Shown: positions 1 through 64,000 of the stretch, piece by piece
How the letters are laid out: each line of letters starts with the position of its first letter
Numbering within the stretch: position 1 is the first letter of the stretch
Position numbers and translations under genes: made by a program
Notes under the pieces: generated by a model
The model's input: the letters and a program-made list of their open reading frames with translations, nothing else
Database searches by the model: none
What the model was told of the DNA's origin: nothing
IMG/VR virus record: IMGVR_UViG_3300042914_002215
Direction: 5' to 3' (one strand)
Length of the DNA stretch: 64,000 nt
DNA from: a virus

Positions 1-33
1 ATATTATGTCTAAATTAACACCCGAGGACAAAG

Positions 34-300
34 ATGAAAACTAAGTTTCTTATTCTTGTGCCGTTGCTTGCGTTGACTGCTTGCGTATCTACCACACGTG
101 ATCCTGTGCACAATCCACAAAGTTTGAACAACGAAGATTTGATTAAGATTCAAATCGCAAAGATGGAAGCCATGCAGCGTGACATGGAACGTCGTGAGCA
201 AGAACTGAAAATGCAGCATCTCAAAGAACTGCATTCAATGCAAATGCAACAAAAAGCACCACACACAGTAAATACTAACTGCAAGTTTTTCTGTTTCTAA
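34..300 (+). CDS. putative lipoprotein
   Basis: MKTK, hydrophobic stretch, lipobox LTAC; GAGG RBS; Q/E/M-rich helical body. Confidence 0.6.
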   Translation: MKTKFLILVPLLALTACVSTTRDPVHNPQSLNNEDLIKIQIAKMEAMQRDMERREQELKMQHLKELHSMQMQQKAPHTVNTNCKFFCF

Positions 301-887
301 TGAATATCTTTTACCTAGACCACGATGTTACGAAATGTGCAGAGATGCACAACGATAAACACGTGGTCAAAATGATTCTTGAGTATGCACAACTATTATC
401 TACCGCTCACCGTATTCTTGATGGTATTGTCGAGCCTGGTTTATCTAAGACTGGACGAAAGAAAACAGTTTATCGTTTGCCTGACGGCCGTGATAGTGTA
501 TTGTATGGTGCTACTCACGTACATCATCCATCTGCTGTTTGGGTAAGACAATCTCAACACAACTACATTTGGTTGGCAAATCTTTTGATTGCTTTGTGTG
601 AAGAGTATACACACCGTTATGGTAAGACACATAAAGTTGAACGTGATGGGTTGTGTTTTGTGTTGCTGAAAAATGTTCCGAATAATATTTCAGATAAACC
701 ATTCACTGAACCGACGCCAGCGATGCCTGATGATGTCAAGATACTGAAAGAAATTCATACTGATCGATACACGCTTGATTCGTTGGCTTCATATCGTAAT
801 TACTATATAAAGAATAAGACACACTTGGCTAATTGGAAAAATCGTCCAGTGCCAAGTTGGTACCTTGAGAATATAAGACCTACTTGA
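300..887 (+). CDS. pyrimidine-dimer DNA glycosylase (DenV-like) family protein
   Basis: MNIFYLD...DKHVVKMILEYAQLLSTAH, THxHHPSAVW, EYTHRYGKTH, PAMPD, YRNYY motifs. Confidence 0.7.
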   Translation: MNIFYLDHDVTKCAEMHNDKHVVKMILEYAQLLSTAHRILDGIVEPGLSKTGRKKTVYRLPDGRDSVLYGATHVHHPSAVWVRQSQHNYIWLANLLIALCEEYTHRYGKTHKVERDGLCFVLLKNVPNNISDKPFTEPTPAMPDDVKILKEIHTDRYTLDSLASYRNYYIKNKTHLANWKNRPVPSWYLENIRPT

Positions 888-1192
888 TGCCCACATACGA
901 TTTTATAAACACTGAAACTGGTGAAACATTTGAGAAACTTATAAGCCTCTCTGGCAAAGATGAGTATCTCAAAGAAAATCCACACATCCAACAAATTCAT
1001 TTAGGCGCCATGTCAATCGTCAGTGGCGTATCAATCACTGGTAAAGTACCAGACGGTTTCAAAGAAGTTCTATCAAAAGTCTCAGAAAGTCACAAACAAT
1101 CTTCCGTTGCAAACAAACACGGCAAAAAGGGTATCAAAGAATCACAAACACAAAGAATTGTTGATAAACATTTAGGAAAGTTTGGGCAGTAA
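887..1192 (+). CDS. FmdB-like small protein of T4-like phages
   Basis: MPTYDF..TGETFE N-terminus; PDGFKEVLSKV motif; ATG overlaps upstream TGA. Confidence 0.55.
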   Translation: MPTYDFINTETGETFEKLISLSGKDEYLKENPHIQQIHLGAMSIVSGVSITGKVPDGFKEVLSKVSESHKQSSVANKHGKKGIKESQTQRIVDKHLGKFGQ

Positions 1193-1225
1193 CTACATTA
1201 TGCTAATCTTCAAACAGGAGCATAT

Positions 1226-1405
1226 ATGGCTAAAAAATCTTTGCAGAAAAAAGTAGCACTACTGAATGAATATATCACAAGAGAAATAGAAAAAGAAATG
1301 TCAAATGAAATCACACAGATGGAAAGAGACAACACTGCAAAGATAGAAAAGAAGTATCCAAGACAGAATTACCCATACCATAGTCGAAGTCATTATATTA
1401 CATAA
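1226..1405 (+). CDS. hypothetical protein, 59 aa (not in ORF track)
   Basis: CAGGAG RBS then ATG at 1226; MAKKSLQKKVALLNEY...HYIT*; fills the intergenic gap. Confidence 0.7.
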   Translation: MAKKSLQKKVALLNEYITREIEKEMSNEITQMERDNTAKIEKKYPRQNYPYHSRSHYIT

Positions 1406-1419
1406 AAGGAGTTTTTGTT

Positions 1420-1923
1420 ATGAGTTTGGTTGAATATGCAGAAAGTGAATTAGACCGCATTGGTATGACCGATGATGATGACATGAATGGCACGATGCGT
1501 AAACATCTGCTACACATGGTAAAAGAATTTGCCGATGAAGGTCATTCTGGTTTCTCAGCCAATTATGCTTTACAATGCTTACATAAACTACTGAAATTCA
1601 AACCACTATCACCGTTGACGGGTGAAGATGATGAATGGACTGAAGTTTCTCAAAGAAGTGGTTATCCACATTTTCAAAACAAACGATGTAGTTCTGTATT
1701 CAAAGATGGTAAGAATGGTGAAGCATATGATATTGATGGTAAAGTATTTTGGGAATGGTGTAAAGATGAAGATGGAAATCCATACAAGTCATATTACACC
1801 AACCGTGAAAGTCGTGTATCCGTAACATTCCCATACACTGTACCCGATGAGCCAATCTATGAATGGCGTTATTCTGATGCTGATCCACAACAACCGGCAC
1901 AGACTGAAGAAGGCTTTGTTTGA
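1420..1923 (+). CDS. conserved phage hypothetical protein
   Basis: AAGGAG RBS; GHSGFSA, PLSPLTGEDDEW, QNKRCSSVFK motifs. Confidence 0.75.
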   Translation: MSLVEYAESELDRIGMTDDDDMNGTMRKHLLHMVKEFADEGHSGFSANYALQCLHKLLKFKPLSPLTGEDDEWTEVSQRSGYPHFQNKRCSSVFKDGKNGEAYDIDGKVFWEWCKDEDGNPYKSYYTNRESRVSVTFPYTVPDEPIYEWRYSDADPQQPAQTEEGFV

Positions 1924-2588
1924 TGCGAATTTTTGAACACGTAAAATTACCACAACTACAATTTGATCTAAATGCAGAAACTACCGATAGTGGTAGACTT
2001 TATACTACGCCAGAAGGTAACAAGTATAAGTCTATCACTACGGTGCTTTCTAATTACAACAAGCAATACATTATGGAGTGGCGCAAGGCTGTTGGTGAAG
2101 AACGAGCAAATGAAGTGTCACGCAAGGCAGCAAATCGTGGTACAAAGGTGCATAAGATTTGTGAAGATTATCTGAACAACGAAATACCAGAACTGAAGAT
2201 GCAGATGATGATGCCTGATTTGAAAGAACTATTCTTCAAAATCAAGCCACACATTGATGAGAACGTTGGTAACATTTACTCACAAGAACAAGCACTTTAT
2301 TCTGACAAACTCAGAATTGCTGGTCGTGTAGATTTGATTGCGGAGTGGAATGGTAAGTTGTCGGTCATTGACTTCAAAACATCCACTAAGCAAAAAGATG
2401 AAGAGGGTATACAGAATTACTTTATGCAGTGTACAGCATATGCACTGATGTTTGCTGAACGAACTGGTATGTGGATTGATGATATCGTGGTGCTGATTGC
2501 AACTGAAGAGGGTCCTGCTCAGATTTTTGAGCGTCAGATTCATGATTATCGGCAATCTCTGATGGAGTATATTGATAAATATGCTTGA
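1923..2588 (+). CDS. PD-(D/E)XK exonuclease (Cas4-like fold, T4-like phage type)
   Basis: SITTVL, RGTKVH, AGRVDLI, IDFKTS, YFMQCTAYA motifs. Confidence 0.85.
   Translation: MRIFEHVKLPQLQFDLNAETTDSGRLYTTPEGNKYKSITTVLSNYNKQYIMEWRKAVGEERANEVSRKAANRGTKVHKICEDYLNNEIPELKMQMMMPDLKELFFKIKPHIDENVGNIYSQEQALYSDKLRIAGRVDLIAEWNGKLSVIDFKTSTKQKDEEGIQNYFMQCTAYALMFAERTGMWIDDIVVLIATEEGPAQIFERQIHDYRQSLMEYIDKYA
2574..2581 (+). promoter_or_regulatory. T4-type late promoter-like (GATAAATA)
   Basis: xxTAAATA element 23 nt upstream of ATG 2604. Confidence 0.45.
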
Positions 2589-2603
2589 CATATTGGAGGC
2601 ATC

Positions 2604-3134
2604 ATGCTATCATTAAAACAATACTTACAATTAGATGAAGGCAATCCACTTGCTAGACTGGCTAAACATGCTGAAGAGGGTAGGCATTATGCTGTTATTT
2701 CCTCACAACGACCACATGATGAAGTATCGCCAGAACAAAATAAAAAGAATCATGAAGAACTGAAGAAGAAACTGACAGCGCAAGGCTATTCACATAAGGA
2801 AGTAGAAGGACATTGGGAAGGTGGAAAAGAAAAATCAATACTCGTACATGCAAAAGGCAAAGGTGAAGAGCACGGCAAACAGTTGCTCCATGATATCAAG
2901 AAACATGGAGAACATTATAATCAAGACTCAATCTTACATCATGATGGAAAAACAGCAACCTTACATGGAACAAACAAAACTGGATTCCCAGGACACGGCA
3001 AGACTGAAAACGTAGGTAAGATGGCTTATAACAAAGCACATGCACCATTTCAAACAGAAATGAAACCAAAGTCAGACAAGCCGTTGAAGCCTGGAAGAAC
3101 AAGCAAAGGTTCTGCTAGATTCACAACGGAGTAA
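2604..3134 (+). CDS. probable capsid-internal protein (DUF3293-like core)
   Basis: GGAGG RBS; N-terminal MLSLKQYLQLDE resembles the T4 internal-protein capsid-targeting peptide; His/Lys-rich. Confidence 0.5.
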   Translation: MLSLKQYLQLDEGNPLARLAKHAEEGRHYAVISSQRPHDEVSPEQNKKNHEELKKKLTAQGYSHKEVEGHWEGGKEKSILVHAKGKGEEHGKQLLHDIKKHGEHYNQDSILHHDGKTATLHGTNKTGFPGHGKTENVGKMAYNKAHAPFQTEMKPKSDKPLKPGRTSKGSARFTTE

Positions 3135-3136
3135 TA

Positions 3137-3307
3137 ATGAAACTTAGTGAAAAAGAATATAATGAAAAACTTGATCAGTATTTGAGAGAACAAGGACCGA
3201 ATCCAGGCACTACATTCTTTGGTGCATGGGGTTGGTATGCAGCAAAGAAGAATCAGTTTGAGAAACAAATGCAGCAGGAAGGAATTGTTGTAATCCCTTC
3301 AAAGTGA
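3137..3307 (+). CDS. hypothetical protein, 56 aa (not in ORF track)
   Basis: GGAG RBS; MKLSEKEYNEKLDQYLREQGPNPGTTFFGAWGWY...IPSK*. Confidence 0.65.
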   Translation: MKLSEKEYNEKLDQYLREQGPNPGTTFFGAWGWYAAKKNQFEKQMQQEGIVVIPSK

Positions 3308-3595
3308 AGGCATTCTGGACGGCGGTTCGATTCCGCCCAGCTCCACCATAAGCACATAGTTGTCCTAGATGAAAGAAACCTCTGAGGGCTCTAGTGGGGA
3401 TTGTGTGCTTTTGATGGGGCTGACCTGGTTTCGACAGGGTGAGATAGTGGAGAAGGCAACACGAAAGGCGACGGACGTAATCCGAGCAAAATAAGTAATC
3501 GCAAATGACGACTACTACGCTCTAGCAGCCTAAATTGCTAGATGGGGTTTGAGAGGGTGTACCTTATTAACCAAACACTCTCACCAAATTTTTAT
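3285..3595 (+). ncRNA. ssrA: circularly permuted (two-piece) tmRNA gene
   Basis: T-arm GGCGG-TTCGATT-CCGCC plus CAGCTCC-A-CCA (3321-3348) lies upstream of the 5' end GGGGCTG (3416); G3:U70 pair; tag GCA AAT GAC GAC TAC TAC GCT CTA GCA GCC TAA (3501-3533) = ANDDYYALAA; outer boundaries approximate. Confidence 0.93.
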
Positions 3596-3598
3596 ATT

Positions 3599-4261
3599 AT
3601 GAAAGTATACATTTCTAATTATCGTGATCATTGGATTTCTCCATACACAATACTGGAGAAAATTTTCTTCTGGCGTGAGATTGACTATGATGAGCCTATC
3701 ATTGATAAATGGTCAAATCGTCTTGAGCCTATCAGCAAAGCAATTAAAAAAATTCTTGATACCGTTCGTCCACGTGTAGTTGATGTAAAGATTGATTACT
3801 GGGATACATGGTCAATGGATTCTACATTGGCACCTATCATTCTTCCGATGCTAAAACAATTGCGTGATACCAAACACGGTTCACCTATGGTTGACATGGA
3901 AGATGTACCTGAATACATGCGAACAACTACAACTGAAGATTGGGATTCACAACGAGTATTTGACTTCTACAATGAAAATGAACCCGAAGGATATGATGTC
4001 CATAAACGATGGGATTGGGTGTTGAACGAAATGATTTTTGCCTTTGAACATCTTGTTGATGATAATTGGGAATCAGCATTTAGTTCGGGTGAAATTGATA
4101 CGGTGTTTGTTCCGTGTCCTGACAACCCTGAATTATCAACGATGGAATATGGACCCAATCACACATATCATTGCGATTATGCCGGTATAAACAAAGTTTA
4201 TGAACGTATAGACAATGGATTGCGTTTGTTTGGTAAGTATTTTCGTCATCTCTGGGATTAA
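3599..4261 (+). CDS. conserved phage hypothetical protein
   Basis: IDYWDTWSMDSTLAPIILPMLKQL...HGSP...RWDWVLNEMIFAF...GLRLFGKYFRHLWD; start moved to ATG 3599 because the longer ORF overlaps the tmRNA. Confidence 0.8.
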   Translation: MKVYISNYRDHWISPYTILEKIFFWREIDYDEPIIDKWSNRLEPISKAIKKILDTVRPRVVDVKIDYWDTWSMDSTLAPIILPMLKQLRDTKHGSPMVDMEDVPEYMRTTTTEDWDSQRVFDFYNENEPEGYDVHKRWDWVLNEMIFAFEHLVDDNWESAFSSGEIDTVFVPCPDNPELSTMEYGPNHTYHCDYAGINKVYERIDNGLRLFGKYFRHLWD

Positions 4262-4266
4262 AAGAT

Positions 4267-4327
4267 ACTAAATAAAAGACTGGCACCACACACACAATCG
4301 CCAGTAAACACACACAGGAGTACACAC
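4267..4327 (+). promoter_or_regulatory. late promoter-like ACTAAATA plus CA-repeat leader
   Basis: ACTAAATA 4267-4274; stem ACTGGC/GCCAGT with CA-repeat loop; two more ACACAC tracts flank the AGGAG RBS. Confidence 0.5.
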
Positions 4328-4600
4328 ATGAGTAATCTGACACCGTTCGAGATTCGTCTTGAACTTCTTAAAATGGCCAAAGAACTTCTATTGGAAGATT
4401 ATAATTCCAGTAAAGAACGGCTAATCAATGAATGGCAAGTGAAGGTAGAGTCCGCTAAACTAAACGGACAAGCAATACCGGATCACCCAGCCTTTCCAAC
4501 TTATCCCTCAGAAGCAGATATCATCGCCAAGGCACAAGCCTTGAATGGTTTCGTTTCTAACATTACTTCAGAAAAGACACAGAGCAAAAAGTCTACCTGA
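4328..4600 (+). CDS. conserved T4-like phage hypothetical protein
   Basis: TPFEIRLELLKMAKE...YPSEADIIAKAQALNGFVS; AGGAG RBS. Confidence 0.85.
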   Translation: MSNLTPFEIRLELLKMAKELLLEDYNSSKERLINEWQVKVESAKLNGQAIPDHPAFPTYPSEADIIAKAQALNGFVSNITSEKTQSKKST

Positions 4601-4608
4601 TTGGGACC

Positions 4609-4628
4609 AGAGATGCTTTGGCATCTCT
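4609..4628 (+). other. intergenic hairpin
   Basis: AGAGATGC-TTTG-GCATCTCT perfect 8-bp stem; no clear U-tract. Confidence 0.5.
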
Positions 4629-4647
4629 CTAACTTATAGGAGAAAAT

Positions 4648-5199
4648 ATGCGTTACTTGACACTATTAATTTGTAGTATCTTTGCAGCATTTGTTTTATA
4701 CGTAGGACATGCAGCAGCCAATATTCGTATTCCAGTTACACCAAATGTGCAACTGGAAGATTTGACACCACACGCACGTTCAGAGGTAGAGTGTATTGCA
4801 CAGAACATGTATTTTGAAGCCGGCAGAGAACCAAAACTTGGTCAACTAGCCGTAGCATTCGTCACACATAATAGAGTTCAGTCGGGTATGTTTCCTGACA
4901 CATACTGCGGTGTCGTAAAACAAAAAGCAGAAGGTGTTTGCCAATTCTCATGGTACTGCGACAAGAGAGCAAAAGCCATGATCGACAAAAACATCTTGAC
5001 AATTGAAAGCAATTCAGTGTATAATAATCTTACTGATCTAGCATTACGCTTTTACCTATACACTGAAACATTCAAAGACCCAACAAAGGGTGCATTGTTC
5101 TTTCATGCTGATTATGTGAAACCAACTTGGAGTAACATAAAACACACAGTGCAAATAGGTAGACATATTTTTTATAACAAGGTAAAACGTAACACATGA
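4648..5199 (+). CDS. SleB/CwlJ-type cell wall hydrolase (Hydrolase_2) with N-terminal signal/TM segment
   Basis: NMYFEAGREP, AVAFVTHNRV, CQFSW, DPTKGALFFHA, IGRHIFY. Confidence 0.9.
   Translation: MRYLTLLICSIFAAFVLYVGHAAANIRIPVTPNVQLEDLTPHARSEVECIAQNMYFEAGREPKLGQLAVAFVTHNRVQSGMFPDTYCGVVKQKAEGVCQFSWYCDKRAKAMIDKNILTIESNSVYNNLTDLALRFYLYTETFKDPTKGALFFHADYVKPTWSNIKHTVQIGRHIFYNKVKRNT
4996..5025 (+). promoter_or_regulatory. sigma70-type promoter inside the hydrolase CDS
   Basis: TTGACA-N18-TATAAT. Confidence 0.6.
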
Positions 5200-5228
5200 G
5201 CATATTAAACAAAAAGGAGAAGGTGATT

Positions 5229-5447
5229 ATGGAAAAAGGATTGAGTAGTACGACCACAATATCAATTACTGTGGTTCTACTTTCAATCGTTGCTGCGATA
5301 TGTTGGTATGGTTTGAATGACAGAAAACTTATGGCAGCAAATATTGAAAACGCTATCGCAAAGGGCATTGATCCATTGACAGTCAGATGTTCATATGCCA
5401 AGAGTGATGATATTGTTTGTATAGCACACGCAGCAAATCGTAAATAA
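5229..5447 (+). CDS. small membrane protein
   Basis: one TM helix; AGGAG/AAGGTG RBS favours ATG 5229 over 5196. Confidence 0.65.
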   Translation: MEKGLSSTTTISITVVLLSIVAAICWYGLNDRKLMAANIENAIAKGIDPLTVRCSYAKSDDIVCIAHAANRK

Positions 5448-5461
5448 TAGGAGATTACATT

Positions 5462-6001
5462 ATGAGTTATGATGATTACAATGACAAGCACAACTTTACA
5501 TTTCGATTTGATTCAAATGATGGTGAACGCCATCTAGAAATGAACGTCAATGAATTGTATCTTTATGATATCTTTGCACGATTCAAAGAGTTTCTACAAG
5601 GATGCGGTTATGAAATTAATGGTGAAATTGAAGTCGTTGAATATAATTCTGAACGAGACTATGATAGCGGTTATACTTTGACAGAGCCTCCTAAACATGA
5701 GCCGAAGTTTGACTTCAGTAATATACCAAACAATAACTGGCCATTTGGTTCGTTGAAAACTGAATCTATTCCTGCATTGACTACTGCTGATTTGGCACAA
5801 ATCCAGCCAATTGATTTGTCATCTTTGAAAGTAACTAATTTGGAAACAGGTGAGGTAAAATCTCACTTTGACTGGTCAAGCATCAATAAGTATCCGACGA
5901 TGGCACCTCTGACTTCTGAACAGGTGAAATCATGGACAACTGAAATGCCTGGTACACTTGGTAGTGCAAAATATAATTGGTCGCAGTACGAAGGGCGATA
6001 A
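5462..6001 (+). CDS. hypothetical protein
   Basis: AGGAG RBS; FKEFLQGCGY motif in the N-terminal domain. Confidence 0.75.
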   Translation: MSYDDYNDKHNFTFRFDSNDGERHLEMNVNELYLYDIFARFKEFLQGCGYEINGEIEVVEYNSERDYDSGYTLTEPPKHEPKFDFSNIPNNNWPFGSLKTESIPALTTADLAQIQPIDLSSLKVTNLETGEVKSHFDWSSINKYPTMAPLTSEQVKSWTTEMPGTLGSAKYNWSQYEGR

Positions 6002-6008
6002 AATTCTG

Positions 6009-6233
6009 ATGCCTACCAAAGATGAAATGATGAAGTTCTCTTTGCAGATTGAACGGCTAGTGGCTAATACAGATTACACATATCTTGAGGCTATTGCTGA
6101 ACACTGCAAAGAGACTGGTTTGGAAATTGAGGTTGCTGCTACACTCATCACGCCAAATCTTAAATCAAAAATTCATGAGCAAGCAGAGCGTTTGAATATG
6201 TTGAAAGTGAAAGGTAATCGTTTACCGATATGA
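6009..6233 (+). CDS. gp33: late transcription co-activator
   Basis: FSLQIE..V....YLEAI..HC...LEIE....LI...LK.KI..QA..LN.L..K...LPI; directly before gp59. Confidence 0.85.
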   Translation: MPTKDEMMKFSLQIERLVANTDYTYLEAIAEHCKETGLEIEVAATLITPNLKSKIHEQAERLNMLKVKGNRLPI

Positions 6234-6841
6234 CAGGTTATGAAGCATTCTGTTTATATACTTCTCTCAAACTTCATTTCAATTCCGATTCTTACGATTA
6301 CTTTAAGTATAATGGTAAAGTAAGTACGAGTATTGATGCGTTTGAGAATCGTAAAGACAAATATCATTTCTACAAACTGAGTCGTAGATTTGCCAATGCT
6401 GAACAGGGTCGTGATTTTATTGTTGCTAATTTGGTGCATGATTCTAATGTTTGGATTGGGCATCTATTGACCAATGAATCTGATGTTGAGTATCGCAAAC
6501 GTCAGAAAGTCATACAGTCTTTGACATATACATTCACCAACGAAATTGCATCATTGATGAGTCAAGGCAGTCCTAATGATTCATTGATGGTGCAAGGTGG
6601 TGATTATCCGAAGTTGCTGACAATGCTTCTGCACGATGAACTCTCATTGGAAACAGTTTGCATATTGAATCGCCTGATGAACTTTGTGCCTATGTGGGAC
6701 AGAAAGATTGCAGACACGATTCATTATCCAAACGTCAGTAGAAAGATAAAGAAATATACACCGTTCATACAATTTGAACCGACAAAATACAAAATCATAC
6801 TAAAGAAGGAATACGATGCGAATACAGAAAATATATCTTGA
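6230..6841 (+). CDS. gp59: helicase loader
   Basis: YTSLKLHFNSDSYDYFKYNGK, RKDKYHFYKLS, SLET motifs. Confidence 0.9.
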   Translation: MTGYEAFCLYTSLKLHFNSDSYDYFKYNGKVSTSIDAFENRKDKYHFYKLSRRFANAEQGRDFIVANLVHDSNVWIGHLLTNESDVEYRKRQKVIQSLTYTFTNEIASLMSQGSPNDSLMVQGGDYPKLLTMLLHDELSLETVCILNRLMNFVPMWDRKIADTIHYPNVSRKIKKYTPFIQFEPTKYKIILKKEYDANTENIS

Positions 6842-7358
6842 TATGGACGGAGTTCTATGTGACTTCTATAAAAGATACAAAGAAGTTTTTAATGTAGACT
6901 TACTATCAAAACGTCCACACGGTGAAAAGATTACACTTGAATGGAACAAGTTCGTTGAAGGTAATAACTTTGAAAACCTTGATTGGCATCCAGGCGGTCT
7001 TGAACTATTGAAGTATATCATTTCACTTGATATACCTGTAGAAATTCTTTCTTCTTCTGGCGGTCATAAACATCATGATGAAGTGAAGCGTCAGAAAAAG
7101 GTTTGGCTGAAAAGGCACCACATTGACTTTACAGCCAATATCGTACCTGGTCGTAAACTGAAGGCTACCTATGCAAAATCAGATATCATTCTTATTGATG
7201 ATACCGAAGATGTCATTGATGATTTCAATATGGCTGGTGGTATCGGCATACTTCACAAAGACACGGCTAAAACGATAAAAATCGTGCAGTCTATACTTGA
7301 CGACACATATATACAAGTATATAATGAATCATGTGGACAAGATGCACATACAATTTAA
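6816..7358 (+). CDS. HAD-superfamily 5'(3')-deoxyribonucleotidase-like phosphatase
   Basis: IYLDMDGVLCDF, ILSS, ILIDD, GGIGILH. Confidence 0.85.
   Translation: MRIQKIYLDMDGVLCDFYKRYKEVFNVDLLSKRPHGEKITLEWNKFVEGNNFENLDWHPGGLELLKYIISLDIPVEILSSSGGHKHHDEVKRQKKVWLKRHHIDFTANIVPGRKLKATYAKSDIILIDDTEDVIDDFNMAGGIGILHKDTAKTIKIVQSILDDTYIQVYNESCGQDAHTI
7297..7325 (+). promoter_or_regulatory. sigma70-type promoter for gp32
   Basis: TTGACG-N17-TATAAT, 56 nt upstream of the gp32 ATG. Confidence 0.7.
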
Positions 7359-7381
7359 TACTAACTTATACGAGGTAATAT

Positions 7382-8236
7382 ATGGACTTTTCTAAACTAA
7401 AAAGCAATCGCAATTCGTTTGACAAACTTACCAAAGCGATTGAATCAATCAACACACCAGCAGAAGGCTCAAAAGGCGATGATCGTTTTTGGCAGCCGGA
7501 AGTAGATAAAGCTGGTAACGGCATGGCAATCATTCGTTTTCTTCCAGCACCAGCAGTAGATGGTGACGATGCACTTCCTTGGGTTCGTATCTTTGATCAT
7601 GGCTTTCAAGGTCCTGGTGGTTGGTACATTGAAAACTCTTTGACAACTCTCAATCAAAAAGATCCAGTATCAGAGTACAACTCTGTTCTATGGAACTCTG
7701 GTATTGAAGCAAACAAAGAAATTGCACGTAAGCAGAAACGCCGTTTACATTATATCGCAAATGTGCTGATCGTTTCTGATCCAAAGAATCCTGACAATGA
7801 AGGACAGATTCGTCTGTACAAGTTTGGTAAGAAAATTTTTGATAAACTTACAGAAGCAATGAATCCACAATTTGAAGATGAGAAGGCAGTGAATCCTTTT
7901 GACTTCTGGGAAGGTGCAAACTTCAAAATCAAGATTCGTCAAGTTGAAGGCTATCGTAACTATGACAAGTCTGAGTTTGAATCTCCTTCAGCAGTGTTTG
8001 ATGGTGATGATGCAAAACTTGAAGCACTGTGGAAAAAAGAATACTCACTCAAAGAGTTTCTTGATCCTAAAAACTTTAAATCTTATGATGTGTTGAAGGC
8101 AAAACTTGACAGAGTTCTTGGTCTTGATGGTGCTGCTCCTGTTGCAAAGACAAAAGCAGAAGATTTTGTACCAAAAACATCACCTGATCTTGATGATGAA
8201 GAACTAGACTACTTCAAGTCTTTAGCAGAAGATTAA
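7382..8236 (+). CDS. gp32: single-stranded DNA-binding protein
   Basis: DKAGNGMAIIRFLP, HGFQGPGGWYIENS, GANFKIKIR..GYRNYDKSEF; acidic C-terminal tail. Confidence 0.97.
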   Translation: MDFSKLKSNRNSFDKLTKAIESINTPAEGSKGDDRFWQPEVDKAGNGMAIIRFLPAPAVDGDDALPWVRIFDHGFQGPGGWYIENSLTTLNQKDPVSEYNSVLWNSGIEANKEIARKQKRRLHYIANVLIVSDPKNPDNEGQIRLYKFGKKIFDKLTEAMNPQFEDEKAVNPFDFWEGANFKIKIRQVEGYRNYDKSEFESPSAVFDGDDAKLEALWKKEYSLKEFLDPKNFKSYDVLKAKLDRVLGLDGAAPVAKTKAEDFVPKTSPDLDDEELDYFKSLAED

Positions 8237-8262
8237 ACCCTCCTTTATCTTAATCAACTGCG

Positions 8263-8288
8263 ACGCCACCTTCGGGTGGCGTTTTTTT
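8263..8288 (+). terminator. Rho-independent terminator
   Basis: ACGCCACC-TTCG-GGTGGCGT plus T-run, between convergent genes. Confidence 0.9.
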
Positions 8289-10305
8289 ATGCAACTCTCA
8301 TTGCCATAATTTTATTCAGAATATTCTCATCACGTACTGCTGGTGAACCTTGAGCAGCGACAACATCACCGCCTGCTTTGCTCACATTAGTTGAGTTATC
8401 AACAAAAGTAGGACCAGACATGATTTCTTTGCCAATCATATTCATGGCAGCACTAAGTTCTTTAGAATCAAAACCCAACTTACCACCAGTCAGTTTATCA
8501 AAATCTAAAAGCATTTTTACTAATGGATTTTCTTCTTCTGCCGGCGGTGTTGTTGTTGAAACTTGTCCTGCTGGTAGTGCGGCAGTTGGTGTTGCTGCTG
8601 CCACTTGAACTGGTACTTCTTCTACTTTACCACCAGCAAGTAAAGTCGCAAACTGTGAAGATGCTGCTAAGTTTGCTTTGTTCGGACCGCCTAGTGAAGA
8701 TTGACCCGAGGTGTTTGCGATTGCACCCCAAACTTTAGAAACGTTATTTTGAAATTGTGATGCTGGCATTTTTCCAGCTTTAAATGATGAAAGACCAGCC
8801 TCTTCCAACAATGCTTTTCCTAATCTATCTTGTGTTGCTGCGTCAAACTTATCACCCTTACTAACAACACCCGCATTTACTAATCTCTTTAACGTGTCGG
8901 GAACAATTTGATAACGACCTGCTGCAAAAATCAATCCTTCTTTCTTTCTTTTTTCTGGTGAGTCTGAAGGTTTTGCACCTCTCGTTATAACTTCTCCTAC
9001 AGTCATTTCAGTTAAGTTTTTACCTATAACTCTCATCGAATTACCAGAACCGTAAATACCTTTATCTTTAGTTCCACCTTGATTCATTGAATTATAATCA
9101 CCACCAGACTCACCTTTTGCGATTGTGTTGAGAAGAGATTTATCAAACTCATCAGGCGCAGATTTCGTATATGCTCTTGTTACTGTTCCTTCAACAGTTC
9201 TGTTATTTTTTGGTGCTGGTGTTGGTGTTTTGCTTTGTGAAAGTATAGCAGCAGCCATTGCAGTATCATCACCACCACCAGATTGTGCAAGTACGTCTAG
9301 TTCATCTTTACTCATTCCCTCTAGTGTTTTTGCTGCACCATAAGTTATTGCTGTGCCTGCTGCAACTACTCCACCTACCACGCCACCCGCAAGCAATCTA
9401 TTTGCCATTGTTACTGGTGGTCTTGGGGGAGTTTTTGTATATCTTCCCGTTTTAGGATCACGGTACGGTCCTTTTTTCTTATCACCTTTATCAACATCTG
9501 GTACATCTGCACCACCACCTCCAATACCAAATAAAGATTTTGCTGCTGATTCAGCGGCAGCCTTCAATAGAAATACTGCACCCTTTAAAGCACCAAAAGC
9601 TACAATAACAGCACCTAATACTGTGCCTAACGACACTTTGACACCTTCTATTTCAACTTCAGTAGACAATACTTTTTTAATTGCGTCAAAAATAGTTTTA
9701 ATAATTTCATACAAACCTTCCCATATTCTTTTATCTGATAGAATATTACCGGTTTTTTCTATACCAGCAACCAGAAGATTTTTAATTGCCAAAAATGTGT
9801 TTATGATTGCTTCTTTTATTTCTGGCCAATTTTCTTTCATCGTTTCAGTCAACATTTGAGCGCCCTTTTGTATGACGTTCATTATTGACGTAAACAGATT
9901 TTTAATGAATGACTTTATGGTGTTTCTTACATCATCATTTTCAAGAAGTTTTGCTAAACCAAAAGTGCCTGCACTGAGTAAAGCACCTTTGATTAACATG
10001 TTCGCTATGTTTTTGATGAAGTCTAGTACAGAAGTTCCTGGTCCGAATCCTAAACCTTTGTCACCACGACTTCCACCAGTGCTTGTTTTTGTTTTAGATG
10101 CGGTTGGCGACTTTGCAAATTTGGCTTCATAAGCAGACTCTTTACTTGCTTGCCCAGCAAAAAATTGCTCCGCTTTACTTCTTGGCGTACCCGCTTGAAT
10201 AGACACAAGTTTCATGATGCCCATTTTCATGACACCAATATCTCTTGCCATTGCAGGAAGTGCTTTTTCTAATGCTGCATTCTTTTTGATTGTTTGTTCG
10301 GCCAT
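8287..10305 (-). CDS. tape-measure/hub-like protein (gp29 position) with lambda-lysozyme-like domain
   Basis: amphipathic helical N-half, RDPKTGRY motif, IAKGESGGDY...AAGRYQIVPDTL...FDAATQDRL; follows gp26/gp51-like genes. Confidence 0.65.
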   Translation of the reverse strand: MAEQTIKKNAALEKALPAMARDIGVMKMGIMKLVSIQAGTPRSKAEQFFAGQASKESAYEAKFAKSPTASKTKTSTGGSRGDKGLGFGPGTSVLDFIKNIANMLIKGALLSAGTFGLAKLLENDDVRNTIKSFIKNLFTSIMNVIQKGAQMLTETMKENWPEIKEAIINTFLAIKNLLVAGIEKTGNILSDKRIWEGLYEIIKTIFDAIKKVLSTEVEIEGVKVSLGTVLGAVIVAFGALKGAVFLLKAAAESAAKSLFGIGGGGADVPDVDKGDKKKGPYRDPKTGRYTKTPPRPPVTMANRLLAGGVVGGVVAAGTAITYGAAKTLEGMSKDELDVLAQSGGGDDTAMAAAILSQSKTPTPAPKNNRTVEGTVTRAYTKSAPDEFDKSLLNTIAKGESGGDYNSMNQGGTKDKGIYGSGNSMRVIGKNLTEMTVGEVITRGAKPSDSPEKRKKEGLIFAAGRYQIVPDTLKRLVNAGVVSKGDKFDAATQDRLGKALLEEAGLSSFKAGKMPASQFQNNVSKVWGAIANTSGQSSLGGPNKANLAASSQFATLLAGGKVEEVPVQVAAATPTAALPAGQVSTTTPPAEEENPLVKMLLDFDKLTGGKLGFDSKELSAAMNMIGKEIMSGPTFVDNSTNVSKAGGDVVAAQGSPAVRDENILNKIMAMRVA

Positions 10306-10307
10306 TT

Positions 10308-10445
10308 TTATTTTCTACTTCTGTTATATTCTCTGAGTCTTTCGTTTTCTTCCTCAATGTGTTTCATTAATAAGTCAAGATATACTTGTCTTTCCCAAGG
10401 CATCAGATTATCCAATTCTGTCAAACTATAATGATGATGCTGCAT
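10308..10445 (-). CDS. gp51: gp51-like small ORF (probably the -1-frame extension of gp26; frame open back to 10502)
   Basis: (YDTLGNYFQTNFAL)MQHHHYSLTELDNLMPWERQVYLDLL...; no RBS before the ATG; not in ORF track. Confidence 0.8.
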   Translation of the reverse strand: MQHHHYSLTELDNLMPWERQVYLDLLMKHIEEENERLREYNRSRK

Positions 10446-10495
10446 TAAAGCAAAGTTAGTTTGAAAGTAGTTACCTAGGGTATCATAATTTATAA

Positions 10496-11227
10496 TTAAA
10501 CGAAAAAATTTTGGATTCCTTCTACCAGAATATCTTCTTCATAACCACATTTACCACATTTAAAGTGTAAATCTTTTTTGAACTTGGGTAATGTATCGAA
10601 AAACTTTTGAATTTTTTCAAGTTCAGTTTGGGTTAGATTTTCAATAAACTCTATCAATTCTTGTTTAGAAGAATCTTTGGCATAATACAATTTTTCGTCG
10701 TCATAAATGTAGTCTATGCAACCAATTATGACCTCCAAAATTTGCTCCATATCATTCGAATTCACATCCAGTTTATTTACCGTTTTGAATGTGGGATATT
10801 TCATAACAATACCCATCTTGTCATTTATAGCAATTTTGTTTGAATGCTCAGAGTTTTTTGTTGGTTGAATTTCCAAAACATTCAAATCAAACTGAACTTT
10901 ACCGCCACATATTTTTTCACTCTCTTCATCTTTTATTTTATTATTACAATTGTAGTTTAATTGAACAACTTCACCAACCGATCTTGCTCTGAGTTGAATG
11001 AACAGATGTTCAATGTCAAATGTGGCCATATTTTCAACATCAATATCATCTAGTACACAATTTTGAATAACTTGTTTGATAGCATTAATCGTATCATTAA
11101 CATCATCAGATTCCGCAGCCATCAAAAACAACTTCTGTTCTTTGACAAGAAATGGGCGATATCGTATTGTCTGCCCATTTGAAATCAGTTTTGTTTCATA
11201 AATCGGTACATCTATTTTTGGTAACAT
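10496..11227 (-). CDS. gp26: baseplate hub assembly protein
   Basis: MLPKIDVP, RPFLVKEQK, LRARSVGE, MKYP, CGKCG, EGIQNFF. Confidence 0.9.
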   Translation of the reverse strand: MLPKIDVPIYETKLISNGQTIRYRPFLVKEQKLFLMAAESDDVNDTINAIKQVIQNCVLDDIDVENMATFDIEHLFIQLRARSVGEVVQLNYNCNNKIKDEESEKICGGKVQFDLNVLEIQPTKNSEHSNKIAINDKMGIVMKYPTFKTVNKLDVNSNDMEQILEVIIGCIDYIYDDEKLYYAKDSSKQELIEFIENLTQTELEKIQKFFDTLPKFKKDLHFKCGKCGYEEDILVEGIQNFFV

Positions 11228-11244
11228 AATATCCTCACTTTAAT

Positions 11245-11976
11245 TTAAACTCTTAATAACGCTCTTGCTCCAGCATTAACTCCTGAAGCAACAATCTGAC
11301 CAATATCGTATTTGCTGTCAGGTATAACTTCATATCTTTGATATGCGAATTGAACTGTCAGACGGTGAAATCCTTCTTCTGCCCAACTAAGCGGTTGTGC
11401 TGCGACACCAATTGGAAAAGCATCAATCAGTTTAACACCGTAGATTTGCTTTACATCATCGTTGTATTGTTTGATGGTAATCTCAGTCATGTACTGAGAG
11501 TTTTGTCCTTTTGGATAACGCAAGTTATTTGTGTCAGTAGGCATAATTGCTTCTAACCAACGTTCAAATAACTTACGCTCATAGAAATCGTTTGTACAGA
11601 TGAATGTAAAAGATGTGTCACCATATTGTGTTTGATATGGAACTTTAAATGTAGGACCATAAATTTTTACATCATCTGTCTGTAATGTCTTACCTGGAAT
11701 TTCTGCTGTCTCACATTGTAGTGCAAGATATCTTGTCATTGCTGGATTGGCAGACTTCATTGCTTTATCAGACTCGGCACCAATGGCAGCATTAATAGCA
11801 TCTGTCACATCTGACATAATTGAGTTAGGTAAGTTTAAAATTCTTTCAATCAAAGAGTTTTGTACGAACTGTGAAATATAACCTGGTATTGGTAATATAA
11901 CTTCAAATCTAGCAGGTCTTGCAAGACCTTCTTTAGCATTGATGTTTGAAAGAAATTCGTTTGGTGAAAATGCCAT
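11245..11976 (-). CDS. gp54: tail tube family protein / baseplate tail-tube initiator (gp54-like)
   Basis: ARPARFEV, CETAEIPG, ERKLFERW, LIDAFPIGV, LTVQFAY. Confidence 0.65.
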   Translation of the reverse strand: MAFSPNEFLSNINAKEGLARPARFEVILPIPGYISQFVQNSLIERILNLPNSIMSDVTDAINAAIGAESDKAMKSANPAMTRYLALQCETAEIPGKTLQTDDVKIYGPTFKVPYQTQYGDTSFTFICTNDFYERKLFERWLEAIMPTDTNNLRYPKGQNSQYMTEITIKQYNDDVKQIYGVKLIDAFPIGVAAQPLSWAEEGFHRLTVQFAYQRYEVIPDSKYDIGQIVASGVNAGARALLRV

Positions 11977-12558
11977 TTAAAATTTGTCCTCTGAGTCTGA
12001 CCAGACTTTGCTGGTACTTGCTTTTGCAAATGATTCTACTGGTAACATGACGGCAATGTCCCACTCATCCGCTGTTATTTCAAGAAAACGAGACTGTACA
12101 TGATTAGACAAGTATCGTTTGATACAAGGTGTAGCCTCATAAATTCTTGATGCTCGTTTCAAAAAATCATAACTTATTCTAAATCTAGTACCTTCATCAT
12201 AACGATGATCAGTTAAAATGGTACTCAATTTGTCTAGAAGAATGATTCGTCGCTTTGGGTGAATGTAATGTAGATTCAACCCTAAAAAACCGTCTGAGTA
12301 TCGTTCTATTGGAATTACCAATGGGAACCTGTCGTAATATGGCAACGAATCTTTCGTCTTTGGATCATAATAATAAAAGTACATACGACCTATGATAGAC
12401 TGATTTTTAAATCGTTCCCTATCACTCATCAATTGACCTTTGGTAGGTCTGAGTGCTGGAACTTTGGACCTTAGCCACGCACGTGCTTCACGTGAACGTG
12501 GAGCATATCCTGATTTAGCAAGGGATTCCTTAATTCTATCAATGAGTCGTTTCGCCAT
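11977..12558 (-). CDS. gp2: DNA end protector
   Basis: GRMYFYYYDPKTKDSLPYYDRFPLV, GFLGLNLHY, PCIKRYL..HV. Confidence 0.92.
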   Translation of the reverse strand: MAKRLIDRIKESLAKSGYAPRSREARAWLRSKVPALRPTKGQLMSDRERFKNQSIIGRMYFYYYDPKTKDSLPYYDRFPLVIPIERYSDGFLGLNLHYIHPKRRIILLDKLSTILTDHRYDEGTRFRISYDFLKRASRIYEATPCIKRYLSNHVQSRFLEITADEWDIAVMLPVESFAKASTSKVWSDSEDKF

Positions 12559-12565
12559 CTTTTAT

Positions 12566-13000
12566 TTATCTGATGCCTAAGTGCTTTTCAGTTAAAATCT
12601 GAAACTGCCAGCCATGATCTTTGCAGAACTCTTCTGCTGCGTACCATTTGGCTTTGTTGACTTCATATGTGATGGCTTCTTGCAGATATGTTTTGGTTTT
12701 GCGCTTTTGTGTGGGGGGCTTTGTCTGTTTTTCTGGTTTGACCTCAATTACGTAAGTCATGACCGTGCCGTCAGATTTACGCATCTTGGCGATGAAGTCT
12801 GGAAAGTAACGATGTTTTTTCTTATCGACCGGACTAAGATAGGGTATAGGAAGTTCTTCCGAACCCCACCAGATGACGTTCGGATTCTCATCTAAATAAT
12901 TCATTACCTTTATCTCCCACGTGGACCTATAGATGATATTATTGGGATCACCCTTATATTTCTGTGGGTTTTTCGGTCTAAATCTTCCTTTATTTGACAT
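12566..13000 (-). CDS. gp4: head completion nuclease
   Basis: PKNPQKYKGDP..IIYRS.WE, WGSEE, HRYFPDF, IEVKP, VNKAKW, LTEKHL. Confidence 0.95.
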   Translation of the reverse strand: MSNKGRFRPKNPQKYKGDPNNIIYRSTWEIKVMNYLDENPNVIWWGSEELPIPYLSPVDKKKHRYFPDFIAKMRKSDGTVMTYVIEVKPEKQTKPPTQKRKTKTYLQEAITYEVNKAKWYAAEEFCKDHGWQFQILTEKHLGIR

Positions 13001-13005
13001 AAATA
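12998..13005 (+). promoter_or_regulatory. late promoter-like (CATAAATA) for gp48, overlapping the gp4 start codon
   Basis: xxTAAATA element at the divergent gp4/gp48 junction. Confidence 0.55.
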
Positions 13006-13032
13006 CTATCTAGTCAACAAATAGGAACCCTC

Positions 13033-14346
13033 ATGGCATTCTTCGGTCTTTCAGACATACGTTTCAACGATATTGAACCTAGAAAATTTGGTGCAGATGG
13101 ACTTGCCGCACTGGAAAGAACACCTTTCGAAAAAACAACTTTAAAGTATCCTTTATCTGTTGGTTCTGCTGATAAGGGACACTATATGGTTTTCTTTGTT
13201 CGTGAGCAGAAAAATACTAATTTTAAAGTTTCAGATCGTGGTGGGCAATCGTGGGACGCACAACAAGAAATTGATATACAGAAACAATTAAGTGAAGGAC
13301 GAAATGCTGGTGGTGGAGGTTCAATTGTAAAAACTAATCCATCTTTTGCTGATGTAGTAAACAATAAGTTGTCTACTTATTTGAATCAAGGTACAAGTGC
13401 AATCAAACAGAAGTTTGGAACTGGTGGTAGATTGGGAAAAATTACTGGTGCTGTTGAGGGATTTATTGCTGGTCCGCAACCACCAACAAGAGAAGAAAAA
13501 GTTGATACTGCAATTGAACGTTCTGTAAAAGCAATTATCGACAAATCACCATTTGAGTTTATGAACTCAACCAGACTAACAAGTGATGCAATCGCTTTGT
13601 ACATGCCAGATACAATCAATTTTGATTCTGAACAAAACTATTCTGAAATGAGGCCTGGTGAAGAACTGTTGGGTCAAGCATTGGCTGCTGCACCTGAACT
13701 ATTAAGTATCTTCAGAAATGGCGGTGAGAATAAAGCACAAGCGTTGGTAAATGCTGCTAAGAAATCTGGATTAGCACAAAAGTTTGGTGAGGCAGCATTA
13801 GAAAAACTTGGAGTAGGTGGTAATGTAGGTCGTTTAGGATTGTTTGCTGGAACTGGTCGTGTAACTAATCCAATGTTAGAACTACTTTACAGTTCACCAA
13901 CGTTGCGTACATTTCAGTTCGAGTTTTTCTTTTATCCAAGAAGTGAACGTGAAGCATATGAAGTGCAAAAGATTATTGAACGTTTTAGATTTCATCAAGC
14001 GCCTGAACTAGAAAGATATCCAAACTCCAAAACACAATCTGGTTTATTAATACCACCATCAGAGTTTGATATTAAATTTTTCTATGCGGGTAAACAGAAT
14101 CCAAACATACCTCCAATATCAACATGCGTATTGCAGAGTATTCAAGTAAATTATGCACCAAGAGGATGGACAGCATATGAATCCATCGGTGATAATGATC
14201 CTGCTTTAGGCAGAACAGGTATGCCTGTAGCAATTCAAATGTCATTAGGTTTTAGAGAAACAACATACATCACAAAAGAAGATTTTGATATTGGAAGCCC
14301 TTCTGTTGCTGGCAAAGTTGTTACCAATTACGACTGGTCGAAATAA
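13033..14346 (+). CDS. gp48: baseplate tail-tube cap
   Basis: LKYP, IALYMP, NPMLELLY..P.LRTFQFEF.FYPRS..EA, CVLQSIQVNY, MPV...MSL.F.E. Confidence 0.85.
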   Translation: MAFFGLSDIRFNDIEPRKFGADGLAALERTPFEKTTLKYPLSVGSADKGHYMVFFVREQKNTNFKVSDRGGQSWDAQQEIDIQKQLSEGRNAGGGGSIVKTNPSFADVVNNKLSTYLNQGTSAIKQKFGTGGRLGKITGAVEGFIAGPQPPTREEKVDTAIERSVKAIIDKSPFEFMNSTRLTSDAIALYMPDTINFDSEQNYSEMRPGEELLGQALAAAPELLSIFRNGGENKAQALVNAAKKSGLAQKFGEAALEKLGVGGNVGRLGLFAGTGRVTNPMLELLYSSPTLRTFQFEFFFYPRSEREAYEVQKIIERFRFHQAPELERYPNSKTQSGLLIPPSEFDIKFFYAGKQNPNIPPISTCVLQSIQVNYAPRGWTAYESIGDNDPALGRTGMPVAIQMSLGFRETTYITKEDFDIGSPSVAGKVVTNYDWSK

Positions 14347-15009
14347 ATGGCAAACTTTTTTAACTATTACCCACTAACATTTTATACGGTTGATGCTAAC
14401 ACAACTAGCCTTGATACTGTAACGAATATTATATCCCGTTTTGCATTTGAAAACTCACTGAAAGAAAACTCTGCTGCGTTCTACAAATACAATATTAAAG
14501 ATACAGATACACCAGAATCTATAGCATCAAAGTATTATAACAATCCCGAAAGACATTGGATTGTTTTGTTGTTTAACGACATTATTGATCCTCAGTATGA
14601 TTGGCCATTGAACTATTCGAACTTTATTGAGTACGTTGATAACAAATATGCCGCAAACGGCGCATCAAATACGACAGTGCAATCAGGTCTTGCTTGGGCA
14701 CAAAGTATCAATAATGTTCATTCTTACTATCAGGTAAACACTAGAACTGTATCAACATCAACAATAGACAATAAAACTATTACGGAAAAAATTCAAATTA
14801 CAGCAAATGCTTATGCAAACGTAATTCAAAGCACCAGAACTTTTACATTAGAAAATGGTGCGATTGTAACAGAAAAAGTTACGAAAGAAAAATTAACTTA
14901 TTATGATTATGAGATGCAAGTTAATGAATCAAAAAGAACAATTAAACTGTTAAAGCCAGAATTTGCTGGCTCTGTTGTAGAAGAATTTAAAGAAATTATT
15001 AATTCATGA
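14347..15009 (+). CDS. gp53: baseplate wedge subunit
   Basis: DTPESIA.KYY....HWIVLLFNDIIDP..DWPL; YE..VNE.KR.IKLLKP. Confidence 0.9.
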   Translation: MANFFNYYPLTFYTVDANTTSLDTVTNIISRFAFENSLKENSAAFYKYNIKDTDTPESIASKYYNNPERHWIVLLFNDIIDPQYDWPLNYSNFIEYVDNKYAANGASNTTVQSGLAWAQSINNVHSYYQVNTRTVSTSTIDNKTITEKIQITANAYANVIQSTRTFTLENGAIVTEKVTKEKLTYYDYEMQVNESKRTIKLLKPEFAGSVVEEFKEIINS

Positions 15010-16334
15010 ACGTAATTGAGTCATCACAGTTTAGAGTAACAGAAATAGTGGTAGTCACTAAAGGCGGACCCGTTGATGTTACAAATATGTTTGAGGAACT
15101 GAATCTATACGATTCTTTGTTTCTACCTATACTCTCTGGTAATATTATTATTACCGATGCTGTAGGCTTATCTAAAAAATTAACTTATGATGGTTCTGAA
15201 GTTATTGCAATAACAATTAAAAAAGATCAAGACTCTGAAGATTTATCGTATAAAAAAGCATTTAGAATCTACAGTCAGTCTGATAGAAAAAATCTCAATC
15301 AGACTAGTGAAGCATACGTGCTTCATTTTGTGGCCGATGAGTTTATTTTCTCTGCACAACAAAGAATCAATCAGAGTTATGAAACTACGTATTCCAAAGT
15401 TGCTGAGAAAATTCTGACTAATTATCTGAAAGTTCCAGCAAGCAAACAAGGTATTATTGAAAATAGTTCTGGCATACGTAAGATAATTGTTCCAAATCTA
15501 CAGCCTTTGGATGCTATCGATTGGTGTGCTAAAAGGGCAATTGATTCTAAAAATGCACCAGACTTTTTATTCTTCTCCAACATCGTTGGATATAATTTCT
15601 GTTCATTGTCAAAGTTGTTAATTAAACCTTCTATTTTGGATATTAATTTCTCACCCAAAAACATTGATGACAACAATGACTTTTATGAAATGACAAGTGC
15701 TAGAAGTTATGAAGTCATAACACAAAATGATATTGTGGATAAGATCACCTCTGGTGTTAATGCAGGTCAGTTTATAGGATTTGATCCTTTGACTAGAACT
15801 ATGGGTTCTACACCGTTCACTTTTGACTCACACTATTCATTGGTTGAACACGGCAATAAGAATTCAACTGCATCAGAAATACACAATAAGAATCAAACAT
15901 CGAATTTTACAACATATGATTCACGTAAAGTATTAAGTATATTTGGTGCAGCAAGAAAGAATAGTAACTATATTAAAAAATATGATCCGGCTTCAATCTC
16001 AAAAACAGAAACACAAGAATTGTCTATTTTTCAAAGAAAAGCAATTTTGAATAATCTGATTGCAAAAAGATTGAAGATTACCATGCCTGGTAACTTTAGT
16101 TTATCATCGGGATTCAATGTAAATTTTAGAACGCAAGGTTTTGGTATGAAAACAAAAGGTGAGAATGAGGCAGAAGATTTGACTGTGAGTGGTAAGTATA
16201 TTATTACTGGTACAAGACACATCATCGGTTTAACAAGACATGTTACGATAATCGAAGTTGCATCTGATTCAACAAACAATCCAGCACAATATGTAAGTAA
16301 TCCTCTTGCTAATAAAGTATTGGAGCAGTATTAA
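15006..16334 (+). CDS. probable baseplate hub protein (gp27-like)
   Basis: position between gp53 and gp5; IIVPNLQP, PGNFSL..G, SGKYIITGTRH. Confidence 0.55.
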   Translation: MNVIESSQFRVTEIVVVTKGGPVDVTNMFEELNLYDSLFLPILSGNIIITDAVGLSKKLTYDGSEVIAITIKKDQDSEDLSYKKAFRIYSQSDRKNLNQTSEAYVLHFVADEFIFSAQQRINQSYETTYSKVAEKILTNYLKVPASKQGIIENSSGIRKIIVPNLQPLDAIDWCAKRAIDSKNAPDFLFFSNIVGYNFCSLSKLLIKPSILDINFSPKNIDDNNDFYEMTSARSYEVITQNDIVDKITSGVNAGQFIGFDPLTRTMGSTPFTFDSHYSLVEHGNKNSTASEIHNKNQTSNFTTYDSRKVLSIFGAARKNSNYIKKYDPASISKTETQELSIFQRKAILNNLIAKRLKITMPGNFSLSSGFNVNFRTQGFGMKTKGENEAEDLTVSGKYIITGTRHIIGLTRHVTIIEVASDSTNNPAQYVSNPLANKVLEQY

Positions 16335-17137
16335 TGAATAAAGATTTTGCTGGACAACATGGATTTATTTGGTGGATTGGTGTTGTTGAGGATAGACAAG
16401 ACCCATTAAAATTAGGTCGTTGTCGTGTTCGTTGTGTTGGATGGCATTCAGATAATAAAATGCAATTGCCAACTAATATGTTACCTTGGGCTATGCCGAG
16501 TGTGCCTGTGAATGCACCAAATATATATGCACCCAAAGAAGGTGATATGGTGTTTGGTTTTTTTATTGATGGAGAAAACGCACAAGAACCTGTGTTGTTA
16601 GGTATGTTTCCTAGCATTCCATTGAAAGCAGCAAACAGACAACAAGGGTTTAACGATCCAAGAACATCTGCTGAACTTGCTGCTGCACCAGTAAAACCAT
16701 ATGAGTCGGCGACAAATTATCCACGTAAGTTAGATGAGCCAACAACATCAAGACTTGCAAGAAATGATACTGATTATCCGTCAGAGATTGTAGCAGCAAA
16801 AAAAGCAAAACGTGCAAACAAAGTAGAACCTGCACCGTATTATAACGCAAAGTATCCATACAATAATGTGTACGAGTCTGAATCTGGACATGCATTAGAG
16901 TTTGACGATACAAAAGGTGCGGAACGAGTTCATGTGTATCATCGTTCGGGTTCATATACGGAATGGGGACCGGAAGGTGATCGTGCAGAAAGAATACAGA
17001 GAAACAAATATACAGTGGTGGCAGGAGATGAGGCAGTATACATCAAAGGTGATGTGCAGATATATGTTGATGGGGATTATAGACTGAACGTAACTGGTGA
17101 TGTAATCGTAAACGGTAAAACAATTAATCTAAACTAA
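16334..17137 (+). CDS. gp5: baseplate central spike, short form without lysozyme domain
   Basis: WWIGVVEDRQDPLKLGRCRVR, LPWA, VFGFF.DG..AQ.P, YPYNNV.ESESGH..EFDDT; beta-helix ending INLN. Confidence 0.92.
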   Translation: MNKDFAGQHGFIWWIGVVEDRQDPLKLGRCRVRCVGWHSDNKMQLPTNMLPWAMPSVPVNAPNIYAPKEGDMVFGFFIDGENAQEPVLLGMFPSIPLKAANRQQGFNDPRTSAELAAAPVKPYESATNYPRKLDEPTTSRLARNDTDYPSEIVAAKKAKRANKVEPAPYYNAKYPYNNVYESESGHALEFDDTKGAERVHVYHRSGSYTEWGPEGDRAERIQRNKYTVVAGDEAVYIKGDVQIYVDGDYRLNVTGDVIVNGKTINLN

Positions 17138-17138
17138 T

Positions 17139-17444
17139 ATGCCAGCAGTATCAAGAAAAAGCGGAACAGATTCCATTTCAACAGGACATGGCTGCGACAC
17201 AACCACTGTGACAGATCAGGGTTCATCAGATGTATTTGTGAACGGCATCGGTGCAGTTCGTGCTGGAGATTTATGTCAAGTGCATTTGATAGATTCCGGA
17301 TCATCTTGTGTTCCTCATGTGGTGTCATTAACGTCGTTTTCCAGCACAGTTTTTGTGAATGGAAAAGGTGTTGGTAGAAAAGGTGACGAGTATTCTGGTC
17401 ACACTTTAACATCTGGTTCGGGTAACGTCTTTGCTGGAGGCTGA
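17139..17444 (+). CDS. gp5.4: PAAR spike-tip protein
   Basis: MPAVSR, GSSDVFVNG..AVR.GD, VFVNGKGVGRKGD, GSGNVFAG. Confidence 0.9.
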   Translation: MPAVSRKSGTDSISTGHGCDTTTVTDQGSSDVFVNGIGAVRAGDLCQVHLIDSGSSCVPHVVSLTSFSSTVFVNGKGVGRKGDEYSGHTLTSGSGNVFAGG

Positions 17445-17455
17445 ATAAATAAACA

Positions 17456-17878
17456 ATGGCAACCACAATAACATCCAATAATCCAAGAATCGATTCCGAA
17501 AGAACTTATAGGGACTTAGATTTAAATTTTAATGCTCATCCAGTAAAGAAAGATGTGACCAAATATTTGGATGAGTATGCTGTGATTAATTCTGTAAAGA
17601 ATCTTGTATCTACTAATTTCTACGAGCGACCATTTCGTCCTGAATTGGGAAGTGGAGTTCGTTCACTTTTGTTTGAAAACGTCGACCCAATTATTGCAGC
17701 ACAAATAGAAAGAGCGATTGCTGAAGTAATCAATAATTATGAACCTAGAGTTAGAATATTAGATTTAAATGCCACTGCGTATCCAGACGATAATCTTTAC
17801 AGTATGAAAATGACTTTTATGATTATAAACAATCCTAATCCTATCACTATTGATTTCTTCTTAGAGAGAATTAGATAA
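17456..17878 (+). CDS. gp25: baseplate wedge subunit
   Basis: YRDLDL.F..HP, ERPFRPELGS, NYEPRV; AATAAATA upstream at 17444. Confidence 0.93.
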   Translation: MATTITSNNPRIDSERTYRDLDLNFNAHPVKKDVTKYLDEYAVINSVKNLVSTNFYERPFRPELGSGVRSLLFENVDPIIAAQIERAIAEVINNYEPRVRILDLNATAYPDDNLYSMKMTFMIINNPNPITIDFFLERIR

Positions 17879-17880
17879 AA

Positions 17881-19938
17881 ATGGCAGACAGACTAAGAGT
17901 AACAGAACTTGATTTTGATGCAATCAAGCGAAATCTAAAAACATTTTTAAATCAACAATCGGAATTTACTGACTATGACTTTGAAGGTTCTGGTCTGTCT
18001 GTTCTGTTGGATATTCTTGCCTATAATACACATTATCAAGCATACTATCTAAACATGATTGCCAATGAAGCATTCATGGATACAGCACTGCTTCGTGATT
18101 CCGTAGTATCACATGCCAAAACTTTAGGTTATGTTCCATATTCTCGTAAAGCACCTAGAGCAACAATTAACTTTACTGCGAATACGAATTCAAATACATC
18201 GGCAACATTAACTATTCCAAAAGGGTTTAGATTTTTATCGAACGACATTGATGGTGTTAGTTATGGATTTGTGACTCTCAGTGAAACTACAGTAACAAAA
18301 TCAAACACAAGTTTCTCTTTTATCAACCTTCCAATTTACGAGGGCCAACTTGTTACATATTCGTATACTCATAATGAAGCAACGAATCCAAAACAAGTTT
18401 TCACATTACCTGACAACAGTGTAGACACATCCACTGTTACTGTCACAGTTCAGCCTTCAGCAACTAATACAGAAATATCGGTATACACACTGGCATCTGA
18501 TGCAAGTAATACCACAACTCAGTCACAAGTATTTTACTTACAAGAAGGCAAAGCACAACAATATCAGATTTATTTTGGCGACAATGTAATTGGAAAAAAA
18601 CTTGCTGATGGTTCTATTGTCAATATCACATATCTTGTGACAAATGGTGATGCTGCGAACAAAGCAAATAACTTTGTTGCCACTGAAACTCTTGCAGATT
18701 CATTGAATAATAATGTCACTGATTTTGATATCACACCCGTTTCTGAAGCGGCTGGTGGTGCAGAAAGAGAATCTGTTGACGATATTAAATTTGCTGCTCC
18801 ACTGCAATATACAACACAGAATCGCCTGGTAACATTCTCTGACTATGAGGCATACATTACTAAAAACTACCCTTCGGTAGAATCTGTTTCTGTTTGGGGT
18901 GGTGAAGATGAAACACCTCCATCGTTTGGCGTGGTGTATATTGCACTAAAACCAAAAACAAATTACTATCTTTCTGATGCCGAAAAACAACGCATCATTG
19001 ACGAAATAATTAAACCTAAAGCAATCGTTGCTGTTCAAACAATCATCCGTGACCCCGAATATCTATATTTACTAATTGCTCCTACTGTTACTTACAATCC
19101 AAACAAAACAACATTAACAGAAACTCAATTAAAAACTGCAATTAGAAATGCTGTTCTTTTATACAAAACTGCAAATCTTGACAAGTTTGATTCTCAGTTT
19201 ATTTTGTCTAAAGTACAAGATAATATTGATAACGTAGATTCTAATTCTATTATTGGTTCTAAAGTATCTGTGCGTGTACAGAAAAGATTTACACCATCAT
19301 TAAACTCATCTACAGCATACACAATCAACTTTAATGTGCCGCTTCGTAGAGGTACAATTGGTAACAAACTGACTTCAACATTCTTTACTGTTACCGATTC
19401 TGCTGGTGTTGATCGTGCTGTTCAGTTTGATGAAATACCACAATCATTCTCAGGTGTTTCATCAATCAGTGTTACGAATCCGGGACAAGGATTCACCTCT
19501 GCACCTATAGTGACCATTGATGGTGATGGTACGGGTGCATCAGCATCGGCTGTAATTGTAAATGGTAGAATTCAAAGTATTCAAATTATCAATCGTGGTA
19601 TCGATTATACACGTGCCACTGTAACAATCTCGGGTGGAGGTGGTTATGGCGCATCTGCTACAGCAGTTATTGATGGTCGTATTGGCACTATTCGTACTGT
19701 ATATTATGATTCTTTAGCACAACGTCAAGTCGTTGATGAGAATGCTGGTGAAATTGATTATGATGCTGGCGTAGTAACAATAACTAATATCGCAATTAAA
19801 GGTGTTGAGTCTGTAGACGGTGATATTAGACTTTCAATTGAGTCTGAAAAAGGTATTATAAGTACATCAAAAAATACGATCATTACAATTGATCAAGACG
19901 ATCCAACAGCAATTAGTACAACGTTAGAAACTGTATAA
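17881..19938 (+). CDS. gp6: baseplate wedge subunit
   Basis: ELDFDAIK, DYDFEGS, LAYNTHY, HAKTLGY.P.S, QNRLVT..DY, WGGE. Confidence 0.95.
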   Translation: MADRLRVTELDFDAIKRNLKTFLNQQSEFTDYDFEGSGLSVLLDILAYNTHYQAYYLNMIANEAFMDTALLRDSVVSHAKTLGYVPYSRKAPRATINFTANTNSNTSATLTIPKGFRFLSNDIDGVSYGFVTLSETTVTKSNTSFSFINLPIYEGQLVTYSYTHNEATNPKQVFTLPDNSVDTSTVTVTVQPSATNTEISVYTLASDASNTTTQSQVFYLQEGKAQQYQIYFGDNVIGKKLADGSIVNITYLVTNGDAANKANNFVATETLADSLNNNVTDFDITPVSEAAGGAERESVDDIKFAAPLQYTTQNRLVTFSDYEAYITKNYPSVESVSVWGGEDETPPSFGVVYIALKPKTNYYLSDAEKQRIIDEIIKPKAIVAVQTIIRDPEYLYLLIAPTVTYNPNKTTLTETQLKTAIRNAVLLYKTANLDKFDSQFILSKVQDNIDNVDSNSIIGSKVSVRVQKRFTPSLNSSTAYTINFNVPLRRGTIGNKLTSTFFTVTDSAGVDRAVQFDEIPQSFSGVSSISVTNPGQGFTSAPIVTIDGDGTGASASAVIVNGRIQSIQIINRGIDYTRATVTISGGGGYGASATAVIDGRIGTIRTVYYDSLAQRQVVDENAGEIDYDAGVVTITNIAIKGVESVDGDIRLSIESEKGIISTSKNTIITIDQDDPTAISTTLETV

Positions 19939-22900
19939 TGTCATCATCAGATTTAAAAACATCGATACTTGTTAATCGCCAAGTTCCAGAATTTGTTCGT
20001 GATGAATATCCAAAGTTTGTCACGTTTCTGGAAGCATATTATGAGTTCTTGGAAACTCAGGCTAACACTGCAACAACATCGAACAATCTGATTACGACTG
20101 CAAAGTCGTTGCGTAATATTGCGGATGTTGATGATTCAATAGATCAGTTTGAAAAGAACTTCTATAATACATATGCATCATTAGTACCTCTTGATGTTCA
20201 ATCAAATAAAGCACTCCTTTTCAAACAACTTCTACCTCTATACAGAACAAAGGGTTCAGAGAATTCTTTCAAACTATTATTTCAACTTGTCTTTGGTGAA
20301 GATATTGATGTTATTCTACCAAAGAACAATGTTCTACGTCCATCGGCAAGTAATTGGCAAGTAGATAATAAACTAAGAATTAATCCAGACATTTCCAGCC
20401 GTTATGTTGGAGATGGCACAACAAAGACATTTTATCTTGCCCAACAAGTGGGTACAGATGAAGTCAGTATCTTTGTAAACAATGTTCTCAAGACGGCTGG
20501 TATAGACTATTTCATCAACAAAGAATATCGTCAATTGAACTTCGTTGCAGCACCAGCTAACGGTGCAATAATTACGGCAACATATGATAGTTTTGATATT
20601 GCTTTACTCAACAATCGCAAAGTAACAGGTGTAACTTCTAAAGCATTTGCAATTATTGAGTCTGCAAGCCGAAGAATTATATCTGACACATTAAATCTAG
20701 GTTTACCAGTTGAACTTTTAATTAATGAGAAGTCTCTTGATGGATCATTCTTAAATGGTGAAGTCGTTACGATTCCTATCATAGATGAAGTCAATAATAT
20801 TCTGATTGACATTCGTGCTTCGACATTCTCTATTATTCGTAGATTGAACGTTGTTAATGCTGGTAATAACTATAGCGTGGGCGACATTGTTTCTGTATTT
20901 GGTGGTAATGCTTCAACAAATGCATTTGGTACAGTAGAACGAGTTGTTACTGGTGAAATTGACGCCATTACGGTAGCTCATGGTGGTGCCCTATTTTCTC
21001 TATCATCGCCGATTGCAATTTCTGGAAATAATCCATTTACAACAATGCTTGCCGTTGTTGATGCGATTGATACTTCGGGTGCAAATGCAGCGAACAGTTT
21101 CACGGTATCTCCCGATGCGATTGCTAATCTAAATTTGAATATAGGTGGTACTGTTTATGTAAACAGCTCTAATTTTGGAGCAGTTTTTTCAAAGTCAAAT
21201 ATAAGTGCAGCAAATGCTATTTCTGATGCACTTAACTATATCACACTTCAAGGTCAAGTTGGTCCTATTGTTAATGTAAGCGTTCTTTCTTCAACAGTTC
21301 CACTCACAGAAAAAAATTTAGTAAAATTAGATGCTGCTGGAGCTCAATATGGCTCCAATACGCCATATCGTTTTTCAAAAAGTTTAAGATCGATCGGACG
21401 TTACAAAATTAATGATGGCGGTTCAAACTACAAAATTGGCGATGAGATCGTTTTCAGCAATAATCCGCCTGGCACATATGGTCAACATGCTGCCGCCACA
21501 GTGGCTTCCGTTGCAGCAAACGGATATATTCTAAGAATCGATTCCGCTAATAGTCGCATCCGTGGAGTTGCATCAGTAACATCGTCGTGTAATGAAATCT
21601 CTGGAACTGGAACATTTTTTCAGCAAGATTTAAAAATCGGTGATAAGATTGATGTAAACAATGAGTCTAGAATAGTTGCCAATATTCCTACAAATGTTAA
21701 TGTCGTAGTTGATTCAGTATTTACTTATTCAGCGTCTAATAAGAAAATCGGTGTGTATAATCGCTGGCCACTTGGTGGTTATGGTTACACACAAGGTAAA
21801 TTTCCGACAATCAGTGTAGACTCTGCTACTGGTTCTGGTGCTAATGTACAAATCGATTCACTAATTGGCGATGGTGAAGTGTTGGTACCTACAGGTTTTG
21901 GTGCTAATGGTCAAATTATTTCAATTAAAGTAGTTAATCCCGGTTCAGGTTATGAGTTCAATCCCATTGTTTCTATATCTGGTGGTGATGGAACGGCAAC
22001 AGCAAATGCTGAAATTGAACGCTCTTATGTTTCTGCGCCCGGTCGTTGGACAACTTCGGATTCAATCATTTCATCCACAGAAAGAAAGATTCAAGGTGAG
22101 GACTATTATGTAGATTATTCTTATATTATTTCTTCACAGACTGAATTCAGTAAATATAAAACTTTATTAAAGCAGTTGCTACATCCTGTTGGCATGGTCA
22201 ACTATGCATTCTACAATAAGGAAAATGTTGTTGAATTAACTGATGTTGCTGTAACGGATATAAAAACCAATACAATTTCCGGAACGGTAAGCGTTGGTAA
22301 TGGTAGAATTGTAGTAACTGGTAGCAACACGAAATATAATATTGCAAATATAAGAGGTATTCTTTCATTAGGTTCATCAATTGCTGTAAATGGTGAAATC
22401 AGAAAAATCAACACGATTGTCAGTAACACAACTCTGTTGACAACATCAAATATTTCAAATCTACAAATTGCAAATGCTGGTTCTGGATATTCAAATGGAT
22501 ATCTTGTGTTTGCGAATGGTGGTGGTCAAATCACAAGTTTGGCAATCACATATGCCGGTTCTGGTTATGAGAATGGCTTTGTTACATTCTCTGGAACAGA
22601 TGAAGCAATTGCTGCTGTTGCTAACGTGGAAGTTTATGCATCAAATGGTGCAATTCGCACATTAACACTTGTCTCTGGTGGTCTTTATTCTGATACCCCT
22701 ATTGCAATTCCAGATAGTAATCCTCATCGTGTTGTTTATTCAAACACAATTACAATTACAGCACGTGGTCAAGGTTATTCTAATGGATGGTTAATATTCT
22801 CTGGTGGCGCACCATTAAGAGAAGCTAACGTCAGATTGATTGTTCATCCAAATACTGTTGTTAATACTGTTGAAGTTATTGATTCGGGTCTATATCAATC

Positions 22901-24032
22901 TAATCCTACAGTTACACCAAACACAAGTCCAAACGTTGTAGTTTCTGCGATTACTGTTACATCAGCAGGTAGAGGACATTCAAATGGCGTTCTGACATTC
23001 TCTGGTGGAAATCCAAGTCGTGCTGCTATTGTTAGAGTTGAGGTTTATCCTGCAAACGGTGCAATTCGTCGCACAACGATTGTTGATCCTGGTTTATATG
23101 CTTCAGCACCAACTGCTGTATTGAATACAACTCCGCTTTCTATTTCTGCAATTGCTGCAAATACAGCGGAGTTCAACGGACGATTTATCGCCAATGGATA
23201 TCTTGTATTCTCTGGCGGCAATCCAGTCGTTGAGGCAAATGCTTCTTATGAGGTGTATGCTGCAAACGGTGTAATTCGTTCAATCACAATCAATCAGGTT
23301 GGATTATATCGTTCAGCACCAACGGTTGCTCCAAACGTTACACCTGTAATGATTACGGAAGCATATCCAACAGAGCCCGGCTCTGGATACGTTGCTGGTT
23401 ATCTGGTGTTCTCAACAAATCAAGACACTGCAAATATTGCTGCAAATGCTTCAGTTACAGTCAATGCCGGTGGTGCCATCTCTGGAACTGTGATAAATAA
23501 TGTAGGATTATATGCAAATGGTGCTGATGTTATTGTTCTCGGTGTTCTAAATCCTACCACGGGAGCATTACAGACACCAACAACAGCAGCACAATTTAGA
23601 ATTGGTTATACAGCAAATACGTTGAACGTTGCTAATCTGATAGTAACGACAACTGCAAATGCTGGACAGACAGCGGCAGTGACAATTACCGCCAATAGTA
23701 ACACGTACACGAATGCATCATTTTCTATCGTTTCCGTGGCAAATGCTGAAACGAACGCAGTAATTACAGTAGGATTTACGGGCAGAAATACCGCAGCAAA
23801 TGTTCTAGTTGAGGTTTATGATAATAGTTCTGGATTGATGCCGGTCGGAACTGTAAATGGCGCAATTCGTAAACTTACGGTGAATAGTAATAGTGCTCTT
23901 TCAGGAGTTGGAGAGTATTATTATACTCCTGATGTGACACCAAATAGTGGTGGCTCAGACGCAGTTATTACGTTTAATCCTGTATCATGGCACCAAACAG
24001 CAAACGCACAAACAGCAATCATATTTAATTAA
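19938..24032 (+). CDS. gp7: baseplate wedge initiator (gp7-like) with extended repeat C-terminus
   Basis: QVPEFVR..YPKFV.FLEAYYEF, Y..KGSE.SFK.LF, YYVDYSY....Y...LK.LLHPVG; between gp6 and gp8. Confidence 0.75.
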   Translation: MSSSDLKTSILVNRQVPEFVRDEYPKFVTFLEAYYEFLETQANTATTSNNLITTAKSLRNIADVDDSIDQFEKNFYNTYASLVPLDVQSNKALLFKQLLPLYRTKGSENSFKLLFQLVFGEDIDVILPKNNVLRPSASNWQVDNKLRINPDISSRYVGDGTTKTFYLAQQVGTDEVSIFVNNVLKTAGIDYFINKEYRQLNFVAAPANGAIITATYDSFDIALLNNRKVTGVTSKAFAIIESASRRIISDTLNLGLPVELLINEKSLDGSFLNGEVVTIPIIDEVNNILIDIRASTFSIIRRLNVVNAGNNYSVGDIVSVFGGNASTNAFGTVERVVTGEIDAITVAHGGALFSLSSPIAISGNNPFTTMLAVVDAIDTSGANAANSFTVSPDAIANLNLNIGGTVYVNSSNFGAVFSKSNISAANAISDALNYITLQGQVGPIVNVSVLSSTVPLTEKNLVKLDAAGAQYGSNTPYRFSKSLRSIGRYKINDGGSNYKIGDEIVFSNNPPGTYGQHAAATVASVAANGYILRIDSANSRIRGVASVTSSCNEISGTGTFFQQDLKIGDKIDVNNESRIVANIPTNVNVVVDSVFTYSASNKKIGVYNRWPLGGYGYTQGKFPTISVDSATGSGANVQIDSLIGDGEVLVPTGFGANGQIISIKVVNPGSGYEFNPIVSISGGDGTATANAEIERSYVSAPGRWTTSDSIISSTERKIQGEDYYVDYSYIISSQTEFSKYKTLLKQLLHPVGMVNYAFYNKENVVELTDVAVTDIKTNTISGTVSVGNGRIVVTGSNTKYNIANIRGILSLGSSIAVNGEIRKINTIVSNTTLLTTSNISNLQIANAGSGYSNGYLVFANGGGQITSLAITYAGSGYENGFVTFSGTDEAIAAVANVEVYASNGAIRTLTLVSGGLYSDTPIAIPDSNPHRVVYSNTITITARGQGYSNGWLIFSGGAPLREANVRLIVHPNTVVNTVEVIDSGLYQSNPTVTPNTSPNVVVSAITVTSAGRGHSNGVLTFSGGNPSRAAIVRVEVYPANGAIRRTTIVDPGLYASAPTAVLNTTPLSISAIAANTAEFNGRFIANGYLVFSGGNPVVEANASYEVYAANGVIRSITINQVGLYRSAPTVAPNVTPVMITEAYPTEPGSGYVAGYLVFSTNQDTANIAANASVTVNAGGAISGTVINNVGLYANGADVIVLGVLNPTTGALQTPTTAAQFRIGYTANTLNVANLIVTTTANAGQTAAVTITANSNTYTNASFSIVSVANAETNAVITVGFTGRNTAANVLVEVYDNSSGLMPVGTVNGAIRKLTVNSNSALSGVGEYYYTPDVTPNSGGSDAVITFNPVSWHQTANAQTAIIFN

Positions 24033-24043
24033 CGATATAATTT

Positions 24044-25615
24044 ATGTCATCAGTAACATCTAAAAAAATATCTTATATTTCTGCGGTGCAGTTTAAAGAA
24101 TCTTTCTATGAACCATCACCAGAAGTTGGATACGTGTATGTAGGTAATCATTTACCATATGCCAATGAAAATAGTCCAGATTCAATCGTAGATTCTGTTG
24201 ATTCCGAAAAGACGGTTTGGGATAACATGATTGCTGCTAAAAAAATTACAGGAAATGATGTTGAACTTGTTATTCCTAAAATATCTTGGACTGCAAATAC
24301 CAAATATAAACAATATGATGATCTGATTGCCCTTGATGAATTATTAACTGGCAACAATTCACTAAATGTGAAACCGATGTATGTGTATACATCACAACGT
24401 AATGTTTACAAATGCCTGTCAAATAATGCATCGGCAAATTCTACAGTAGAACCCACTGGTGATTATACGTCATCAAATGGCAACATTGCTACTTCGGACG
24501 GTTATATCTGGAAGTATATGTTCAATGTGAAGCCATCAAATAGATTCTTGTCGGATGATTGGATTCCAGTGCCAACAAGCACAAATCAATTAGATTATGG
24601 TGTAGATGACATTGGTGTGGTAAGTGGAGAACTTACAACAATCGTTGTCGTGAATACTGGCTCAGGTTTCTATGAAAATAATGTTGCTGTAGTTCCAATT
24701 TTCAGTTCTGGTTGTACGATTTTATCATTAGCAAACACAACAAATGTTGCAGCTAATATGTCAGTTTCGGGCACAGGTATTGCGCCAGGAACGTTTATCT
24801 CACGTGTTGATGTGCCAAATAATAATATTTTCTTATCAACAGCAACAACAACAGCCGGTGGTGGAAATACAACAGCAAATCAAATTGCTTTGACCACACG
24901 TGTCTTTATTGATGGCGATGGAACTGGTGCTGTAGCATCAGCGACTATTAACGCTACTGGTTACCTAACTAAAGTTACAGTCACTACAATCGGCACAGAA
25001 TATTCAACGGCAAACGCTTTTGTTTATGGCACAGGATCAAACTCATCTGTACGTGTAATTCGTGATATGAAATATGGTCATGCATATAACCCAGCAAGAG
25101 AATTGGGTGCAAATAGTGTAATGGTAACTTCCCGTATTGGTGAAATAGATTCGACTGAAAATGGTAAAATACCCGCAAACACAACATTTAGACAATATGG
25201 TATCTTTGTAAATCCCCATAAATATGGTGATGCGAACGTTGTGAGTGCCGCAAACGCTAAATCTGTCGTTTCACAAGCAACAGTTTTAAATTTAATTACT
25301 GGTTCTCCGTACAGTATAGATGAATTCGCATATCAAGGTTTACCTAATGATACATCATCAGCGAATACAGTTGCTTATGGATTTGTTTTAGATCAAACAT
25401 CTGACACCCTGAGATTAACAAATGTGAGAGGAATATTTCAAACAGGTATTCCTTTACGTGGCGCAAGCTCTGGTGTAGATGATCGTTTAGTTGTTACGAT
25501 ACAAAATCCAGAATTTGAGCCTTATTCAGGTGATATTCTCTACACAGAAAATGCTACAAAAACAACAAGAGCAGAAGGTCAGGCTGAGAACATCAAACTT
25601 ATTGTTAGATTTTAA
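24044..25615 (+). CDS. gp8: baseplate wedge subunit
   Basis: VYKCLSNN, DGYIWKYMF, GH..NPARELG, FRQYG, SGDILY.EN, Q.ENIKLIV.F. Confidence 0.9.
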   Translation: MSSVTSKKISYISAVQFKESFYEPSPEVGYVYVGNHLPYANENSPDSIVDSVDSEKTVWDNMIAAKKITGNDVELVIPKISWTANTKYKQYDDLIALDELLTGNNSLNVKPMYVYTSQRNVYKCLSNNASANSTVEPTGDYTSSNGNIATSDGYIWKYMFNVKPSNRFLSDDWIPVPTSTNQLDYGVDDIGVVSGELTTIVVVNTGSGFYENNVAVVPIFSSGCTILSLANTTNVAANMSVSGTGIAPGTFISRVDVPNNNIFLSTATTTAGGGNTTANQIALTTRVFIDGDGTGAVASATINATGYLTKVTVTTIGTEYSTANAFVYGTGSNSSVRVIRDMKYGHAYNPARELGANSVMVTSRIGEIDSTENGKIPANTTFRQYGIFVNPHKYGDANVVSAANAKSVVSQATVLNLITGSPYSIDEFAYQGLPNDTSSANTVAYGFVLDQTSDTLRLTNVRGIFQTGIPLRGASSGVDDRLVVTIQNPEFEPYSGDILYTENATKTTRAEGQAENIKLIVRF

Positions 25616-25625
25616 AGGTTAATAA

Positions 25626-28600
25626 ATGGCAATAAACACAAATTTAAACGTTGATCCGTATTACGATGATTTTAATGAAGATAAAAACTTCTATCGTATT
25701 CTCTATAAGCCCGGCTTTGCAGTTCAATCACGTGAATTAACTCAATCTCAATCTATTCTTCAAGATCAGATCAAGAAGTTTGGTGACCATGTATTTAAGA
25801 CAGGTTCAATTGTTTCTGGCGGTCAGATTTTTGTACAGAACACAACTTATATTAATGTAGCAACTTCTTATGGCATATCAGATATTGACTATTCTGTATT
25901 TGATCAAGAGTACATTACTAATACAAGTGGTACAAAGAAAGCATATGTTCTAAAATCATATGCGGCAGATACAACTGCTGGTCAGCCAATTACATTTATT
26001 GTTAATCAATTATATGGTTCGGCTTTTGCTGCTGATGAAACTATCGTCACGGCAAACACTCAAACTGGTGCAACGAACTACTACGCTAATGTAGCAGCAT
26101 CAAATCCAACAGGCAACTCAAAAACATTTTCTATTAATGATGGTGTTTTTTACTATGAAGGATTCTTTGTACGTAATGATGCACAGTCAGTTGCGCTTTC
26201 AAAATATGATCGTAACTCAAATGTAGTTGTCGGCTTTCAAGTCACAGAAGATATTGTTGATTACACCGAAGATACTTCTTTACTTGATCCTGCACAAGAT
26301 GCATCAAACTTTCAAGCACCTGGCGCAGATCGTTTCAAGATTTCATTGATTCTGACTACACGACCACTGAATAGCACAGACCTTTCACAATTTATTCAAC
26401 TAAGTGAGTTTCAAGGTGGTATTCAACAATCTGTAATTCAGACACCAATTTATTCAACACTTGGTGATGAACTTGCTCGTCGCACATACGATGAATCTGG
26501 CGACTATCTTGTTAAACAATTTGATATTGCTGTTACAGATTCTACTGCCAATACAGCAAAAGCAAATGTTACTCTTGGCGCAGGTAAAGCATATGTTCGT
26601 GGATATGAGTTTTCAACAATCGCACCTACAGTGGTATCTGTAGATAAACCAAGAACAACTGATAATGTAAACAATCGCCGAATAACAGCAGACTTAGGTT
26701 ATTATGTTTATGCCAACGGTGTATATGGCACATTTCCAACCAACTTAATTGCAAACGTTGATTTATACGCTGTTGATACTGGAACACTTACAAGTATTCA
26801 AGCAAACACGGCAAATCTTGCCAACGTAAAAACTGGTTCTGCTAAGATTAAGATGATTTCATTTGATTCATCTTCAAATACACAGGACTCAAACACTTAC
26901 ATTTACAAAGCATATCTCACAGATATTAATGTAGGTACAATATTTAATGCTGCAACTGGTAACGGATACAATGCTGTTGGTGGTAACACAACTTCTGTCT
27001 CTTTACCGCCAGGTTTCTCTGCAAACAGTGGAACTTATGTTGGCGCAAAAATTAGAATTGTTGCAGGTCCTGGTACAGTTGATGGGGCAAGAACAATTAA
27101 GTTTTATGAAGGTGGTGATGCTGGACGCAAAGCAACCGTTGATGTTCCATTCTCAACAGCAATCACAACTGCATCTCAGTTCATGATTGACTTTGATTTC
27201 GGACAAACAGATTCTATTGCTGTGATGACAGGCGCCGCTCCAGTACGTGTATCGTCTGCAAATGTACATCCTTATTCCAAAAAACTAATTTATAGTCCAG
27301 TTGAACATGAAGTTACATTCGTATCTGATGTTGGTAATGAACCTCTGCTGCTAAAGATTGGTCAAGATAATGTAGCAGATAATACAATCTCAGATTTTAG
27401 TTATTCATATCGTCGTTTATATCAAACTGTTCCATTTTCAGCTGGCATATCATCACCACTTTCATTAGGAACTGGTGAAACATTGTTATCTGCTTCATCA
27501 ACGTCCACAAAACAACAATACTATACTCTCATTGTTACATCTCAGGGCACTGGTGTTTATCCAGTAGGAACTATTGTTCCTGCTCATGTGATGTCTGTTG
27601 ATACATCTGCTCGTACCATCTCAGTAACAGATGGTGGTACGATGGTAGCAAATATTTACGGTACTATTAGTGTATCTAATCCAACATCAAAGACAAAAAC
27701 ATTTGTTCGTGCAAATACAAGACTTGCGGCAAATGGAACTGGCGTAACAACATCAAATAATGTGTTTGGTAATGGTGCGATTTTTGTTTCATCACCAGAT
27801 GGTCAAACAATCATCAATGCTAATACTGTTCTTGTAAAAACACCTGGTGTTGATCAACCATTGTTTGCATCTGATATTCATTCTATTAATGCAATCTTTG
27901 ACTTTAATGGAACAACAATTACAACAACAAGTTACAATGCAGGTTCATACACGAACGTAACTTCTTATTACACATTATCAACTGGTCAAAAAGATTCTTA
28001 TTATGATTGGGGTGCAATTAAATTAAAACCGGGTTATCCAGCGCCTAAAGGTCCTCTGCTTGTACGCTACAATCGTTTCATTTCATCAGGTACAGGTTAT
28101 TTTGATGTTGATTCTTATACACGTTTAGGACCAGGCAATCTTGATTACGCAGAGATTCCAAACTTCATAGGTCAAGATGGTTCTGCCGCACCATTAAGTG
28201 ATTATTTGGATTTCCGTCCAGTTCGACTTGATGCGACAAACACAGTCAACGCAAATAATTATGTGTTTGATGTTGAAGAACGTGGCGCTGGTCCTAAAAT
28301 TATTGAAACAGGCACAGATGCTATTCTTGATTACAGTTATTATCTACCACGAATTGACCGTGTGGTGTTAAGTAAAAATGGTAACTTTGAAATCATTGAA
28401 GGTATTCCTTCATTGAATCCTATTGAGCCACAAGAACCCGCTGATGCAATGACTCTGTATGTTCTGTCATATCCAGCATATCTTGGATTTGCATCACAAA
28501 CTAATATTAAGACTTTCAAGAACAAACGATATACAATGAGAGATATTGGTGGTCTTGAAAAACGTATTCAGAATCTTGAATACTATACGTCGTTGTCATT

Positions 28601-31600
28601 AATGGAACAAGCAACAGTTAATAAACAAGACTTGTCTATTCTTGACAATACAGGTTTACCACGATTCAAAAACGGCATTATGGTTGATCCATTTACCGAC
28701 AAGACCGTTGCCAATTTTACTGCTGCTGATTTCGCAGCAGCGATTGATATTGTAGGTAATCTTGCCCGTAATAGTTACAATTTGACTTCCGTCAGAGTAT
28801 TCTCCAATAATAGCACATCCGATTCTGGTGTTGATTTTAATGGTCCTCTTTTGACACTTACGGGCACATCTGAGAACTTCTTAACACAGAATCTTGCATC
28901 GAAGTCTGTAAATATTAATCCATTTAATATTGTTAATTATGTTGGTTCAATTAAACTTGATCCGACATCTGATGTATGGACATCTAATACACGTGTTGAA
29001 ACGCAAAACATCGATCTAACAGGTGGTGAGGCAGCACGTGATGCATGGTCATCAATTCAAAGCACATCTTGGGGTGCATGGCAAACAACATGGACAGGTG
29101 TCACACAAACTCCTACTGGTGGATTAAGAACCACCGATGAAAGCAGAGTTCAATCTTCAAGAACAGTCGGTAGTGGTAGAAATGCTCGTACCGTTGAAAC
29201 AAGACGTACATGGAGAACTGTCACACAAGATGTTCTTGAAACACGAACAACACAAGAAACACGAACAGGTATTCTGTCACAAATTGTACCACAAGAACTA
29301 ACACGTTCTTTAGGTGATCGCTTGTTAGATGTTACTGTCGTACAGTTTATGCGTCCAATAAACATTCTTGCTATTGGCACAAACTTTAAACCATCAACAA
29401 CACTTTATACTTACTTTGATAATCAAAGTGTAGACAATTATGTTTATCGTGCAAATCTATTGAAGTTTGTAAACAACAATCTACAGTACGAAACAACCGT
29501 TGGTGATCCAGAGTTTGTTGATTTTTATGACAATTCAAATGGACAATTAATGGGTGAGGGTGTTGTTGTTCTCACTGCAAACAATCATGCATTTATTACT
29601 AACATTGTTCCTGTTGCATCGTATGGCACATGGGCGAACGCATCAATTGGAATTCGTGTAATCGGTGGAACAACTGGTGCAAATAATCTAACAACAAATT
29701 GGCAGCACTATTCCGGCACTGTAAGAGCAGCAACAGTTTCAACTGTTCAATTAGACTATCACGCTGGTGGCGCTAACAATATATCTGATTATGTTGGTCA
29801 GACAATTCGTGTTATTGGTGGTACAGGTGCAGGTCAAACAGCAACAATTAATGCTTACAATACAAGCACACGCACTGCAAATATTTCAACAAATTGGACA
29901 ACAACTCCAGACACAACATCAACTTATTCTATCGGTACACTGACAACAACAATTGAAGGTGCAACTGCTGGTATTTTCTCTGCACCAACAGATACATTCC
30001 GTGTTGGTGAAAAATTGTTCCGTCTGATTGATGATCCGAATGGTTCCATTGAGCGTTCTACAACAAATGGTGAATCATCATTCTTCTCACAAGGTTTGAT
30101 TCAAACCAAACAAGAAACAACAGTTTCGGTATTTGTGCCAACTGTAACACGTTCGACTGTAACAGAAAGTCGTGTAAATCAAACATCTTCTGTTCGTTCG
30201 GCAGTTGTTCGTCAGGGTTGGGTTGATCCTCTTGCACAAACATTCTTGATTAACCCCGATCAATTCCCACAGGGAATTATGCTATCAAGCGTTCGTGTTT
30301 GTTTCAAGACAAAAGATTCGACTGCACCCGTAACACTACAGATTCGTACAGTTGTAAATGGTTATCCATCAACAGTTGTTTATCCATATGCTGATGTCTC
30401 ACTGACACCAGATAAGGTAAAAACAAGTGTATTACCAAGCCTAACAGATGCAAACAAGTACACCGAATTTACATTTGATGTACCAATTTATCTATTACCC
30501 GGTGAACACTCAATCGTTCTTCTGTCTAACTCTGTTGGATACGAAGCATTCGTTGGTGAAATTGGTCAAGTTAATCTTGCAACATCTGCTAAAATTTCTG
30601 AGCAGCCTTATACTGGTACATTATTCTTATCACAAAATGGTTCTACTTGGACTGCCGATCAGACATCTGATCTGATGTTCAGTCTGTATAAGAAGGCATA
30701 CTCAATTACAACTCCAGGTTATGCATACTTTGAAGTTGATATGTCTCAACAAACTGCAAATTCATTATACGATTTAATGCAAGTAATGTCAACTGATGTT
30801 GTTTTGGCAAATACTAACGTTGACTATCAGTTTATCTCAGAGAACACTACCGGCGCAACACATCCATATATTTCATTTACTCCTAATCTTGACTATAAGA
30901 TGGTAGATGGATTTGGTCGCCGTTCACTGAATACCGCAACCGGTAATACGACATTCTCATTACGTACAGTTCTTTCAACAACGAATCGTGATATCACACC
31001 TATGATTGATAGAACAAGATTGAACCTGCTTGCAATTGAGAATCGTATTAATAATCTACAGTTGAAGAATAATGGTTTCGTGATTACTAATTCTGGTACA
31101 GGATACACAACTGCATCAGTTTCAATCACTGGTGGTGGAGGTGCTGGTGCAATCGCAACTGCGACTGTTGCTGGTGGACAAATAACTGGAATTACATTGA
31201 CAAGTGCTGGTTCTGGATACACAACTTCACCGACAATTACAATTACAGGTGATGGTTCTGGGGCAACTGTCGTCTATAATGGTGAAGATAAGAAATCTGG
31301 TGGTAATGCAGATGTTCGTTATCTAACTCGTCGTGTTCAACTTGCAGATGGATTTGATTCTGGCGATCTTCGTGTTTATCTGTTAGGATATAAACCAGCA
31401 CAAGCTAACATCTATGTGTATGCTAAGTATCTTGCATCTGGTGATCCTCAAGGATTTACTGAAAAGAATTGGACATTATTAACTCAAATCAGTGGAACTG
31501 ATTTTGTCTCTGCTGATGATAATGACTATCGTGAGATGACGTTTGCACCTGGCGCAAATGGTATTGAAACAAATAATATTAGTTACATATCAGGTTCAGT

Positions 31601-31715
31601 AACATACACGACATTTGCAACATTTGCTGTAAAAGTTGTTATGACATCTGCTGATCCAACTGATGTACCTAAGATTAAAGACCTAAGAATCATCGCTTTA
31701 CCTGAGTCATTATAA
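25626..31715 (+). CDS. large virion structural protein (DUF4815/VrlC-like)
   Basis: PYYDDF...[60 protein letters not shown]. Confidence 0.85.
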
Positions 31716-31936
31716 TGTTAGTGCCAATTAAAGATAATCCTAATTTGGTACGAGATGTATCAAATAAAGCGATATTAAATACTGATCGTGATGGTCTTGA
31801 GCGTTACAAAGCGCAAAGGGCATTGGCTAAGAAAAGATTAGACGAACAGGAAGAAATGAAAAATAAAGTAAATAAATTAGAGCAGGATATGTCTGAAATT
31901 AAAGACCTTCTGCAACAACTTGTAACGAGAACATAA
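31715..31936 (+). CDS. small coiled-coil hypothetical protein
   Basis: LVRD..NKAILNTD; C-terminal heptads. Confidence 0.8.
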   Translation: MLVPIKDNPNLVRDVSNKAILNTDRDGLERYKAQRALAKKRLDEQEEMKNKVNKLEQDMSEIKDLLQQLVTRT

Positions 31937-31937
31937 G

Positions 31938-32489
31938 ATGGCAATAGACCAAATTTCGACAGCCAATACCTTTGAAGAGTGGTTAAGCACAACCTCCACT
32001 CTTGTTGCGGTAGCAAACAATCTGACTAACAATACGAGCGGTGGCTTTGTGATGAACTCTTCAATTTTCATTGAAGGTTCAGAGTCATCTCTAAATGTTC
32101 GTACACTTGCAAACATAAATTCACTCACCGCTAACACCGCAAATATTGCAAACGTTTCTTTTAATGGAAGTAATGTTTCAATACCACTTGATTTGACTAT
32201 TGGAAGAAATGCAAATTTAGTAGGAAATGTTGCCTCTGTAAATGTTACAAACAGATTGTTCGTTGGTGGTGATACCGTTTTACATGGTAATCTAACTGTA
32301 TCCGGTAATGTTACATTAGATGCAATTGGGTATGATGATCTAAGTGTTGCTGGTTCTATCAACTCAGCAAATCTAAACACAAGCACTGGTAATATTACAT
32401 TACTTGTTGGAAATGCAAATACAGCAATTTACAGCACTATTACCGCAGCGATTGATTCATCGATTGCGTTTGCGATTGCTCTTGGTTAA
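31938..32489 (+). CDS. fibre stalk protein ending IAFAIALG
   Basis: ANTFEEW N-terminus; GNLTVSGN beta-repeats; hydrophobic C-terminal peptide. Confidence 0.6.
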   Translation: MAIDQISTANTFEEWLSTTSTLVAVANNLTNNTSGGFVMNSSIFIEGSESSLNVRTLANINSLTANTANIANVSFNGSNVSIPLDLTIGRNANLVGNVASVNVTNRLFVGGDTVLHGNLTVSGNVTLDAIGYDDLSVAGSINSANLNTSTGNITLLVGNANTAIYSTITAAIDSSIAFAIALG

Positions 32490-32518
32490 ATAAATACTGA
32501 CGATAAACAGAGGATTTA

Positions 32519-32854
32519 ATGGCTAACAATTTTAAAAATAACGTTCTTAAAGCAGCAGGAACAACATTACAAAATGCATATACCGCTGCTTCTGGTGTTC
32601 AAGCAACCGTTATTGGTATGACGATTGCGAACATTACCACATCTCCCATATCAGCAAATGTTGTTTTGACCTGTTCTGGTGCTGCTGCACCAAACGTTTA
32701 CTTGGTCAAAGATGCTACAATTGCTCCAGGTGGCGCTCTTGTTCCAATCGGCGGTGATCAAAAACTTGTGCTTGAAGCCGGTGATTACTTACAGATAAGC
32801 ACTTCAGTTGCATCCGCTGCTGATGTTATCACTTCTGTTCTGGAGATTACCTAA
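32519..32854 (+). CDS. ~110-aa fibre adaptor (MANNFKN type)
   Basis: beta-rich; KLVLEAGD.L, SVLEIT end; AATAAATA upstream at 32489. Confidence 0.6.
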   Translation: MANNFKNNVLKAAGTTLQNAYTAASGVQATVIGMTIANITTSPISANVVLTCSGAAAPNVYLVKDATIAPGGALVPIGGDQKLVLEAGDYLQISTSVASAADVITSVLEIT

Positions 32855-33489
32855 TGTCTTACATTGGCAATAATCCTGATGTGAATGTATTTACGATCGG
32901 AGTTGATAGATTCAACGGCACAGGCGCTTGTACAGAGTTTATTCTTACAAGAGATATTGATGACGCAAAAGCAATTGAAGTTATTGTTAATGGAGTTCAA
33001 CAAGATCCAGATAATGCTTACACTGTAACAAATGGTTTAATCACATTTAGTGAAGCGCCATCTTCTGGTACAGATAATATTACTGTCACATATCGTGCAC
33101 CTGTTGTTGTTACATTTAATCAAGTTACTACATCACAATTACAAGCAAATGCTGTAACTTCAACTGCTATTGCATCCAATGCAGTCACAACAATTAAGAT
33201 TGCACAAAGTGCTGTTACTGGAGATAAGATTCCTGATCGTGCGATTACATCAAACAACATCGTTGAGGGATCAATCACAAGCAATTTGATTGCAACAAAT
33301 ACAGTTGCAGGTAACAATATCGTTCCTGGTACAATTACAGGCAATTTAATTGCTTCCGGTACAATCGCAGGTAATGCAATTGGTGTTGGACAAATTACAG
33401 GTAATTTAATTGCAGACTTTGCGATTAGTGCAAACAATTTAACAAATCCAGATAATTTTGAAGATTCGTTCTTATTAGGTGGAATGTAA
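32854..33489 (+). CDS. fibre stalk protein (MSYIGN start, decad repeats, ends FEDSFLLGGM)
   Basis: F..AP..G..I.V domain, then IxxxAITGNL 10-aa repeats. Confidence 0.65.
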   Translation: MSYIGNNPDVNVFTIGVDRFNGTGACTEFILTRDIDDAKAIEVIVNGVQQDPDNAYTVTNGLITFSEAPSSGTDNITVTYRAPVVVTFNQVTTSQLQANAVTSTAIASNAVTTIKIAQSAVTGDKIPDRAITSNNIVEGSITSNLIATNTVAGNNIVPGTITGNLIASGTIAGNAIGVGQITGNLIADFAISANNLTNPDNFEDSFLLGGM

Positions 33490-33500
33490 AAGGAAAATAA

Positions 33501-33839
33501 ATGGCAAGAATATATAAAATCTTAGGACAAAGAAATCCAGGCTCAGGTGTATTGACGAATGTTTATACTGTGCCAGCTGGCAATTCTGCGGTCGTTTCTT
33601 CTATTGTATTGACAAATACATCGGGCACTGCAACTGGTGGTGTTGCTGCAAGAGTAGCAGTAAACGCTTCTGGTGTAGCGGTTGCAACTGCAAACTATCT
33701 TGCATATGATGTGAACGTTCCTGGCTGTGATAGCGTGACTCTCACACTTGGTATTACAATGAATGCGGGATCTCAATTGTCTGTACAAGCTAATTCATCA
33801 TCATTGGCAATTTCAGTTTTTGGCGCAGAGATTTATTAA
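33501..33839 (+). CDS. ~110-aa fibre adaptor (YKILGQ type)
   Basis: paralog of 35361 and 59629: YKILGQ.NP...YTVPAGNS...LGIT.NA...FG.E.Y. Confidence 0.7.
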   Translation: MARIYKILGQRNPGSGVLTNVYTVPAGNSAVVSSIVLTNTSGTATGGVAARVAVNASGVAVATANYLAYDVNVPGCDSVTLTLGITMNAGSQLSVQANSSSLAISVFGAEIY

Positions 33840-33854
33840 ACAGAATATTAGATT

Positions 33855-35351
33855 ATGACAATTCGTTCATTAAATCGAAACACAAACGTAATTAAGAGAA
33901 TTACTAAAAGCCGCACTGCTGCCGATCTTACACGCCGTCGTTCAATTAAACAAGTAATTGCGGGTGAAGGTAAGCCTGATTTTTACATCAAATGGATGAT
34001 TGTTGGAGGAGGTGGTGAGGGTGGTGCTGGAATGGGCGGAGGAGGTGGTGGTGGAGGTATCGTCATTGGTATTAATTATCTTTCACCAACAGGTAATTTA
34101 ACATACGGAACAAACTATCCAATTGGTGTTGGCGGTGGTGGAGGATACTCATCTGGACGTGGTGGTAATGGTGGAGACTCATCATTTTTAGGATTTATTG
34201 CTTACGGTGGTGGCGGTGGTGGAGGACTTAATAGTCCTGCTTCAAATACAAACGCAAGGCCCGGAGGCTCTGGTGGTGGTGAACCCAATTCACTTTACAC
34301 AGCAGCGTTTGGACTTCAAGGAGGAATGGGTGGAGTCAAATTTATAATTGATAATAATCGTCCATATGGAGGATTCGGTAGCGTAAATGATAATCAAGAT
34401 GGCTCAGGAGATAGATCGGGAAAAGGCGGCACAGATAACACTTGGTATGATGATGACTTCACTTACAATAAAAATAAAAATTTAAATCCAGCTTATCCTG
34501 CTCCAGGTCCATTATCATTTAGAGGATATGGCGGTGGTGGTGGTGGTGCAGCTGGTTTTGATGACGGAATCGTTTCTGGCAGTGGAAAAACCGAAGGTGG
34601 TGATGGTGGTGATGGTTATGCATATGGATTTGAAAACAACTTTTTACAAGGACCTATAGCAAATTTTATTTGGGGATTGGGTTATGGTGGTGGTGGAAGT
34701 TCTGGTGGTTATCAAAATAATCCAAGAGATGGTTACAATGGTCCTGCACCTTCCGTTTTTCCAAATGCACCCGGTGGTGTGAAAACTGGATGGGGTTCTA
34801 TTCGTGACGCTGGAGACTCTTGGACAGGCGAACCAAATTGGTCGCCAAACGGAGATGGTATAGGATTCAATCCAAGTCGTGGTAATCCGGGTGAACCTTG
34901 GCATAATGGTCCATCTGGTGGATTTCCTCCTGCTGGCAATTCATTTCCGCCTTTTGGTTATAAATCAGGATTTGGTGAAAATGTCTCACCGGGTGGACCA
35001 GCACCTCTACCATATTCTACGCCAGCTGGATATTATTCAATGAATGGTTTACCAAACTCTGGACAAGGAGGCGGCGGAAGATGGAATGGCGGTTCAAATT
35101 ATAAATGGGCTTGTCGTGGACCTTTTTGGGGATCAGACTCATATAATCCTGGTGCACCAAACTGGTTAGGTCGTGCAGCAGCAAATACAGGAGGTAAAGG
35201 TGGTTCAGGTGTTGTGTTCCTTTCGTATCCGCAAGTATTCGGCAACTGTTCAAACACAGGAAGTCCAGACGTATATGTAACAACAGATGGTTTTAGAATT
35301 TACACATTTAGAGGTAGTGGTTCAATTACAATTGACTACGATCCTAATTAA
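33855..35351 (+). CDS. glycine-rich putative receptor-binding tip protein
   Basis: IVGGGG..GGGGGG...GGSGVV; long aromatic/Pro-rich insertions. Confidence 0.65.
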   Translation: MTIRSLNRNTNVIKRITKSRTAADLTRRRSIKQVIAGEGKPDFYIKWMIVGGGGEGGAGMGGGGGGGGIVIGINYLSPTGNLTYGTNYPIGVGGGGGYSSGRGGNGGDSSFLGFIAYGGGGGGGLNSPASNTNARPGGSGGGEPNSLYTAAFGLQGGMGGVKFIIDNNRPYGGFGSVNDNQDGSGDRSGKGGTDNTWYDDDFTYNKNKNLNPAYPAPGPLSFRGYGGGGGGAAGFDDGIVSGSGKTEGGDGGDGYAYGFENNFLQGPIANFIWGLGYGGGGSSGGYQNNPRDGYNGPAPSVFPNAPGGVKTGWGSIRDAGDSWTGEPNWSPNGDGIGFNPSRGNPGEPWHNGPSGGFPPAGNSFPPFGYKSGFGENVSPGGPAPLPYSTPAGYYSMNGLPNSGQGGGGRWNGGSNYKWACRGPFWGSDSYNPGAPNWLGRAAANTGGKGGSGVVFLSYPQVFGNCSNTGSPDVYVTTDGFRIYTFRGSGSITIDYDPN

Positions 35352-35360
35352 GAGAGAAAC

Positions 35361-35699
35361 ATGGCAAGAGCATACAAAATCTTAGGTCAAATTAATCCAT
35401 CAGCAAATGTGCTGAGTACACTTTACACTGTACCCGCTGGTAATTCAACAATCATTTCATCAATTACAATTGCTAATCTTGATGAAAATGCTGCAAATGG
35501 TGCAGCATTTAGAATTGCTGCAAACAACTCTGGTGTTGCTGTTGCCAATGCAAATTATCTTTCATACGGTGTTAATGTACCAGGTCGTGATGCAATAACT
35601 TATACGTTAGGTATAACATTAAATGCTGGTTCAGTTATTTCTGTAAATGCAAACAGTTCATTACTTGCCTTTTCTGCTTTTGGCACAGAAGTTTATTAA
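35361..35699 (+). CDS. ~110-aa fibre adaptor (YKILGQ type)
   Basis: paralog of 33501 and 59629. Confidence 0.7.
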   Translation: MARAYKILGQINPSANVLSTLYTVPAGNSTIISSITIANLDENAANGAAFRIAANNSGVAVANANYLSYGVNVPGRDAITYTLGITLNAGSVISVNANSSLLAFSAFGTEVY

Positions 35700-35701
35700 T
35701 C

Positions 35702-37648
35702 ATGTCACTCAATAGAGCAAATTTAAATAGAATCTCGTTAAAAAGATTTTCTGTTCCTGGAACAGGCGGTGGAGGTGCTGTCACTCCACCAAGTACATTT
35801 ATTCCAATTGATTATTTTATTGTAGCCGGTGGTGGAGGTAGCGGTCCTTACAGTGGTGGAGGTGGTGCTGGTGGTTTTCTTCAAGGATATTATCAAACGA
35901 ACTTTGCTACTGCGAATGATGCATTCGTTGTTGTAGTTGGTTCTGGTGGTGGTGGTAACACCAATGGCACAAATTCTGGAATTTATTCAACTGCAAATAC
36001 ATTAAACGCCATTTGGTCTGCCGGTGGTGGTCGTGGTGGTGTTGGTCATCCTGTTTGGGCAAGCGGTGGTGGAGATGGTGCTGGTTATGGAGCATCTGGC
36101 GGTTCTGGTGGCGGTGCGGGTACAGGTAACTATAGTTGGCCAACATCACCATTTGGCTATTTAGTTGGTGGTTTAGGCATTGGAGCACAAGGTAATGATG
36201 GTGGACAATCTGGTTATTTTGACGGTGCTCCTGGCTGGTCTTGGGGTGAAGCTGGTGGTGGTGGAGGAGCACTGGGTCGTGGAACTCAAGGTGGACAAGG
36301 TAGAAATCAGCCTCCTGTTTATACAGGTGGTGGAGGTGGTAATGGTGGCATTGGCATATTCTCGACATTTACTGGTGCAAACGTAGGCTATGCTGGTGGT
36401 GGAGGTGGATTTAATATTCCAATGACACCCTTAGATGGTACAAATACTTATGGTGGCATTGGTTATTTTAGTTGTGGTGGAGGTAATTCTGCTGCCACAT
36501 ATGCGAATAATTTTATATTCAGACAGCAAACAAATGGTGGAGAAAATACCGGCGGCGGTGCTGGTGGTGGGCTCAACTCTAGAGGTGGTTCTGGTATTGT
36601 TATTATTCGATATCCAAATACTTATGCAAATGCAATAATTGCTGGTAATGCAGTGTTTTCAAACGTAGAAAGTTACTTTAGATGTTATACATTTAGATCA
36701 ACTGGAACAATTATTTTTCCATCAACGGGCGCTGCACCAAATGTGCCTACGGGTGGACCAACACAGATAGATTATCTTGTCGTTGCTGGTGGTGGTGGTG
36801 GAACTACAGCAAGTGGTGGCGGTGGCGGTGGTGGAGTTTTACAAGGTTCAGGATATAAGATTTCAACTGGCGTTACATACACAATTAGTATCGGTGGCGG
36901 TGGTGGTGCTAATACTAACGGCGTCAATTCTGGGATTTATAATACAAGCGCATCTGTCTGGTCTGCCGGTGGTGGTCGTGGTGGTGTTGGTGTACCGGTA
37001 TTTGTTGAACCTGTGAGTAGAGGTGCTTCAGGTGGTTCCGGTGGTGGTGCTGGTGCAGTTGATTATTCGGCAGGACAATCAGGTAATTTTGGTGGTAGTG
37101 AAGGAGTACCGGGACAAGGATTTGGTGGTGCTCGTTCTGGTCCGGCTGCACCAGGACCACCTTGGGCAAGAGGTGGCGCCGGTGGCGGTGGCGGTGCTGG
37201 TGGTTCGGGCGCAGAAGGAGGTGGTGGTTCAAGTTTTGACTATTATGGTGCAGCAGGTGGAAATGGTGGCGTTGGTATTTTCTCTACAATCACTGGTGCA
37301 AATGTAGGTTACGCCGGCGGTGGTGGTGGTAACAACGATCAACTAAGTCCATTACAAGGATGGCCTCCAGGATTGCCTGGCGGTATAGGATATATCAGTT
37401 GCGGTGGTGGTAATAGCGCATTCATATTAGCAAATGGATTTACGATAAGAGCAAGAACTGGTGGTACAACAAACAGAGGTGGTGGCGCTGGAGGTGGTGC
37501 GCCTGCTGCAAGTGGCGGCTCTGGTGTTGTGATTGTCAGATACTTAGATTCTTTTTCTAATGCAGTTGTAACTGGAAGTCCAACGTTTGCAAACGTTGGA
37601 GGATACAAGATATATACATTCAATGGAGCAGGAACTATAACATTTTAA
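35702..37648 (+). CDS. glycine-rich tip protein, two tandem domains
   Basis: two DY..VAGGG...GGSG.VI.RY units; exact 33-nt repeat at 36014 and 36959. Confidence 0.7.
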   Translation: MSLNRANLNRISLKRFSVPGTGGGGAVTPPSTFIPIDYFIVAGGGGSGPYSGGGGAGGFLQGYYQTNFATANDAFVVVVGSGGGGNTNGTNSGIYSTANTLNAIWSAGGGRGGVGHPVWASGGGDGAGYGASGGSGGGAGTGNYSWPTSPFGYLVGGLGIGAQGNDGGQSGYFDGAPGWSWGEAGGGGGALGRGTQGGQGRNQPPVYTGGGGGNGGIGIFSTFTGANVGYAGGGGGFNIPMTPLDGTNTYGGIGYFSCGGGNSAATYANNFIFRQQTNGGENTGGGAGGGLNSRGGSGIVIIRYPNTYANAIIAGNAVFSNVESYFRCYTFRSTGTIIFPSTGAAPNVPTGGPTQIDYLVVAGGGGGTTASGGGGGGGVLQGSGYKISTGVTYTISIGGGGGANTNGVNSGIYNTSASVWSAGGGRGGVGVPVFVEPVSRGASGGSGGGAGAVDYSAGQSGNFGGSEGVPGQGFGGARSGPAAPGPPWARGGAGGGGGAGGSGAEGGGGSSFDYYGAAGGNGGVGIFSTITGANVGYAGGGGGNNDQLSPLQGWPPGLPGGIGYISCGGGNSAFILANGFTIRARTGGTTNRGGGAGGGAPAASGGSGVVIVRYLDSFSNAVVTGSPTFANVGGYKIYTFNGAGTITF

Positions 37649-37662
37649 TTAGGAGTGAGTGA

Positions 37663-38082
37663 ATGAATAACGAACAAATTACTTATGCACAATACTTAAT
37701 TGGTAACAACAACAAACTTGTTTGTGGTATTGATACTGCTATTAAAGCACTAAGACCAACAGCAAGATATGATATGTCTGCGTCTGGTGGACATTTTGAG
37801 TTCACACGTTGGGAAGATGAAGCAGATACTAAACCACCAACAAAAGAAGAGATTTTCAAAGAATTAGAATATCAGAATAAGTTTATCGACTATTGGCAAC
37901 ACTTCGTAGATCGTGCTGCTAACTATCCTGATATTGTAGTTCTAATTAACAATTTATGGGAAGCAATTGATTCTGGCGCAATACCAGGTAAAGGAACCGC
38001 ATTCTATGATTCAATCAAAGAAATCAACGATAAGTTTCCAAGACCAGCTGGTGAACCACCAGTAAGACCGACATACGAATAA
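37663..38082 (+). CDS. tail-fibre assembly/XkdW-like small protein
   Basis: AIKALRP.A..., W....KPPTKEEI, R...YP, IK..N.KFP.P. Confidence 0.5.
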   Translation: MNNEQITYAQYLIGNNNKLVCGIDTAIKALRPTARYDMSASGGHFEFTRWEDEADTKPPTKEEIFKELEYQNKFIDYWQHFVDRAANYPDIVVLINNLWEAIDSGAIPGKGTAFYDSIKEINDKFPRPAGEPPVRPTYE

Positions 38083-38093
38083 TAGGAAATTAA

Positions 38094-39044
38094 ATGTCAT
38101 ATATTGGCAATCAAGTTACTTCTGTACCACACATAATTGATACCTTTACTGGCACAGGCACAGGTACAACATTTGGTCCTTTGACGAGAGCACCTGCTGG
38201 CACTGCGGCTATAGCAGTTTTTATCACAGGATCTTATCAAATACCTGGTGTTGATTATACGTTAAATGGCGACTATATCAACTTTGTTGCTGCTCCATTT
38301 AATCTTGCGACAATCGTTGTTCATCATTTAGGTAATGGTACAACAACACAAGTACCATCTGATGGATCTGTTACTGGAACAAAATTAGCAGTTAATTCTG
38401 TTCGTGGTAATAATATTGTTGCGGGCACTATTACAGGCAATCAAATTTCTCTTAGTGCTATTTCAGGTAATCAGATAGGTGCTTATGCTGTATCAGGCAA
38501 CCAAATTGGTGTCGGTGCTATTAGTGCCAATAATTTTGCTGGTGGTGGCATTACATCAAATGTTCTTGCACCGAATCTGACATTAACGCTGACGAGAACA
38601 AATGAAACGACGAATTTATTTTCCACTGCACCTTCAGGAAATATAAACATTGACGTTGCAAATACAACGTTATATTATTTCACATCAAATACGACAGCGG
38701 GTATAACTTTTAATCTTCGTGCAAACAGTGTAAACACTTTTGATTCAGTAGTTAGAATTGGTGAAACTGTCACTGTAACAGTTATGCTTCGTCATTCAAC
38801 AACGTCAGGCGGTCGTCATCCAGCAAATGTTTATATTGATGGTGGACTTATTTCCACCAATAGAACAAATCCAGATCAAGCTGGTGCTAATAATATATTT
38901 TATGTTGGTAATTTAGTACCAATTTATGCTGCAACAATACCAGGAACTGGTGTTGAAATGAATATGTATAATATAAGCGTTTTTAAACGAGCGGCAAATA
39001 CTTATACAGTATTCATGTCTAATACTACAGCACAAATAGGATAA
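38094..39044 (+). CDS. fibre stalk plus fused C-terminal adaptor domain (MSYIGN start)
   Basis: decad repeats; C-terminal NID...T.YY.....TFNLR domain shared with 39978 and 55776. Confidence 0.65.
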   Translation: MSYIGNQVTSVPHIIDTFTGTGTGTTFGPLTRAPAGTAAIAVFITGSYQIPGVDYTLNGDYINFVAAPFNLATIVVHHLGNGTTTQVPSDGSVTGTKLAVNSVRGNNIVAGTITGNQISLSAISGNQIGAYAVSGNQIGVGAISANNFAGGGITSNVLAPNLTLTLTRTNETTNLFSTAPSGNINIDVANTTLYYFTSNTTAGITFNLRANSVNTFDSVVRIGETVTVTVMLRHSTTSGGRHPANVYIDGGLISTNRTNPDQAGANNIFYVGNLVPIYAATIPGTGVEMNMYNISVFKRAANTYTVFMSNTTAQIG

Positions 39045-39046
39045 GA

Positions 39047-39955
39047 ATGGGCAGACTTAATTCGTTATTGTCAGTAACAACCAGTGCTTTTGGAAATAAA
39101 AGAAGAGCAGCCGCAACTATATTCACAAGCAGTGGAACATTAACAATTCCTCCTGCTGTTCCTGGATTTGATGTTTTAATCGTTGGTGGTGGAGGTGGAG
39201 CATCAAGTTCTAACCCAGCCGGTGGTGGTGGAGCTGGTGGTGTTAGATACATTACCGGGGTTGATATTAAGCCAGGAACAGTTGTAAATGTTATAGTTGG
39301 AGGTGGCGGTGGAGCCGCTTCGCCTGTTGGTGTGCAGGGATCTAATTCCGGTATATGGTTTCCTACTCCGTTATCACCTCCCTTTCCATTTTTTTATGCT
39401 CAATACTGGTCAACTGGTGGTGGATATGGAGCGGGGGCTAATCCTAGTCCAGGAACAGGTAATGCAGGTGGAAATGGCGGATCAGGCGGTGGAGCTGGCG
39501 GCGGAGGAAATCCTATAACAAATAGTGGAGGATTAGGAACTCCGGGTCAAGGGAATAATGGTGGTAATGCCGGATTTATTAGAGCGGGTGGAGGTGGCGG
39601 CGCCGGTGGTGTTGGAGCAGATGGCAGCAGTTCAAACGGAGGTTTAGGCATATTCTCTAGCATAAGTGGAACGAATACTGCCTATGCTGGCGGTGGTGCA
39701 GGATGCAGTGGACCGAACGATCCTTTTTATGGTAATGTAATAGGCAATGGAGGCGGTGGTAGTTCTAGAACACCTGGAAGTTATGGTTCTCCTAATTCAA
39801 TAGTAGCACCTTATGGTGCATTTGTGGGCACACCTTTTGGTGCTGGTGGTGGTGGCACAGGAGAAAGTGGCGTTACAAATTCGGGCGGTGGTGGCGGTGG
39901 AAATCCGGGAGGTGGTGGAGCTGGCGGATCTGGCATCGTTATCTTTAGTTATTAA
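39047..39955 (+). CDS. glycine-rich tip protein
   Basis: single Gly-rich domain ending GGSGIVIFSY. Confidence 0.7.
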   Translation: MGRLNSLLSVTTSAFGNKRRAAATIFTSSGTLTIPPAVPGFDVLIVGGGGGASSSNPAGGGGAGGVRYITGVDIKPGTVVNVIVGGGGGAASPVGVQGSNSGIWFPTPLSPPFPFFYAQYWSTGGGYGAGANPSPGTGNAGGNGGSGGGAGGGGNPITNSGGLGTPGQGNNGGNAGFIRAGGGGGAGGVGADGSSSNGGLGIFSSISGTNTAYAGGGAGCSGPNDPFYGNVIGNGGGGSSRTPGSYGSPNSIVAPYGAFVGTPFGAGGGGTGESGVTNSGGGGGGNPGGGGAGGSGIVIFSY

Positions 39956-39977
39956 AAAGATTTTAAGGAAAAAATAA

Positions 39978-40637
39978 ATGCCTTTAACAAGAATAGTAGG
40001 CGCAAGCATAACAGACGGAACAGTTGTTGCTGCCGACATAGCAGATGGTTCTGTTACTGGTTCAAAATTAGGTACTGCTTCTGTAAGTGGTAATAATATT
40101 GGAACTGGTGCAATTTCAGCAAACAATTTTGCGGGCGGTGGCATTACATCAAATGTTCTTGCATCAAATTTGAGTATTTCAGTTTCACGTGTATCTGAAA
40201 CGTTATCAATCAATACAGCCGTAATTGGTTCAAACAGTGCATCAGGTACAAATGTAAATCTTGATATCATCAATACAACTGTTTATTATTTTAGTTCGAA
40301 TACTTCTGGTAATGTAACGTTTAATCTTCGTGGTAATAATATCAATACATTTGATTCTGCTGTTCAAGTTGGTAATACAGTTTCAGTTGTGGTAACATTA
40401 CGACATAACACAGCAGCATATCGTTCTGGCGTAAATGTGATGATTGATGGCGGTCTTATTAGAACTACATTAGCAAATCCTGATTCAGATAATTTAATAA
40501 TGTATTCGGGCAACACATTGCCAACACACTCCGTCATTAATGCTATCGAATCTAATATTATTGGATTAACTGTGATAAAGAAAGCAGCAAACTCTTATAT
40601 TGTTTACATGTCTAACACAATATTTGGATTGACATAA
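39978..40637 (+). CDS. fibre stalk plus fused adaptor domain
   Basis: paralog of the 38094 C-half; shares an exact 27-nt stretch (40137-40163 vs 38544-38570). Confidence 0.65.
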   Translation: MPLTRIVGASITDGTVVAADIADGSVTGSKLGTASVSGNNIGTGAISANNFAGGGITSNVLASNLSISVSRVSETLSINTAVIGSNSASGTNVNLDIINTTVYYFSSNTSGNVTFNLRGNNINTFDSAVQVGNTVSVVVTLRHNTAAYRSGVNVMIDGGLIRTTLANPDSDNLIMYSGNTLPTHSVINAIESNIIGLTVIKKAANSYIVYMSNTIFGLT

Positions 40638-41557
40638 TGCCATTTCAAGCAACATTTGGTAATGCATCATTAAGAACTTTTGGATTAGGAGCTACTAGAA
40701 GAAGAATTGGTGCTAACGTAGCGGTTCAATATCTTATGGTTGCGGGTGGAGGCGGCAGTACCTGGTCTGATAGGGGAACATCCGGAGCAGCAGGAGCCGG
40801 AGGTTTAAAAACAGGAATACAAAATACTTCAGGCTCAGCTAGATTGTTTATTCAAATTGGTGCTGGTGGTACAGGTTGGTCTAATGGCACGAATTCCTCA
40901 ATAACTTCAGTGGAAGGTGTGTGGAGTAACATATCATCTGATGGAGGTGGCGCTGGTGGTTGGTTTTCCGGTTCCACTTTTTATACAGCATATGATGGAG
41001 GCTCTGGTGGAGCCGGTTCTGGTAGAAGAGGTGCTTTTGGTGAATTTCCTTCTGCTGGACAAAGTGGTGCGCTTGGTTATCCTGGTCAAGGATATAATGG
41101 AGGTAGTGGAGAAGGTAGACCAGGAGGCACAGCTGGAGGAGGAGGCGGTGGTGCTGGTGGTGCTGGAACCAATGGCTATGATGGCGGCAACAATATTCTA
41201 TATGGTGGAAATGCTGGTGCTGCTTATTCATCACCAATTTCAGGAACACCTGCAAATTATGCTGGCGGTGGTCAGGGAGCCGCGACTCAAGCTGGCGCTG
41301 GAGCCGTGAATGGCTCTTCTGCGGCTCCAGGTGGAACGATAGAAAGTAATGCTCCAGCTAATGGCGGAGGTGGTGCTGGTGGTGTTAGAGACACTGCTCC
41401 CGGAGGTAGCACATATTCAGGCGGCAGCGGAATAGTGATTTTAAGAAGTTTAGCAAGAGCATCTAATACAGTTGGCAGCCCTACAGAAACACAAATAGGT
41501 AATGAGTGGATTTATACGTTCAATGGTTCAGGTGAAATAGTTATAGGTTCAGCATAA
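40637..41557 (+). CDS. glycine-rich tip protein
   Basis: YLMVAGGGG...GGSGIVIL...YTFNGSG. Confidence 0.7.
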   Translation: MPFQATFGNASLRTFGLGATRRRIGANVAVQYLMVAGGGGSTWSDRGTSGAAGAGGLKTGIQNTSGSARLFIQIGAGGTGWSNGTNSSITSVEGVWSNISSDGGGAGGWFSGSTFYTAYDGGSGGAGSGRRGAFGEFPSAGQSGALGYPGQGYNGGSGEGRPGGTAGGGGGGAGGAGTNGYDGGNNILYGGNAGAAYSSPISGTPANYAGGGQGAATQAGAGAVNGSSAAPGGTIESNAPANGGGGAGGVRDTAPGGSTYSGGSGIVILRSLARASNTVGSPTETQIGNEWIYTFNGSGEIVIGSA

Positions 41558-41576
41558 AAAAATTAAGGAAAAATAA

Positions 41577-41960
41577 ATGGCAGCACCTAATATAGTCGCA
41601 GTCACAACTATTCGAGGCAAATCAAATGTTGCCAATCTCACTACGACCTCATCAAGTGTTGTAGTGAATGATATCAATTCAGGTAAAGTATTTAAAATAA
41701 ACACAATTATTGTATCAAATGTTGATGGTACAAATTCTGGTAATGTAACAGTTGAACTATTTAAGTTTGGCGCACAAAATGTCGCAACAGGTACGGGCAA
41801 CTCAGTATATTCACTTGCAAACGTTGTGACGGTGCCAGCAAAGTCATCACTTGATATTATGTCAAAGTCACTCTATCTTGAAGAGGGTGATCATCTCAAA
41901 GCAAAAGCAGATTCAAACAATCGTCTGCATCTTATTACTTCATTCGAAGAGATTAGCTAA
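41577..41960 (+). CDS. fibre adaptor (MAAPNIV type)
   Basis: KINTIIVSNVDG, VPAKSSL, LYLEEGD.L, SFEEIS end; same overall layout as the other adaptors. Confidence 0.65.
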   Translation: MAAPNIVAVTTIRGKSNVANLTTTSSSVVVNDINSGKVFKINTIIVSNVDGTNSGNVTVELFKFGAQNVATGTGNSVYSLANVVTVPAKSSLDIMSKSLYLEEGDHLKAKADSNNRLHLITSFEEIS

Positions 41961-44548
41961 TGGCAGTTCGTTTTAACGGCGGTATCATCGGCAGTAGAAA
42001 TCTGACCACTGGTGGTCAAGGTAGTGGTGTTGCTGTAGGCATCTGGTCATTAAATGAAGCACAAGTGGCAAAACTTGCTGGTATATGGCCACAAGAAATA
42101 ACTTCTGGTTCTTTTCAAGGCGTTCAAATATTTACCGAAAGTACATCATGGGTGCCACCAACAAATGTTGTAGCGGTTGATTATCTTGTTGTTGCTGGCG
42201 GAGGTTCAGGTGGCGGTGGTCTTGGTGGCGGTGGTGGTGCCGGAGGATTTGTGTCGGGAACCGGTTTATCTGTAACTCCCGGACAAAATTATAATATAGT
42301 TGTTGGTGCTGGTGGTGCAGGTCCAGGATTTTTTCCTCTAGCATTTGGGGGAAATGGTTCAAATTCAGGAATATGGAGTTCGGCACCATTTTCTGCTGTT
42401 TGGTCAACCGGCGGCGGTGGTGGTGGAACAACAGCAAGTGGTGGTAGTGCTGGTCAACCCGGCATGGCTGGTGGTTCTGGCGGAGGAGGTTCTGGTAGAA
42501 CACCCGGTACTGGTGGTTCACCAAGTGGTGGTTTAGGCACACCAGGACAAGGAAATAATGGTGGCACTGGTTCACCAGGCGCATCAACATTTTCTGGTGG
42601 TGGTGGTGGAGGTGCCGGTGCCGCAGGTAATGCGGGAACTCCTACGGGTCCTGCTGTTGGTGGTGTAGGATTATATTCATCAATTTCAGGATCAAATACG
42701 GCATATGCTGGCGGCGGTGGAGGTGGAGGTGATTCACCTGTTGGTGCATTAGGTGGTGCTGGTGGTGGTGGAACATCTGGAGCATTTCCACAGGGTACGG
42801 GTGTTTCTGGAAATACTAACACTGGTGGTGGCGGTGGTGGAGGCTCTGGTGGTGGTCCTAATGGAGGAAATGGAGCATCAGGTGGATCAGGTGTCATTAT
42901 TCTCAAGTATTATGTGCAAGACACAAACGGTCTTTTTGTCTTTGCAAACACAGGACAAATAAGAATACCTGATGGTATCACAACGATTGATTATTTAATT
43001 GTTGGTGGTGGTGGTGCTGGCGGTTCGGGACATGGTGGTGGCGGTGGTGGTGCTGGTGGAGTTAGGACTGGCACAAGTTATCCAGTAGGACCAAATCAAC
43101 TTTACACAATTTCTATCGGTGCTGGTGGCACTGGTGGTGTTGGTGCAACAACAAATGGTGTTGCATCAATTTTGTCTGCTGGAAATACTAATACCGCCAA
43201 TCTAATCGTTGCATCTGGTGGAGGTGCTGGTGGTTCAGAGGGTAATCAATTAGCAAGTAGTGGTGGTTCTGGTGGAGGTGGAGCAGGTGTGCCAGGGAGA
43301 TATACTGGCGCACAGGGAAATTTTTTAAACAATACTAATTCTGGAGTTTCACCAGCACAAGGATTTGGTGGTGGCAACGGAGGGCCGGGCTCTGCTCCTA
43401 ATTATGGGGGTGGTGGTGGCGGTGGTGGTGCTAATGCTAATGGTACGAGTGCCTCTGGTTCCACTGGCGGGGGTGGTGGTGTTGGAGTTTTCTCAACTAT
43501 CACTGGTGCTAATGTAGCGTATGGAGGTGGTGGAGGTGGTGGAGGATGGAATGCTCCAGGTGGACCTGGAGCATCTGGTGGAGTAGGTGGTGCAGGAGGT
43601 GGAGCAAATGGAGCAAATCAGCCAGCAACAAGTAGAGGAAGTAATGCAAATAATAGCACTGGTGGAGGTGGTGGTGGTTCTGGAGGACAAGATATAGATG
43701 GTAGAACTGGTGGCAATGGTGGCTCTGGTTTTGCCGTCATCAAAATATCAGCAACACAAAACAAGATAGCAGTATTCTCTAACACTGCAACATGGAATGT
43801 GCCTACGGGCGTTTCGTCACTTGAGTATCTTATTGTTGCTGGTGGTGGAGGTGGCGGTGGTGATATTGGTTGTGGTGGTGGTGCTGGTGGATTTAGAACA
43901 AGTCCTGCACTATCAGTCACACCTGGAGCATCTTTGACTATTGTTGTTGGTGGAGGTGGTGCGGGTGGACCTACAGGACCTTCTGCCCGTGGCTCAAATG
44001 GTTCTAATTCAGGAATCTATGGTTCAGCACCATTTCCTGCTGTGTGGTCTACTTCTGGTGGTGGTGGTGCAACAAATGCACCGGGTCTTGTAGATGGATT
44101 CTCTGGTGGTTCTGGTGGAGGCGCCGCTTTTGGTGCAGTTGCCGGTAGAGGTAATTTAGGAGCATATACACCAGCAGAAGGAACTGGTGGTGGTGTTCAA
44201 GTAAATTGTGGTGCTGGTGCTGGTGCTATGGGTGGTGGAGGTGGCGCTACATCAAACGGTTCAAACGGATTTTGTTTAACACCAGCAGGCGGTGCCGGTG
44301 GTGCAGGTGGTGCAGGAACTCCTTCTACAATCACTGGAAGTGCTGTAACTTACGCTGGCGGTGGAGGTGGTGGTGGACAGCAACAAGGTAGTGCTGGTGG
44401 TGCTGGTGGTGGAGGTGCCGGTCGTGGTGGTAATATAACTGGTGAAAGTGGAAATACTGCTACTGGTGGTGGAGGTGGTGGTAGTGGTGGTGTGCCTTAT
44501 AGCGGCGGTGCTGGCGGCTCTGGTGTAGTCATTCTCAAATGGACATAA
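41960..44548 (+). CDS. glycine-rich tip protein, three tandem domains
   Basis: NGGIIG...GIWSL N-terminus; three YL.V.GGG...GSG.V units. Confidence 0.7.
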   Translation: MAVRFNGGIIGSRNLTTGGQGSGVAVGIWSLNEAQVAKLAGIWPQEITSGSFQGVQIFTESTSWVPPTNVVAVDYLVVAGGGSGGGGLGGGGGAGGFVSGTGLSVTPGQNYNIVVGAGGAGPGFFPLAFGGNGSNSGIWSSAPFSAVWSTGGGGGGTTASGGSAGQPGMAGGSGGGGSGRTPGTGGSPSGGLGTPGQGNNGGTGSPGASTFSGGGGGGAGAAGNAGTPTGPAVGGVGLYSSISGSNTAYAGGGGGGGDSPVGALGGAGGGGTSGAFPQGTGVSGNTNTGGGGGGGSGGGPNGGNGASGGSGVIILKYYVQDTNGLFVFANTGQIRIPDGITTIDYLIVGGGGAGGSGHGGGGGGAGGVRTGTSYPVGPNQLYTISIGAGGTGGVGATTNGVASILSAGNTNTANLIVASGGGAGGSEGNQLASSGGSGGGGAGVPGRYTGAQGNFLNNTNSGVSPAQGFGGGNGGPGSAPNYGGGGGGGGANANGTSASGSTGGGGGVGVFSTITGANVAYGGGGGGGGWNAPGGPGASGGVGGAGGGANGANQPATSRGSNANNSTGGGGGGSGGQDIDGRTGGNGGSGFAVIKISATQNKIAVFSNTATWNVPTGVSSLEYLIVAGGGGGGGDIGCGGGAGGFRTSPALSVTPGASLTIVVGGGGAGGPTGPSARGSNGSNSGIYGSAPFPAVWSTSGGGGATNAPGLVDGFSGGSGGGAAFGAVAGRGNLGAYTPAEGTGGGVQVNCGAGAGAMGGGGGATSNGSNGFCLTPAGGAGGAGGAGTPSTITGSAVTYAGGGGGGGQQQGSAGGAGGGGAGRGGNITGESGNTATGGGGGGSGGVPYSGGAGGSGVVILKWT

Positions 44549-44555
44549 ATAAGTT

Positions 44556-44563
44556 TATAAATA
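44556..44563 (+). promoter_or_regulatory. T4 late promoter consensus TATAAATA
   Basis: exact match 35 nt upstream of ATG 44598. Confidence 0.7.
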
Positions 44564-44597
44564 CAAAGTAATTTTTAACAAAAGGGAGTTTTAATAA

Positions 44598-44981
44598 ATG
44601 GCACATTTTGCACAACTTGATGAAAACAATGTAGTAACTCAAGTCATTGTTGTGTCCAACAATGAACTACTTGACGCTAGTGGCGTTGAGCGTGAAGAGA
44701 TGGGTATTGGTTTTTGCCAAAGATTGTTTGGTGGCAATTGGAAGCAAACATCATACAATCATAACTTCCGCAAGCGTTACGCAGGTATTGGATACACATA
44801 CAATGCAGAACTTGATGCATTTGTTCCACCTAAACCATTTCCTTCATGGGTATTAGACAATGATGAAGCAAACTGGAAAGCACCTGTTGCACAACCAGCG
44901 GATGCAGGACAAGGTGATCCACCTAAGGTGTATACATGGAATGAAGAAACAACTTCATGGGATGAAGTAGTACCAGCATAA
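44598..44981 (+). CDS. MAHFA-type small fibre-associated protein
   Basis: MAHFAQLDENNVV..VIVV, WKQTSYN..FRKRYAG.GY, F.PP.PFPSW. Confidence 0.8.
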   Translation: MAHFAQLDENNVVTQVIVVSNNELLDASGVEREEMGIGFCQRLFGGNWKQTSYNHNFRKRYAGIGYTYNAELDAFVPPKPFPSWVLDNDEANWKAPVAQPADAGQGDPPKVYTWNEETTSWDEVVPA

Positions 44982-44983
44982 TA

Positions 44984-45382
44984 ATGGCACACTTTGCACA
45001 ATTGAATGAAAACAATGAAGTTATTCAAGTCATTGTCGTTCGCAATTCTGAAATAATAGATGAAAACGGTTATGAATCTGAACAAAGAGGTATAGAGTTT
45101 TGTCAGAATCATTTTGGAGGAGGTCGTTGGATTCAAACTTCATATACTGGAAGTTTTCGTAAAAGATATGGTGGAGTTGGCACAGTATACCTTGAAGAAT
45201 ATGATATATTTGTGCCACCAAAACCATGGCCATCATGGGTATTGGATGTAAAATCCGGTGATTGGGATCCTCCAGTTCCGTATCCACCAGAACATGGACG
45301 ACCAAGACCTGAAGATGGTAAATATATTCATTATGAGTGGAATGAAGAAAGTCAACAGTGGATTAATCCTACACTCTCTTAA
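44984..45382 (+). CDS. MAHFA-type small fibre-associated protein (tandem paralog)
   Basis: clear paralog of 44598. Confidence 0.8.
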   Translation: MAHFAQLNENNEVIQVIVVRNSEIIDENGYESEQRGIEFCQNHFGGGRWIQTSYTGSFRKRYGGVGTVYLEEYDIFVPPKPWPSWVLDVKSGDWDPPVPYPPEHGRPRPEDGKYIHYEWNEESQQWINPTLS

Positions 45383-45402
45383 TAATTATTTTTATTCATC
45401 AT

Positions 45403-45427
45403 AAACCCTGCTTCGGCAGGGTTTTTT
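45403..45427 (+). terminator. Rho-independent terminator
   Basis: AAACCCTGC-TTCG-GCAGGGTTT plus T-run. Confidence 0.9.
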
Positions 45428-45474
45428 ATTAGCGGTATTAGATTGACTAAATACACGATTAGAAGGAGACAATC

Positions 45475-45810
45475 TTGGCTGCTTATGTAGAAATTACCAT
45501 CGAGCAAGGTGCAAACCTTACATCAACTGTTACAGTATCAGACACTCAAGGTGATGCAATCAATCTTTCAACATATTCCGCATCGGCTCAATTACGCAAA
45601 TCATATTACTCTTCAACAGCAAATACATTATCTGCGACAATTACTGGTAATGCGAACGGTCAAATTACTCTATCAATGACAGCAGCAAACACTGCTAATC
45701 TAACACCTGGTCGTTATGTTTACGATTTAAAAATAACAAACTCAGTTGATAATTCCGTGACCCGTGTAGTAGAAGGAACAGCGGTTGTTCTTCCATCAGT
45801 TACGAGGTAA
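45475..45810 (+). CDS. small beta-sandwich virion protein (TTG start)
   Basis: AAGGAG RBS; ACTAAATA at 45446; IEQGA, QLRK, GRYVYDL, RVVEG...V.PSVTR. Confidence 0.7.
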   Translation: MAAYVEITIEQGANLTSTVTVSDTQGDAINLSTYSASAQLRKSYYSSTANTLSATITGNANGQITLSMTAANTANLTPGRYVYDLKITNSVDNSVTRVVEGTAVVLPSVTR

Positions 45811-45813
45811 TAT

Positions 45814-46035
45814 ATGCCAGATTTAGGTAAAGTCACGGTTTTTCAACCGAATAGAACTACAGTTGTATCACCAAACTATAAGCCAAAACCTAACGTTGCT
45901 CTAGCAGAAATAAATGATGTGTCTACAGAAGGTGTACAAGATGGTTATTCTCTTGTGTACAGTTCAGCGAACAATCGTTACGAAACAAAAGTTGCTGTTA
46001 CCGTTTTAGCTACGCTTGACGGTGGATTATTCTAA
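45814..46035 (+). CDS. small fibre linker ending LDGGLF
   Basis: LAEINDV....DG..LVY fibre motif; GAGG RBS. Confidence 0.65.
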   Translation: MPDLGKVTVFQPNRTTVVSPNYKPKPNVALAEINDVSTEGVQDGYSLVYSSANNRYETKVAVTVLATLDGGLF

Positions 46036-46044
46036 GAATTACAA

Positions 46045-49000
46045 ATGGCAAATACAACAATACAAATAAAAAGATCGCTAACGACTGACACACCACCGTC
46101 GTTAAATATTGGCGAACCAGCATATTCGTATAACAGCAATACATTATTCATAGGCTCAAGAACAGATGATGGTGCTATTCCTATTGGTGGTTGGGATACT
46201 TATATTCGTGGCATATCGTCTTATGAAAAATTAAATGCTTCTTACTCACATGCAAACTCGGCATTTATTCGTGCAAACAATGCGCTGAATGCTAACGTTG
46301 GTGGTTTCATTTCTGGTGATGTTACAATTGCTGGTAATCTGAGTATTATTGGTGGTCAACTTGCAGCAAATGTGCCAATCGTATTGATTGGTGATAATAT
46401 AATTTCACTGAACACGGCAATCAGTCCGTCTGGTGAACCAGTAATGAATGCTGGTATTGAAGTTGATCGTGGCGCACAACCGAACGTTTATTTGTTGTGG
46501 AATGAAACATTAGAAAGATGGCAGTTCACAAATGATGGTTCAACTTATGATGATTTGGGTGGTTCTTCTGCATCATCATATGCCAACTCAGCATTCATAA
46601 AAGCAAACGCATCTTTTGATCATGCTAATGCCGCATACACTTCACAGAATGCTACAGGACAATATGCTAATGCTGCGTTTATTCATGCCAACTCTGCATT
46701 CATAAAAACAAATGCTGCGTTTGATCATGCGAATGCAGCATTCGCAAATGCCAATGGTGCTTTTGCTTCTGCTAACGCTTCATTCGCAAATGCCAACGGT
46801 GCTTTTGCTGCTGCTAATGCTGCGTATATTCATGCTAATTCTGGTTTTATCAAAACGAATGCATCGTTCGATCATGCTAATTCCGCATTTATTAAAGCGA
46901 ATGCTGCGTATGAATCTCAGAATGCTACAGGACAATATGGTAATTCAGCATTCATTCAAGCAAATTCTGCGTTTATACATGCCAACGCTGCTTATCAGTC
47001 ACAGAATGCAACCGGTAACGTAGCAAACTCTGCCTTTTTTCAAGCAAATGCTGCATATCAGTCACAGAATGCTACAGGTCAATACGCCAACGCCGCATTC
47101 ACATTGGCTAACGGTGCATTTATTCATGCCAATAGTGGATTCATTCAAGCAAATGCTGCATATCAGTCACAGAATGCTACAGGTAATGTAGCCAATGCTG
47201 CTTTTGCTAATGCCAACGGTGCTTTTGCTTCTGCTAACGCTGCTTTTGCTAATGCCAACGGCGCTTTTGCTAAATCGAATGCTGCATACAATCATGCAAA
47301 CAGTGCATTCATTCAAACTAATTCTTCGTTTATTCATGTAAATTCTGCATTCGGTCATGCCAATGCTGCTTTCATTCGTGCGAATAATTCACTGAACGCT
47401 AACGTTGGCGGTAATGTCACTGGCGATGTTATCGTCATTGGCAATCTTACATCCAATACACTAACAACAACAGGTTCTAATGGTAGCATTACTGGCGCTA
47501 ATGCTATCTTTACAAATTATATTTTTGCCGCAAATGGTAATGTAGACTTATACATCTACTCATCGCTTGCATATGCACAATCCAATGCTGCGCTTGCTGC
47601 TGCCAATGCTTCATTCGCAAATGCCAATGGCGCTTTTGCTGCTGCTAATGCTGCATTCGCAAATGCCAATGGTGCATTTGCCGCTGCCAATGCCGCATAC
47701 ACACATGCAAACAGTGGTTTCATTCATGCAAACTCGGCATTCATACAAACGAACGCTGCATTTGATCATGCTAATTCTGGATTCATACAAGCGAATGCAT
47801 CATTCTTACATGCGAACTATGCATTCTCTAATGCTAATGCTGGTTTGGCAATGGCAAATGCTGCTTTTGCAAATGCTAATGGTGCTTTTGCTGCTGCTAA
47901 TGCTGCATACATCCATGCCAATAGCGGTTTTATTCAAACCAATTCTGCTTTTGATCACGCTAATGCAGCATACATTTCACAGAATGCCACAGGACAATAT
48001 GCAAATTCTGCTTTTGTTCACGCCAACTCTGCATATGAATCTCAGAACGCTACCGGTCAATATGCTAACGCTGCGTTCTTACGAGCAAACAATTCATTAG
48101 ATGCAAACAATGGTGGTACAGTTACAGCAAATGTAATTATTGCTGCTAATCTAACTACACAAAATGTATTTGTTCGTTCGTATATTGATCTAAACACAGC
48201 ACCTTCTGCACCACCAAGAAATGAAGGTCGTATTTTCTACGACAATGATCAGAAGGCTTTATCATACAATAATGAGTCCGACAATACAATTCAACTTGGC
48301 CAAGAAACGGTAATTCGTGTATGGAATAATTCTGGCACTACAATTGCAAGAGGTAAAGTTGCCCGTATAGGTGGTGACGCATCAGCAAATGGTTTCCCTG
48401 CTGTTGCACTTGCCGCTGCTGATGTTGCACAAAATGCTGAAGTTGTTGGTGTTACTTCAACCGCAATCGCAAATAATGATTATGGTTATGTAACTATACA
48501 TGGTAAAATAAGAGGACTCAATACATCGTTGTTCACTGCTGGACAAGAACTATTCTTGTCAGATACACCAGGTGAATATCAAACAACTCCACCGGCATCA
48601 CCAAGTGTGCCAATGGCAATTGGTTATGTCACTCTATCAGATGTAACAGACGGTTCGATTCTTGTCTACTCTCATTTGATGGAAGGCAAGAACAAAACAA
48701 ATGGTGCTATTCTCTTTGGTCGTAACGGTGCTATTGATCAAGATCCAACTAAACTGTATTGGGATTATGTCAATAATCGTTTAGGTATTGATACAGATAA
48801 TCCACAAGCAAATCTACATGTTGCTGGTGATGGTTTATTCAGTGGTAATGTTACAATCACTGGTAATCTGGTAATTAGTAATGCTCAAACAATTACAACT
48901 GATGAACTGTTTGTTGGTGGTAATGAAGTTATTCTTATTGCAAATAATACAGGTTCTCCTGTACTCAATGCTGCAATCATTGTAAATCGTGGTACATCAC

Positions 49001-52000
49001 CAAACGCATATATTCTTTGGGATGAAACTGTCAATGAGTGGATAGCATATGAAGGTAGTGGTGAGCCTGGTCATATTATTCTTGCAAATAAAACTGCAAA
49101 CAGTTGGGCAGTATATGATACTTTTGAAGCATATGAAAAAGAGTTTTATCCTATTGGCGCAAATCTTGCCAACAGTGTAAACGAACATGCAAAAGCTGGA
49201 TTTGAAACCGCAAATATTGCCGAACAGTTAGCAATCGCTGGTTTCAAACACGCCAATTCTGGATTTATTCAGGCAAACTCATCATATGTCCATGCTAATT
49301 CTGCATACTTATCACAGAATGCAACAGGACAGTATGCTAACAGTGCATTCATTCATGCCAACTCTGCTTATCAGTCACAGAATGCAACTGGTCAATATGC
49401 TAATGCTGCATTTATTCACGCTAACTCTGCGTTTGCATATGCAAATACATTAGCGGGTGGTGCTGCAATTGATAATGTTGCACGTGATACTGCTAACTCT
49501 GCTGGAATCTATGCTAACGGTGCTCAGGTTCTTGCAAATACGGCCGATTCAAAAGCAGTCAGTGCTGGTGTATATGCTAATGCAGCATTCAACACAGGCA
49601 ATTCAGCATTTATCCAGGCAAATGCATCGTTCAATCATGCGAATGCAGCTTTTGCTGCTGCTAATAATGTGTTTCCGCAGGTGCAACCAGCATTCAATAC
49701 TGCTAATGCTGCATTTATTCATGCCAACGCATCTTTTGATAAAGCAAATAACGCTGAAGCAAATGCTCAATCGGCAGGCGCTTATGCTAATGGTGCTTAC
49801 TTACATGCCAATGCTGCATTTGCTGCTGCAAATAATGTATTCCCACAAGTACAACCAGCATTCCATACTGCGAATGCCGCATTCTTACAAGCAAACGCTG
49901 GTATTCTACATGCACAGTCTGCATTCCATCATGCTAACGCAGGATTCGTTCAAGCAAATGCTGCTATAGTTCATGCACAATCGGCATTTACTGCACAGAA
50001 TGCAACTGGTACATATGCCAACTCAGCATTTATTCAAGCAAATGCTGCTTATGCTGATCTGAATACAGTATCAATCTATGCTAACACGCCAAGTTATACA
50101 GCAAACTCTGGCTCTGTATATGCGAACTCTGCTTTTGCACAAGCAAACTTAGCAAACAATAATGCAAACGCTGCTTCAGTATATGCTAACTCTGGATTTA
50201 TTGTTGCTAATTCTGGATTCATTCAGGCCAACTCTGCATTCTTCCATGCGAATGATGCTTTCAATAAAGCAAACAGTGGATATGATCAAGCAAACTCTGC
50301 GGCAATTTATGCTAACGGTGCATTCACTGCTGCAAATGTAGCAGATGCAAAAGCAGTTACGGCAGGTGTATATGCAAACTCTGCCTTTGCAAATGCCAAT
50401 GGCGCTTTTGCTGCTGCTAATGCTGCTTTTGCAAATGCTAACGGTGCTTTTGTTTCAGCTAACGCTGCATACGATACTGGTAACGGTGCGTTCATTCAAG
50501 CAAATTCTGGCATACTTCATGCACAATCTGCATATGATCATGCCAACGCAGCATTTAATTCTGCGAACAATTCAACAAAAGCAAACTCTGCATTTGATCA
50601 CGCCAATGCTGCATTTATAGTTGCCAATTCTGGATTTATTCAAGCGAATGCTGGTTTTGATCATGCTAATGCTGCATTCATTCGTGCAAACAATTCACTG
50701 AACGCCAATACTGGTGGACGTGTAACTGGTGACATAATCACTACTGGTATATTCCGTTCAGAAGCCCAAGGTGGTGATGAAGGTGGTCAAATTGAACTGG
50801 CAAATGCAGTAACAAATAGCACCCTAAGTGGTAATATTTCTATTGACATTTATCAAAACAGACTACGAATTTTTGAAACTGGTGGCACAAATCGTGGTGC
50901 ATTTATTGATTTGTCTGTTGCTGGTACTGGAGTAAGTTCTAATCTGTTGGCTGGTAGCGGAACTGGCGCAGATTCATTTGCCCGCAATACTGCTAATGCG
51001 GCATATAATCATGCTAATGCTGCTTTCATTAAAGCAAACACTGGCGGCGGTGGTGTTGGTAATGCTACAGTTCAGTCATTCCAAACAATTTCTGATGGTA
51101 CATCATCAACTTACGCATTAGGATATACACCAACAGATGCTAATGCTGCAATTTTCGTTTCTGTTGGTGGTATTGTTCAAACAGATAATGTTGATTATGT
51201 CGTTACAACATCGAATAGTACAATTTCATTCAATGAAGCTCCGCCATTAGGTGAAGTAATTCGTGCTGTTGGTTTTGCTTCATTCAATCCTTATTTCTTG
51301 GATGTTGCAAACTCTGCCGGTGCATTAGTTAGTACATTTAATTCTGTTGGTGATGGATCAAATACTACATTCTCACTTGGATTTCAGCCAGCAACAGCAG
51401 CGTCCGTATTCGTAACGATTGGTGGTATCGTACAGCCAGAATCTGCTTATACAACAAGTAATGTATCAAATACAATTACTTTTGGCACAGCACCTGGTGT
51501 AGGTGAAAACATTCGTGTTGTTGGATTCACTAAAGTTAATCCATATTATGTTCAATATATTTCATCAAATGTTACACCGTCTGTGTACGAAACAACCGCC
51601 AACGGTAACACAGCATCATTTAATATTGGATTTAATCCACAGATAAAAGAAGCATTGACTGTTACGATTGACGGTATCGTTCAGCCGTTGTCTGCATATT
51701 CAATTAATACAACAGCAAATACAATTACATTTGATGCTAATCCTGCGAATGGTGAATTGGTTCGTGTTGTTACAATGTACACGACAATCAATCCATATTA
51801 TAATCTTTATATTCCAGCAAATGTAACACCGCAAGTATTTGAAACAACTGCGAATGGATTAGTAAATACATTTGTTCTTGGCTGGAATCCTGTAACTAAT
51901 ACAGCACTGACTGTATCTGTGGACGGTGTTCTTCAACCACCAAGTTCATATACAGTAAGTAACACATCAAACTCAATCACGTTTAATACAACACCTTTGA

Positions 52001-52206
52001 ATGGTGAATATATTACTGTAACAACATACGGCGCAATTAATGTATTAGTTGTGAATGATGGAACAATTACATTTGATAAGTTACAATCAAGTGTTCGTTC
52101 ATTCGTAAATGCAAGTTTTGATACAGCAAATACGGCAAACACAGTAGCACAAGCAGCAGCAACAACAGGAAAGGCAATTGCAATGTCGATTGTATTTGGA
52201 GGCTAA
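46045..52206 (+). CDS. long fibre with AN-heptad coiled-coil shafts
   Basis: IQIKRS..L..GE.A N-domain; long ANxAFxx runs; four tandem C-terminal domains; ends GKAIAMSIVFGG. Confidence 0.8.
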   Translation: MANTTIQIKRSLTTDTPPSLNIGEPAYSYNSNTLFIGSRTDDGAIPIGGWDTYIRGISSYEKLNASYSHANSAFIRANNALNANVGGFISGDVTIAGNLSIIGGQLAANVPIVLIGDNIISLNTAISPSGEPVMNAGIEVDRGAQPNVYLLWNETLERWQFTNDGSTYDDLGGSSASSYANSAFIKANASFDHANAAYTSQNATGQYANAAFIHANSAFIKTNAAFDHANAAFANANGAFASANASFANANGAFAAANAAYIHANSGFIKTNASFDHANSAFIKANAAYESQNATGQYGNSAFIQANSAFIHANAAYQSQNATGNVANSAFFQANAAYQSQNATGQYANAAFTLANGAFIHANSGFIQANAAYQSQNATGNVANAAFANANGAFASANAAFANANGAFAKSNAAYNHANSAFIQTNSSFIHVNSAFGHANAAFIRANNSLNANVGGNVTGDVIVIGNLTSNTLTTTGSNGSITGANAIFTNYIFAANGNVDLYIYSSLAYAQSNAALAAANASFANANGAFAAANAAFANANGAFAAANAAYTHANSGFIHANSAFIQTNAAFDHANSGFIQANASFLHANYAFSNANAGLAMANAAFANANGAFAAANAAYIHANSGFIQTNSAFDHANAAYISQNATGQYANSAFVHANSAYESQNATGQYANAAFLRANNSLDANNGGTVTANVIIAANLTTQNVFVRSYIDLNTAPSAPPRNEGRIFYDNDQKALSYNNESDNTIQLGQETVIRVWNNSGTTIARGKVARIGGDASANGFPAVALAAADVAQNAEVVGVTSTAIANNDYGYVTIHGKIRGLNTSLFTAGQELFLSDTPGEYQTTPPASPSVPMAIGYVTLSDVTDGSILVYSHLMEGKNKTNGAILFGRNGAIDQDPTKLYWDYVNNRLGIDTDNPQANLHVAGDGLFSGNVTITGNLVISNAQTITTDELFVGGNEVILIANNTGSPVLNAAIIVNRGTSPNAYILWDETVNEWIAYEGSGEPGHIILANKTANSWAVYDTFEAYEKEFYPIGANLANSVNEHAKAGFETANIAEQLAIAGFKHANSGFIQANSSYVHANSAYLSQNATGQYANSAFIHANSAYQSQNATGQYANAAFIHANSAFAYANTLAGGAAIDNVARDTANSAGIYANGAQVLANTADSKAVSAGVYANAAFNTGNSAFIQANASFNHANAAFAAANNVFPQVQPAFNTANAAFIHANASFDKANNAEANAQSAGAYANGAYLHANAAFAAANNVFPQVQPAFHTANAAFLQANAGILHAQSAFHHANAGFVQANAAIVHAQSAFTAQNATGTYANSAFIQANAAYADLNTVSIYANTPSYTANSGSVYANSAFAQANLANNNANAASVYANSGFIVANSGFIQANSAFFHANDAFNKANSGYDQANSAAIYANGAFTAANVADAKAVTAGVYANSAFANANGAFAAANAAFANANGAFVSANAAYDTGNGAFIQANSGILHAQSAYDHANAAFNSANNSTKANSAFDHANAAFIVANSGFIQANAGFDHANAAFIRANNSLNANTGGRVTGDIITTGIFRSEAQGGDEGGQIELANAVTNSTLSGNISIDIYQNRLRIFETGGTNRGAFIDLSVAGTGVSSNLLAGSGTGADSFARNTANAAYNHANAAFIKANTGGGGVGNATVQSFQTISDGTSSTYALGYTPTDANAAIFVSVGGIVQTDNVDYVVTTSNSTISFNEAPPLGEVIRAVGFASFNPYFLDVANSAGALVSTFNSVGDGSNTTFSLGFQPATAASVFVTIGGIVQPESAYTTSNVSNTITFGTAPGVGENIRVVGFTKVNPYYVQYISSNVTPSVYETTANGNTASFNIGFNPQIKEALTVTIDGIVQPLSAYSINTTANTITFDANPANGELVRVVTMYTTINPYYNLYIPANVTPQVFETTANGLVNTFVLGWNPVTNTALTVSVDGVLQPPSSYTVSNTSNSITFNTTPLNGEYITVTTYGAINVLVVNDGTITFDKLQSSVRSFVNASFDTANTANTVAQAAATTGKAIAMSIVFGG
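46570..50700 (+). repeat. degenerate 21-nt (7-aa) coding repeats in three runs (~46570-47390, ~47570-48090, ~49240-50700)
   Basis: AN(A/S/G)A(F/Y)xx periodicity. Confidence 0.85.
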
Positions 52207-52209
52207 TCT

Positions 52210-52632
52210 ATGACACAACAAATTACCAGTAATAGAATAGCCAACAATTCGATTACTGTAAACAGTTTTGCTACCAGTTTTGGTGGTTTTGTTTACGACT
52301 TAGATGATATTTCTTATATCACGGATGGAATCACGAACATTTTTCCATTGACTTACAACACTTCAAATGTTTCCGTGCCAAGTCCTTGGAATCTAATGAT
52401 TTCCATAAATGGTTTATTGCAGTCTGCATATGCTAATACATATGAGTCGGTTTGGCTAAGTTACATTTCATCAGCAGCAAAAGGTTATACATTAGACAGT
52501 AGCGGAGGTGTAAGATTTGCCGATCCACCTCCAGCAGGTTCGGATGTAACGATTAGACTTGTTCCTGGCACACCAGCAGCAAATGCTAAAGTTTACCCGT
52601 TTAGACCCACGGATATTCTGATGGGTTACTAA
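52210..52632 (+). CDS. fibre linker protein ending YPFRPTDILMGY
   Basis: short IA..SIT start; DG....F.L...F..PP..G.D domain. Confidence 0.6.
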   Translation: MTQQITSNRIANNSITVNSFATSFGGFVYDLDDISYITDGITNIFPLTYNTSNVSVPSPWNLMISINGLLQSAYANTYESVWLSYISSAAKGYTLDSSGGVRFADPPPAGSDVTIRLVPGTPAANAKVYPFRPTDILMGY

Positions 52633-52688
52633 TACTAAATAGTAGAGATTTTTAAAAAACCAACACTTCCCAATATTTTGGAGTCAAA

Positions 52689-55600
52689 ATGGCTAGAAAA
52701 GCAATTATAGACACATATTACTCGTTCACACCGTCAACAAGAACGATTGTGTTTAATCAAGTGATTCAGCGTGAACGCTTTGTTCTAATTACAAACGTCA
52801 CTACGAATCAAGTAATATATAATTTTTCAGATCCTAATCTGAAGCTGACTTCTCATACAATCAGTCAGAACACGACAAGCGGTGTGTCAACAACAACAAT
52901 TGTGTTGCAGTATAATACAACTGCGATGTCGTCTACCGATAAACTTCAAGTTGTAGTTGATGAATATGCTGAAGTATTTGAACCGGATGAACTTTATACT
53001 GATCCAGTAAATAAATTCCGTGTGTCTCAGCCACAGTCTATGATCGATACAGACTTTGAATATGGTACACAAGCAACAAAATGGGAAACACTTTCTTTGG
53101 TAAATAACAGAGCATTTGCATATGCGAATGTGGCGGCTAACTCTGACGTTTCTGTTGGTGGTCCAATTAATGTTTCGGCTATTACAGTAAATTCTAATTC
53201 TAGTTTTGTTACTGTTTACACTCCAAATCCTCCAATTGTAAATACTCCAATTTTTATTACTGACACGGCTTGGGGTCCTGCTGATGGTACATATGTTGTT
53301 GATGCAGTTTTTTCTGGTTTAGGATTTAGATATACAGCAAAACAACGTTATCAAGCAACTCTTGGAGTAACAACTGGTCTGAACATTAATATTCCAGGTG
53401 TGTCACAAGTTGCTAACGGTTCAGTATTTACACGTTCAAATATCGCCATTTCTAATATCAACTTCACTGGCGTTTTTGCAAATGGTATTGTAAGAACTGT
53501 TCAGCCTCATGGCTTATCATTGGGTAATGAAATTATTCTTCAAGGAACGGTAGCAGCAACATCTGGCGCACCTAATGGTACATTTACCATCACTGGTGTT
53601 TATTCGAATACAGAATTTAGAATTGATTCTAATGTTGCACCTGTAAGTGCAACCGGTATCAATTCTGGTGGTTTTGCAAATCTATTCTCTTCAGGCCGTT
53701 CAACAGTTGTACATCGTGCTTACGATGGTGGTGTTGAGTTTAGCACAGCAGCAGAAGGTCACAACAATCAACTAATTCGCCAAACACGCCGTTATTTCCG
53801 TTATCAGTCTGGTAAAGGCATTCAAATGTCAACTGGCACTTTGATGAAACCTTCAATTCGTTTAGATAGTATTACAAGTTCAGGTGTAACCGTAACAGTA
53901 AAAACGAAAGAGCCTCATTTCTTAGATACTAATACATCTATTACAATTACTGGTTGCAATGAAAGTGCATACAATGGAACATTTACAATTAGTGAGGTTC
54001 TAGATCCTTATACACTTCGTTATATTGCTGGTAGCACACCTTCATCAGCAACAGCAACAGGACTATACTTCTTATCGGTAAATGGTTGGTACGGTGCATC
54101 GAATCGTGTTGGTATGTTTGATGATCAAAATGGTATCTTCTTTGAATTTGATGGACAACAACTATACGCAGTTCGTCGTTCTTCAACAAGACAGCTATCA
54201 GGATTCATCAGTGCTAACGTTGCAAACACACAAATAGATGGCGTATCTGTGAATGGTGTAACTACTAAGTTTGCATCTGAACTTGATGTTGGAGATTATA
54301 TTGTAATTAAAGGTATGTCGTATCGTGTTATTGAAATTAATTCTGACTCAAGATTACATGTGTCTCCTGCATACAGAGGTAATACCCAAATTCTACAAGG
54401 CGTGACTGCTAAAACGATTGACTTCAAGATCCCACAATCGCAGTGGAATTTAGATCGTTGTGATGGCACCGGTCCTTCAGGATTTAATCTTGATCTACGT
54501 AAAATGCAAATGTTTTATCTAGATTATTCTTGGTATGGCGCAGGTTTTGTTCGTTGGGGATTCCGTGGCGCAGATGGTAATATCATTTACTGCCATAAAA
54601 TGATAAACAATAATGTAAATTATGAAGCATATATGCGTTCCGGTAATTTACCAGGTCGTTATGAAACCAATACTTTTGCGCCTAGAACAAAAGTTCAAGC
54701 AACTATCAATGCAGGTGATACATCAGTAAATGTTGCGAATGCATCAGCTTTTCCGACTTCAGGAACTTTGTGGATAACAAATGGCGCTGGTCTAAGTGAG
54801 TTCGTAAATTACAATGGTGTAACTAACAGTTCACCAACAGGTTGGACATTTAATAATCTTGTTCGTGGACAGCCGGGTGCTACAATCAACTGTATTATGA
54901 GCACTTCAAATTCAGTGTTGAATCTTGTTTCAGGACAAACAACAACAGGAATTCAACTTGGTATGTTCGTGCAAAGTGCAAACGTTCCACAAGTTGCTCA
55001 AGTTGTTAGTATCAATCCTAACGTTTCAATTCAATTATCTCAAGCACCACAGATTGGTGGAACTGGTTTAGTAACATTTATTCCTATGGGTAATGTTGCT
55101 CAAACATTTACATACAGTGCTACTTCACCAACATACGCTGAGTTACATGCACCTGGATATGCGCCACGTATTGCACATTGGGGCACATCAGTAATTATGG
55201 ATGGTCGTTATGATGACGATAAATCATTCGTGTTTACGCAGGGTATGAGAGGCGGTTTATCTGTTCCTGCCGGACAACGTATGGCTCTTCAGAGTTTCCG
55301 TGTCGCACCTTCAGTGAATAATGGTGTTCCTGGTTCAGCTTTAGGTGATCGTGAAGTTGTTAATCGTATGCAAATGGTTCTTCGTCAGCTCGACTTGTTA
55401 TCAGGCGGTCAGTTCTTGATTGAAGTTGTTCTGAATGGTTCCACAGCAAATGCTGCACCAGTTTGGCAAAACGTTGGTGGTTCAAGTCTTACTCAGTATG
55501 TTAATCATGCAGTGAATACACGAATTGACGGTGGTGAAGTTATCTACGGCTTCTTCACAAACTCTTCTGGTGGTGCATCCAACTTGACTACAACTTCTAT

Positions 55601-55775
55601 GGACTTACCTCTGGTTCGTGATATGGGTAATAGCATTCTTGGAGGAGGAACAAATGATCCAACAAGAGGTTTCTTCCCAGATGGACCAGATATAGTGACA
55701 ATTGTTGCTCGTAACGTTGGTACGGCAGCGGCGTCGGTATTCTCACGACTTTCATGGACAGAAGCACAAGCATAA
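52689..55775 (+). CDS. large virion/fibre structural protein
   Basis: LITNVT.NQ.IYNFSDP, DPVNKFRVS.PQS.IDTDFEYG, RQTRRYFRYQSGKG, WYGAG, LSW.EAQA; ACTAAATA at 52634. Confidence 0.75.
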   Translation: MARKAIIDTYYSFTPSTRTIVFNQVIQRERFVLITNVTTNQVIYNFSDPNLKLTSHTISQNTTSGVSTTTIVLQYNTTAMSSTDKLQVVVDEYAEVFEPDELYTDPVNKFRVSQPQSMIDTDFEYGTQATKWETLSLVNNRAFAYANVAANSDVSVGGPINVSAITVNSNSSFVTVYTPNPPIVNTPIFITDTAWGPADGTYVVDAVFSGLGFRYTAKQRYQATLGVTTGLNINIPGVSQVANGSVFTRSNIAISNINFTGVFANGIVRTVQPHGLSLGNEIILQGTVAATSGAPNGTFTITGVYSNTEFRIDSNVAPVSATGINSGGFANLFSSGRSTVVHRAYDGGVEFSTAAEGHNNQLIRQTRRYFRYQSGKGIQMSTGTLMKPSIRLDSITSSGVTVTVKTKEPHFLDTNTSITITGCNESAYNGTFTISEVLDPYTLRYIAGSTPSSATATGLYFLSVNGWYGASNRVGMFDDQNGIFFEFDGQQLYAVRRSSTRQLSGFISANVANTQIDGVSVNGVTTKFASELDVGDYIVIKGMSYRVIEINSDSRLHVSPAYRGNTQILQGVTAKTIDFKIPQSQWNLDRCDGTGPSGFNLDLRKMQMFYLDYSWYGAGFVRWGFRGADGNIIYCHKMINNNVNYEAYMRSGNLPGRYETNTFAPRTKVQATINAGDTSVNVANASAFPTSGTLWITNGAGLSEFVNYNGVTNSSPTGWTFNNLVRGQPGATINCIMSTSNSVLNLVSGQTTTGIQLGMFVQSANVPQVAQVVSINPNVSIQLSQAPQIGGTGLVTFIPMGNVAQTFTYSATSPTYAELHAPGYAPRIAHWGTSVIMDGRYDDDKSFVFTQGMRGGLSVPAGQRMALQSFRVAPSVNNGVPGSALGDREVVNRMQMVLRQLDLLSGGQFLIEVVLNGSTANAAPVWQNVGGSSLTQYVNHAVNTRIDGGEVIYGFFTNSSGGASNLTTTSMDLPLVRDMGNSILGGGTNDPTRGFFPDGPDIVTIVARNVGTAAASVFSRLSWTEAQA

Positions 55776-56420
55776 ATGCAAACAGTTACTACATTACCAA
55801 TACTGCAAACCGTTAGTGATTCACAAGATCACTATATCGGTTTGCAGCCCGCAATTGGTGGAAAAACAACGGCAGAGTATGTCAATCGCAATCTGTCGTT
55901 CAATCCTGCATCAAACACTCTGAACATTGGAGTTAATGTTCAATTTCTGCCTAATGCTGTGAGTGGTGCAGCAATTGCTGATGGTGGTATCACTTCATCA
56001 AAAATTGGTGCGCTTACACGACTAATTGAACAGGCAAAAATAATTCCAGGCACAACGGGTGGTAATGTAAACATTGATTTATTGGAAGCGACAGTATATT
56101 ATCTCACTGGATTTCCAAGTGCTAATTTGACATTCAATCTTCGTGGAAGTTCTTCAAGAAGATTAGATGAATTGTTAAATCCTGGCCAATCAATCAGCAC
56201 TGTATTTTTGATATCTCAAAATGTGAATCAATATGCAGCAAATATATCTATTGACGGGATTTATCAAGCAGCAAATACAAGATATCTTGGTAATTCAAAG
56301 CCAGGATTTGCAACTCTAACGGGTAATCCAATCATTGATGTGTATTCAATAGTGACATTAAAAGTTGGCGCAAACGCATACACTGTGTTAAGTTCTAATA
56401 CTGCTTTCGGAACAGGTTAA
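55776..56420 (+). CDS. fibre stalk plus fused adaptor domain
   Basis: LSFNPAS knob; C-domain paralogous to 38094/39978. Confidence 0.65.
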   Translation: MQTVTTLPILQTVSDSQDHYIGLQPAIGGKTTAEYVNRNLSFNPASNTLNIGVNVQFLPNAVSGAAIADGGITSSKIGALTRLIEQAKIIPGTTGGNVNIDLLEATVYYLTGFPSANLTFNLRGSSSRRLDELLNPGQSISTVFLISQNVNQYAANISIDGIYQAANTRYLGNSKPGFATLTGNPIIDVYSIVTLKVGANAYTVLSSNTAFGTG

Positions 56421-56421
56421 T

Positions 56422-56595
56422 ATGCCAGAACAAAAAGTTGAATCGGGTCGTATAGCAACAGGTGCAGTCACTACAGACAAGATTGCGCCTCTTGCTATTA
56501 CAGGTAATCTTATTGCAAACAACGCTGTCAGTGGAAACAATATTGTTTCACCTCCGGATATTTTCGATGATGCACTTTTATTTGGTGGTATGTAA
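56422..56595 (+). CDS. 57-aa mini-stalk ending FDDALLFGGM (not in ORF track)
   Basis: MPEQKVESGRIATGAVTTDKIAPLAITGNLIANNAVSGNNIVSPPDIFDDALLFGGM*; fills the gap exactly. Confidence 0.8.
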   Translation: MPEQKVESGRIATGAVTTDKIAPLAITGNLIANNAVSGNNIVSPPDIFDDALLFGGM

Positions 56596-56822
56596 TGATA
56601 CAAAAAGTTAGAACGAGTTTAATTGCAGATCAAGCAGTTGATGGTAATAACATGGGTGTTCGTGCTGTTAGTGCGAATAATATAGCACTCGGTGCTATTA
56701 CAGGCAATCTTATTTCAACAAGTGCAGTCAGTTCAAACAACATTGCTAACGGTTCTATCACTAACGACAAATTGTCTGAGCCGAACGCATTTGAAGATTA
56801 CTTTCTAATGGGTGGTTTGTAA
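56595..56822 (+). CDS. mini-stalk ending FEDYFLMGGL
   Basis: decad repeats plus conserved C-terminal peptide. Confidence 0.75.
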   Translation: MIQKVRTSLIADQAVDGNNMGVRAVSANNIALGAITGNLISTSAVSSNNIANGSITNDKLSEPNAFEDYFLMGGL

Positions 56823-59386
56823 TGGGTTTAAAAAGGTACACCGTAGCAAGCATCACTAATCAAAGATTCACTGTTCGTGGATTTGGTGGAGGTGCTATCA
56901 CACCTGCTGCACCAGTCGTTACGAATACTGCTATACAAATATTTACGGAAAGTAGTGCATGGGTGGCACCACCTGGTGTAACATCAGTTGAATATCTTGT
57001 TGTTGCTGGTGGAGGAGGTGCAGGTTTTAATCACTCGGGTGGTGGCGGTGGAGGTGGTTATCGTGCAGGTACTGGTTTATTTGTAACAGCAAATCAAACG
57101 TATACAATTGTTGTTGGTGGTGGTGGCACAGGAGGTTCTTCTGCTGGCAACAGAGGAGGAAACGGCTCAAATTCTGGAATTTATGGAACTGCTCCTTTTT
57201 CAGCCCTATGGTCAACTGGAGGAGGAGGTGGAGGAAACAGACACGATGGGACTCAAGCTCCAGCACAACATGGGAACTCTGGCGGTTCTGGAGGTGGTGG
57301 TGGTGGCGAAGATATTTCCGGCGCCGGAAATGGTGGTTCTGGTACGCCTGGCCAGGGATTTTCTGGTGGAAATGGTATAAATGGAAACTCTTTGGCATCA
57401 GGCGGCGGTGGTGGTGGCGCAGGCGCAGCTGGATTAAACGCTGCACCATCTTTAGGAGGTAACGGTGGTATAGGTATTTTTTCCACAATTACCGGTGCAA
57501 ATGTAGGATACGCTGGTGGTGGTGGCGGTGGTGGAATGGGGACCGGAGGTTTAGGAGCATTTTCGTTTGGTGGAGCAAATGGACATATATTAACTAATTC
57601 TACTGGCTCATCTGGAAATGTAAATCTTGGAGGTGGTGGTGGAGGCACTGGACCTTCAACTAATCCATCGGGAACAGGTGGTGCTGGCGGTTCTGGTATT
57701 GTTGTTCTCAAATACACATTTGGTGATGCTACAAATCAAACATTTGTCTTTGCAAATACAGGACAATTTAGAGTACCTGATGGAATCACAACAATTGATT
57801 ATCTGTTAGTTGCAGGTGGAGGTGGAGGAGGTTCTCAATCTGGCGGTGGCGGTGGCGGTGGTGGTGTTCTTGTTGGTACAGGATATCCCGTAGGACCAAA
57901 TCAATTATACACTATTCAAGTTGGTGCGGGAGGTTCTGGTGTGCCTTCCGTAGCGCCGGGCGGCGGCTCTTTTTCTGGAAATAATGGAACGAATACTGTT
58001 TTCTCAACAGGTAACACAGCAAATTCTGCTTTATTTACCGCTGTAGGAGGCGGTGGTGGTGGAAGAACAACTGCAAATGGAGCAAATGGCGGTTCGGGTG
58101 GTGGAGCAGGTAGTTCTTCTATAAGTGCTCGTTTGGGTGGTACAGGTACACCAGGACAAGGATATGATGGTGGAAATAATATAGTTTCTGGAACAACCAA
58201 TTTTATGGCTGGCGGCGGTGGTGGTGGTGCTGGTGTTAAAGGTGGAGATTCTTTTTGGATTAGTAGTCCAAATACTATAGCTAGTGGTAATGGTGGTAAT
58301 GGTATTTTTTCAACAATCACAGGAACATCTGTCGCTTATGGTGATGGTGGTGGCGGTGGTTCATATAATCGTGGTGCTCCTATAGGACCGGGCTATACAT
58401 ACTATTCTTCCGGTGGATATGGTTCAGGTGGTGCGGGAGGTGTAAATTTAGAAGCAAATGGAACGGACGCTATTGTTTCCACTGGCTCTGGTGGTGGTGG
58501 AGGTGGTTTAGCAGGTACTTTGCCAGCTGGTAAATCTGGTTCAGGCAGTTCGGGTATAGCAGTCATCAAAATATCAGCAGTACAAAATAAGATTGCAGTG
58601 TTCTCCAACACAGCAACATGGAATGTTCCAACAGGTGTAACTGCCGTTGATTATGTTGTCGTGGGTGGAGGTGGAGGTGGTGCATCTGGAGGTGGTGGCG
58701 CTGGTGGATATAGAACAGGAGCAAGTTTTCCAGTAACGCCAGGAACATTAATGACGGTTACTGTTGGTGCTGGCGGTGCAGGTGGTATTGCAACAAGTCC
58801 TGCTATGACACCCGCATCAAACGGAACAGACTCCATTTTCTCAACAATCACATCAGCTGGTGGTGGAGGTGGTGCTGGCTATCCATCAAACTCGGGCAGA
58901 AGTGGTGGCTCCGGTGGAGGTGGTGCAACAAGTGGTCCGAATCAACAAGGTGGCCAGGGTAATTGGTGGTCAAGTAATAACTCATTCTCAGGAATTTCAC
59001 CAGCACAAGGAACAAGTGGAGGCTCTGGTTACGGATATTTTGGTGTAGCTGGTGGCGGTGGCGGTGGCGCAGGTGCAAATGGTGCAAGTGCAGTCGTAGA
59101 CTTAACAAATGTTGCTGGAGCGGGTGGTATCGGCACACCATCAACTATAACAGGATCGGCAGTATATTATGCTGGTGGCGGCGGTGGTGGTGCATCAAAT
59201 GGTTCACCGGGCGCCACAGCAGCAGCAGGAGGTCTTGGTGGTGGCGGTAATGGTTCTAGTGCTGCTGCGCCAGTAGGAGGTAGTAATGGTGGCGCAGGTT
59301 TAGGCGGCGGTGGTGGCGGTTCAGGCACACCTGGAACAGTTGGCGGCTCTGGTGGTGGCGGAGTTGTCATTCTCAAATGGACATAA
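56822..59386 (+). CDS. glycine-rich tip protein, three tandem domains (paralog of 41960)
   Basis: near-identical linkers and C-terminus VILKWT. Confidence 0.75.
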   Translation: MGLKRYTVASITNQRFTVRGFGGGAITPAAPVVTNTAIQIFTESSAWVAPPGVTSVEYLVVAGGGGAGFNHSGGGGGGGYRAGTGLFVTANQTYTIVVGGGGTGGSSAGNRGGNGSNSGIYGTAPFSALWSTGGGGGGNRHDGTQAPAQHGNSGGSGGGGGGEDISGAGNGGSGTPGQGFSGGNGINGNSLASGGGGGGAGAAGLNAAPSLGGNGGIGIFSTITGANVGYAGGGGGGGMGTGGLGAFSFGGANGHILTNSTGSSGNVNLGGGGGGTGPSTNPSGTGGAGGSGIVVLKYTFGDATNQTFVFANTGQFRVPDGITTIDYLLVAGGGGGGSQSGGGGGGGGVLVGTGYPVGPNQLYTIQVGAGGSGVPSVAPGGGSFSGNNGTNTVFSTGNTANSALFTAVGGGGGGRTTANGANGGSGGGAGSSSISARLGGTGTPGQGYDGGNNIVSGTTNFMAGGGGGGAGVKGGDSFWISSPNTIASGNGGNGIFSTITGTSVAYGDGGGGGSYNRGAPIGPGYTYYSSGGYGSGGAGGVNLEANGTDAIVSTGSGGGGGGLAGTLPAGKSGSGSSGIAVIKISAVQNKIAVFSNTATWNVPTGVTAVDYVVVGGGGGGASGGGGAGGYRTGASFPVTPGTLMTVTVGAGGAGGIATSPAMTPASNGTDSIFSTITSAGGGGGAGYPSNSGRSGGSGGGGATSGPNQQGGQGNWWSSNNSFSGISPAQGTSGGSGYGYFGVAGGGGGGAGANGASAVVDLTNVAGAGGIGTPSTITGSAVYYAGGGGGGASNGSPGATAAAGGLGGGGNGSSAAAPVGGSNGGAGLGGGGGGSGTPGTVGGSGGGGVVILKWT

Positions 59387-59412
59387 AATAAATACGAACA
59401 AAAGAGACAGCA

Positions 59413-59619
59413 ATGGTAGATATCGTAAGAGTAGGTTCAAATCGTATAGCAAATAGTTCAGTGACAGGCAATAAAATTGCTGATAACTCTATTCGTGCTA
59501 ACAATATCGTTGCTGGACAAATTACAGGCAATCTAATTGCCGATAATACAGTTACAAATTCAAATCTTTCAGAGCCAAACGCTTTTGAAGATTACTTTTT
59601 ATTAGGTCTAGGCTCATAA
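59413..59619 (+). CDS. mini-stalk ending FEDYFLLGLGS
   Basis: decad repeats; AATAAATA at 59387. Confidence 0.75.
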   Translation: MVDIVRVGSNRIANSSVTGNKIADNSIRANNIVAGQITGNLIADNTVTNSNLSEPNAFEDYFLLGLGS

Positions 59620-59628
59620 GGAAAAAAA

Positions 59629-59958
59629 ATGCCAAGAAGATATGCTATTTTAGGACAAATTAACCCATCAGCAAATACACTTGCAACTTTATATCAAGTG
59701 CCAGCAGGTAATTCTGCTGTTATTTCTTCAATCAATATTGCAAATCTTGATGCTAATGCTGCTGCTTTTAGTATTGCTGCTAATGTATCTGGTATTGCAA
59801 CTGCTAATGCAAACTATCTTGCATGGCGTGTTTCTGTGCCAGGCAATGATTCAATTGCATTGAGTTTGGGTGTGACACTTAATGCATCATCGTATTTGTC
59901 TGTTAATGCTAATACATCAACAGTTACTTTCTCAGCTTTTGGCACAGAACTCTACTAA
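59629..59958 (+). CDS. ~110-aa fibre adaptor (YKILGQ type)
   Basis: paralog of 33501 and 35361. Confidence 0.7.
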   Translation: MPRRYAILGQINPSANTLATLYQVPAGNSAVISSINIANLDANAAAFSIAANVSGIATANANYLAWRVSVPGNDSIALSLGVTLNASSYLSVNANTSTVTFSAFGTELY

Positions 59959-61184
59959 TGCCAATCCGTAAGTTTACTAATGGTCGTTTCAGCGTAAAAC
60001 GATTCACTGCACCAGGTGCAGGAAGTTCTGCTTCATTTCCGCCTACTTGGGTTACAGCGAATGGTTCACTGGGAATTGTATCAAGAAATTCGGCGTTTAC
60101 ACCTGCCACAGTTACCGCAATTTCTTCCGGATCAATCATCTATGCGGTTTCTTCAGGAACATTGCCTGAAGGATTGTATTTAGGATCATCTAATGGAACT
60201 ATTTTTGGAACATACTCTTTAGCACCAAAACCGAATACTGGAAATAGTTTAATTAAAAATTTTAATGTTAGAGCAACAGATACTTCTTCAGGATTATTCA
60301 GTGATGCATCTTTTTCGATTAATACAATTAATGAATTTGTTACCACTGTAAATTTTTCTTATACAGGCGCAGATCAACTTTATACTTTACCTCCAAATGT
60401 TAATTGGGTTAGAGCACAGTTGTGGGGTGCGGGTGGAGGAAATTGGAGAGCAACAACAGGCGCAGGAGGATATACAGAAGCTATAGTTTCAGTTCCTTCT
60501 GGAGTTAATACAATGAATGTTATTGTTGGTGGTGCGGGAGGAAATTATAATGGTGGTTATGGTGGAGGAGGATTCTCAAACGTAGACGGTGGTAGTGGTG
60601 GCGGTGGTGGCGGTGGTAGAAGTGCAATTCGATTTGCTTCTCCTGGAAATCCTTTTGTTGAAGTTTTAACTGCTGGTGGAGGTGGTGGTTCTGGTTTAGG
60701 TGGTAATTCTGGTGGTGGCGGTGGCGGTTTAACAGGTTTACCCGGAAATGGTCCGGCAGCGGGTACTGGAGGAACACAGAGTACGGGTGGTGCTGGAGGC
60801 ACAGGAAGCGGTGGAACAGCAGGATCAGGATCACAATTTCAAGGAGGAACTTCCACTGGCGGCTTCTCAGGCGGTGGCGGTGGCGGTGGTTATTATGGTG
60901 GTGGTGGTGCTTCAGGTGTGCCTACACAGCATCATGGTGGTGGTGGCGGTTCTGGATTCATTGGAACAAATGGATCAACTGCATTACCTGGAAACGAACA
61001 AGGATCGTTTAGCACTTTTGGAGATACAACTCCAAGATTTGATTCAGTTCGTGCCGTTTATTATGAATACACAAGATGTTTGAGAGGTGGTACAGCTAAT
61101 AGTGCTGCTGCATATTCTGGTCCAGGTTATTCACCTGGAACTGGAGGGTCTGGACAAAACGGTTACGTGTCAGTTTCTTGGTAA
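59958..61184 (+). CDS. putative Ig domain plus glycine-rich tip protein
   Basis: SGTLPEGL.L....G.I.GT...F.VRATD (He_PIG-like), then FSYTGADQ...LWGAGGG Gly-rich domain. Confidence 0.7.
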   Translation: MPIRKFTNGRFSVKRFTAPGAGSSASFPPTWVTANGSLGIVSRNSAFTPATVTAISSGSIIYAVSSGTLPEGLYLGSSNGTIFGTYSLAPKPNTGNSLIKNFNVRATDTSSGLFSDASFSINTINEFVTTVNFSYTGADQLYTLPPNVNWVRAQLWGAGGGNWRATTGAGGYTEAIVSVPSGVNTMNVIVGGAGGNYNGGYGGGGFSNVDGGSGGGGGGGRSAIRFASPGNPFVEVLTAGGGGGSGLGGNSGGGGGGLTGLPGNGPAAGTGGTQSTGGAGGTGSGGTAGSGSQFQGGTSTGGFSGGGGGGGYYGGGGASGVPTQHHGGGGGSGFIGTNGSTALPGNEQGSFSTFGDTTPRFDSVRAVYYEYTRCLRGGTANSAAAYSGPGYSPGTGGSGQNGYVSVSW

Positions 61185-61200
61185 TTTAAAAGGAAAAATT

Positions 61201-61395
61201 ATGGCTATATTTAATCCCGTTCATGTTTATGATGTTATTTGGGAAGATTCAGAAGGTAACAGAACGCAAAAAAGTTATTTTGTTGAAGGAACCAAAGGTA
61301 AAATTGAAATTGATGAAGAGTTAAAATTATTGTTTCCCGATGCTGTTGATTTTGCTTATATAAGATTAGCAGAATCAATTGAGCCATTAAAATAA
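61201..61395 (+). CDS. hypothetical protein
   Basis: AAGGA RBS favours ATG 61201. Confidence 0.65.
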   Translation: MAIFNPVHVYDVIWEDSEGNRTQKSYFVEGTKGKIEIDEELKLLFPDAVDFAYIRLAESIEPLK

Positions 61396-61405
61396 ATAAA
61401 CAATC

Positions 61406-62356
61406 ATGCCAATAAACACAAGACAACAATTCAAAGATTACTGCTTACGCCGACTTGGTTGGCCAGTAATTGAAATCAACGTTGATGATGATCAGGTAGA
61501 TGATCGTATCGATGATGCACTCAACTTCTGGCGTGATTATCATTATGACGGAACAGAAAAACTGTTCATGAAACATCAAATCACACAAGCAGATATTGAT
61601 CGTCAATGGATTTATTGTCCAGATGCAGTGCAGTTTGTTACAGGCATTTTTCCGTTTGATCAATCTAACGCATCAATCAATATGTTTGACTTGCGTTATC
61701 AGTTACGTCTACACGATCTCTATGACTTTACATCGGTATCATATGTGTCATACGAAATCACGATGCAGCATCTACGCACATTGAATTTGCTGTTCTCTGG
61801 TACGCCACAGTTTCGTTTCAATCGTCATCAAAACAAAGTGTTCTTAGACATTGATTGGACAAGAGATGTGCAACCAGGTGATTGGGTTGTTGTTGAATGT
61901 TATCGTACAATTCGTCCAGAAACAGTTACACTGACTGGTACGGTAACGGGTTCACCTTCATCAAATACAATTACAGGCTATGGTACGAAATTCGATCAAG
62001 AAATCGTACCGTATGATTTTATTACCATTGGTACAGAATCAAAACAAGTTGGTAACATTGAGTCTCCAACAAGTCTGACGCTGATTGGACCACCGACATT
62101 GACGCACAACAATTCGGCAATTCAAATTGAAGGCACGACTGATGTGTGGAATGATCGTTTTCTGAAGCAACTTGCAACTGCAAAAATCAAACAGCAGTGG
62201 GGCAACAATCTCAAAAAATTTGAGGGTATTCAAATGCCCGGTGGTGTCACACTGAATGGTCAAAAGATTTACGATGAAGCAACCGAAGAAATCAAAGATA
62301 TGGAAGAGCAGATTTACATGATGGGTTCACTGCCATCGGAAATCTTTACTGGCTAA
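61406..62356 (+). CDS. gp13: neck protein
   Basis: YCLRRLG.PVIEINVDDDQ, YHYDG, K.QWG.NL.KF.G.QMPGGVTLNG; AATAAATA at 61391. Confidence 0.95.
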   Translation: MPINTRQQFKDYCLRRLGWPVIEINVDDDQVDDRIDDALNFWRDYHYDGTEKLFMKHQITQADIDRQWIYCPDAVQFVTGIFPFDQSNASINMFDLRYQLRLHDLYDFTSVSYVSYEITMQHLRTLNLLFSGTPQFRFNRHQNKVFLDIDWTRDVQPGDWVVVECYRTIRPETVTLTGTVTGSPSSNTITGYGTKFDQEIVPYDFITIGTESKQVGNIESPTSLTLIGPPTLTHNNSAIQIEGTTDVWNDRFLKQLATAKIKQQWGNNLKKFEGIQMPGGVTLNGQKIYDEATEEIKDMEEQIYMMGSLPSEIFTG

Positions 62357-63258
62357 TGTCTACAAACTTTTACTTCAACAATTTTCCAAGCAGACTTGCT
62401 GATGCTCCGATTACACCGGAGCAATTGCTTGTTGAAAACCTTGTTATTGAAGCCTTACAAATCTACGGACTTGATGTCTATTATTTGCCACGCACAACAC
62501 GTGATCAAGTAGACTATCTGTTTGGCGAAGATGTGCTCAAAGAGTATCGTACCGCACATGCGATTGAAATGTATCTTGAAAACGTCACTGGTTTTGATGG
62601 TGAACAAGACTTTATATCTAAATTTGGTTTAGAGATTCGTGATGAAGTTACGATGCTTGTCTCAAGACTAAGATTCAAATATACAGTCAACGGTTATACA
62701 CGACCACGTGAAGGTGATTTGATTTACATACCAATGACTACCAGTTTCTTTGAAATTACCAGTGTAGAATCAGAGAATGATCAGGCAATGTTTTACACAT
62801 TAGGTCGTGGTCGTGGTGGTAATGTATACGTATTTGCGTTGAAGATGAAACAGTTTTATTTCTCTAACGAGATTATTGAAACTGGTATTGATGATATTGA
62901 TAACAATATTCGTAATTACTATTCTAAAGTTCGCATTTCATTAGGCTCAGGTTTTGGTAAGTTCTTGAATGATGAGATTGTGTATCAAGGTTCATCATTA
63001 GCTAACGCAACAGCGCAAGCACTTGTGTATGACTTTCAACCAAATGCATACATTGATGTTTATCGTATGCAAGGCGATTTTACTACATCATCAAACGTAC
63101 ACGGTAACACAAGTTCCGCACAGTGGACAGTAATACTTGCATCTGATGCACCAACACAAAACAATGCATTTGAAGATATCATTGACAATGCACGTATTGA
63201 AGCAGCAAGTGATAATATTATCGACTTTACGGAAGTCAATCCGTTTGGAGAACCGTAA
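62356..63258 (+). CDS. gp14: neck protein
   Basis: EQ.L.E.L..E..QIYG.DVYYLPR, SKFGLEIRDE, RPREGDLIY, DFTE.NPFGE. Confidence 0.95.
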   Translation: MSTNFYFNNFPSRLADAPITPEQLLVENLVIEALQIYGLDVYYLPRTTRDQVDYLFGEDVLKEYRTAHAIEMYLENVTGFDGEQDFISKFGLEIRDEVTMLVSRLRFKYTVNGYTRPREGDLIYIPMTTSFFEITSVESENDQAMFYTLGRGRGGNVYVFALKMKQFYFSNEIIETGIDDIDNNIRNYYSKVRISLGSGFGKFLNDEIVYQGSSLANATAQALVYDFQPNAYIDVYRMQGDFTTSSNVHGNTSSAQWTVILASDAPTQNNAFEDIIDNARIEAASDNIIDFTEVNPFGEP

Positions 63259-64000
63259 TGTTAGGTAATGCACAATTTTATCACCGCACCATTCGTAAGA
63301 TGGTCGTCGTGTTTGGCACGATGTTCAATGATTTGGAAATTGTTCGTTATACTCAAGCGGGTTTACCAAAAGAAAAACTTAAAGTACCGTTGTCATATGG
63401 ACCAAAAGAAAGATATCTGACACAGATTACATCTGACCCAAATCTTATCAAGTCAGTCAACTCTGTTATACCAAGAATGTCATTCAATCTTGACAGTCTT
63501 GAGTATGATATGAGTCGTAAACAAATTTCTACTCTACAGAACTTTGCATCAGCAACAAATACCGGTGTCGCAACACAGTTTCTTCCTGTGCCGTATAACT
63601 TTGAGTTTAGTCTGTCAATCTATGTACGTAACACAGAAGATGGCACACAGATATTAGAACAGATTCTACCGTTCTTCACTCCGGATTTCAGTGTAGTGGT
63701 AGATTTTATTCCTACGATGAAGCAAAAGTACACTGTTCCTATTATACTCAATTCTGTTGCATCTACAGTTGAGTATGAGGGTGGTATGTCTGATGGTACG
63801 ACAAGAATTATTGTATGGGACTTGACATTTACTGCAAAGAGTTTCATCTGGCCACCTGTCAAGTCGGGCAAACTTATCAATGCCGCAAACACAAATATCA
63901 ACATTGATCTTACATCCAAAGAACTACAGAAAGTATATGTTGACTTTGCAAACGGCTCAAGCGTATTTACAACTGGCGAAACAATTCGTGACACAGCAAA
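63258..64000 (+). CDS. gp15: tail sheath stabiliser/terminator, truncated by window end
   Basis: FYHRTIRK..VVFG..FN, KVPLSYGPKE, PRMSF, PVPYN, QILEQILPFFTP. Confidence 0.93.
   Translation, partial: MLGNAQFYHRTIRKMVVVFGTMFNDLEIVRYTQAGLPKEKLKVPLSYGPKERYLTQITSDPNLIKSVNSVIPRMSFNLDSLEYDMSRKQISTLQNFASATNTGVATQFLPVPYNFEFSLSIYVRNTEDGTQILEQILPFFTPDFSVVVDFIPTMKQKYTVPIILNSVASTVEYEGGMSDGTTRIIVWDLTFTAKSFIWPPVKSGKLINAANTNINIDLTSKELQKVYVDFANGSSVFTTGETIRDTA

What the first reader, a model, noticed from the sequence alone, without database searches (positions are those of the whole stretch)
3285..3595. Phage-encoded circularly permuted two-piece tmRNA
Seen in sequence: the 3' half of the tRNA-like domain (CATTCT-GGAC, T-arm, CAGCTCC-A-CCA ending at 3348) precedes a 67-nt spacer. 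The spacer folds into a 12-bp-closed hairpin (3350-3361 with 3399-3410). Then come the 5' end GGGGCTG (3416), D-loop, AGGGTG (pairs with CATTCT) and the tag ANDDYYALAA*. The Ala identity pair G3:U70 is intact. Permuted tmRNAs are established in alphaproteobacteria, some betaproteobacteria and marine picocyanobacteria. The phage tmRNAs I know of are mostly one-piece, so this compact one (~300 nt) may be an independent permutation lineage. Standard annotation would likely miss it or call a false ORF over it.
Basis: partly seen in the sequence, partly recalled or inferred. Interest (0 to 1): 0.85.

Follow-up and report, generated by a model that had tools for sequence, protein, structure and literature searches.

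The report
Phage two-piece tmRNA, beta type
An uncultured T4-like phage carries an intact back-to-front (two-piece) gene for tmRNA, the RNA that frees stalled ribosomes. Such phage genes are already published and common, so it is an ordinary new member, except that its cut-out spacer is an unusually conserved, phage-only RNA hairpin.

Summary
ARAGORN calls a permuted tmRNA with tag ANDDYYALAA. Rfam matches tmRNA_permuted (161 bits) and beta_tmRNA end to end (158 bits, cut-off 84). The window is a T4-like myophage related to Melnitz and the pelagimyophages. The gene lies at their conserved PD-(D/E)XK-to-gp59 locus: 21 of 23 related contigs with enough upstream DNA carry a permuted tmRNA there. 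In 56 distinct relatives the acceptor stem, T-arm, P2a and the spacer's closing helix all covary, and G3:U70 is invariant.

The "independent permutation lineage" idea fails. The closest relatives score 132-162 bits on the beta model against 51-55 on alpha and cyano. The gene clusters with bacterial beta-type genes and shares their 5' end, P2 strand and 3' loop. Phage two-piece tmRNAs are published (Buchholz 2022: 53 of 133 unique phage tmRNAs). This scan has also reported them many times on other DNA.

One thing is unexplained. The 67-nt "discarded" spacer is the best conserved part. It is 67/67 identical to two contigs whose tmRNA bodies are about 80% identical. It sits in genes with 12 different T-arms. 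I did not find it in about 185,000 bacterial genomes.

Verdict: new member of a known kind, low to moderate interest.

The parts
3286..3348 (+). Acceptor piece. Contains the P2 strand TGTTG (3286-3290), P2a strand CATTCTG (3311-3317), T-arm (3321-3337), acceptor 3' strand CAGCTCC (3338-3344), discriminator A (3345) and an encoded CCA (3346-3348). Its 5' end overlaps the last codons of ORF 3137-3307.
   Evidence: Rfam RF04321 and RF01850 alignments; ARAGORN; covariation of the T-arm, acceptor stem and P2a in 56 relatives.
3349..3415 (+). Intervening sequence (67 nt), removed on maturation. It has a 12-bp closing helix (3350-3361 with 3399-3410), a near-invariant inner element (3362-3398, starting GTCCTAGATGAAAGAAA) and the leader TTGAT just before G1.
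   Evidence: Fold, z = -3.18. Closing helix 94% canonical, with compensatory changes at 9 of 9 pairs and at 7 pairs in alignment A1. 67/67 identical to L009 and L013. 30 distinct instances in genes with 12 different T-arms.
3416..3594 (+). Coding piece. Contains the acceptor 5' strand GGGGCTG (3416-3422), the D-loop region, P2a strand CAGGGTG (3435-3441), P2 strand CAACA (3457-3461), the PK1 region (about 3462-3495), the tag frame, a 3' hairpin and a U run. The 3' end is approximate.
   Evidence: RF01850 alignment over model positions 1-331, ending at 3594; fold of 3531-3600.
3501..3533 (+). Tag reading frame. Resume codon GCA, then ANDDYYALAA, then stop TAA (3531-3533).
   Evidence: ARAGORN; sequence. 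Relatives have intact tags that start AND- and mostly end in -LAA, -MAA or -IAA.
3553..3593 (+). 3' hairpin (3553-3560 with 3575-3582). Its loop ACCTTATTAACCAAAC resembles the bacterial beta-type loop CCTTGTTACCAAAG. A run of five T follows (3589-3593). It is probably the end of the coding piece or a weak terminator.
   Evidence: fold not significant alone, z = -0.7; aligned to the first 3' hairpin of RF01850; compared with L057 and L058.
1920..2588 (+). PD-(D/E)XK nuclease gene, the upstream synteny anchor shared with Mosig and Melnitz.
   Evidence: Pfam PF12705 and phrog_298; Mosig and Melnitz annotations.
6230..6841 (+). gp59-like helicase loader gene, the downstream synteny anchor, 2.6 kb from the tmRNA.
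   Evidence: Pfam T4_Gp59_N and T4_Gp59_C. 21 of 23 related loci have a permuted tmRNA 1.4-3.9 kb upstream.

Best explanation
This is a functional, vertically inherited phage copy of a beta-type two-piece tmRNA gene (ssrA) in a T4-like myophage of the Melnitz/pelagimyophage group.

Inferred mechanism: the gene is transcribed with the surrounding early genes as one precursor. In that precursor the acceptor stem forms between CAGCUCC-A-CCA and GGGGCUG, and the 67-nt spacer sits as a hairpin between them. Host RNase P cuts 5' of G3416, and host 3' processing trims back to the encoded CCA at 3348. This releases the spacer and leaves a roughly 63-nt acceptor piece base-paired through P2 and P2a to a roughly 175-nt coding piece. 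Host AlaRS charges it through G3:U70. Host SmpB and EF-Tu deliver it to ribosomes stalled on broken mRNAs, which are plentiful during lytic infection. Translation resumes at GCA 3501 and appends (A)ANDDYYALAA, a ClpXP/SspB-type degron. Ribosomes and amino acids are thereby recycled for phage production.

Shown here: gene identity, subtype, structural conservation, synteny, and the absence of a phage SmpB gene in complete relatives. Inferred: processing sites, charging, activity, and the benefit to the phage.
For: ARAGORN permuted call. RF01850 157.9 bits and RF04321 161.4 bits, both full length. Closest relatives L009 and L013 score 162.5 and 132 bits on beta, 54.8 and 50.6 on alpha, 55.2 and 53.4 on cyano. 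True bacterial beta-type genes score 169-296 bits. The window shares their 5' end GGTTGTAATCCC, their GGCAAC P2 strand and their 3' loop.

In the tree, the window falls in a clade of 19 viral and 2 bacterial beta-type genes (SH-like support 0.83), apart from the alpha clade (0.99).

Covariation in 56 distinct sequences: acceptor stem 99% paired with G3:U70 in 56 of 56; T-arm 100% with 5 of 5 pairs compensatory; P2a 99.5% with 6 of 7; spacer helix 94% with 9 of 9. Register-shifted controls give 32-67%.

The phage context is T4-like: gp59, gp32, gp33-like, baseplate gp6 and others. Synteny with Mosig and Melnitz holds, and 21 of 23 related loci carry the gene, 8 of 8 at 70% or higher gp59 identity. 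No SmpB gene was found in three 96-100% complete relatives, including a 172-kb genome with terminal repeats that has the same tag, so a host partner is needed.

From general knowledge of E. coli tmRNA: the tag keeps the SspB determinants (A1, A2, N3, D4, Y7) and the ClpX determinant (LAA-COOH), and an A stands at -4 before the resume codon.
Against: There are no expression or processing data. No dedicated promoter lies directly upstream. The bacterial promoter part of the RF01850 model aligns to coding sequence with the -10 deleted. The nearest sigma-70-like site, 2585-2613, overlaps the start of ORF 2604. The 3' hairpin is not significant on its own. The host is unknown, so compatibility with host SmpB and AlaRS is assumed. 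The tree is weakly resolved at depth (supports 0.49-0.51).
Confidence: 0.85

Rival explanations
1. An independent, fourth permutation lineage that arose within phages.
For: The exact TLD halves are rare in bacteria. The 32-mer T-arm/acceptor sequence hits 46 IMG/VR contigs but only 3 of about 185,000 species genomes, one of which looks like a prophage. The 24-mer 5' half hits one MAG contig. Only 3 of 151 sampled Burkholderiales genomes carry a beta-type gene.
Against: The match to RF01850 is full length, far above alpha and cyano. It has the same break points, the same P2 strands and 3' loop, and the same spacer architecture (a closing helix ending in a short GAT-type leader, TTGAT here and TAGAT in L057, just before GGGG) as bacterial genes L057-L059. 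It clusters with L057 and L058. The Fig. 5 legend of PMC9004378 already places phage genes on this branch.
Confidence: 0.04
2. A decoy rather than a rescuer. The phage RNA would titrate host SmpB or block host trans-translation, as reported for the TLD-only RNA of mycobacteriophage DS6A.
For: PMC4131195 and PMC11915505 describe the DS6A TLD-only molecule inhibiting tmRNA. The phage encodes no SmpB.
Against: The gene keeps a complete coding piece: PK1 region, resume codon, an intact 10-codon degron-like tag and a stop. Relatives keep intact tags of the same AND...LAA type. None of that would be needed for a decoy.
Confidence: 0.07
3. A captured host fragment, attachment-site remnant or decaying pseudogene with no role for the phage.
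For: tmRNA genes are common integration sites, and fragments occur in prophages (PMC9004378).
Against: The gene is complete. The phage is a T4-like lytic type, and no integrase turned up among the genes I annotated near the locus. The position is conserved in 21 of 23 related loci, with compensatory evolution in the helices.
Confidence: 0.02

Closest known systems
Cellular beta-type two-piece tmRNA (Rfam RF01850; Sharkady and Williams 2004, as cited in PMC9004378)
   Same: The gene order is the same: acceptor piece, spacer, coding piece. It matches the model over its full length at 158 bits. It shares the 5' end GGTTGTAATCCC, the GGCAAC P2 strand, a canonical GGTTCGATTCC T-loop, the 3' hairpin loop, and a spacer closed by a helix ending in a short GAT-type leader before G1.
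   Different: It is carried by a phage. CCA is fully encoded, whereas two of the three bacterial examples end in CC. The bacterial promoter and the terminal GC-rich hairpin are missing. The spacer is longer and carries a phage-specific conserved module. GC content is lower.
Two-piece tmRNAs of Methylophilales phage Melnitz and Pelagibacter phages Mosig and HTVC008M (Buchholz et al. 2022, PMC9004378)
   Same: They come from the same phage group (gp6 about 41% identical). The genomic locus is the same, between the PD-(D/E)XK nuclease and gp33/gp59/gp32. The gene is permuted in the same way. Mosig's spacer loop shares the 17-mer GTCCTAGATGAAGGAAA.
   Different: Melnitz is alpha-type (106.7 bits alpha against 25 beta) with T-loop GGGGCAGTACCC. 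Mosig is ambiguous (67.6 against 50.7). Melnitz has a glutamine riboswitch 3' of the gene; the window has none.
One-piece phage tmRNAs (mycobacteriophage Bxz1 group, Bacillus phage G; PMC4131195)
   Same: They are phage-borne ssrA genes that depend on host SmpB.
   Different: Their gene order is standard, their hosts are different, and they have four pseudoknots.

Membership tests
tmRNA (SsrA) | tRNA-like domain: a 7-bp acceptor stem with G3:U70, a T-arm, and a 3' CCA | tested here: met
   Sequence; Rfam and ARAGORN; G3:U70 in 56 of 56 relatives and covarying stems.
tmRNA (SsrA) | An internal tag reading frame with an alanine resume codon, a hydrophobic C-terminal degron and a stop codon | tested here: met
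   GCA at 3501 through TAA at 3533, ANDDYYALAA*.
tmRNA (SsrA) | Acts with SmpB, is alanylated, and rescues non-stop ribosomes | not testable with these tools
   No SmpB gene in three near-complete relatives, so host SmpB is presumed. No biochemical data exist.
Permuted (two-piece) tmRNA | The 3' half of the TLD lies upstream of the 5' half and tag frame, separated by an intervening sequence | tested here: met
   CCA at 3348, a 67-nt spacer, G1 at 3416. RF04321 scores 161.4 bits against a cut-off of 47.
Permuted (two-piece) tmRNA | The precursor is cleaved into two base-paired RNAs | not testable with these tools
   This is inferred from architecture and from the covarying helices P2a and acceptor stem that join the two pieces. 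It has not been observed here.
Beta-type two-piece tmRNA (RF01850) | Score above the curated cut-off and above the alpha and cyano models | tested here: met
   The window scores 157.9 bits against a cut-off of 84, and beta is the best clan member. The closest relatives score 162.5 and 132 on beta, 54.8 and 50.6 on alpha, 55.2 and 53.4 on cyano. The alpha and cyano scores for the window itself were not shown by the tool.
Beta-type two-piece tmRNA (RF01850) | Carried by a betaproteobacterial chromosome | tested here: not met
   The context is a T4-like phage. It is a structural member of the family carried by a virus.
Alpha-type two-piece tmRNA (RF01849) | Alpha-type TLD (GGGGGCG... with T-loop GGGGCGGTACCC) and a high model score | tested here: not met
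   The window has GGGGCTG and a GGTTCGATTCC T-loop. Relatives score 51-55 bits, whereas true alpha genes score 200-316.

The most novel reading that the evidence does not exclude
The 67-nt intervening sequence is not a passive spacer. It is a discrete, phage-specific structured RNA cassette that moves between unrelated phage tmRNA genes and, at least once, sits directly after a tRNA CCA end. Its inner roughly 37 nt are near-invariant, with variation confined to one loop base and one bulge base, while its outer helix covaries. This would fit a role of its own once excised: a stable small RNA, a factor-binding or processing guide, or a selfish element that exploits a site where excision needs no splicing.
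Probability: 0.3. Interest if true: 0.6.

Novelty: new member of a known kind. Interest (0 to 1): 0.3.

Why it matters
As a gene call it adds little. Two-piece tmRNAs in aquatic T4-like phages are published, detectable with standard tools, and were found many times in this scan.

Three points have modest value. First, related phages carry beta-type (here) and alpha-type (Melnitz) tmRNAs at the same locus. The published use of tmRNA type as a marker of host history therefore needs to allow for in-place replacement and mosaicism. Second, the type suggests a betaproteobacterial (GTDB Burkholderiales) host for this uncultured clade. Third, the excised spacer is more conserved than the tRNA-like domain it interrupts. 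If that holds up, phage tmRNA genes also serve as carriers for other RNA or protein cargo.

Tried and rejected
Host identification from the tmRNA failed. The 32-mer 3' TLD half hit only Comamonas odontotermitis (a prophage-like copy flanked by tRNAs), Serpentinimonas (one-piece) and a small MAG contig. The 24-mer 5' half hit one Pseudogulbenkiania MAG contig whose tag is odd. Two attempts to name the AT-rich bacterial beta-type genome behind L059 gave nothing or unrelated Bacillota one-piece genes.

No whole genome is held for the window, and there is no megablast match in GenBank phages.

A spacer-encoded peptide was rejected. ORF 3369-3494 has no Shine-Dalgarno sequence, runs into the TLD, and is broken by TAG in L004 and L032. 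A known RNA family in the spacer was rejected: Rfam gives no hit at E up to 10. Hammerhead-like and C/D-box-like readings of the inner motif were considered by eye and dropped, because the element order does not fit and the CUGA box is not conserved.

Covariance model R1 of the spacer found no diverged versions in the loci not chosen by the motif, so I could not build a deeper alignment. The spacer has no match in GenBank phages.

No T4 late promoter (TATAAATA) lies near the gene. The sigma-70-like site at 2585-2613 is doubtful.

MAFFT did not keep the distal P2 helix (TGTTG/CAACA) in register across subtypes, so its 62% pairing is not informative.

Full report
**1. Observation.** The region reads exactly as described.
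- P2a strand CATTCTG lies at 3311-3317.
- The T-arm is at 3321-3337.
- The acceptor 3' strand CAGCTCC is at 3338-3344, discriminator A at 3345, CCA at 3346-3348.
- A 67-nt spacer spans 3349-3415.
- GGGGCTG is at 3416-3422 and CAGGGTG at 3435-3441.
- The tag frame is 3501-3533, ANDDYYALAA*.

ARAGORN calls one gene in the 64-kb window, a permuted tmRNA with that tag. Rfam gives tmRNA_permuted RF04321 at 161.4 bits (cut-off 47) and beta_tmRNA RF01850 at 157.9 bits (cut-off 84), both covering the whole model. The spacer folds with the predicted 12-bp closing helix, z = -3.18. The 314-nt precursor folds with z = -3.86 and recovers the T-arm, the acceptor stem and the spacer hairpin.

**2. Context.** The window is a T4-like myophage.
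- DenV-like gene at 300-887.
- Tad3 (Thoeris inhibitor family) at 1420-1923.
- PD-(D/E)XK nuclease at 1920-2588.
- SAM-lyase-like gene at 2604-3134.
- Then the tmRNA.
- phrog_11543 at 3599-4261.
- Cell-wall hydrolase at 4648-5199.
- gp33-like late-transcription factor at 5958-6233.
- gp59 at 6230-6841 and gp32 at 7382-8236.
- A baseplate and tail module follows.

The nearest isolates by baseplate gp6 are Methylophilales phage Melnitz and Pelagibacter phages Mosig and HTVC008M, at about 41% amino-acid identity. No whole genome is held for the window. The closest contig found, L196, is about 90% identical over the tmRNA region. It lies in a 172-kb IMG/VR genome with terminal repeats and has the same tag. 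In Mosig and Melnitz the annotated SsrA sits at the same place, after the PD-(D/E)XK nuclease and before gp33, gp59 and gp32.

**3. Conservation.** A search with gp59 returned 80 related IMG/VR loci. Of the 23 that hold at least 4.5 kb upstream, 21 carry a permuted tmRNA on the same strand 1.4-3.9 kb upstream. All 8 of those with 70% or higher gp59 identity carry one. Separately, the 32-nt T-arm/acceptor sequence of the window occurs in 46 IMG/VR contigs, about 41 of them with a permuted tmRNA, often inside tRNA clusters.

I made an anchored alignment of 56 distinct beta-type sequences: viral ones, two of the three bacterial ones (L058, L059), the Comamonas prophage-like copy and Pseudomonas phage SM1.

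| Helix | Canonical pairing | Pairs with compensatory change |
|---|---|---|
| Acceptor stem | 99% (G3:U70 in 56 of 56) | 3 of 7 |
| T-arm | 100% | 5 of 5 |
| P2a, joining the two pieces | 99.5% | 6 of 7 |
| Spacer closing helix | 94% | 9 of 9 |

Register-shifted controls give 32-67%. The gene is under structural selection.

**4. Which lineage.** The authors of the 2025 tmRNA database recommend the three older Rfam models for subtyping permuted genes (PMC11915505). The tool shows only the best clan member for the window, and that is beta. Scores in bits for other sequences:

| Sequence | Beta | Alpha | Cyano |
|---|---|---|---|
| L009 (close relative) | 162.5 | 54.8 | 55.2 |
| L013 (close relative) | 132 | 50.6 | 53.4 |
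| Melnitz | 25 | 106.7 | no match |
| Mosig | 50.7 | 67.6 | 29.8 |
| Pseudomonas phage SM1 | 111.2 | 41.9 | 41.8 |
| True bacterial beta genes | 169-296 | not scored | not scored |
| True bacterial alpha genes | not scored | 200-316 | not scored |

The true bacterial beta genes came from only 3 of 151 sampled Burkholderiales genomes.

The window shares several features with the bacterial beta genes L057 and L058: the acceptor-piece 5' end (GGTTGTAATCCC), the P2 strand GGCAAC, the PK1 stretch GAAAGGCGACG, the 3' hairpin loop, and a spacer helix that ends in a short GAT-type leader before G1.

I built a FastTree tree on the tag-proximal core plus the 3' TLD half. It held 113 distinct sequences, with permuted genes re-ordered so that they align with one-piece genes. 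It puts the window in a clade of 19 viral and 2 bacterial beta-type genes (support 0.83), apart from the alpha clade (0.99). Deeper nodes are weak, at 0.49-0.51. One of the 27 one-piece reference sequences (L062) comes from genome G029, which is flagged unpublished.

Conclusion: this is the known beta-type permutation, not a new one.

**5. Literature.** Buchholz et al. 2022 (PMC9004378) describe the Melnitz two-piece tmRNA. They count 53 two-piece genes among 133 unique phage tmRNAs, 50 of them from marine or aquatic phages, and 17 of 47 Melnitz-like contigs with permuted tmRNAs. Their Fig. 5 legend says that the three known lineages are shared with the associated phages. This scan has itself logged many such findings. 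Two of them are on another genome that shares this very spacer, and both were judged ordinary.

**6. Mechanism.** This is inferred, not shown. The gene has no convincing promoter of its own. It overlaps the end of ORF 3137-3307, so it is probably cut out of a polycistronic early transcript. RNase P would cleave at G3416, and 3' trimming would stop at the encoded CCA. No SmpB gene was found in three 96-100% complete relatives, so the RNA must use host SmpB, AlaRS and EF-Tu.

From general knowledge of E. coli SsrA, the tag (A)ANDDYYALAA keeps the SspB contacts (A1, A2, N3, D4, Y7) and the ClpX contact (LAA). This fits a proteobacterial host. By the published host-lineage pattern, the beta type suggests a betaproteobacterium. 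The gene lies among early and anti-defence genes (Tad3, SAM lyase). The likely benefit is clearing ribosomes stalled on degraded mRNAs during takeover. I rate a decoy role as less likely, because the full tag frame is conserved.

**7. What does not fit the simple picture.** The spacer, which should be the least constrained part, is the most conserved.
- It is 67/67 identical to the spacers of L009 and L013.
- In those same two contigs the acceptor piece is 51-52/63 identical and the 5' coding part 67-71/87.
- The gene is mosaic. The acceptor piece is closest to L116 (60/63). The spacer is closest to L009 and L013. The coding piece is closest to L132 (78/86), which has an unrelated 87-nt spacer that is itself shared by other genes.

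The inner 17-mer GTCCTAGATGAARGAAA hits 70 IMG/VR stretches. About 50 lie in tmRNA spacers. A long form (67 nt) is like the window's, and a short form (44 nt) is like Mosig's.

Across 30 distinct long-form instances, the 21 nt that were not part of the search pattern are 93.5% identical on average. They vary at only two sites, a loop base and a bulge base. The flanking TLD halves are 78.6% and 67.3% identical, and they include 12 different T-arms, some beta-like and some alpha-like. The outer helix shows compensatory changes.

The module also follows a normal tRNA-Thr in L228. The 17-mer hits 42 places in about 185,000 bacterial and archaeal genomes, fewer than I estimate chance alone would give, and none has the module context. 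The module has no match in GenBank phages or in Rfam. A covariance model found no diverged intermediates.

This pattern fits a cassette that is exchanged between phage tmRNA genes, possibly with a function of its own. Earlier notes from this scan say that other phage tmRNA spacers hold small protein genes and are swapped as units. I saw such ORFs myself in related loci. In this window the spacer is a non-coding variant.

**8. Verdict.** This is a new member of a known kind. The spacer module is the only part worth a follow-up.

Noticed in passing
L002:1453-1844 (Pseudomonas phage SM1, KU245542.1 about 54019-54410); also hits H1-H6: Samunavirus-type Pseudomonas aeruginosa phages (SM1, PaMx31, UF_RH6, PA_L9, FBPa45) match the window's acceptor piece. 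In SM1 the region holds a complete beta-type permuted tmRNA (111 bits, tag ANDTSFDVRLAA). It is not annotated in the record, and in UF_RH6 and PA_L9 a 'hypothetical protein' is annotated over the matching stretch. From general knowledge, Pseudomonas itself has a one-piece tmRNA.
   Followed up: partly
L154 and L158 spacers; L190, L193, L005, L008, L033, L179, L181 spacers: Some related phage tmRNA spacers contain small ORFs. One is a 50-codon ORF with a Shine-Dalgarno sequence (MKYKIVVKIYDK...). Another is a conserved 22-codon hydrophobic peptide (MKTPDIIVVILLLIF.CVH.FF) whose stop codon TGA is the TGAT leader just before G1. This agrees with earlier scan notes about genes inside phage tmRNA spacers.
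   Followed up: partly
L228:986-1051 (-); L227 about 1258 and L238 about 5694: The conserved spacer module also occurs directly after the CCA end of an ordinary tRNA-Thr in a phage tRNA cluster. Its short form occurs in a hairpin GGGCGTCTCA..TGAGGCGCCC that is followed by TATAAATAG (late-promoter-like), with no tmRNA called nearby.
   Followed up: partly
window 3599-4261 compared with L196:943-1827: The gene immediately downstream of the tmRNA (phrog_11543, function unknown) is replaced by different DNA in the closest relative. The flanks stay 83-90% identical. This is a variable slot next to the tmRNA.
   Followed up: no
window 1420-1923, 2604-3134, 300-887: Candidate counter-defence and repair genes lie just upstream of the tmRNA: a Tad3 family Thoeris inhibitor (E 8e-42), a SAM-lyase-like protein, and a DenV-like pyrimidine-dimer glycosylase.
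   Followed up: no
L051/L053 (Comamonas odontotermitis NZ_JACHKZ010000021.1) and L018, L015: A permuted tmRNA with an unusually long tag (ANAITTAKNAIAKAMASSKKSVALDAAFA) is flanked by tRNA-Met, tRNA-Ser and tRNA-Arg. By ARAGORN tag, gene length and spacer it looks the same in a Comamonas genome and in an IMG/VR contig, which suggests a prophage-borne second tmRNA.
   Followed up: no
L036:3274-3347 (-): ARAGORN calls a tRNA with anticodon CTA (amber-reading, labelled tRNA-Pyl) directly next to a permuted tmRNA that has a long tag. This may be a phage suppressor tRNA.
   Followed up: no
L049:6399-6447 (Melnitz): Rfam confirms the published glutamine riboswitch just 3' of the Melnitz tmRNA (52.8 bits). 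The window has no counterpart. The 142-nt Melnitz spacer has a Shine-Dalgarno sequence and an ATG whose frame runs into the coding piece.
   Followed up: no

What the first reader, a model, noticed from the sequence alone, without database searches (positions are those of the whole stretch)
31938..61395. A 30-kb plug-and-socket kit for a branched, multi-tip fibre apparatus
Seen in sequence, a few part types recur. (1) Stalks of IxxxAITGNL decads, four of which end in the same peptide: FEDSFLLGGM (33489), FDDALLFGGM (56595), FEDYFLMGGL (56822), FEDYFLLGLGS (59619). (2) Three YKILGQ adaptors. (3) Four Gly-rich tips with basic KR(F/I)(T/S)-like N-termini (33855, 35702, 56822, 59958), three directly after an adaptor. 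(4) Three stalks with a fused adaptor domain, two followed by tips with an early ..(A/T)FG peptide. (5) Other proteins end in distinct hydrophobic-Gly tails: IAFAIALG before the MANNFKN adaptor, LDGGLF before the IQIKRS fibre, DILMGY before 52689, and GKAIAMSIVFGG, which may pair with the orphan MAAPNIV adaptor. Inference: terminal peptides are orthogonal plugs, each docking into a cognate adaptor or N-domain. That would let seven tips (about 12 Gly-rich domains) be assembled combinatorially on one virion in place of T4 gp9-12/wac. I know of no description of this grammar.
Basis: partly seen in the sequence, partly recalled or inferred. Interest (0 to 1): 0.85.

Follow-up and report, generated by a model that had tools for sequence, protein, structure and literature searches.

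The report
Three-class plug-adaptor code for phage fibres
This phage, like thousands of uncultured and several cultured ones, seems to build its tail fibres from separate proteins joined by small connector proteins, each connector type always encoded between one kind of tail-end peptide and one kind of head-end peptide; that would be a reusable assembly code for host-recognition parts, but no binding has yet been shown.

Summary
All listed peptides, adaptors and glycine-rich tips are at the stated coordinates (12 Gly-rich domains in 7 tips).

Cross-genome tests show three joint classes:
- A: ..AFAIALG, then a MANxFK adaptor, then a MxYIGN stalk.
- B: ..F(D/E)DxFLxGGM or PFLLxGM, then a YKILGQ adaptor, then a tip with a basic N-terminus.
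- D: ..AMSIVFGG, then a MAAPNIV adaptor, then a ..NGGxIG tip.

In non-redundant metagenomic loci, 146 of 146 plug-bearing upstream neighbours were cognate (67/64/15), none crossed. The triads recur in cultured phages: HTVC010P, S-TIM5, Melnitz, an Ochrobactrum phage, phiPsal1 and S-SKS1.

The adaptors are paralogous 8-strand jelly rolls (PHROG 1276, no Pfam family, no solved homologue; 5,415 clusters). Natural fusions join adaptor to tip, stalk to adaptor, and adaptor to adaptor.

Physical docking remains an inference; the one complex prediction gave no verdict. The "fused adaptor" domain of three stalks is not homologous to the adaptors.

The principle is known from T-even long fibres, the gp38 adhesin and the K1-5/CBA120 adaptors. 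This connector family and its three-way specificity appear undescribed.

Two earlier first-reader notes of this scan describe the same three classes on another genome.

The parts
31715..31936 (+). 73-aa coiled-coil-like protein that precedes the plug-A stalk
   Evidence: Homologous small ORFs sit in the same position in L148, L152, L158, L163 and Melnitz gp167. Its role is unknown.
31938..32489 (+). Stalk 1 (183 aa) ending ..SIAFAIALG, the class A plug
   Evidence: The same C-terminus lies upstream of class A adaptors in 67 non-redundant loci and in HTVC010P, S-TIM5, an Ochrobactrum phage and Melnitz.
32519..32854 (+). Class A adaptor (MANNFKN; 111 aa jelly roll)
   Evidence: PHROG 1276, E 6.7e-9. 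tblastn matches in 46 cultured-phage records, many annotated as virion structural protein.
32854..33489 (+). Stalk 2 (211 aa): MSYIGN acceptor N-terminus, ten decad repeats, class B plug FEDSFLLGGM
   Evidence: PHROG 892 tail fiber. In 59 of 62 loci the gene after adaptor A starts MxYIGN, and most of these proteins end in a class B plug.
33501..33839 (+). Class B adaptor (MARIYKILGQ; 112 aa)
   Evidence: Its paralog g59629 gives an AF2 model with pLDDT 89 and an 8-strand jelly roll.
33855..35351 (+). Tip (498 aa), basic N-terminus, one Gly-rich domain
   Evidence: PF21722 below threshold (20.8 bits, cut-off 24.3). Domain-end motif at residue 449.
35361..35699 (+). Class B adaptor (MARAYKILGQ; 112 aa)
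35702..37648 (+). Tip (648 aa), N-terminus MSLNR..SLKRFSVPG, two Gly-rich domains
   Evidence: PF21722 at 35.9 bits. PHROG 2295 with two stretches. Motif count.
38094..39044 (+). Stalk (316 aa): MSYIGN N-terminus, decads, C-terminal PHROG 5906 domain (class C donor)
   Evidence: The gene pair with a following MP..FGN tip is conserved in 13 loci.
39047..39955 (+). Tip (302 aa), one Gly-rich domain, early ..SAFG peptide
   Evidence: PF21722 at 45.4 bits.
39978..40637 (+). Short stalk (219 aa) with a PHROG 5906-type C-terminal domain
   Evidence: The AF2 model is poor (pLDDT 53).
40637..41557 (+). Tip (306 aa), MPFQATFGN N-terminus, one Gly-rich domain
   Evidence: PF21722 below threshold at 21.5 bits. 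Homologous pairs.
41577..41960 (+). Class D adaptor (MAAPNIV; 127 aa)
   Evidence: PHROG 1276, E 2e-4. A4 HMM E 1.3e-24. Homologs follow ..IVFGG/..IIFGG tails in 15 loci and occur in S-SKS1.
41960..44548 (+). Tip (862 aa), MAVRFNGGIIG acceptor N-terminus, three Gly-rich domains
   Evidence: PF21722, E 2e-50, three stretches. N-terminal motif conserved after D adaptors.
44598..45382 (+). Two paralogous ~130-aa 'MAHFAQL' proteins (PHROG 7759); candidate fibre chaperones
   Evidence: The family directly follows a Gly-rich tip in 15 of 18 non-redundant cases and in Melnitz, phiPsal1 and L213.
45814..46035 (+). 73-aa protein ending ..LDGGLF, directly before the long fibre
   Evidence: 16 of 16 inspected relatives end ..GGxF and are followed by MANTxIQIKRS. 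These are close relatives only.
46045..52206 (+). Long fibre (2053 aa) ending ..GKAIAMSIVFGG, the class D plug
   Evidence: The identical tail lies directly upstream of D adaptors in L036 and L038.
52210..52632 (+). 140-aa protein ending ..PTDILMGY (resembles a class B plug)
   Evidence: 6 of 6 relatives end PFxPxD(I/V)(L/F/M)(L/M)G(Y/M) and precede MARKxI... Absent in S-PM2.
52689..55775 (+). 1028-aa virion structural protein conserved in cyanomyoviruses
   Evidence: PHROG 5838, E 9e-293. 44% identical to S-PM2 p175.
55776..56420 (+). Stalk (214 aa) with a PHROG 5906 C-terminal domain
56422..56595 (+). Mini-stalk (57 aa) ending FDDALLFGGM (class B plug)
56595..56822 (+). Mini-stalk (75 aa) ending FEDYFLMGGL (class B plug)
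   Evidence: Homologous mini-genes precede B adaptors in L029, L031 and L032.
56822..59386 (+). Tip (854 aa), basic N-terminus MGLKRY..QRFTVRG, three Gly-rich domains, no adaptor gene of its own
   Evidence: PF21722, E 6e-57, three stretches.
59413..59619 (+). Mini-stalk (68 aa) ending FEDYFLLGLGS (class B plug)
   Evidence: Homologs in L026-L028 and L033.
59629..59958 (+). Class B adaptor (MPRRYAILGQ; 109 aa)
   Evidence: AF2 model pLDDT 89.2, eight strands. Jelly-roll matches at Z 9.9.
59958..61184 (+). Tip (408 aa): MPIRKF..SVKRFTAPG N-terminus, Ig-like domain, ALK/LTK-type Gly-rich domain
   Evidence: PF05345 at 33.5 bits and PF12810 at 31.4 bits.

Best explanation
The region encodes a modular tail-fibre apparatus. 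Separately translated segments appear to be joined end to end by small (~110 aa) jelly-roll connector proteins.

There are three paralogous connector classes. Each is tied to one kind of C-terminal hydrophobic-Gly peptide on the proximal segment and one kind of N-terminal peptide on the distal segment:
- A: ..A(F/Y)(A/S)IALG, then the MANxFK adaptor, then a MxYIGN stalk.
- B: ..F(D/E)DxFLxGGM or ..PFLLxGM, then the YKILGQ adaptor, then MxLxR..SLKRFxxP tips.
- D: ..(A/G)(M/S)(I/L)(I/V)FGG, then the MAAPNIV adaptor, then M..(F/L)NGGxIG tips.

Proposed mechanism (inferred): the adaptor acts as the proximal attachment domain of the distal segment, supplied in trans. It holds that segment's N-terminal peptide and captures the C-terminal peptide(s) of the trimeric proximal stalk.

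In this phage that would chain g31938 through adaptor A to g32854 (or g38094). g32854 would then connect through adaptors B to tips g33855 and g35702. The 2053-aa fibre g46045 would connect through adaptor D to tip g41960. The mini-stalks would connect through B to g56822 and g59958.

The tips are TNF-like/polyglycine receptor-binding domains of the Pam3 gp24 / S16 gp38 / ALK kind.

Shown: the parts, their class-specific adjacency across many genomes, and the fusions. Inferred: direct peptide-adaptor contact, stoichiometry, and presence of all parts on one virion.
For: - Parts verified.
- Class-specific adjacency: 67 A/A, 64 B/B, 15 D/D and 0 non-cognate among non-redundant loci. Downstream N-termini are also class-specific: A gives MxYIGN in 59 of 62, B gives basic tips, D gives NGGxIG.
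- The triads recur in distant cultured phages with different morphologies and hosts: HTVC010P, S-TIM5 and Ochrobactrum vB_OspM_OC, Melnitz (two joints), the Pontimonas siphovirus phiPsal1 and the cyanosiphovirus S-SKS1.
- The same plug sits on unrelated bodies, from 40-aa mini-stalks to fibres of 1266 aa and more than 3000 aa. The same adaptor class precedes unrelated tips, Gly-rich or 680-1392-aa non-Gly.
- Fusions: adaptor joined to a Gly-rich tip (P0059, P0075, P0101, P0129, P0151) and to other C-terminal domains. A MAYIGN stalk joined in frame to adaptor B1 in L152, where relatives keep them separate. P0149 keeps an internal FDDAFQFA, then a linker, then the adaptor. Two adaptors plus a collagen fibre in P0002.
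- L211 and L213: one fibre ending ..FLLMGA is followed by three adaptor-headed tips.
- The adaptor is a confident 8-strand jelly roll (pLDDT 89), like oligomeric virion decoration proteins (Z 9.7-9.9).
- Homologs are annotated as virion or structural proteins by depositors.
- A separate family (PHROG 7759) occupies the classical chaperone position after the tips.
- Tip identity: Pfam PF21722/PF12810, and the role of the Gly-rich domain in Pam3 gp24 (PMC9608196).
Against: - There is no direct evidence of binding.
- Conserved gene order among related phages is partly inherited synteny, so the 146 cognate pairs are not 146 independent events.
- The motif patterns were refined after looking at the data.
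- g56822 has a class B acceptor N-terminus and two plug-bearing mini-stalks upstream, but no adaptor gene beside it. Four B plugs face three B adaptors.
- 13 B and 11 D adaptors follow a tip that has no plug. So stoichiometry and the partner of each adaptor are not fixed by gene order.
- The 'virion structural protein' annotations could not be traced to proteomic data here.
- No solved structure contains a homolog.
Confidence: 0.6

Rival explanations
1. The ~110-aa proteins are fibre assembly chaperones (Tfa-like), not connectors. They recognise the C-terminal peptide of the upstream fibre, or the N-terminus of the tip, during folding and trimerisation, and are released or only loosely retained.
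For: They lie directly downstream of fibre genes, which is the usual place of Tfa genes. They are small beta proteins. In Pam3 the chaperone gp25 uses a beta-sandwich domain to grip the TNF-like/Gly-rich domains (PMC9608196). Fibre folding often starts at the C-terminus.
Against: In tandem arrays each adaptor goes with the tip downstream of it, not with a fibre upstream. Adaptors are found permanently fused to the N-terminus of tips and to the C-terminus of a stalk. No similarity to Caudo_TAP or any Pfam chaperone family appeared in the Pfam scan. Another conserved family (PHROG 7759) sits after the tips, where a chaperone is expected. Several homologs are annotated as virion proteins.
Confidence: 0.17
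2. The terminal peptides are structural end-caps or trimerisation motifs of the fibre segments, or the proximal and distal segments touch each other directly. The adaptors are then accessory decorations or collars. The tight association reflects inherited cassette structure and recombination at conserved boundaries, not peptide-in-adaptor docking.
For: Many of the loci are from related phages, so synteny is expected. g56595 and g56822 abut with no adaptor between them. The class C joint works without a free adaptor. The best structural matches of the adaptor are capsid cement or turret decoration proteins.
Against: The triads persist across myo-, podo- and siphoviruses with no DNA similarity, and on unrelated protein bodies. 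That points to selection on the proteins, not to shared DNA. Class-specific covariation of plug, adaptor and acceptor is hard to explain if the adaptor does not read the peptides. P0149 retains the plug motif followed by a linker before the fused adaptor.
Confidence: 0.15
3. The short genes (57-75 aa) and some of the motifs are annotation artefacts or decaying fragments of larger fibre genes, and the apparent grammar is over-read.
For: Three of the plug-bearing ORFs are very short, and one fell below the default ORF listing threshold.
Against: Intact homologous mini-genes with the same termini occur in several independent metagenomic contigs, directly upstream of adaptors (L026-L033). They are tightly packed, with overlapping stop/start codons.
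Confidence: 0.03

Closest known systems
T-even long tail fibre joints (T4 gp34-gp35-gp36-gp37; gp38 adhesin on the gp37 tip in T2/S16)
   Same: A fibre built from several separately encoded segments joined non-covalently, with a small connector between trimeric segments (gp35) and a Gly-rich (polyglycine-type) adhesin at the distal tip. S16 gp38 attaches to gp37 through a short N-terminal domain on a hydrophobic platform (as described in PMC9608196; the general T4 facts are from established knowledge).
   Different: No sequence or profile similarity of the adaptors to gp35, gp36 or gp38 emerged in the Pfam, PHROG and PDB sequence searches. Here the connector is a 110-aa jelly roll in three paralogous classes, each marked by short terminal peptides, and it is reused several times in one genome.
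Branching adaptors of multi-RBP phages (K1-5/SP6 gp37-type adapter; CBA120 TSP2/TSP4 N-terminal gp10-like XD domains)
   Same: Conserved docking domains let several receptor-binding proteins share one attachment site. This concept of branched, exchangeable RBPs is discussed for podoviruses in PMC4819975.
   Different: Those systems use N-terminal domains of the RBPs themselves or a dedicated large adapter. There is no free 110-aa jelly roll and no C-terminal hydrophobic-Gly peptide code. Only the class C domain of g39978 gave a weak, unreliable match to the CBA120 TSP4 N-terminal region (Z 5.6 on a pLDDT-53 model).
Pam3 gp24 tail fibre with chaperone gp25; ALK/LTK glycine-rich domain
   Same: The tips carry the same TNF-like plus Gly-rich (GGGGxGG lattice) receptor-binding domain type (Pfam PF21722/PF12810; PMC9608196).
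   Different: Pam3 gp24 docks to the baseplate through its own N-terminal helices and is a single-protein fibre. Here the tips have a short basic N-terminal peptide, or a fused jelly roll in relatives, and up to three Gly-rich domains in tandem.
PHROG 1276 (unknown function)
   Same: All five adaptors match its first ~111 positions.
   Different: The PHROG has no functional annotation. Its 325-position profile suggests it was built partly from multi-domain or fused members.
Adenovirus fibre N-terminal tail docking on the jelly-roll penton base (from established knowledge)
   Same: A short conserved terminal peptide of a trimeric fibre is held by a jelly-roll protein.
   Different: Unrelated proteins. 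There the peptide is N-terminal and the socket is a capsid vertex protein. This is a resemblance in working principle only.

Membership tests
PHROG 1276 (phage protein family, unknown function) | Significant match to the family profile | tested here: met
   g32519 E 6.7e-9, g33501 5.9e-6, g59629 9.5e-7, g41577 2.1e-4, all on profile positions ~1-111 of 325. g35361 is 63-71% identical to g33501 and g59629.
Pfam Gly_rich_2 (PF21722) / ALK_LTK_GRD (PF12810) glycine-rich receptor-binding domain | Score above the curated gathering threshold | tested here: met
   Above threshold: g35702 35.9, g39047 45.4, g41960 172.2 (3 stretches) and g56822 193.6 (3 stretches) bits against 24.3; g59958 PF12810 31.4 against 24.5. 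Below threshold: g33855 at 20.8 and g40637 at 21.5 bits.
Pam3 gp24 / S16 gp38-type polyglycine lattice adhesin | Stacked extended glycine-rich motifs forming a lattice on a TNF-like sandwich, with variable distal loops | not tested
Only the sequence hallmarks (GGGGxGG runs, 26-36% Gly) and the Pfam matches were seen.
Tail fibre assembly chaperones (Tfa; Pfam Caudo_TAP and relatives) | Profile match to a known Tfa family | tested here: not met
   A Pfam scan of all 32 adaptor sequences at E up to 1 gave no Tfa family. The best hit was sub-threshold Phage_tail_3 (20 bits against 24.2) in 6 of 32.
Tail fibre assembly chaperones (Tfa) | Gene directly downstream of the receptor-binding fibre or tip it serves | tested here: not met
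   Adaptors lie upstream of the tips. The slot after the tips is taken by PHROG 7759 proteins.
T4 gp35/gp36-type fibre connectors | Sequence or profile similarity to gp35/gp36 families | tested here: inconclusive
   No such family appeared in the Pfam or PHROG scans of the adaptors and stalks. No targeted profile comparison was run.
T4 gp10-like / CBA120 TSP XD branching domain (considered for the PHROG 5906 C-terminal domain) | Fold similarity to the XD/gp10 domain | tested here: inconclusive
   VIA-align gave Z 5.6, rmsd 3.1 A and 90 aligned residues to CBA120 TSP4 residues 79-180, but the model has mean pLDDT 53.
   hhalign probability 0.1-0.2%.

The most novel reading that the evidence does not exclude
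The three plug/adaptor/acceptor classes form a general, orthogonal assembly code used by thousands of phage lineages, including abundant marine ones. Each chain of a trimeric stalk presents one plug, so one stalk could carry up to three different adaptor-headed tips. Supporting patterns: two or three adaptor-tip units follow a single plug-bearing fibre in the window and in L211/L213, and tandem two-domain adaptors are common. Single fibres would then be heteromeric 'bouquets' of receptor-binding tips, and host range would be set by gene-level mixing of tips behind a constant joint.
Probability: 0.25. Interest if true: 0.85.

Novelty: new variant of a known kind. Interest (0 to 1): 0.7.

Why it matters
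Receptor-binding fibres decide which bacteria a phage can infect. For most environmental phages it is unknown how the many fibre-like genes fit together.

A short-peptide and connector code would let gene lists be read as assembly graphs: which stalk carries which tip. This applies to a very large family, with 5,415 clusters at 50% identity. It includes phages of SAR11, OM43-type Methylophilales, marine Synechococcus, Rhizobium and Actinobacteria.

It would also explain how tips are swapped between unrelated fibre bodies without breaking assembly. And it gives a function to PHROG 1276, which is currently unannotated. The prediction is directly testable by co-expression and by cryo-EM of cultured carriers.

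Tried and rejected
- Complex prediction of 3x mini-stalk g59413 with 3x adaptor g59629, using my own alignments: ipSAE 0.04-0.05, tool verdict 'no answer'. This is neither for nor against binding. The stoichiometry was a guess, and only one job was available.
- AF2 model of g39978 (class C stalk): mean pLDDT 53, too poor for a fold assignment. Its VIA matches (Z up to 6.1) are leads only.
- Foldseek of the adaptor model against the PDB: nothing at E below 1e-3. VIA-align gave generic jelly rolls only: KHP40 cement protein, HFTV1 turret, nucleoplasmin, YomS and Ena.
- PDB sequence searches with the adaptor profile, g32519 and g44598: no hits.
- hhalign of the adaptors against the PHROG 5906 stalks and against the N-terminus of g52689: no similarity.
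- Megablast of 12 kb of the region against cultured phages: no match.
- Literature search for the motif strings and for virion proteomics of carriers. Nothing relevant turned up for the motifs. The S-TIM5 and HMO-2011 papers are not held. The S-SCSM1 paper reports 45 virion proteins by MS, but I could not link the 112-aa 'Virion protein' to its table.
- The context of the adaptor-collagen fusion P0002 is not a fibre module.
- No whole genome is held for this window.
- P0001 (adaptor plus ammonium transporter) was dismissed as a chimeric assembly.

Full report
**Setting.** The window is part of a T4-like phage genome. It runs from the baseplate genes (gp48/54-, gp5-, gp6-, gp7- and gp8-like) through a 2029-aa DUF4815 protein, then the region in question, then gp13- and gp14-like neck genes. 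There is no near DNA match among cultured phages. By gp6 the nearest cultured relatives are Methylophilales phage Melnitz and the Pelagibacter myophages, at about 41% identity. g52689 is 44% identical to a virion structural protein of S-PM2. All genes of the region are on the + strand and tightly packed.

**Checking the observation.**
- Four proteins end in F(D/E)Dx(F/L)LxG(GM/GL/LGS): g32854, the 57-aa ORF 56422-56595, g56595 and g59413.
- g32854 has ten clean 10-residue repeats.
- Three close adaptor paralogs (33501, 35361, 59629) and two distant ones (32519, 41577) all match PHROG 1276. An HMM finds exactly these five in six-frame translation.
- Seven glycine-rich proteins match Pfam Gly_rich_2 or ALK_LTK_GRD. 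Two of them score just under threshold. Together they hold 12 domains.

**The cross-genome test.** I fetched IMG/VR loci around homologs of the YKILGQ adaptor (56 loci), the MANNFKN adaptor (80 of 318) and the class C stalk. I then classified adaptors by best phmmer score to the three window seeds and asked how each upstream protein ends and how each downstream protein starts. After removing redundancy:

| Adaptor class | Upstream plug (count) | Other upstream neighbours | Non-cognate plug | Downstream start |
|---|---|---|---|---|
| A (MANxFK) | ..A(F/Y)(A/S)IALG (67) | 4 other, 1 contig edge | 0 | MxYIGN in 59 of 62 |
| B (YKILGQ) | ..F(D/E)DxFLxGGM, ..PFLLxGM or ..FFFTAMGS (64) | 13 Gly-rich tip, 7 another adaptor, 6 other, 4 contig edge | 0 | MxLxR..SLKRFxxP |
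| D (MAAPNIV) | ..(A/G)(M/S)(I/L)(I/V)FGG (15) | 11 Gly-rich tip, 3 other, 1 contig edge | 0 | M..(F/L)NGGxIG |

- The background frequency of these endings among 4,268 ORFs of the same loci is 1-3%.
- Class B tips may be glycine-rich (286-1101 aa) or unrelated non-Gly proteins of 680-1392 aa.
- The tail of the window's own long fibre..GKAIAMSIVFGG, occurs word for word directly upstream of a D adaptor in L036 and L038.

**Independence from shared ancestry.** Many loci are from related phages, so the counts are not independent events. But the same triads occur in very different cultured phages:
- Pelagibacter podovirus HTVC010P: ..TALAIALG, then MANTFK.
- Cyanomyovirus S-TIM5: 81 aa ending ..IALSIALG, then the adaptor, then a 1415-aa protein starting MPHIGNH.
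- Ochrobactrum phage vB_OspM_OC..LALSIALG, then a protein annotated 'C1q globular head like', then a tail fibre starting MAYLGN.
- Melnitz, which has two class A joints.
- The actinobacterial siphovirus phiPsal1..NALMLMGG, then a YKILGQ adaptor, then an unannotated Gly-rich ORF.
- Cyanosiphovirus S-SKS1..SPIMMGMIF, then a MAAPNL adaptor, then two tips starting MLGFNGGTIG and MPLYNGGRIG.

The plug also sits on unrelated bodies: 40-57-aa mini-stalks, decad stalks, a WYDTNED-type domain, and fibres of 1266 aa and more than 3000 aa.

**Fusions.** A profile search of 1.84 billion representatives found 5,415 family members at E up to 1e-3. The 154 stored family proteins (the best 150 of that search plus those) break down as follows:

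| Architecture | Count |
|---|---|
| Single adaptor domain | 98 |
| Two adaptor domains in tandem | 33 |
| Three adaptor domains | 1 |
| Adaptor(s) fused to the N-terminus of a Gly-rich tip or collagen fibre | 6 |
| Adaptor fused to another C-terminal domain (one of these, P0001, is a chimeric assembly) | 8 |
| N-terminal extension before the adaptor | 8 |

- In the adaptor-tip fusions the basic N-terminal peptide of the split tips is missing. The jelly roll runs almost straight into the first ..YLVVAGGGG strand. This identifies the first ~35 residues of the split tips as the likely docking peptide.
- In L152 a MAYIGN stalk is fused in frame to the first B adaptor. Its relatives keep a stalk ending ..HPFFFTAMGS and a separate adaptor.
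- P0149 keeps an internal FDDAFQFA, followed by a ~20-residue linker and then the adaptor.
- In L211 and L213 one fibre ending ..DTLNTFLLMGA is followed by two adaptor-tip fusions and then a free adaptor plus tip.

Fusions on both sides of the adaptor are the classical sign of a physical chain stalk-adaptor-tip.

**What the adaptor is.** With a 32-sequence alignment AlphaFold2 gives a confident 8-strand jelly roll (pLDDT 89.2). Foldseek finds no specific PDB relative. An exhaustive structural comparison gives only generic oligomeric jelly rolls: KHP40 trimeric cement protein (Z 9.9), HFTV1 turret (9.7), nucleoplasmin cores, YomS and Ena subunits. No solved structure is a sequence homolog, and there is no Pfam family. 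The fold is common among predicted phage proteins. Examples are a 112-aa 'Virion protein' of S-SCSM1, a virion structural protein of MaMV-DC, and the N-termini of 'tail fiber-like' proteins of P-SSM2 and S-CAM1.

**What the tips are.** The glycine-rich domain is the TNF-like plus polyglycine lattice type. It forms the receptor-binding end of the Pam3 fibre gp24 and resembles S16 gp38 and the ALK ectodomain (PMC9608196).

**Class C and the other tails.** g38094, g39978 and g55776 share a C-terminal domain (PHROG 5906). In 13 loci a tip starting MP(I/F)QAxFGN follows it directly. This domain shows no profile similarity to the adaptors. Its model is poor, and the weak match to the CBA120 TSP4 N-terminal region is only a lead. 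The ..GGLF and ..DILMGY tails are conserved with their downstream partners among relatives but not in S-PM2. Their status is open.

**Mechanism and rivals.** The best reading is three orthogonal non-covalent joints. In each, the jelly roll serves as the proximal attachment domain of the distal segment, supplied in trans, and captures the C-terminal peptide of the proximal segment (confidence about 0.6).
- The chaperone rival (about 0.17) is weakened in three ways. Adaptors go with the tip downstream of them. They occur as permanent fusions. And a different conserved family (PHROG 7759, 'MAHFA..') occupies the slot after the tips in 15 of 18 non-redundant cases.
- An end-cap or cassette reading (about 0.15) does not explain the class-specific three-way covariation across unrelated phages.

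Open problems remain. g56822 has no adaptor of its own, there are four B plugs for three B adaptors, and the stoichiometry is unknown.

**Novelty.** Multi-segment fibres with connectors and branching adaptors are well known: the T-even fibres, the gp38 adhesin, K1-5/SP6 and CBA120 (see PMC4819975). I found no description of this connector family or of the terminal-peptide classes. Two earlier first-reader notes of this scan describe the same three classes on another genome. They are unchecked notes, not independent evidence. I rate the finding a new variant of a known kind, with interest 0.7.

Noticed in passing
window 44598-45382 (two paralogs); also Melnitz L210:9573-9944 and 12203-12586, phiPsal1 L057:6245-6625, L213:7217-7597: A ~125-aa family starting M(A/S)H(F/Y)A(Q/K) (PHROG 7759; no Pfam or PDB match) directly follows a Gly-rich tip in 15 of 18 non-redundant cases. 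By position it is a candidate tip-folding chaperone.
   Followed up: partly
L057:5349-6245 (Pontimonas phage phiPsal1, MG835450 about 15857-16753): A 298-aa Gly-rich ORF (32% Gly, N-terminus xSIRSLSRS) lies right after the adaptor homolog but is not annotated. The annotated ORFs 022 and 023 are in other frames and look like low-complexity artefacts.
   Followed up: partly
window 31715-31936: A 73-aa protein (..NLVRDVSNKAILNTD.. followed by a charged helical tail) sits between the DUF4815 giant protein and the plug-A stalk. Homologs hold the same position in L148, L152, L158, L163 and Melnitz.
   Followed up: partly
P0007-P0150; L138, L142, L145, L163, L165: Two-domain tandem adaptors (33 of 154) and pairs of adjacent adaptor genes are common. 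A triple (P0119) also exists. This suggests hetero-oligomeric or two-layer connectors.
   Followed up: partly
P0004, P0005, P0006: Adaptor jelly rolls with a ~230-aa domain inserted after the first strand (YKxLGQ), as if the connector itself can display a binding domain.
   Followed up: no
L158:5336-5914; L148:8670-9161; window 39978: In L158 the gene after adaptor A starts MALTRVYGNLISSG rather than MxYIGN. This resembles the window's mini-stalk N-termini (g39978 MPLTRIVGASITDG), so these may be a second acceptor type for adaptor A. It rests on a single case.
   Followed up: no
window 61087-61395: The listed 102-aa GTG ORF overlaps the end of tip g59958. The real gene probably starts at the internal ATG (MAIFNPVHVY.., about 64 aa). 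Its function is unknown, and it may not belong to the fibre kit.
   Followed up: no
window 45475-45810: A 111-aa protein matching PHROG 1084 and PHROG 3304 ('L-shaped tail fiber protein assembly') lies upstream of the ..LDGGLF protein and the long fibre. Its C-terminus ..VLPSVTR is invariant in 16 inspected relatives.
   Followed up: no
P0001: An adaptor sequence joined to an ammonium transporter (PF00909) on a 1.5-kb contig. This is almost certainly a chimeric assembly.
   Followed up: no
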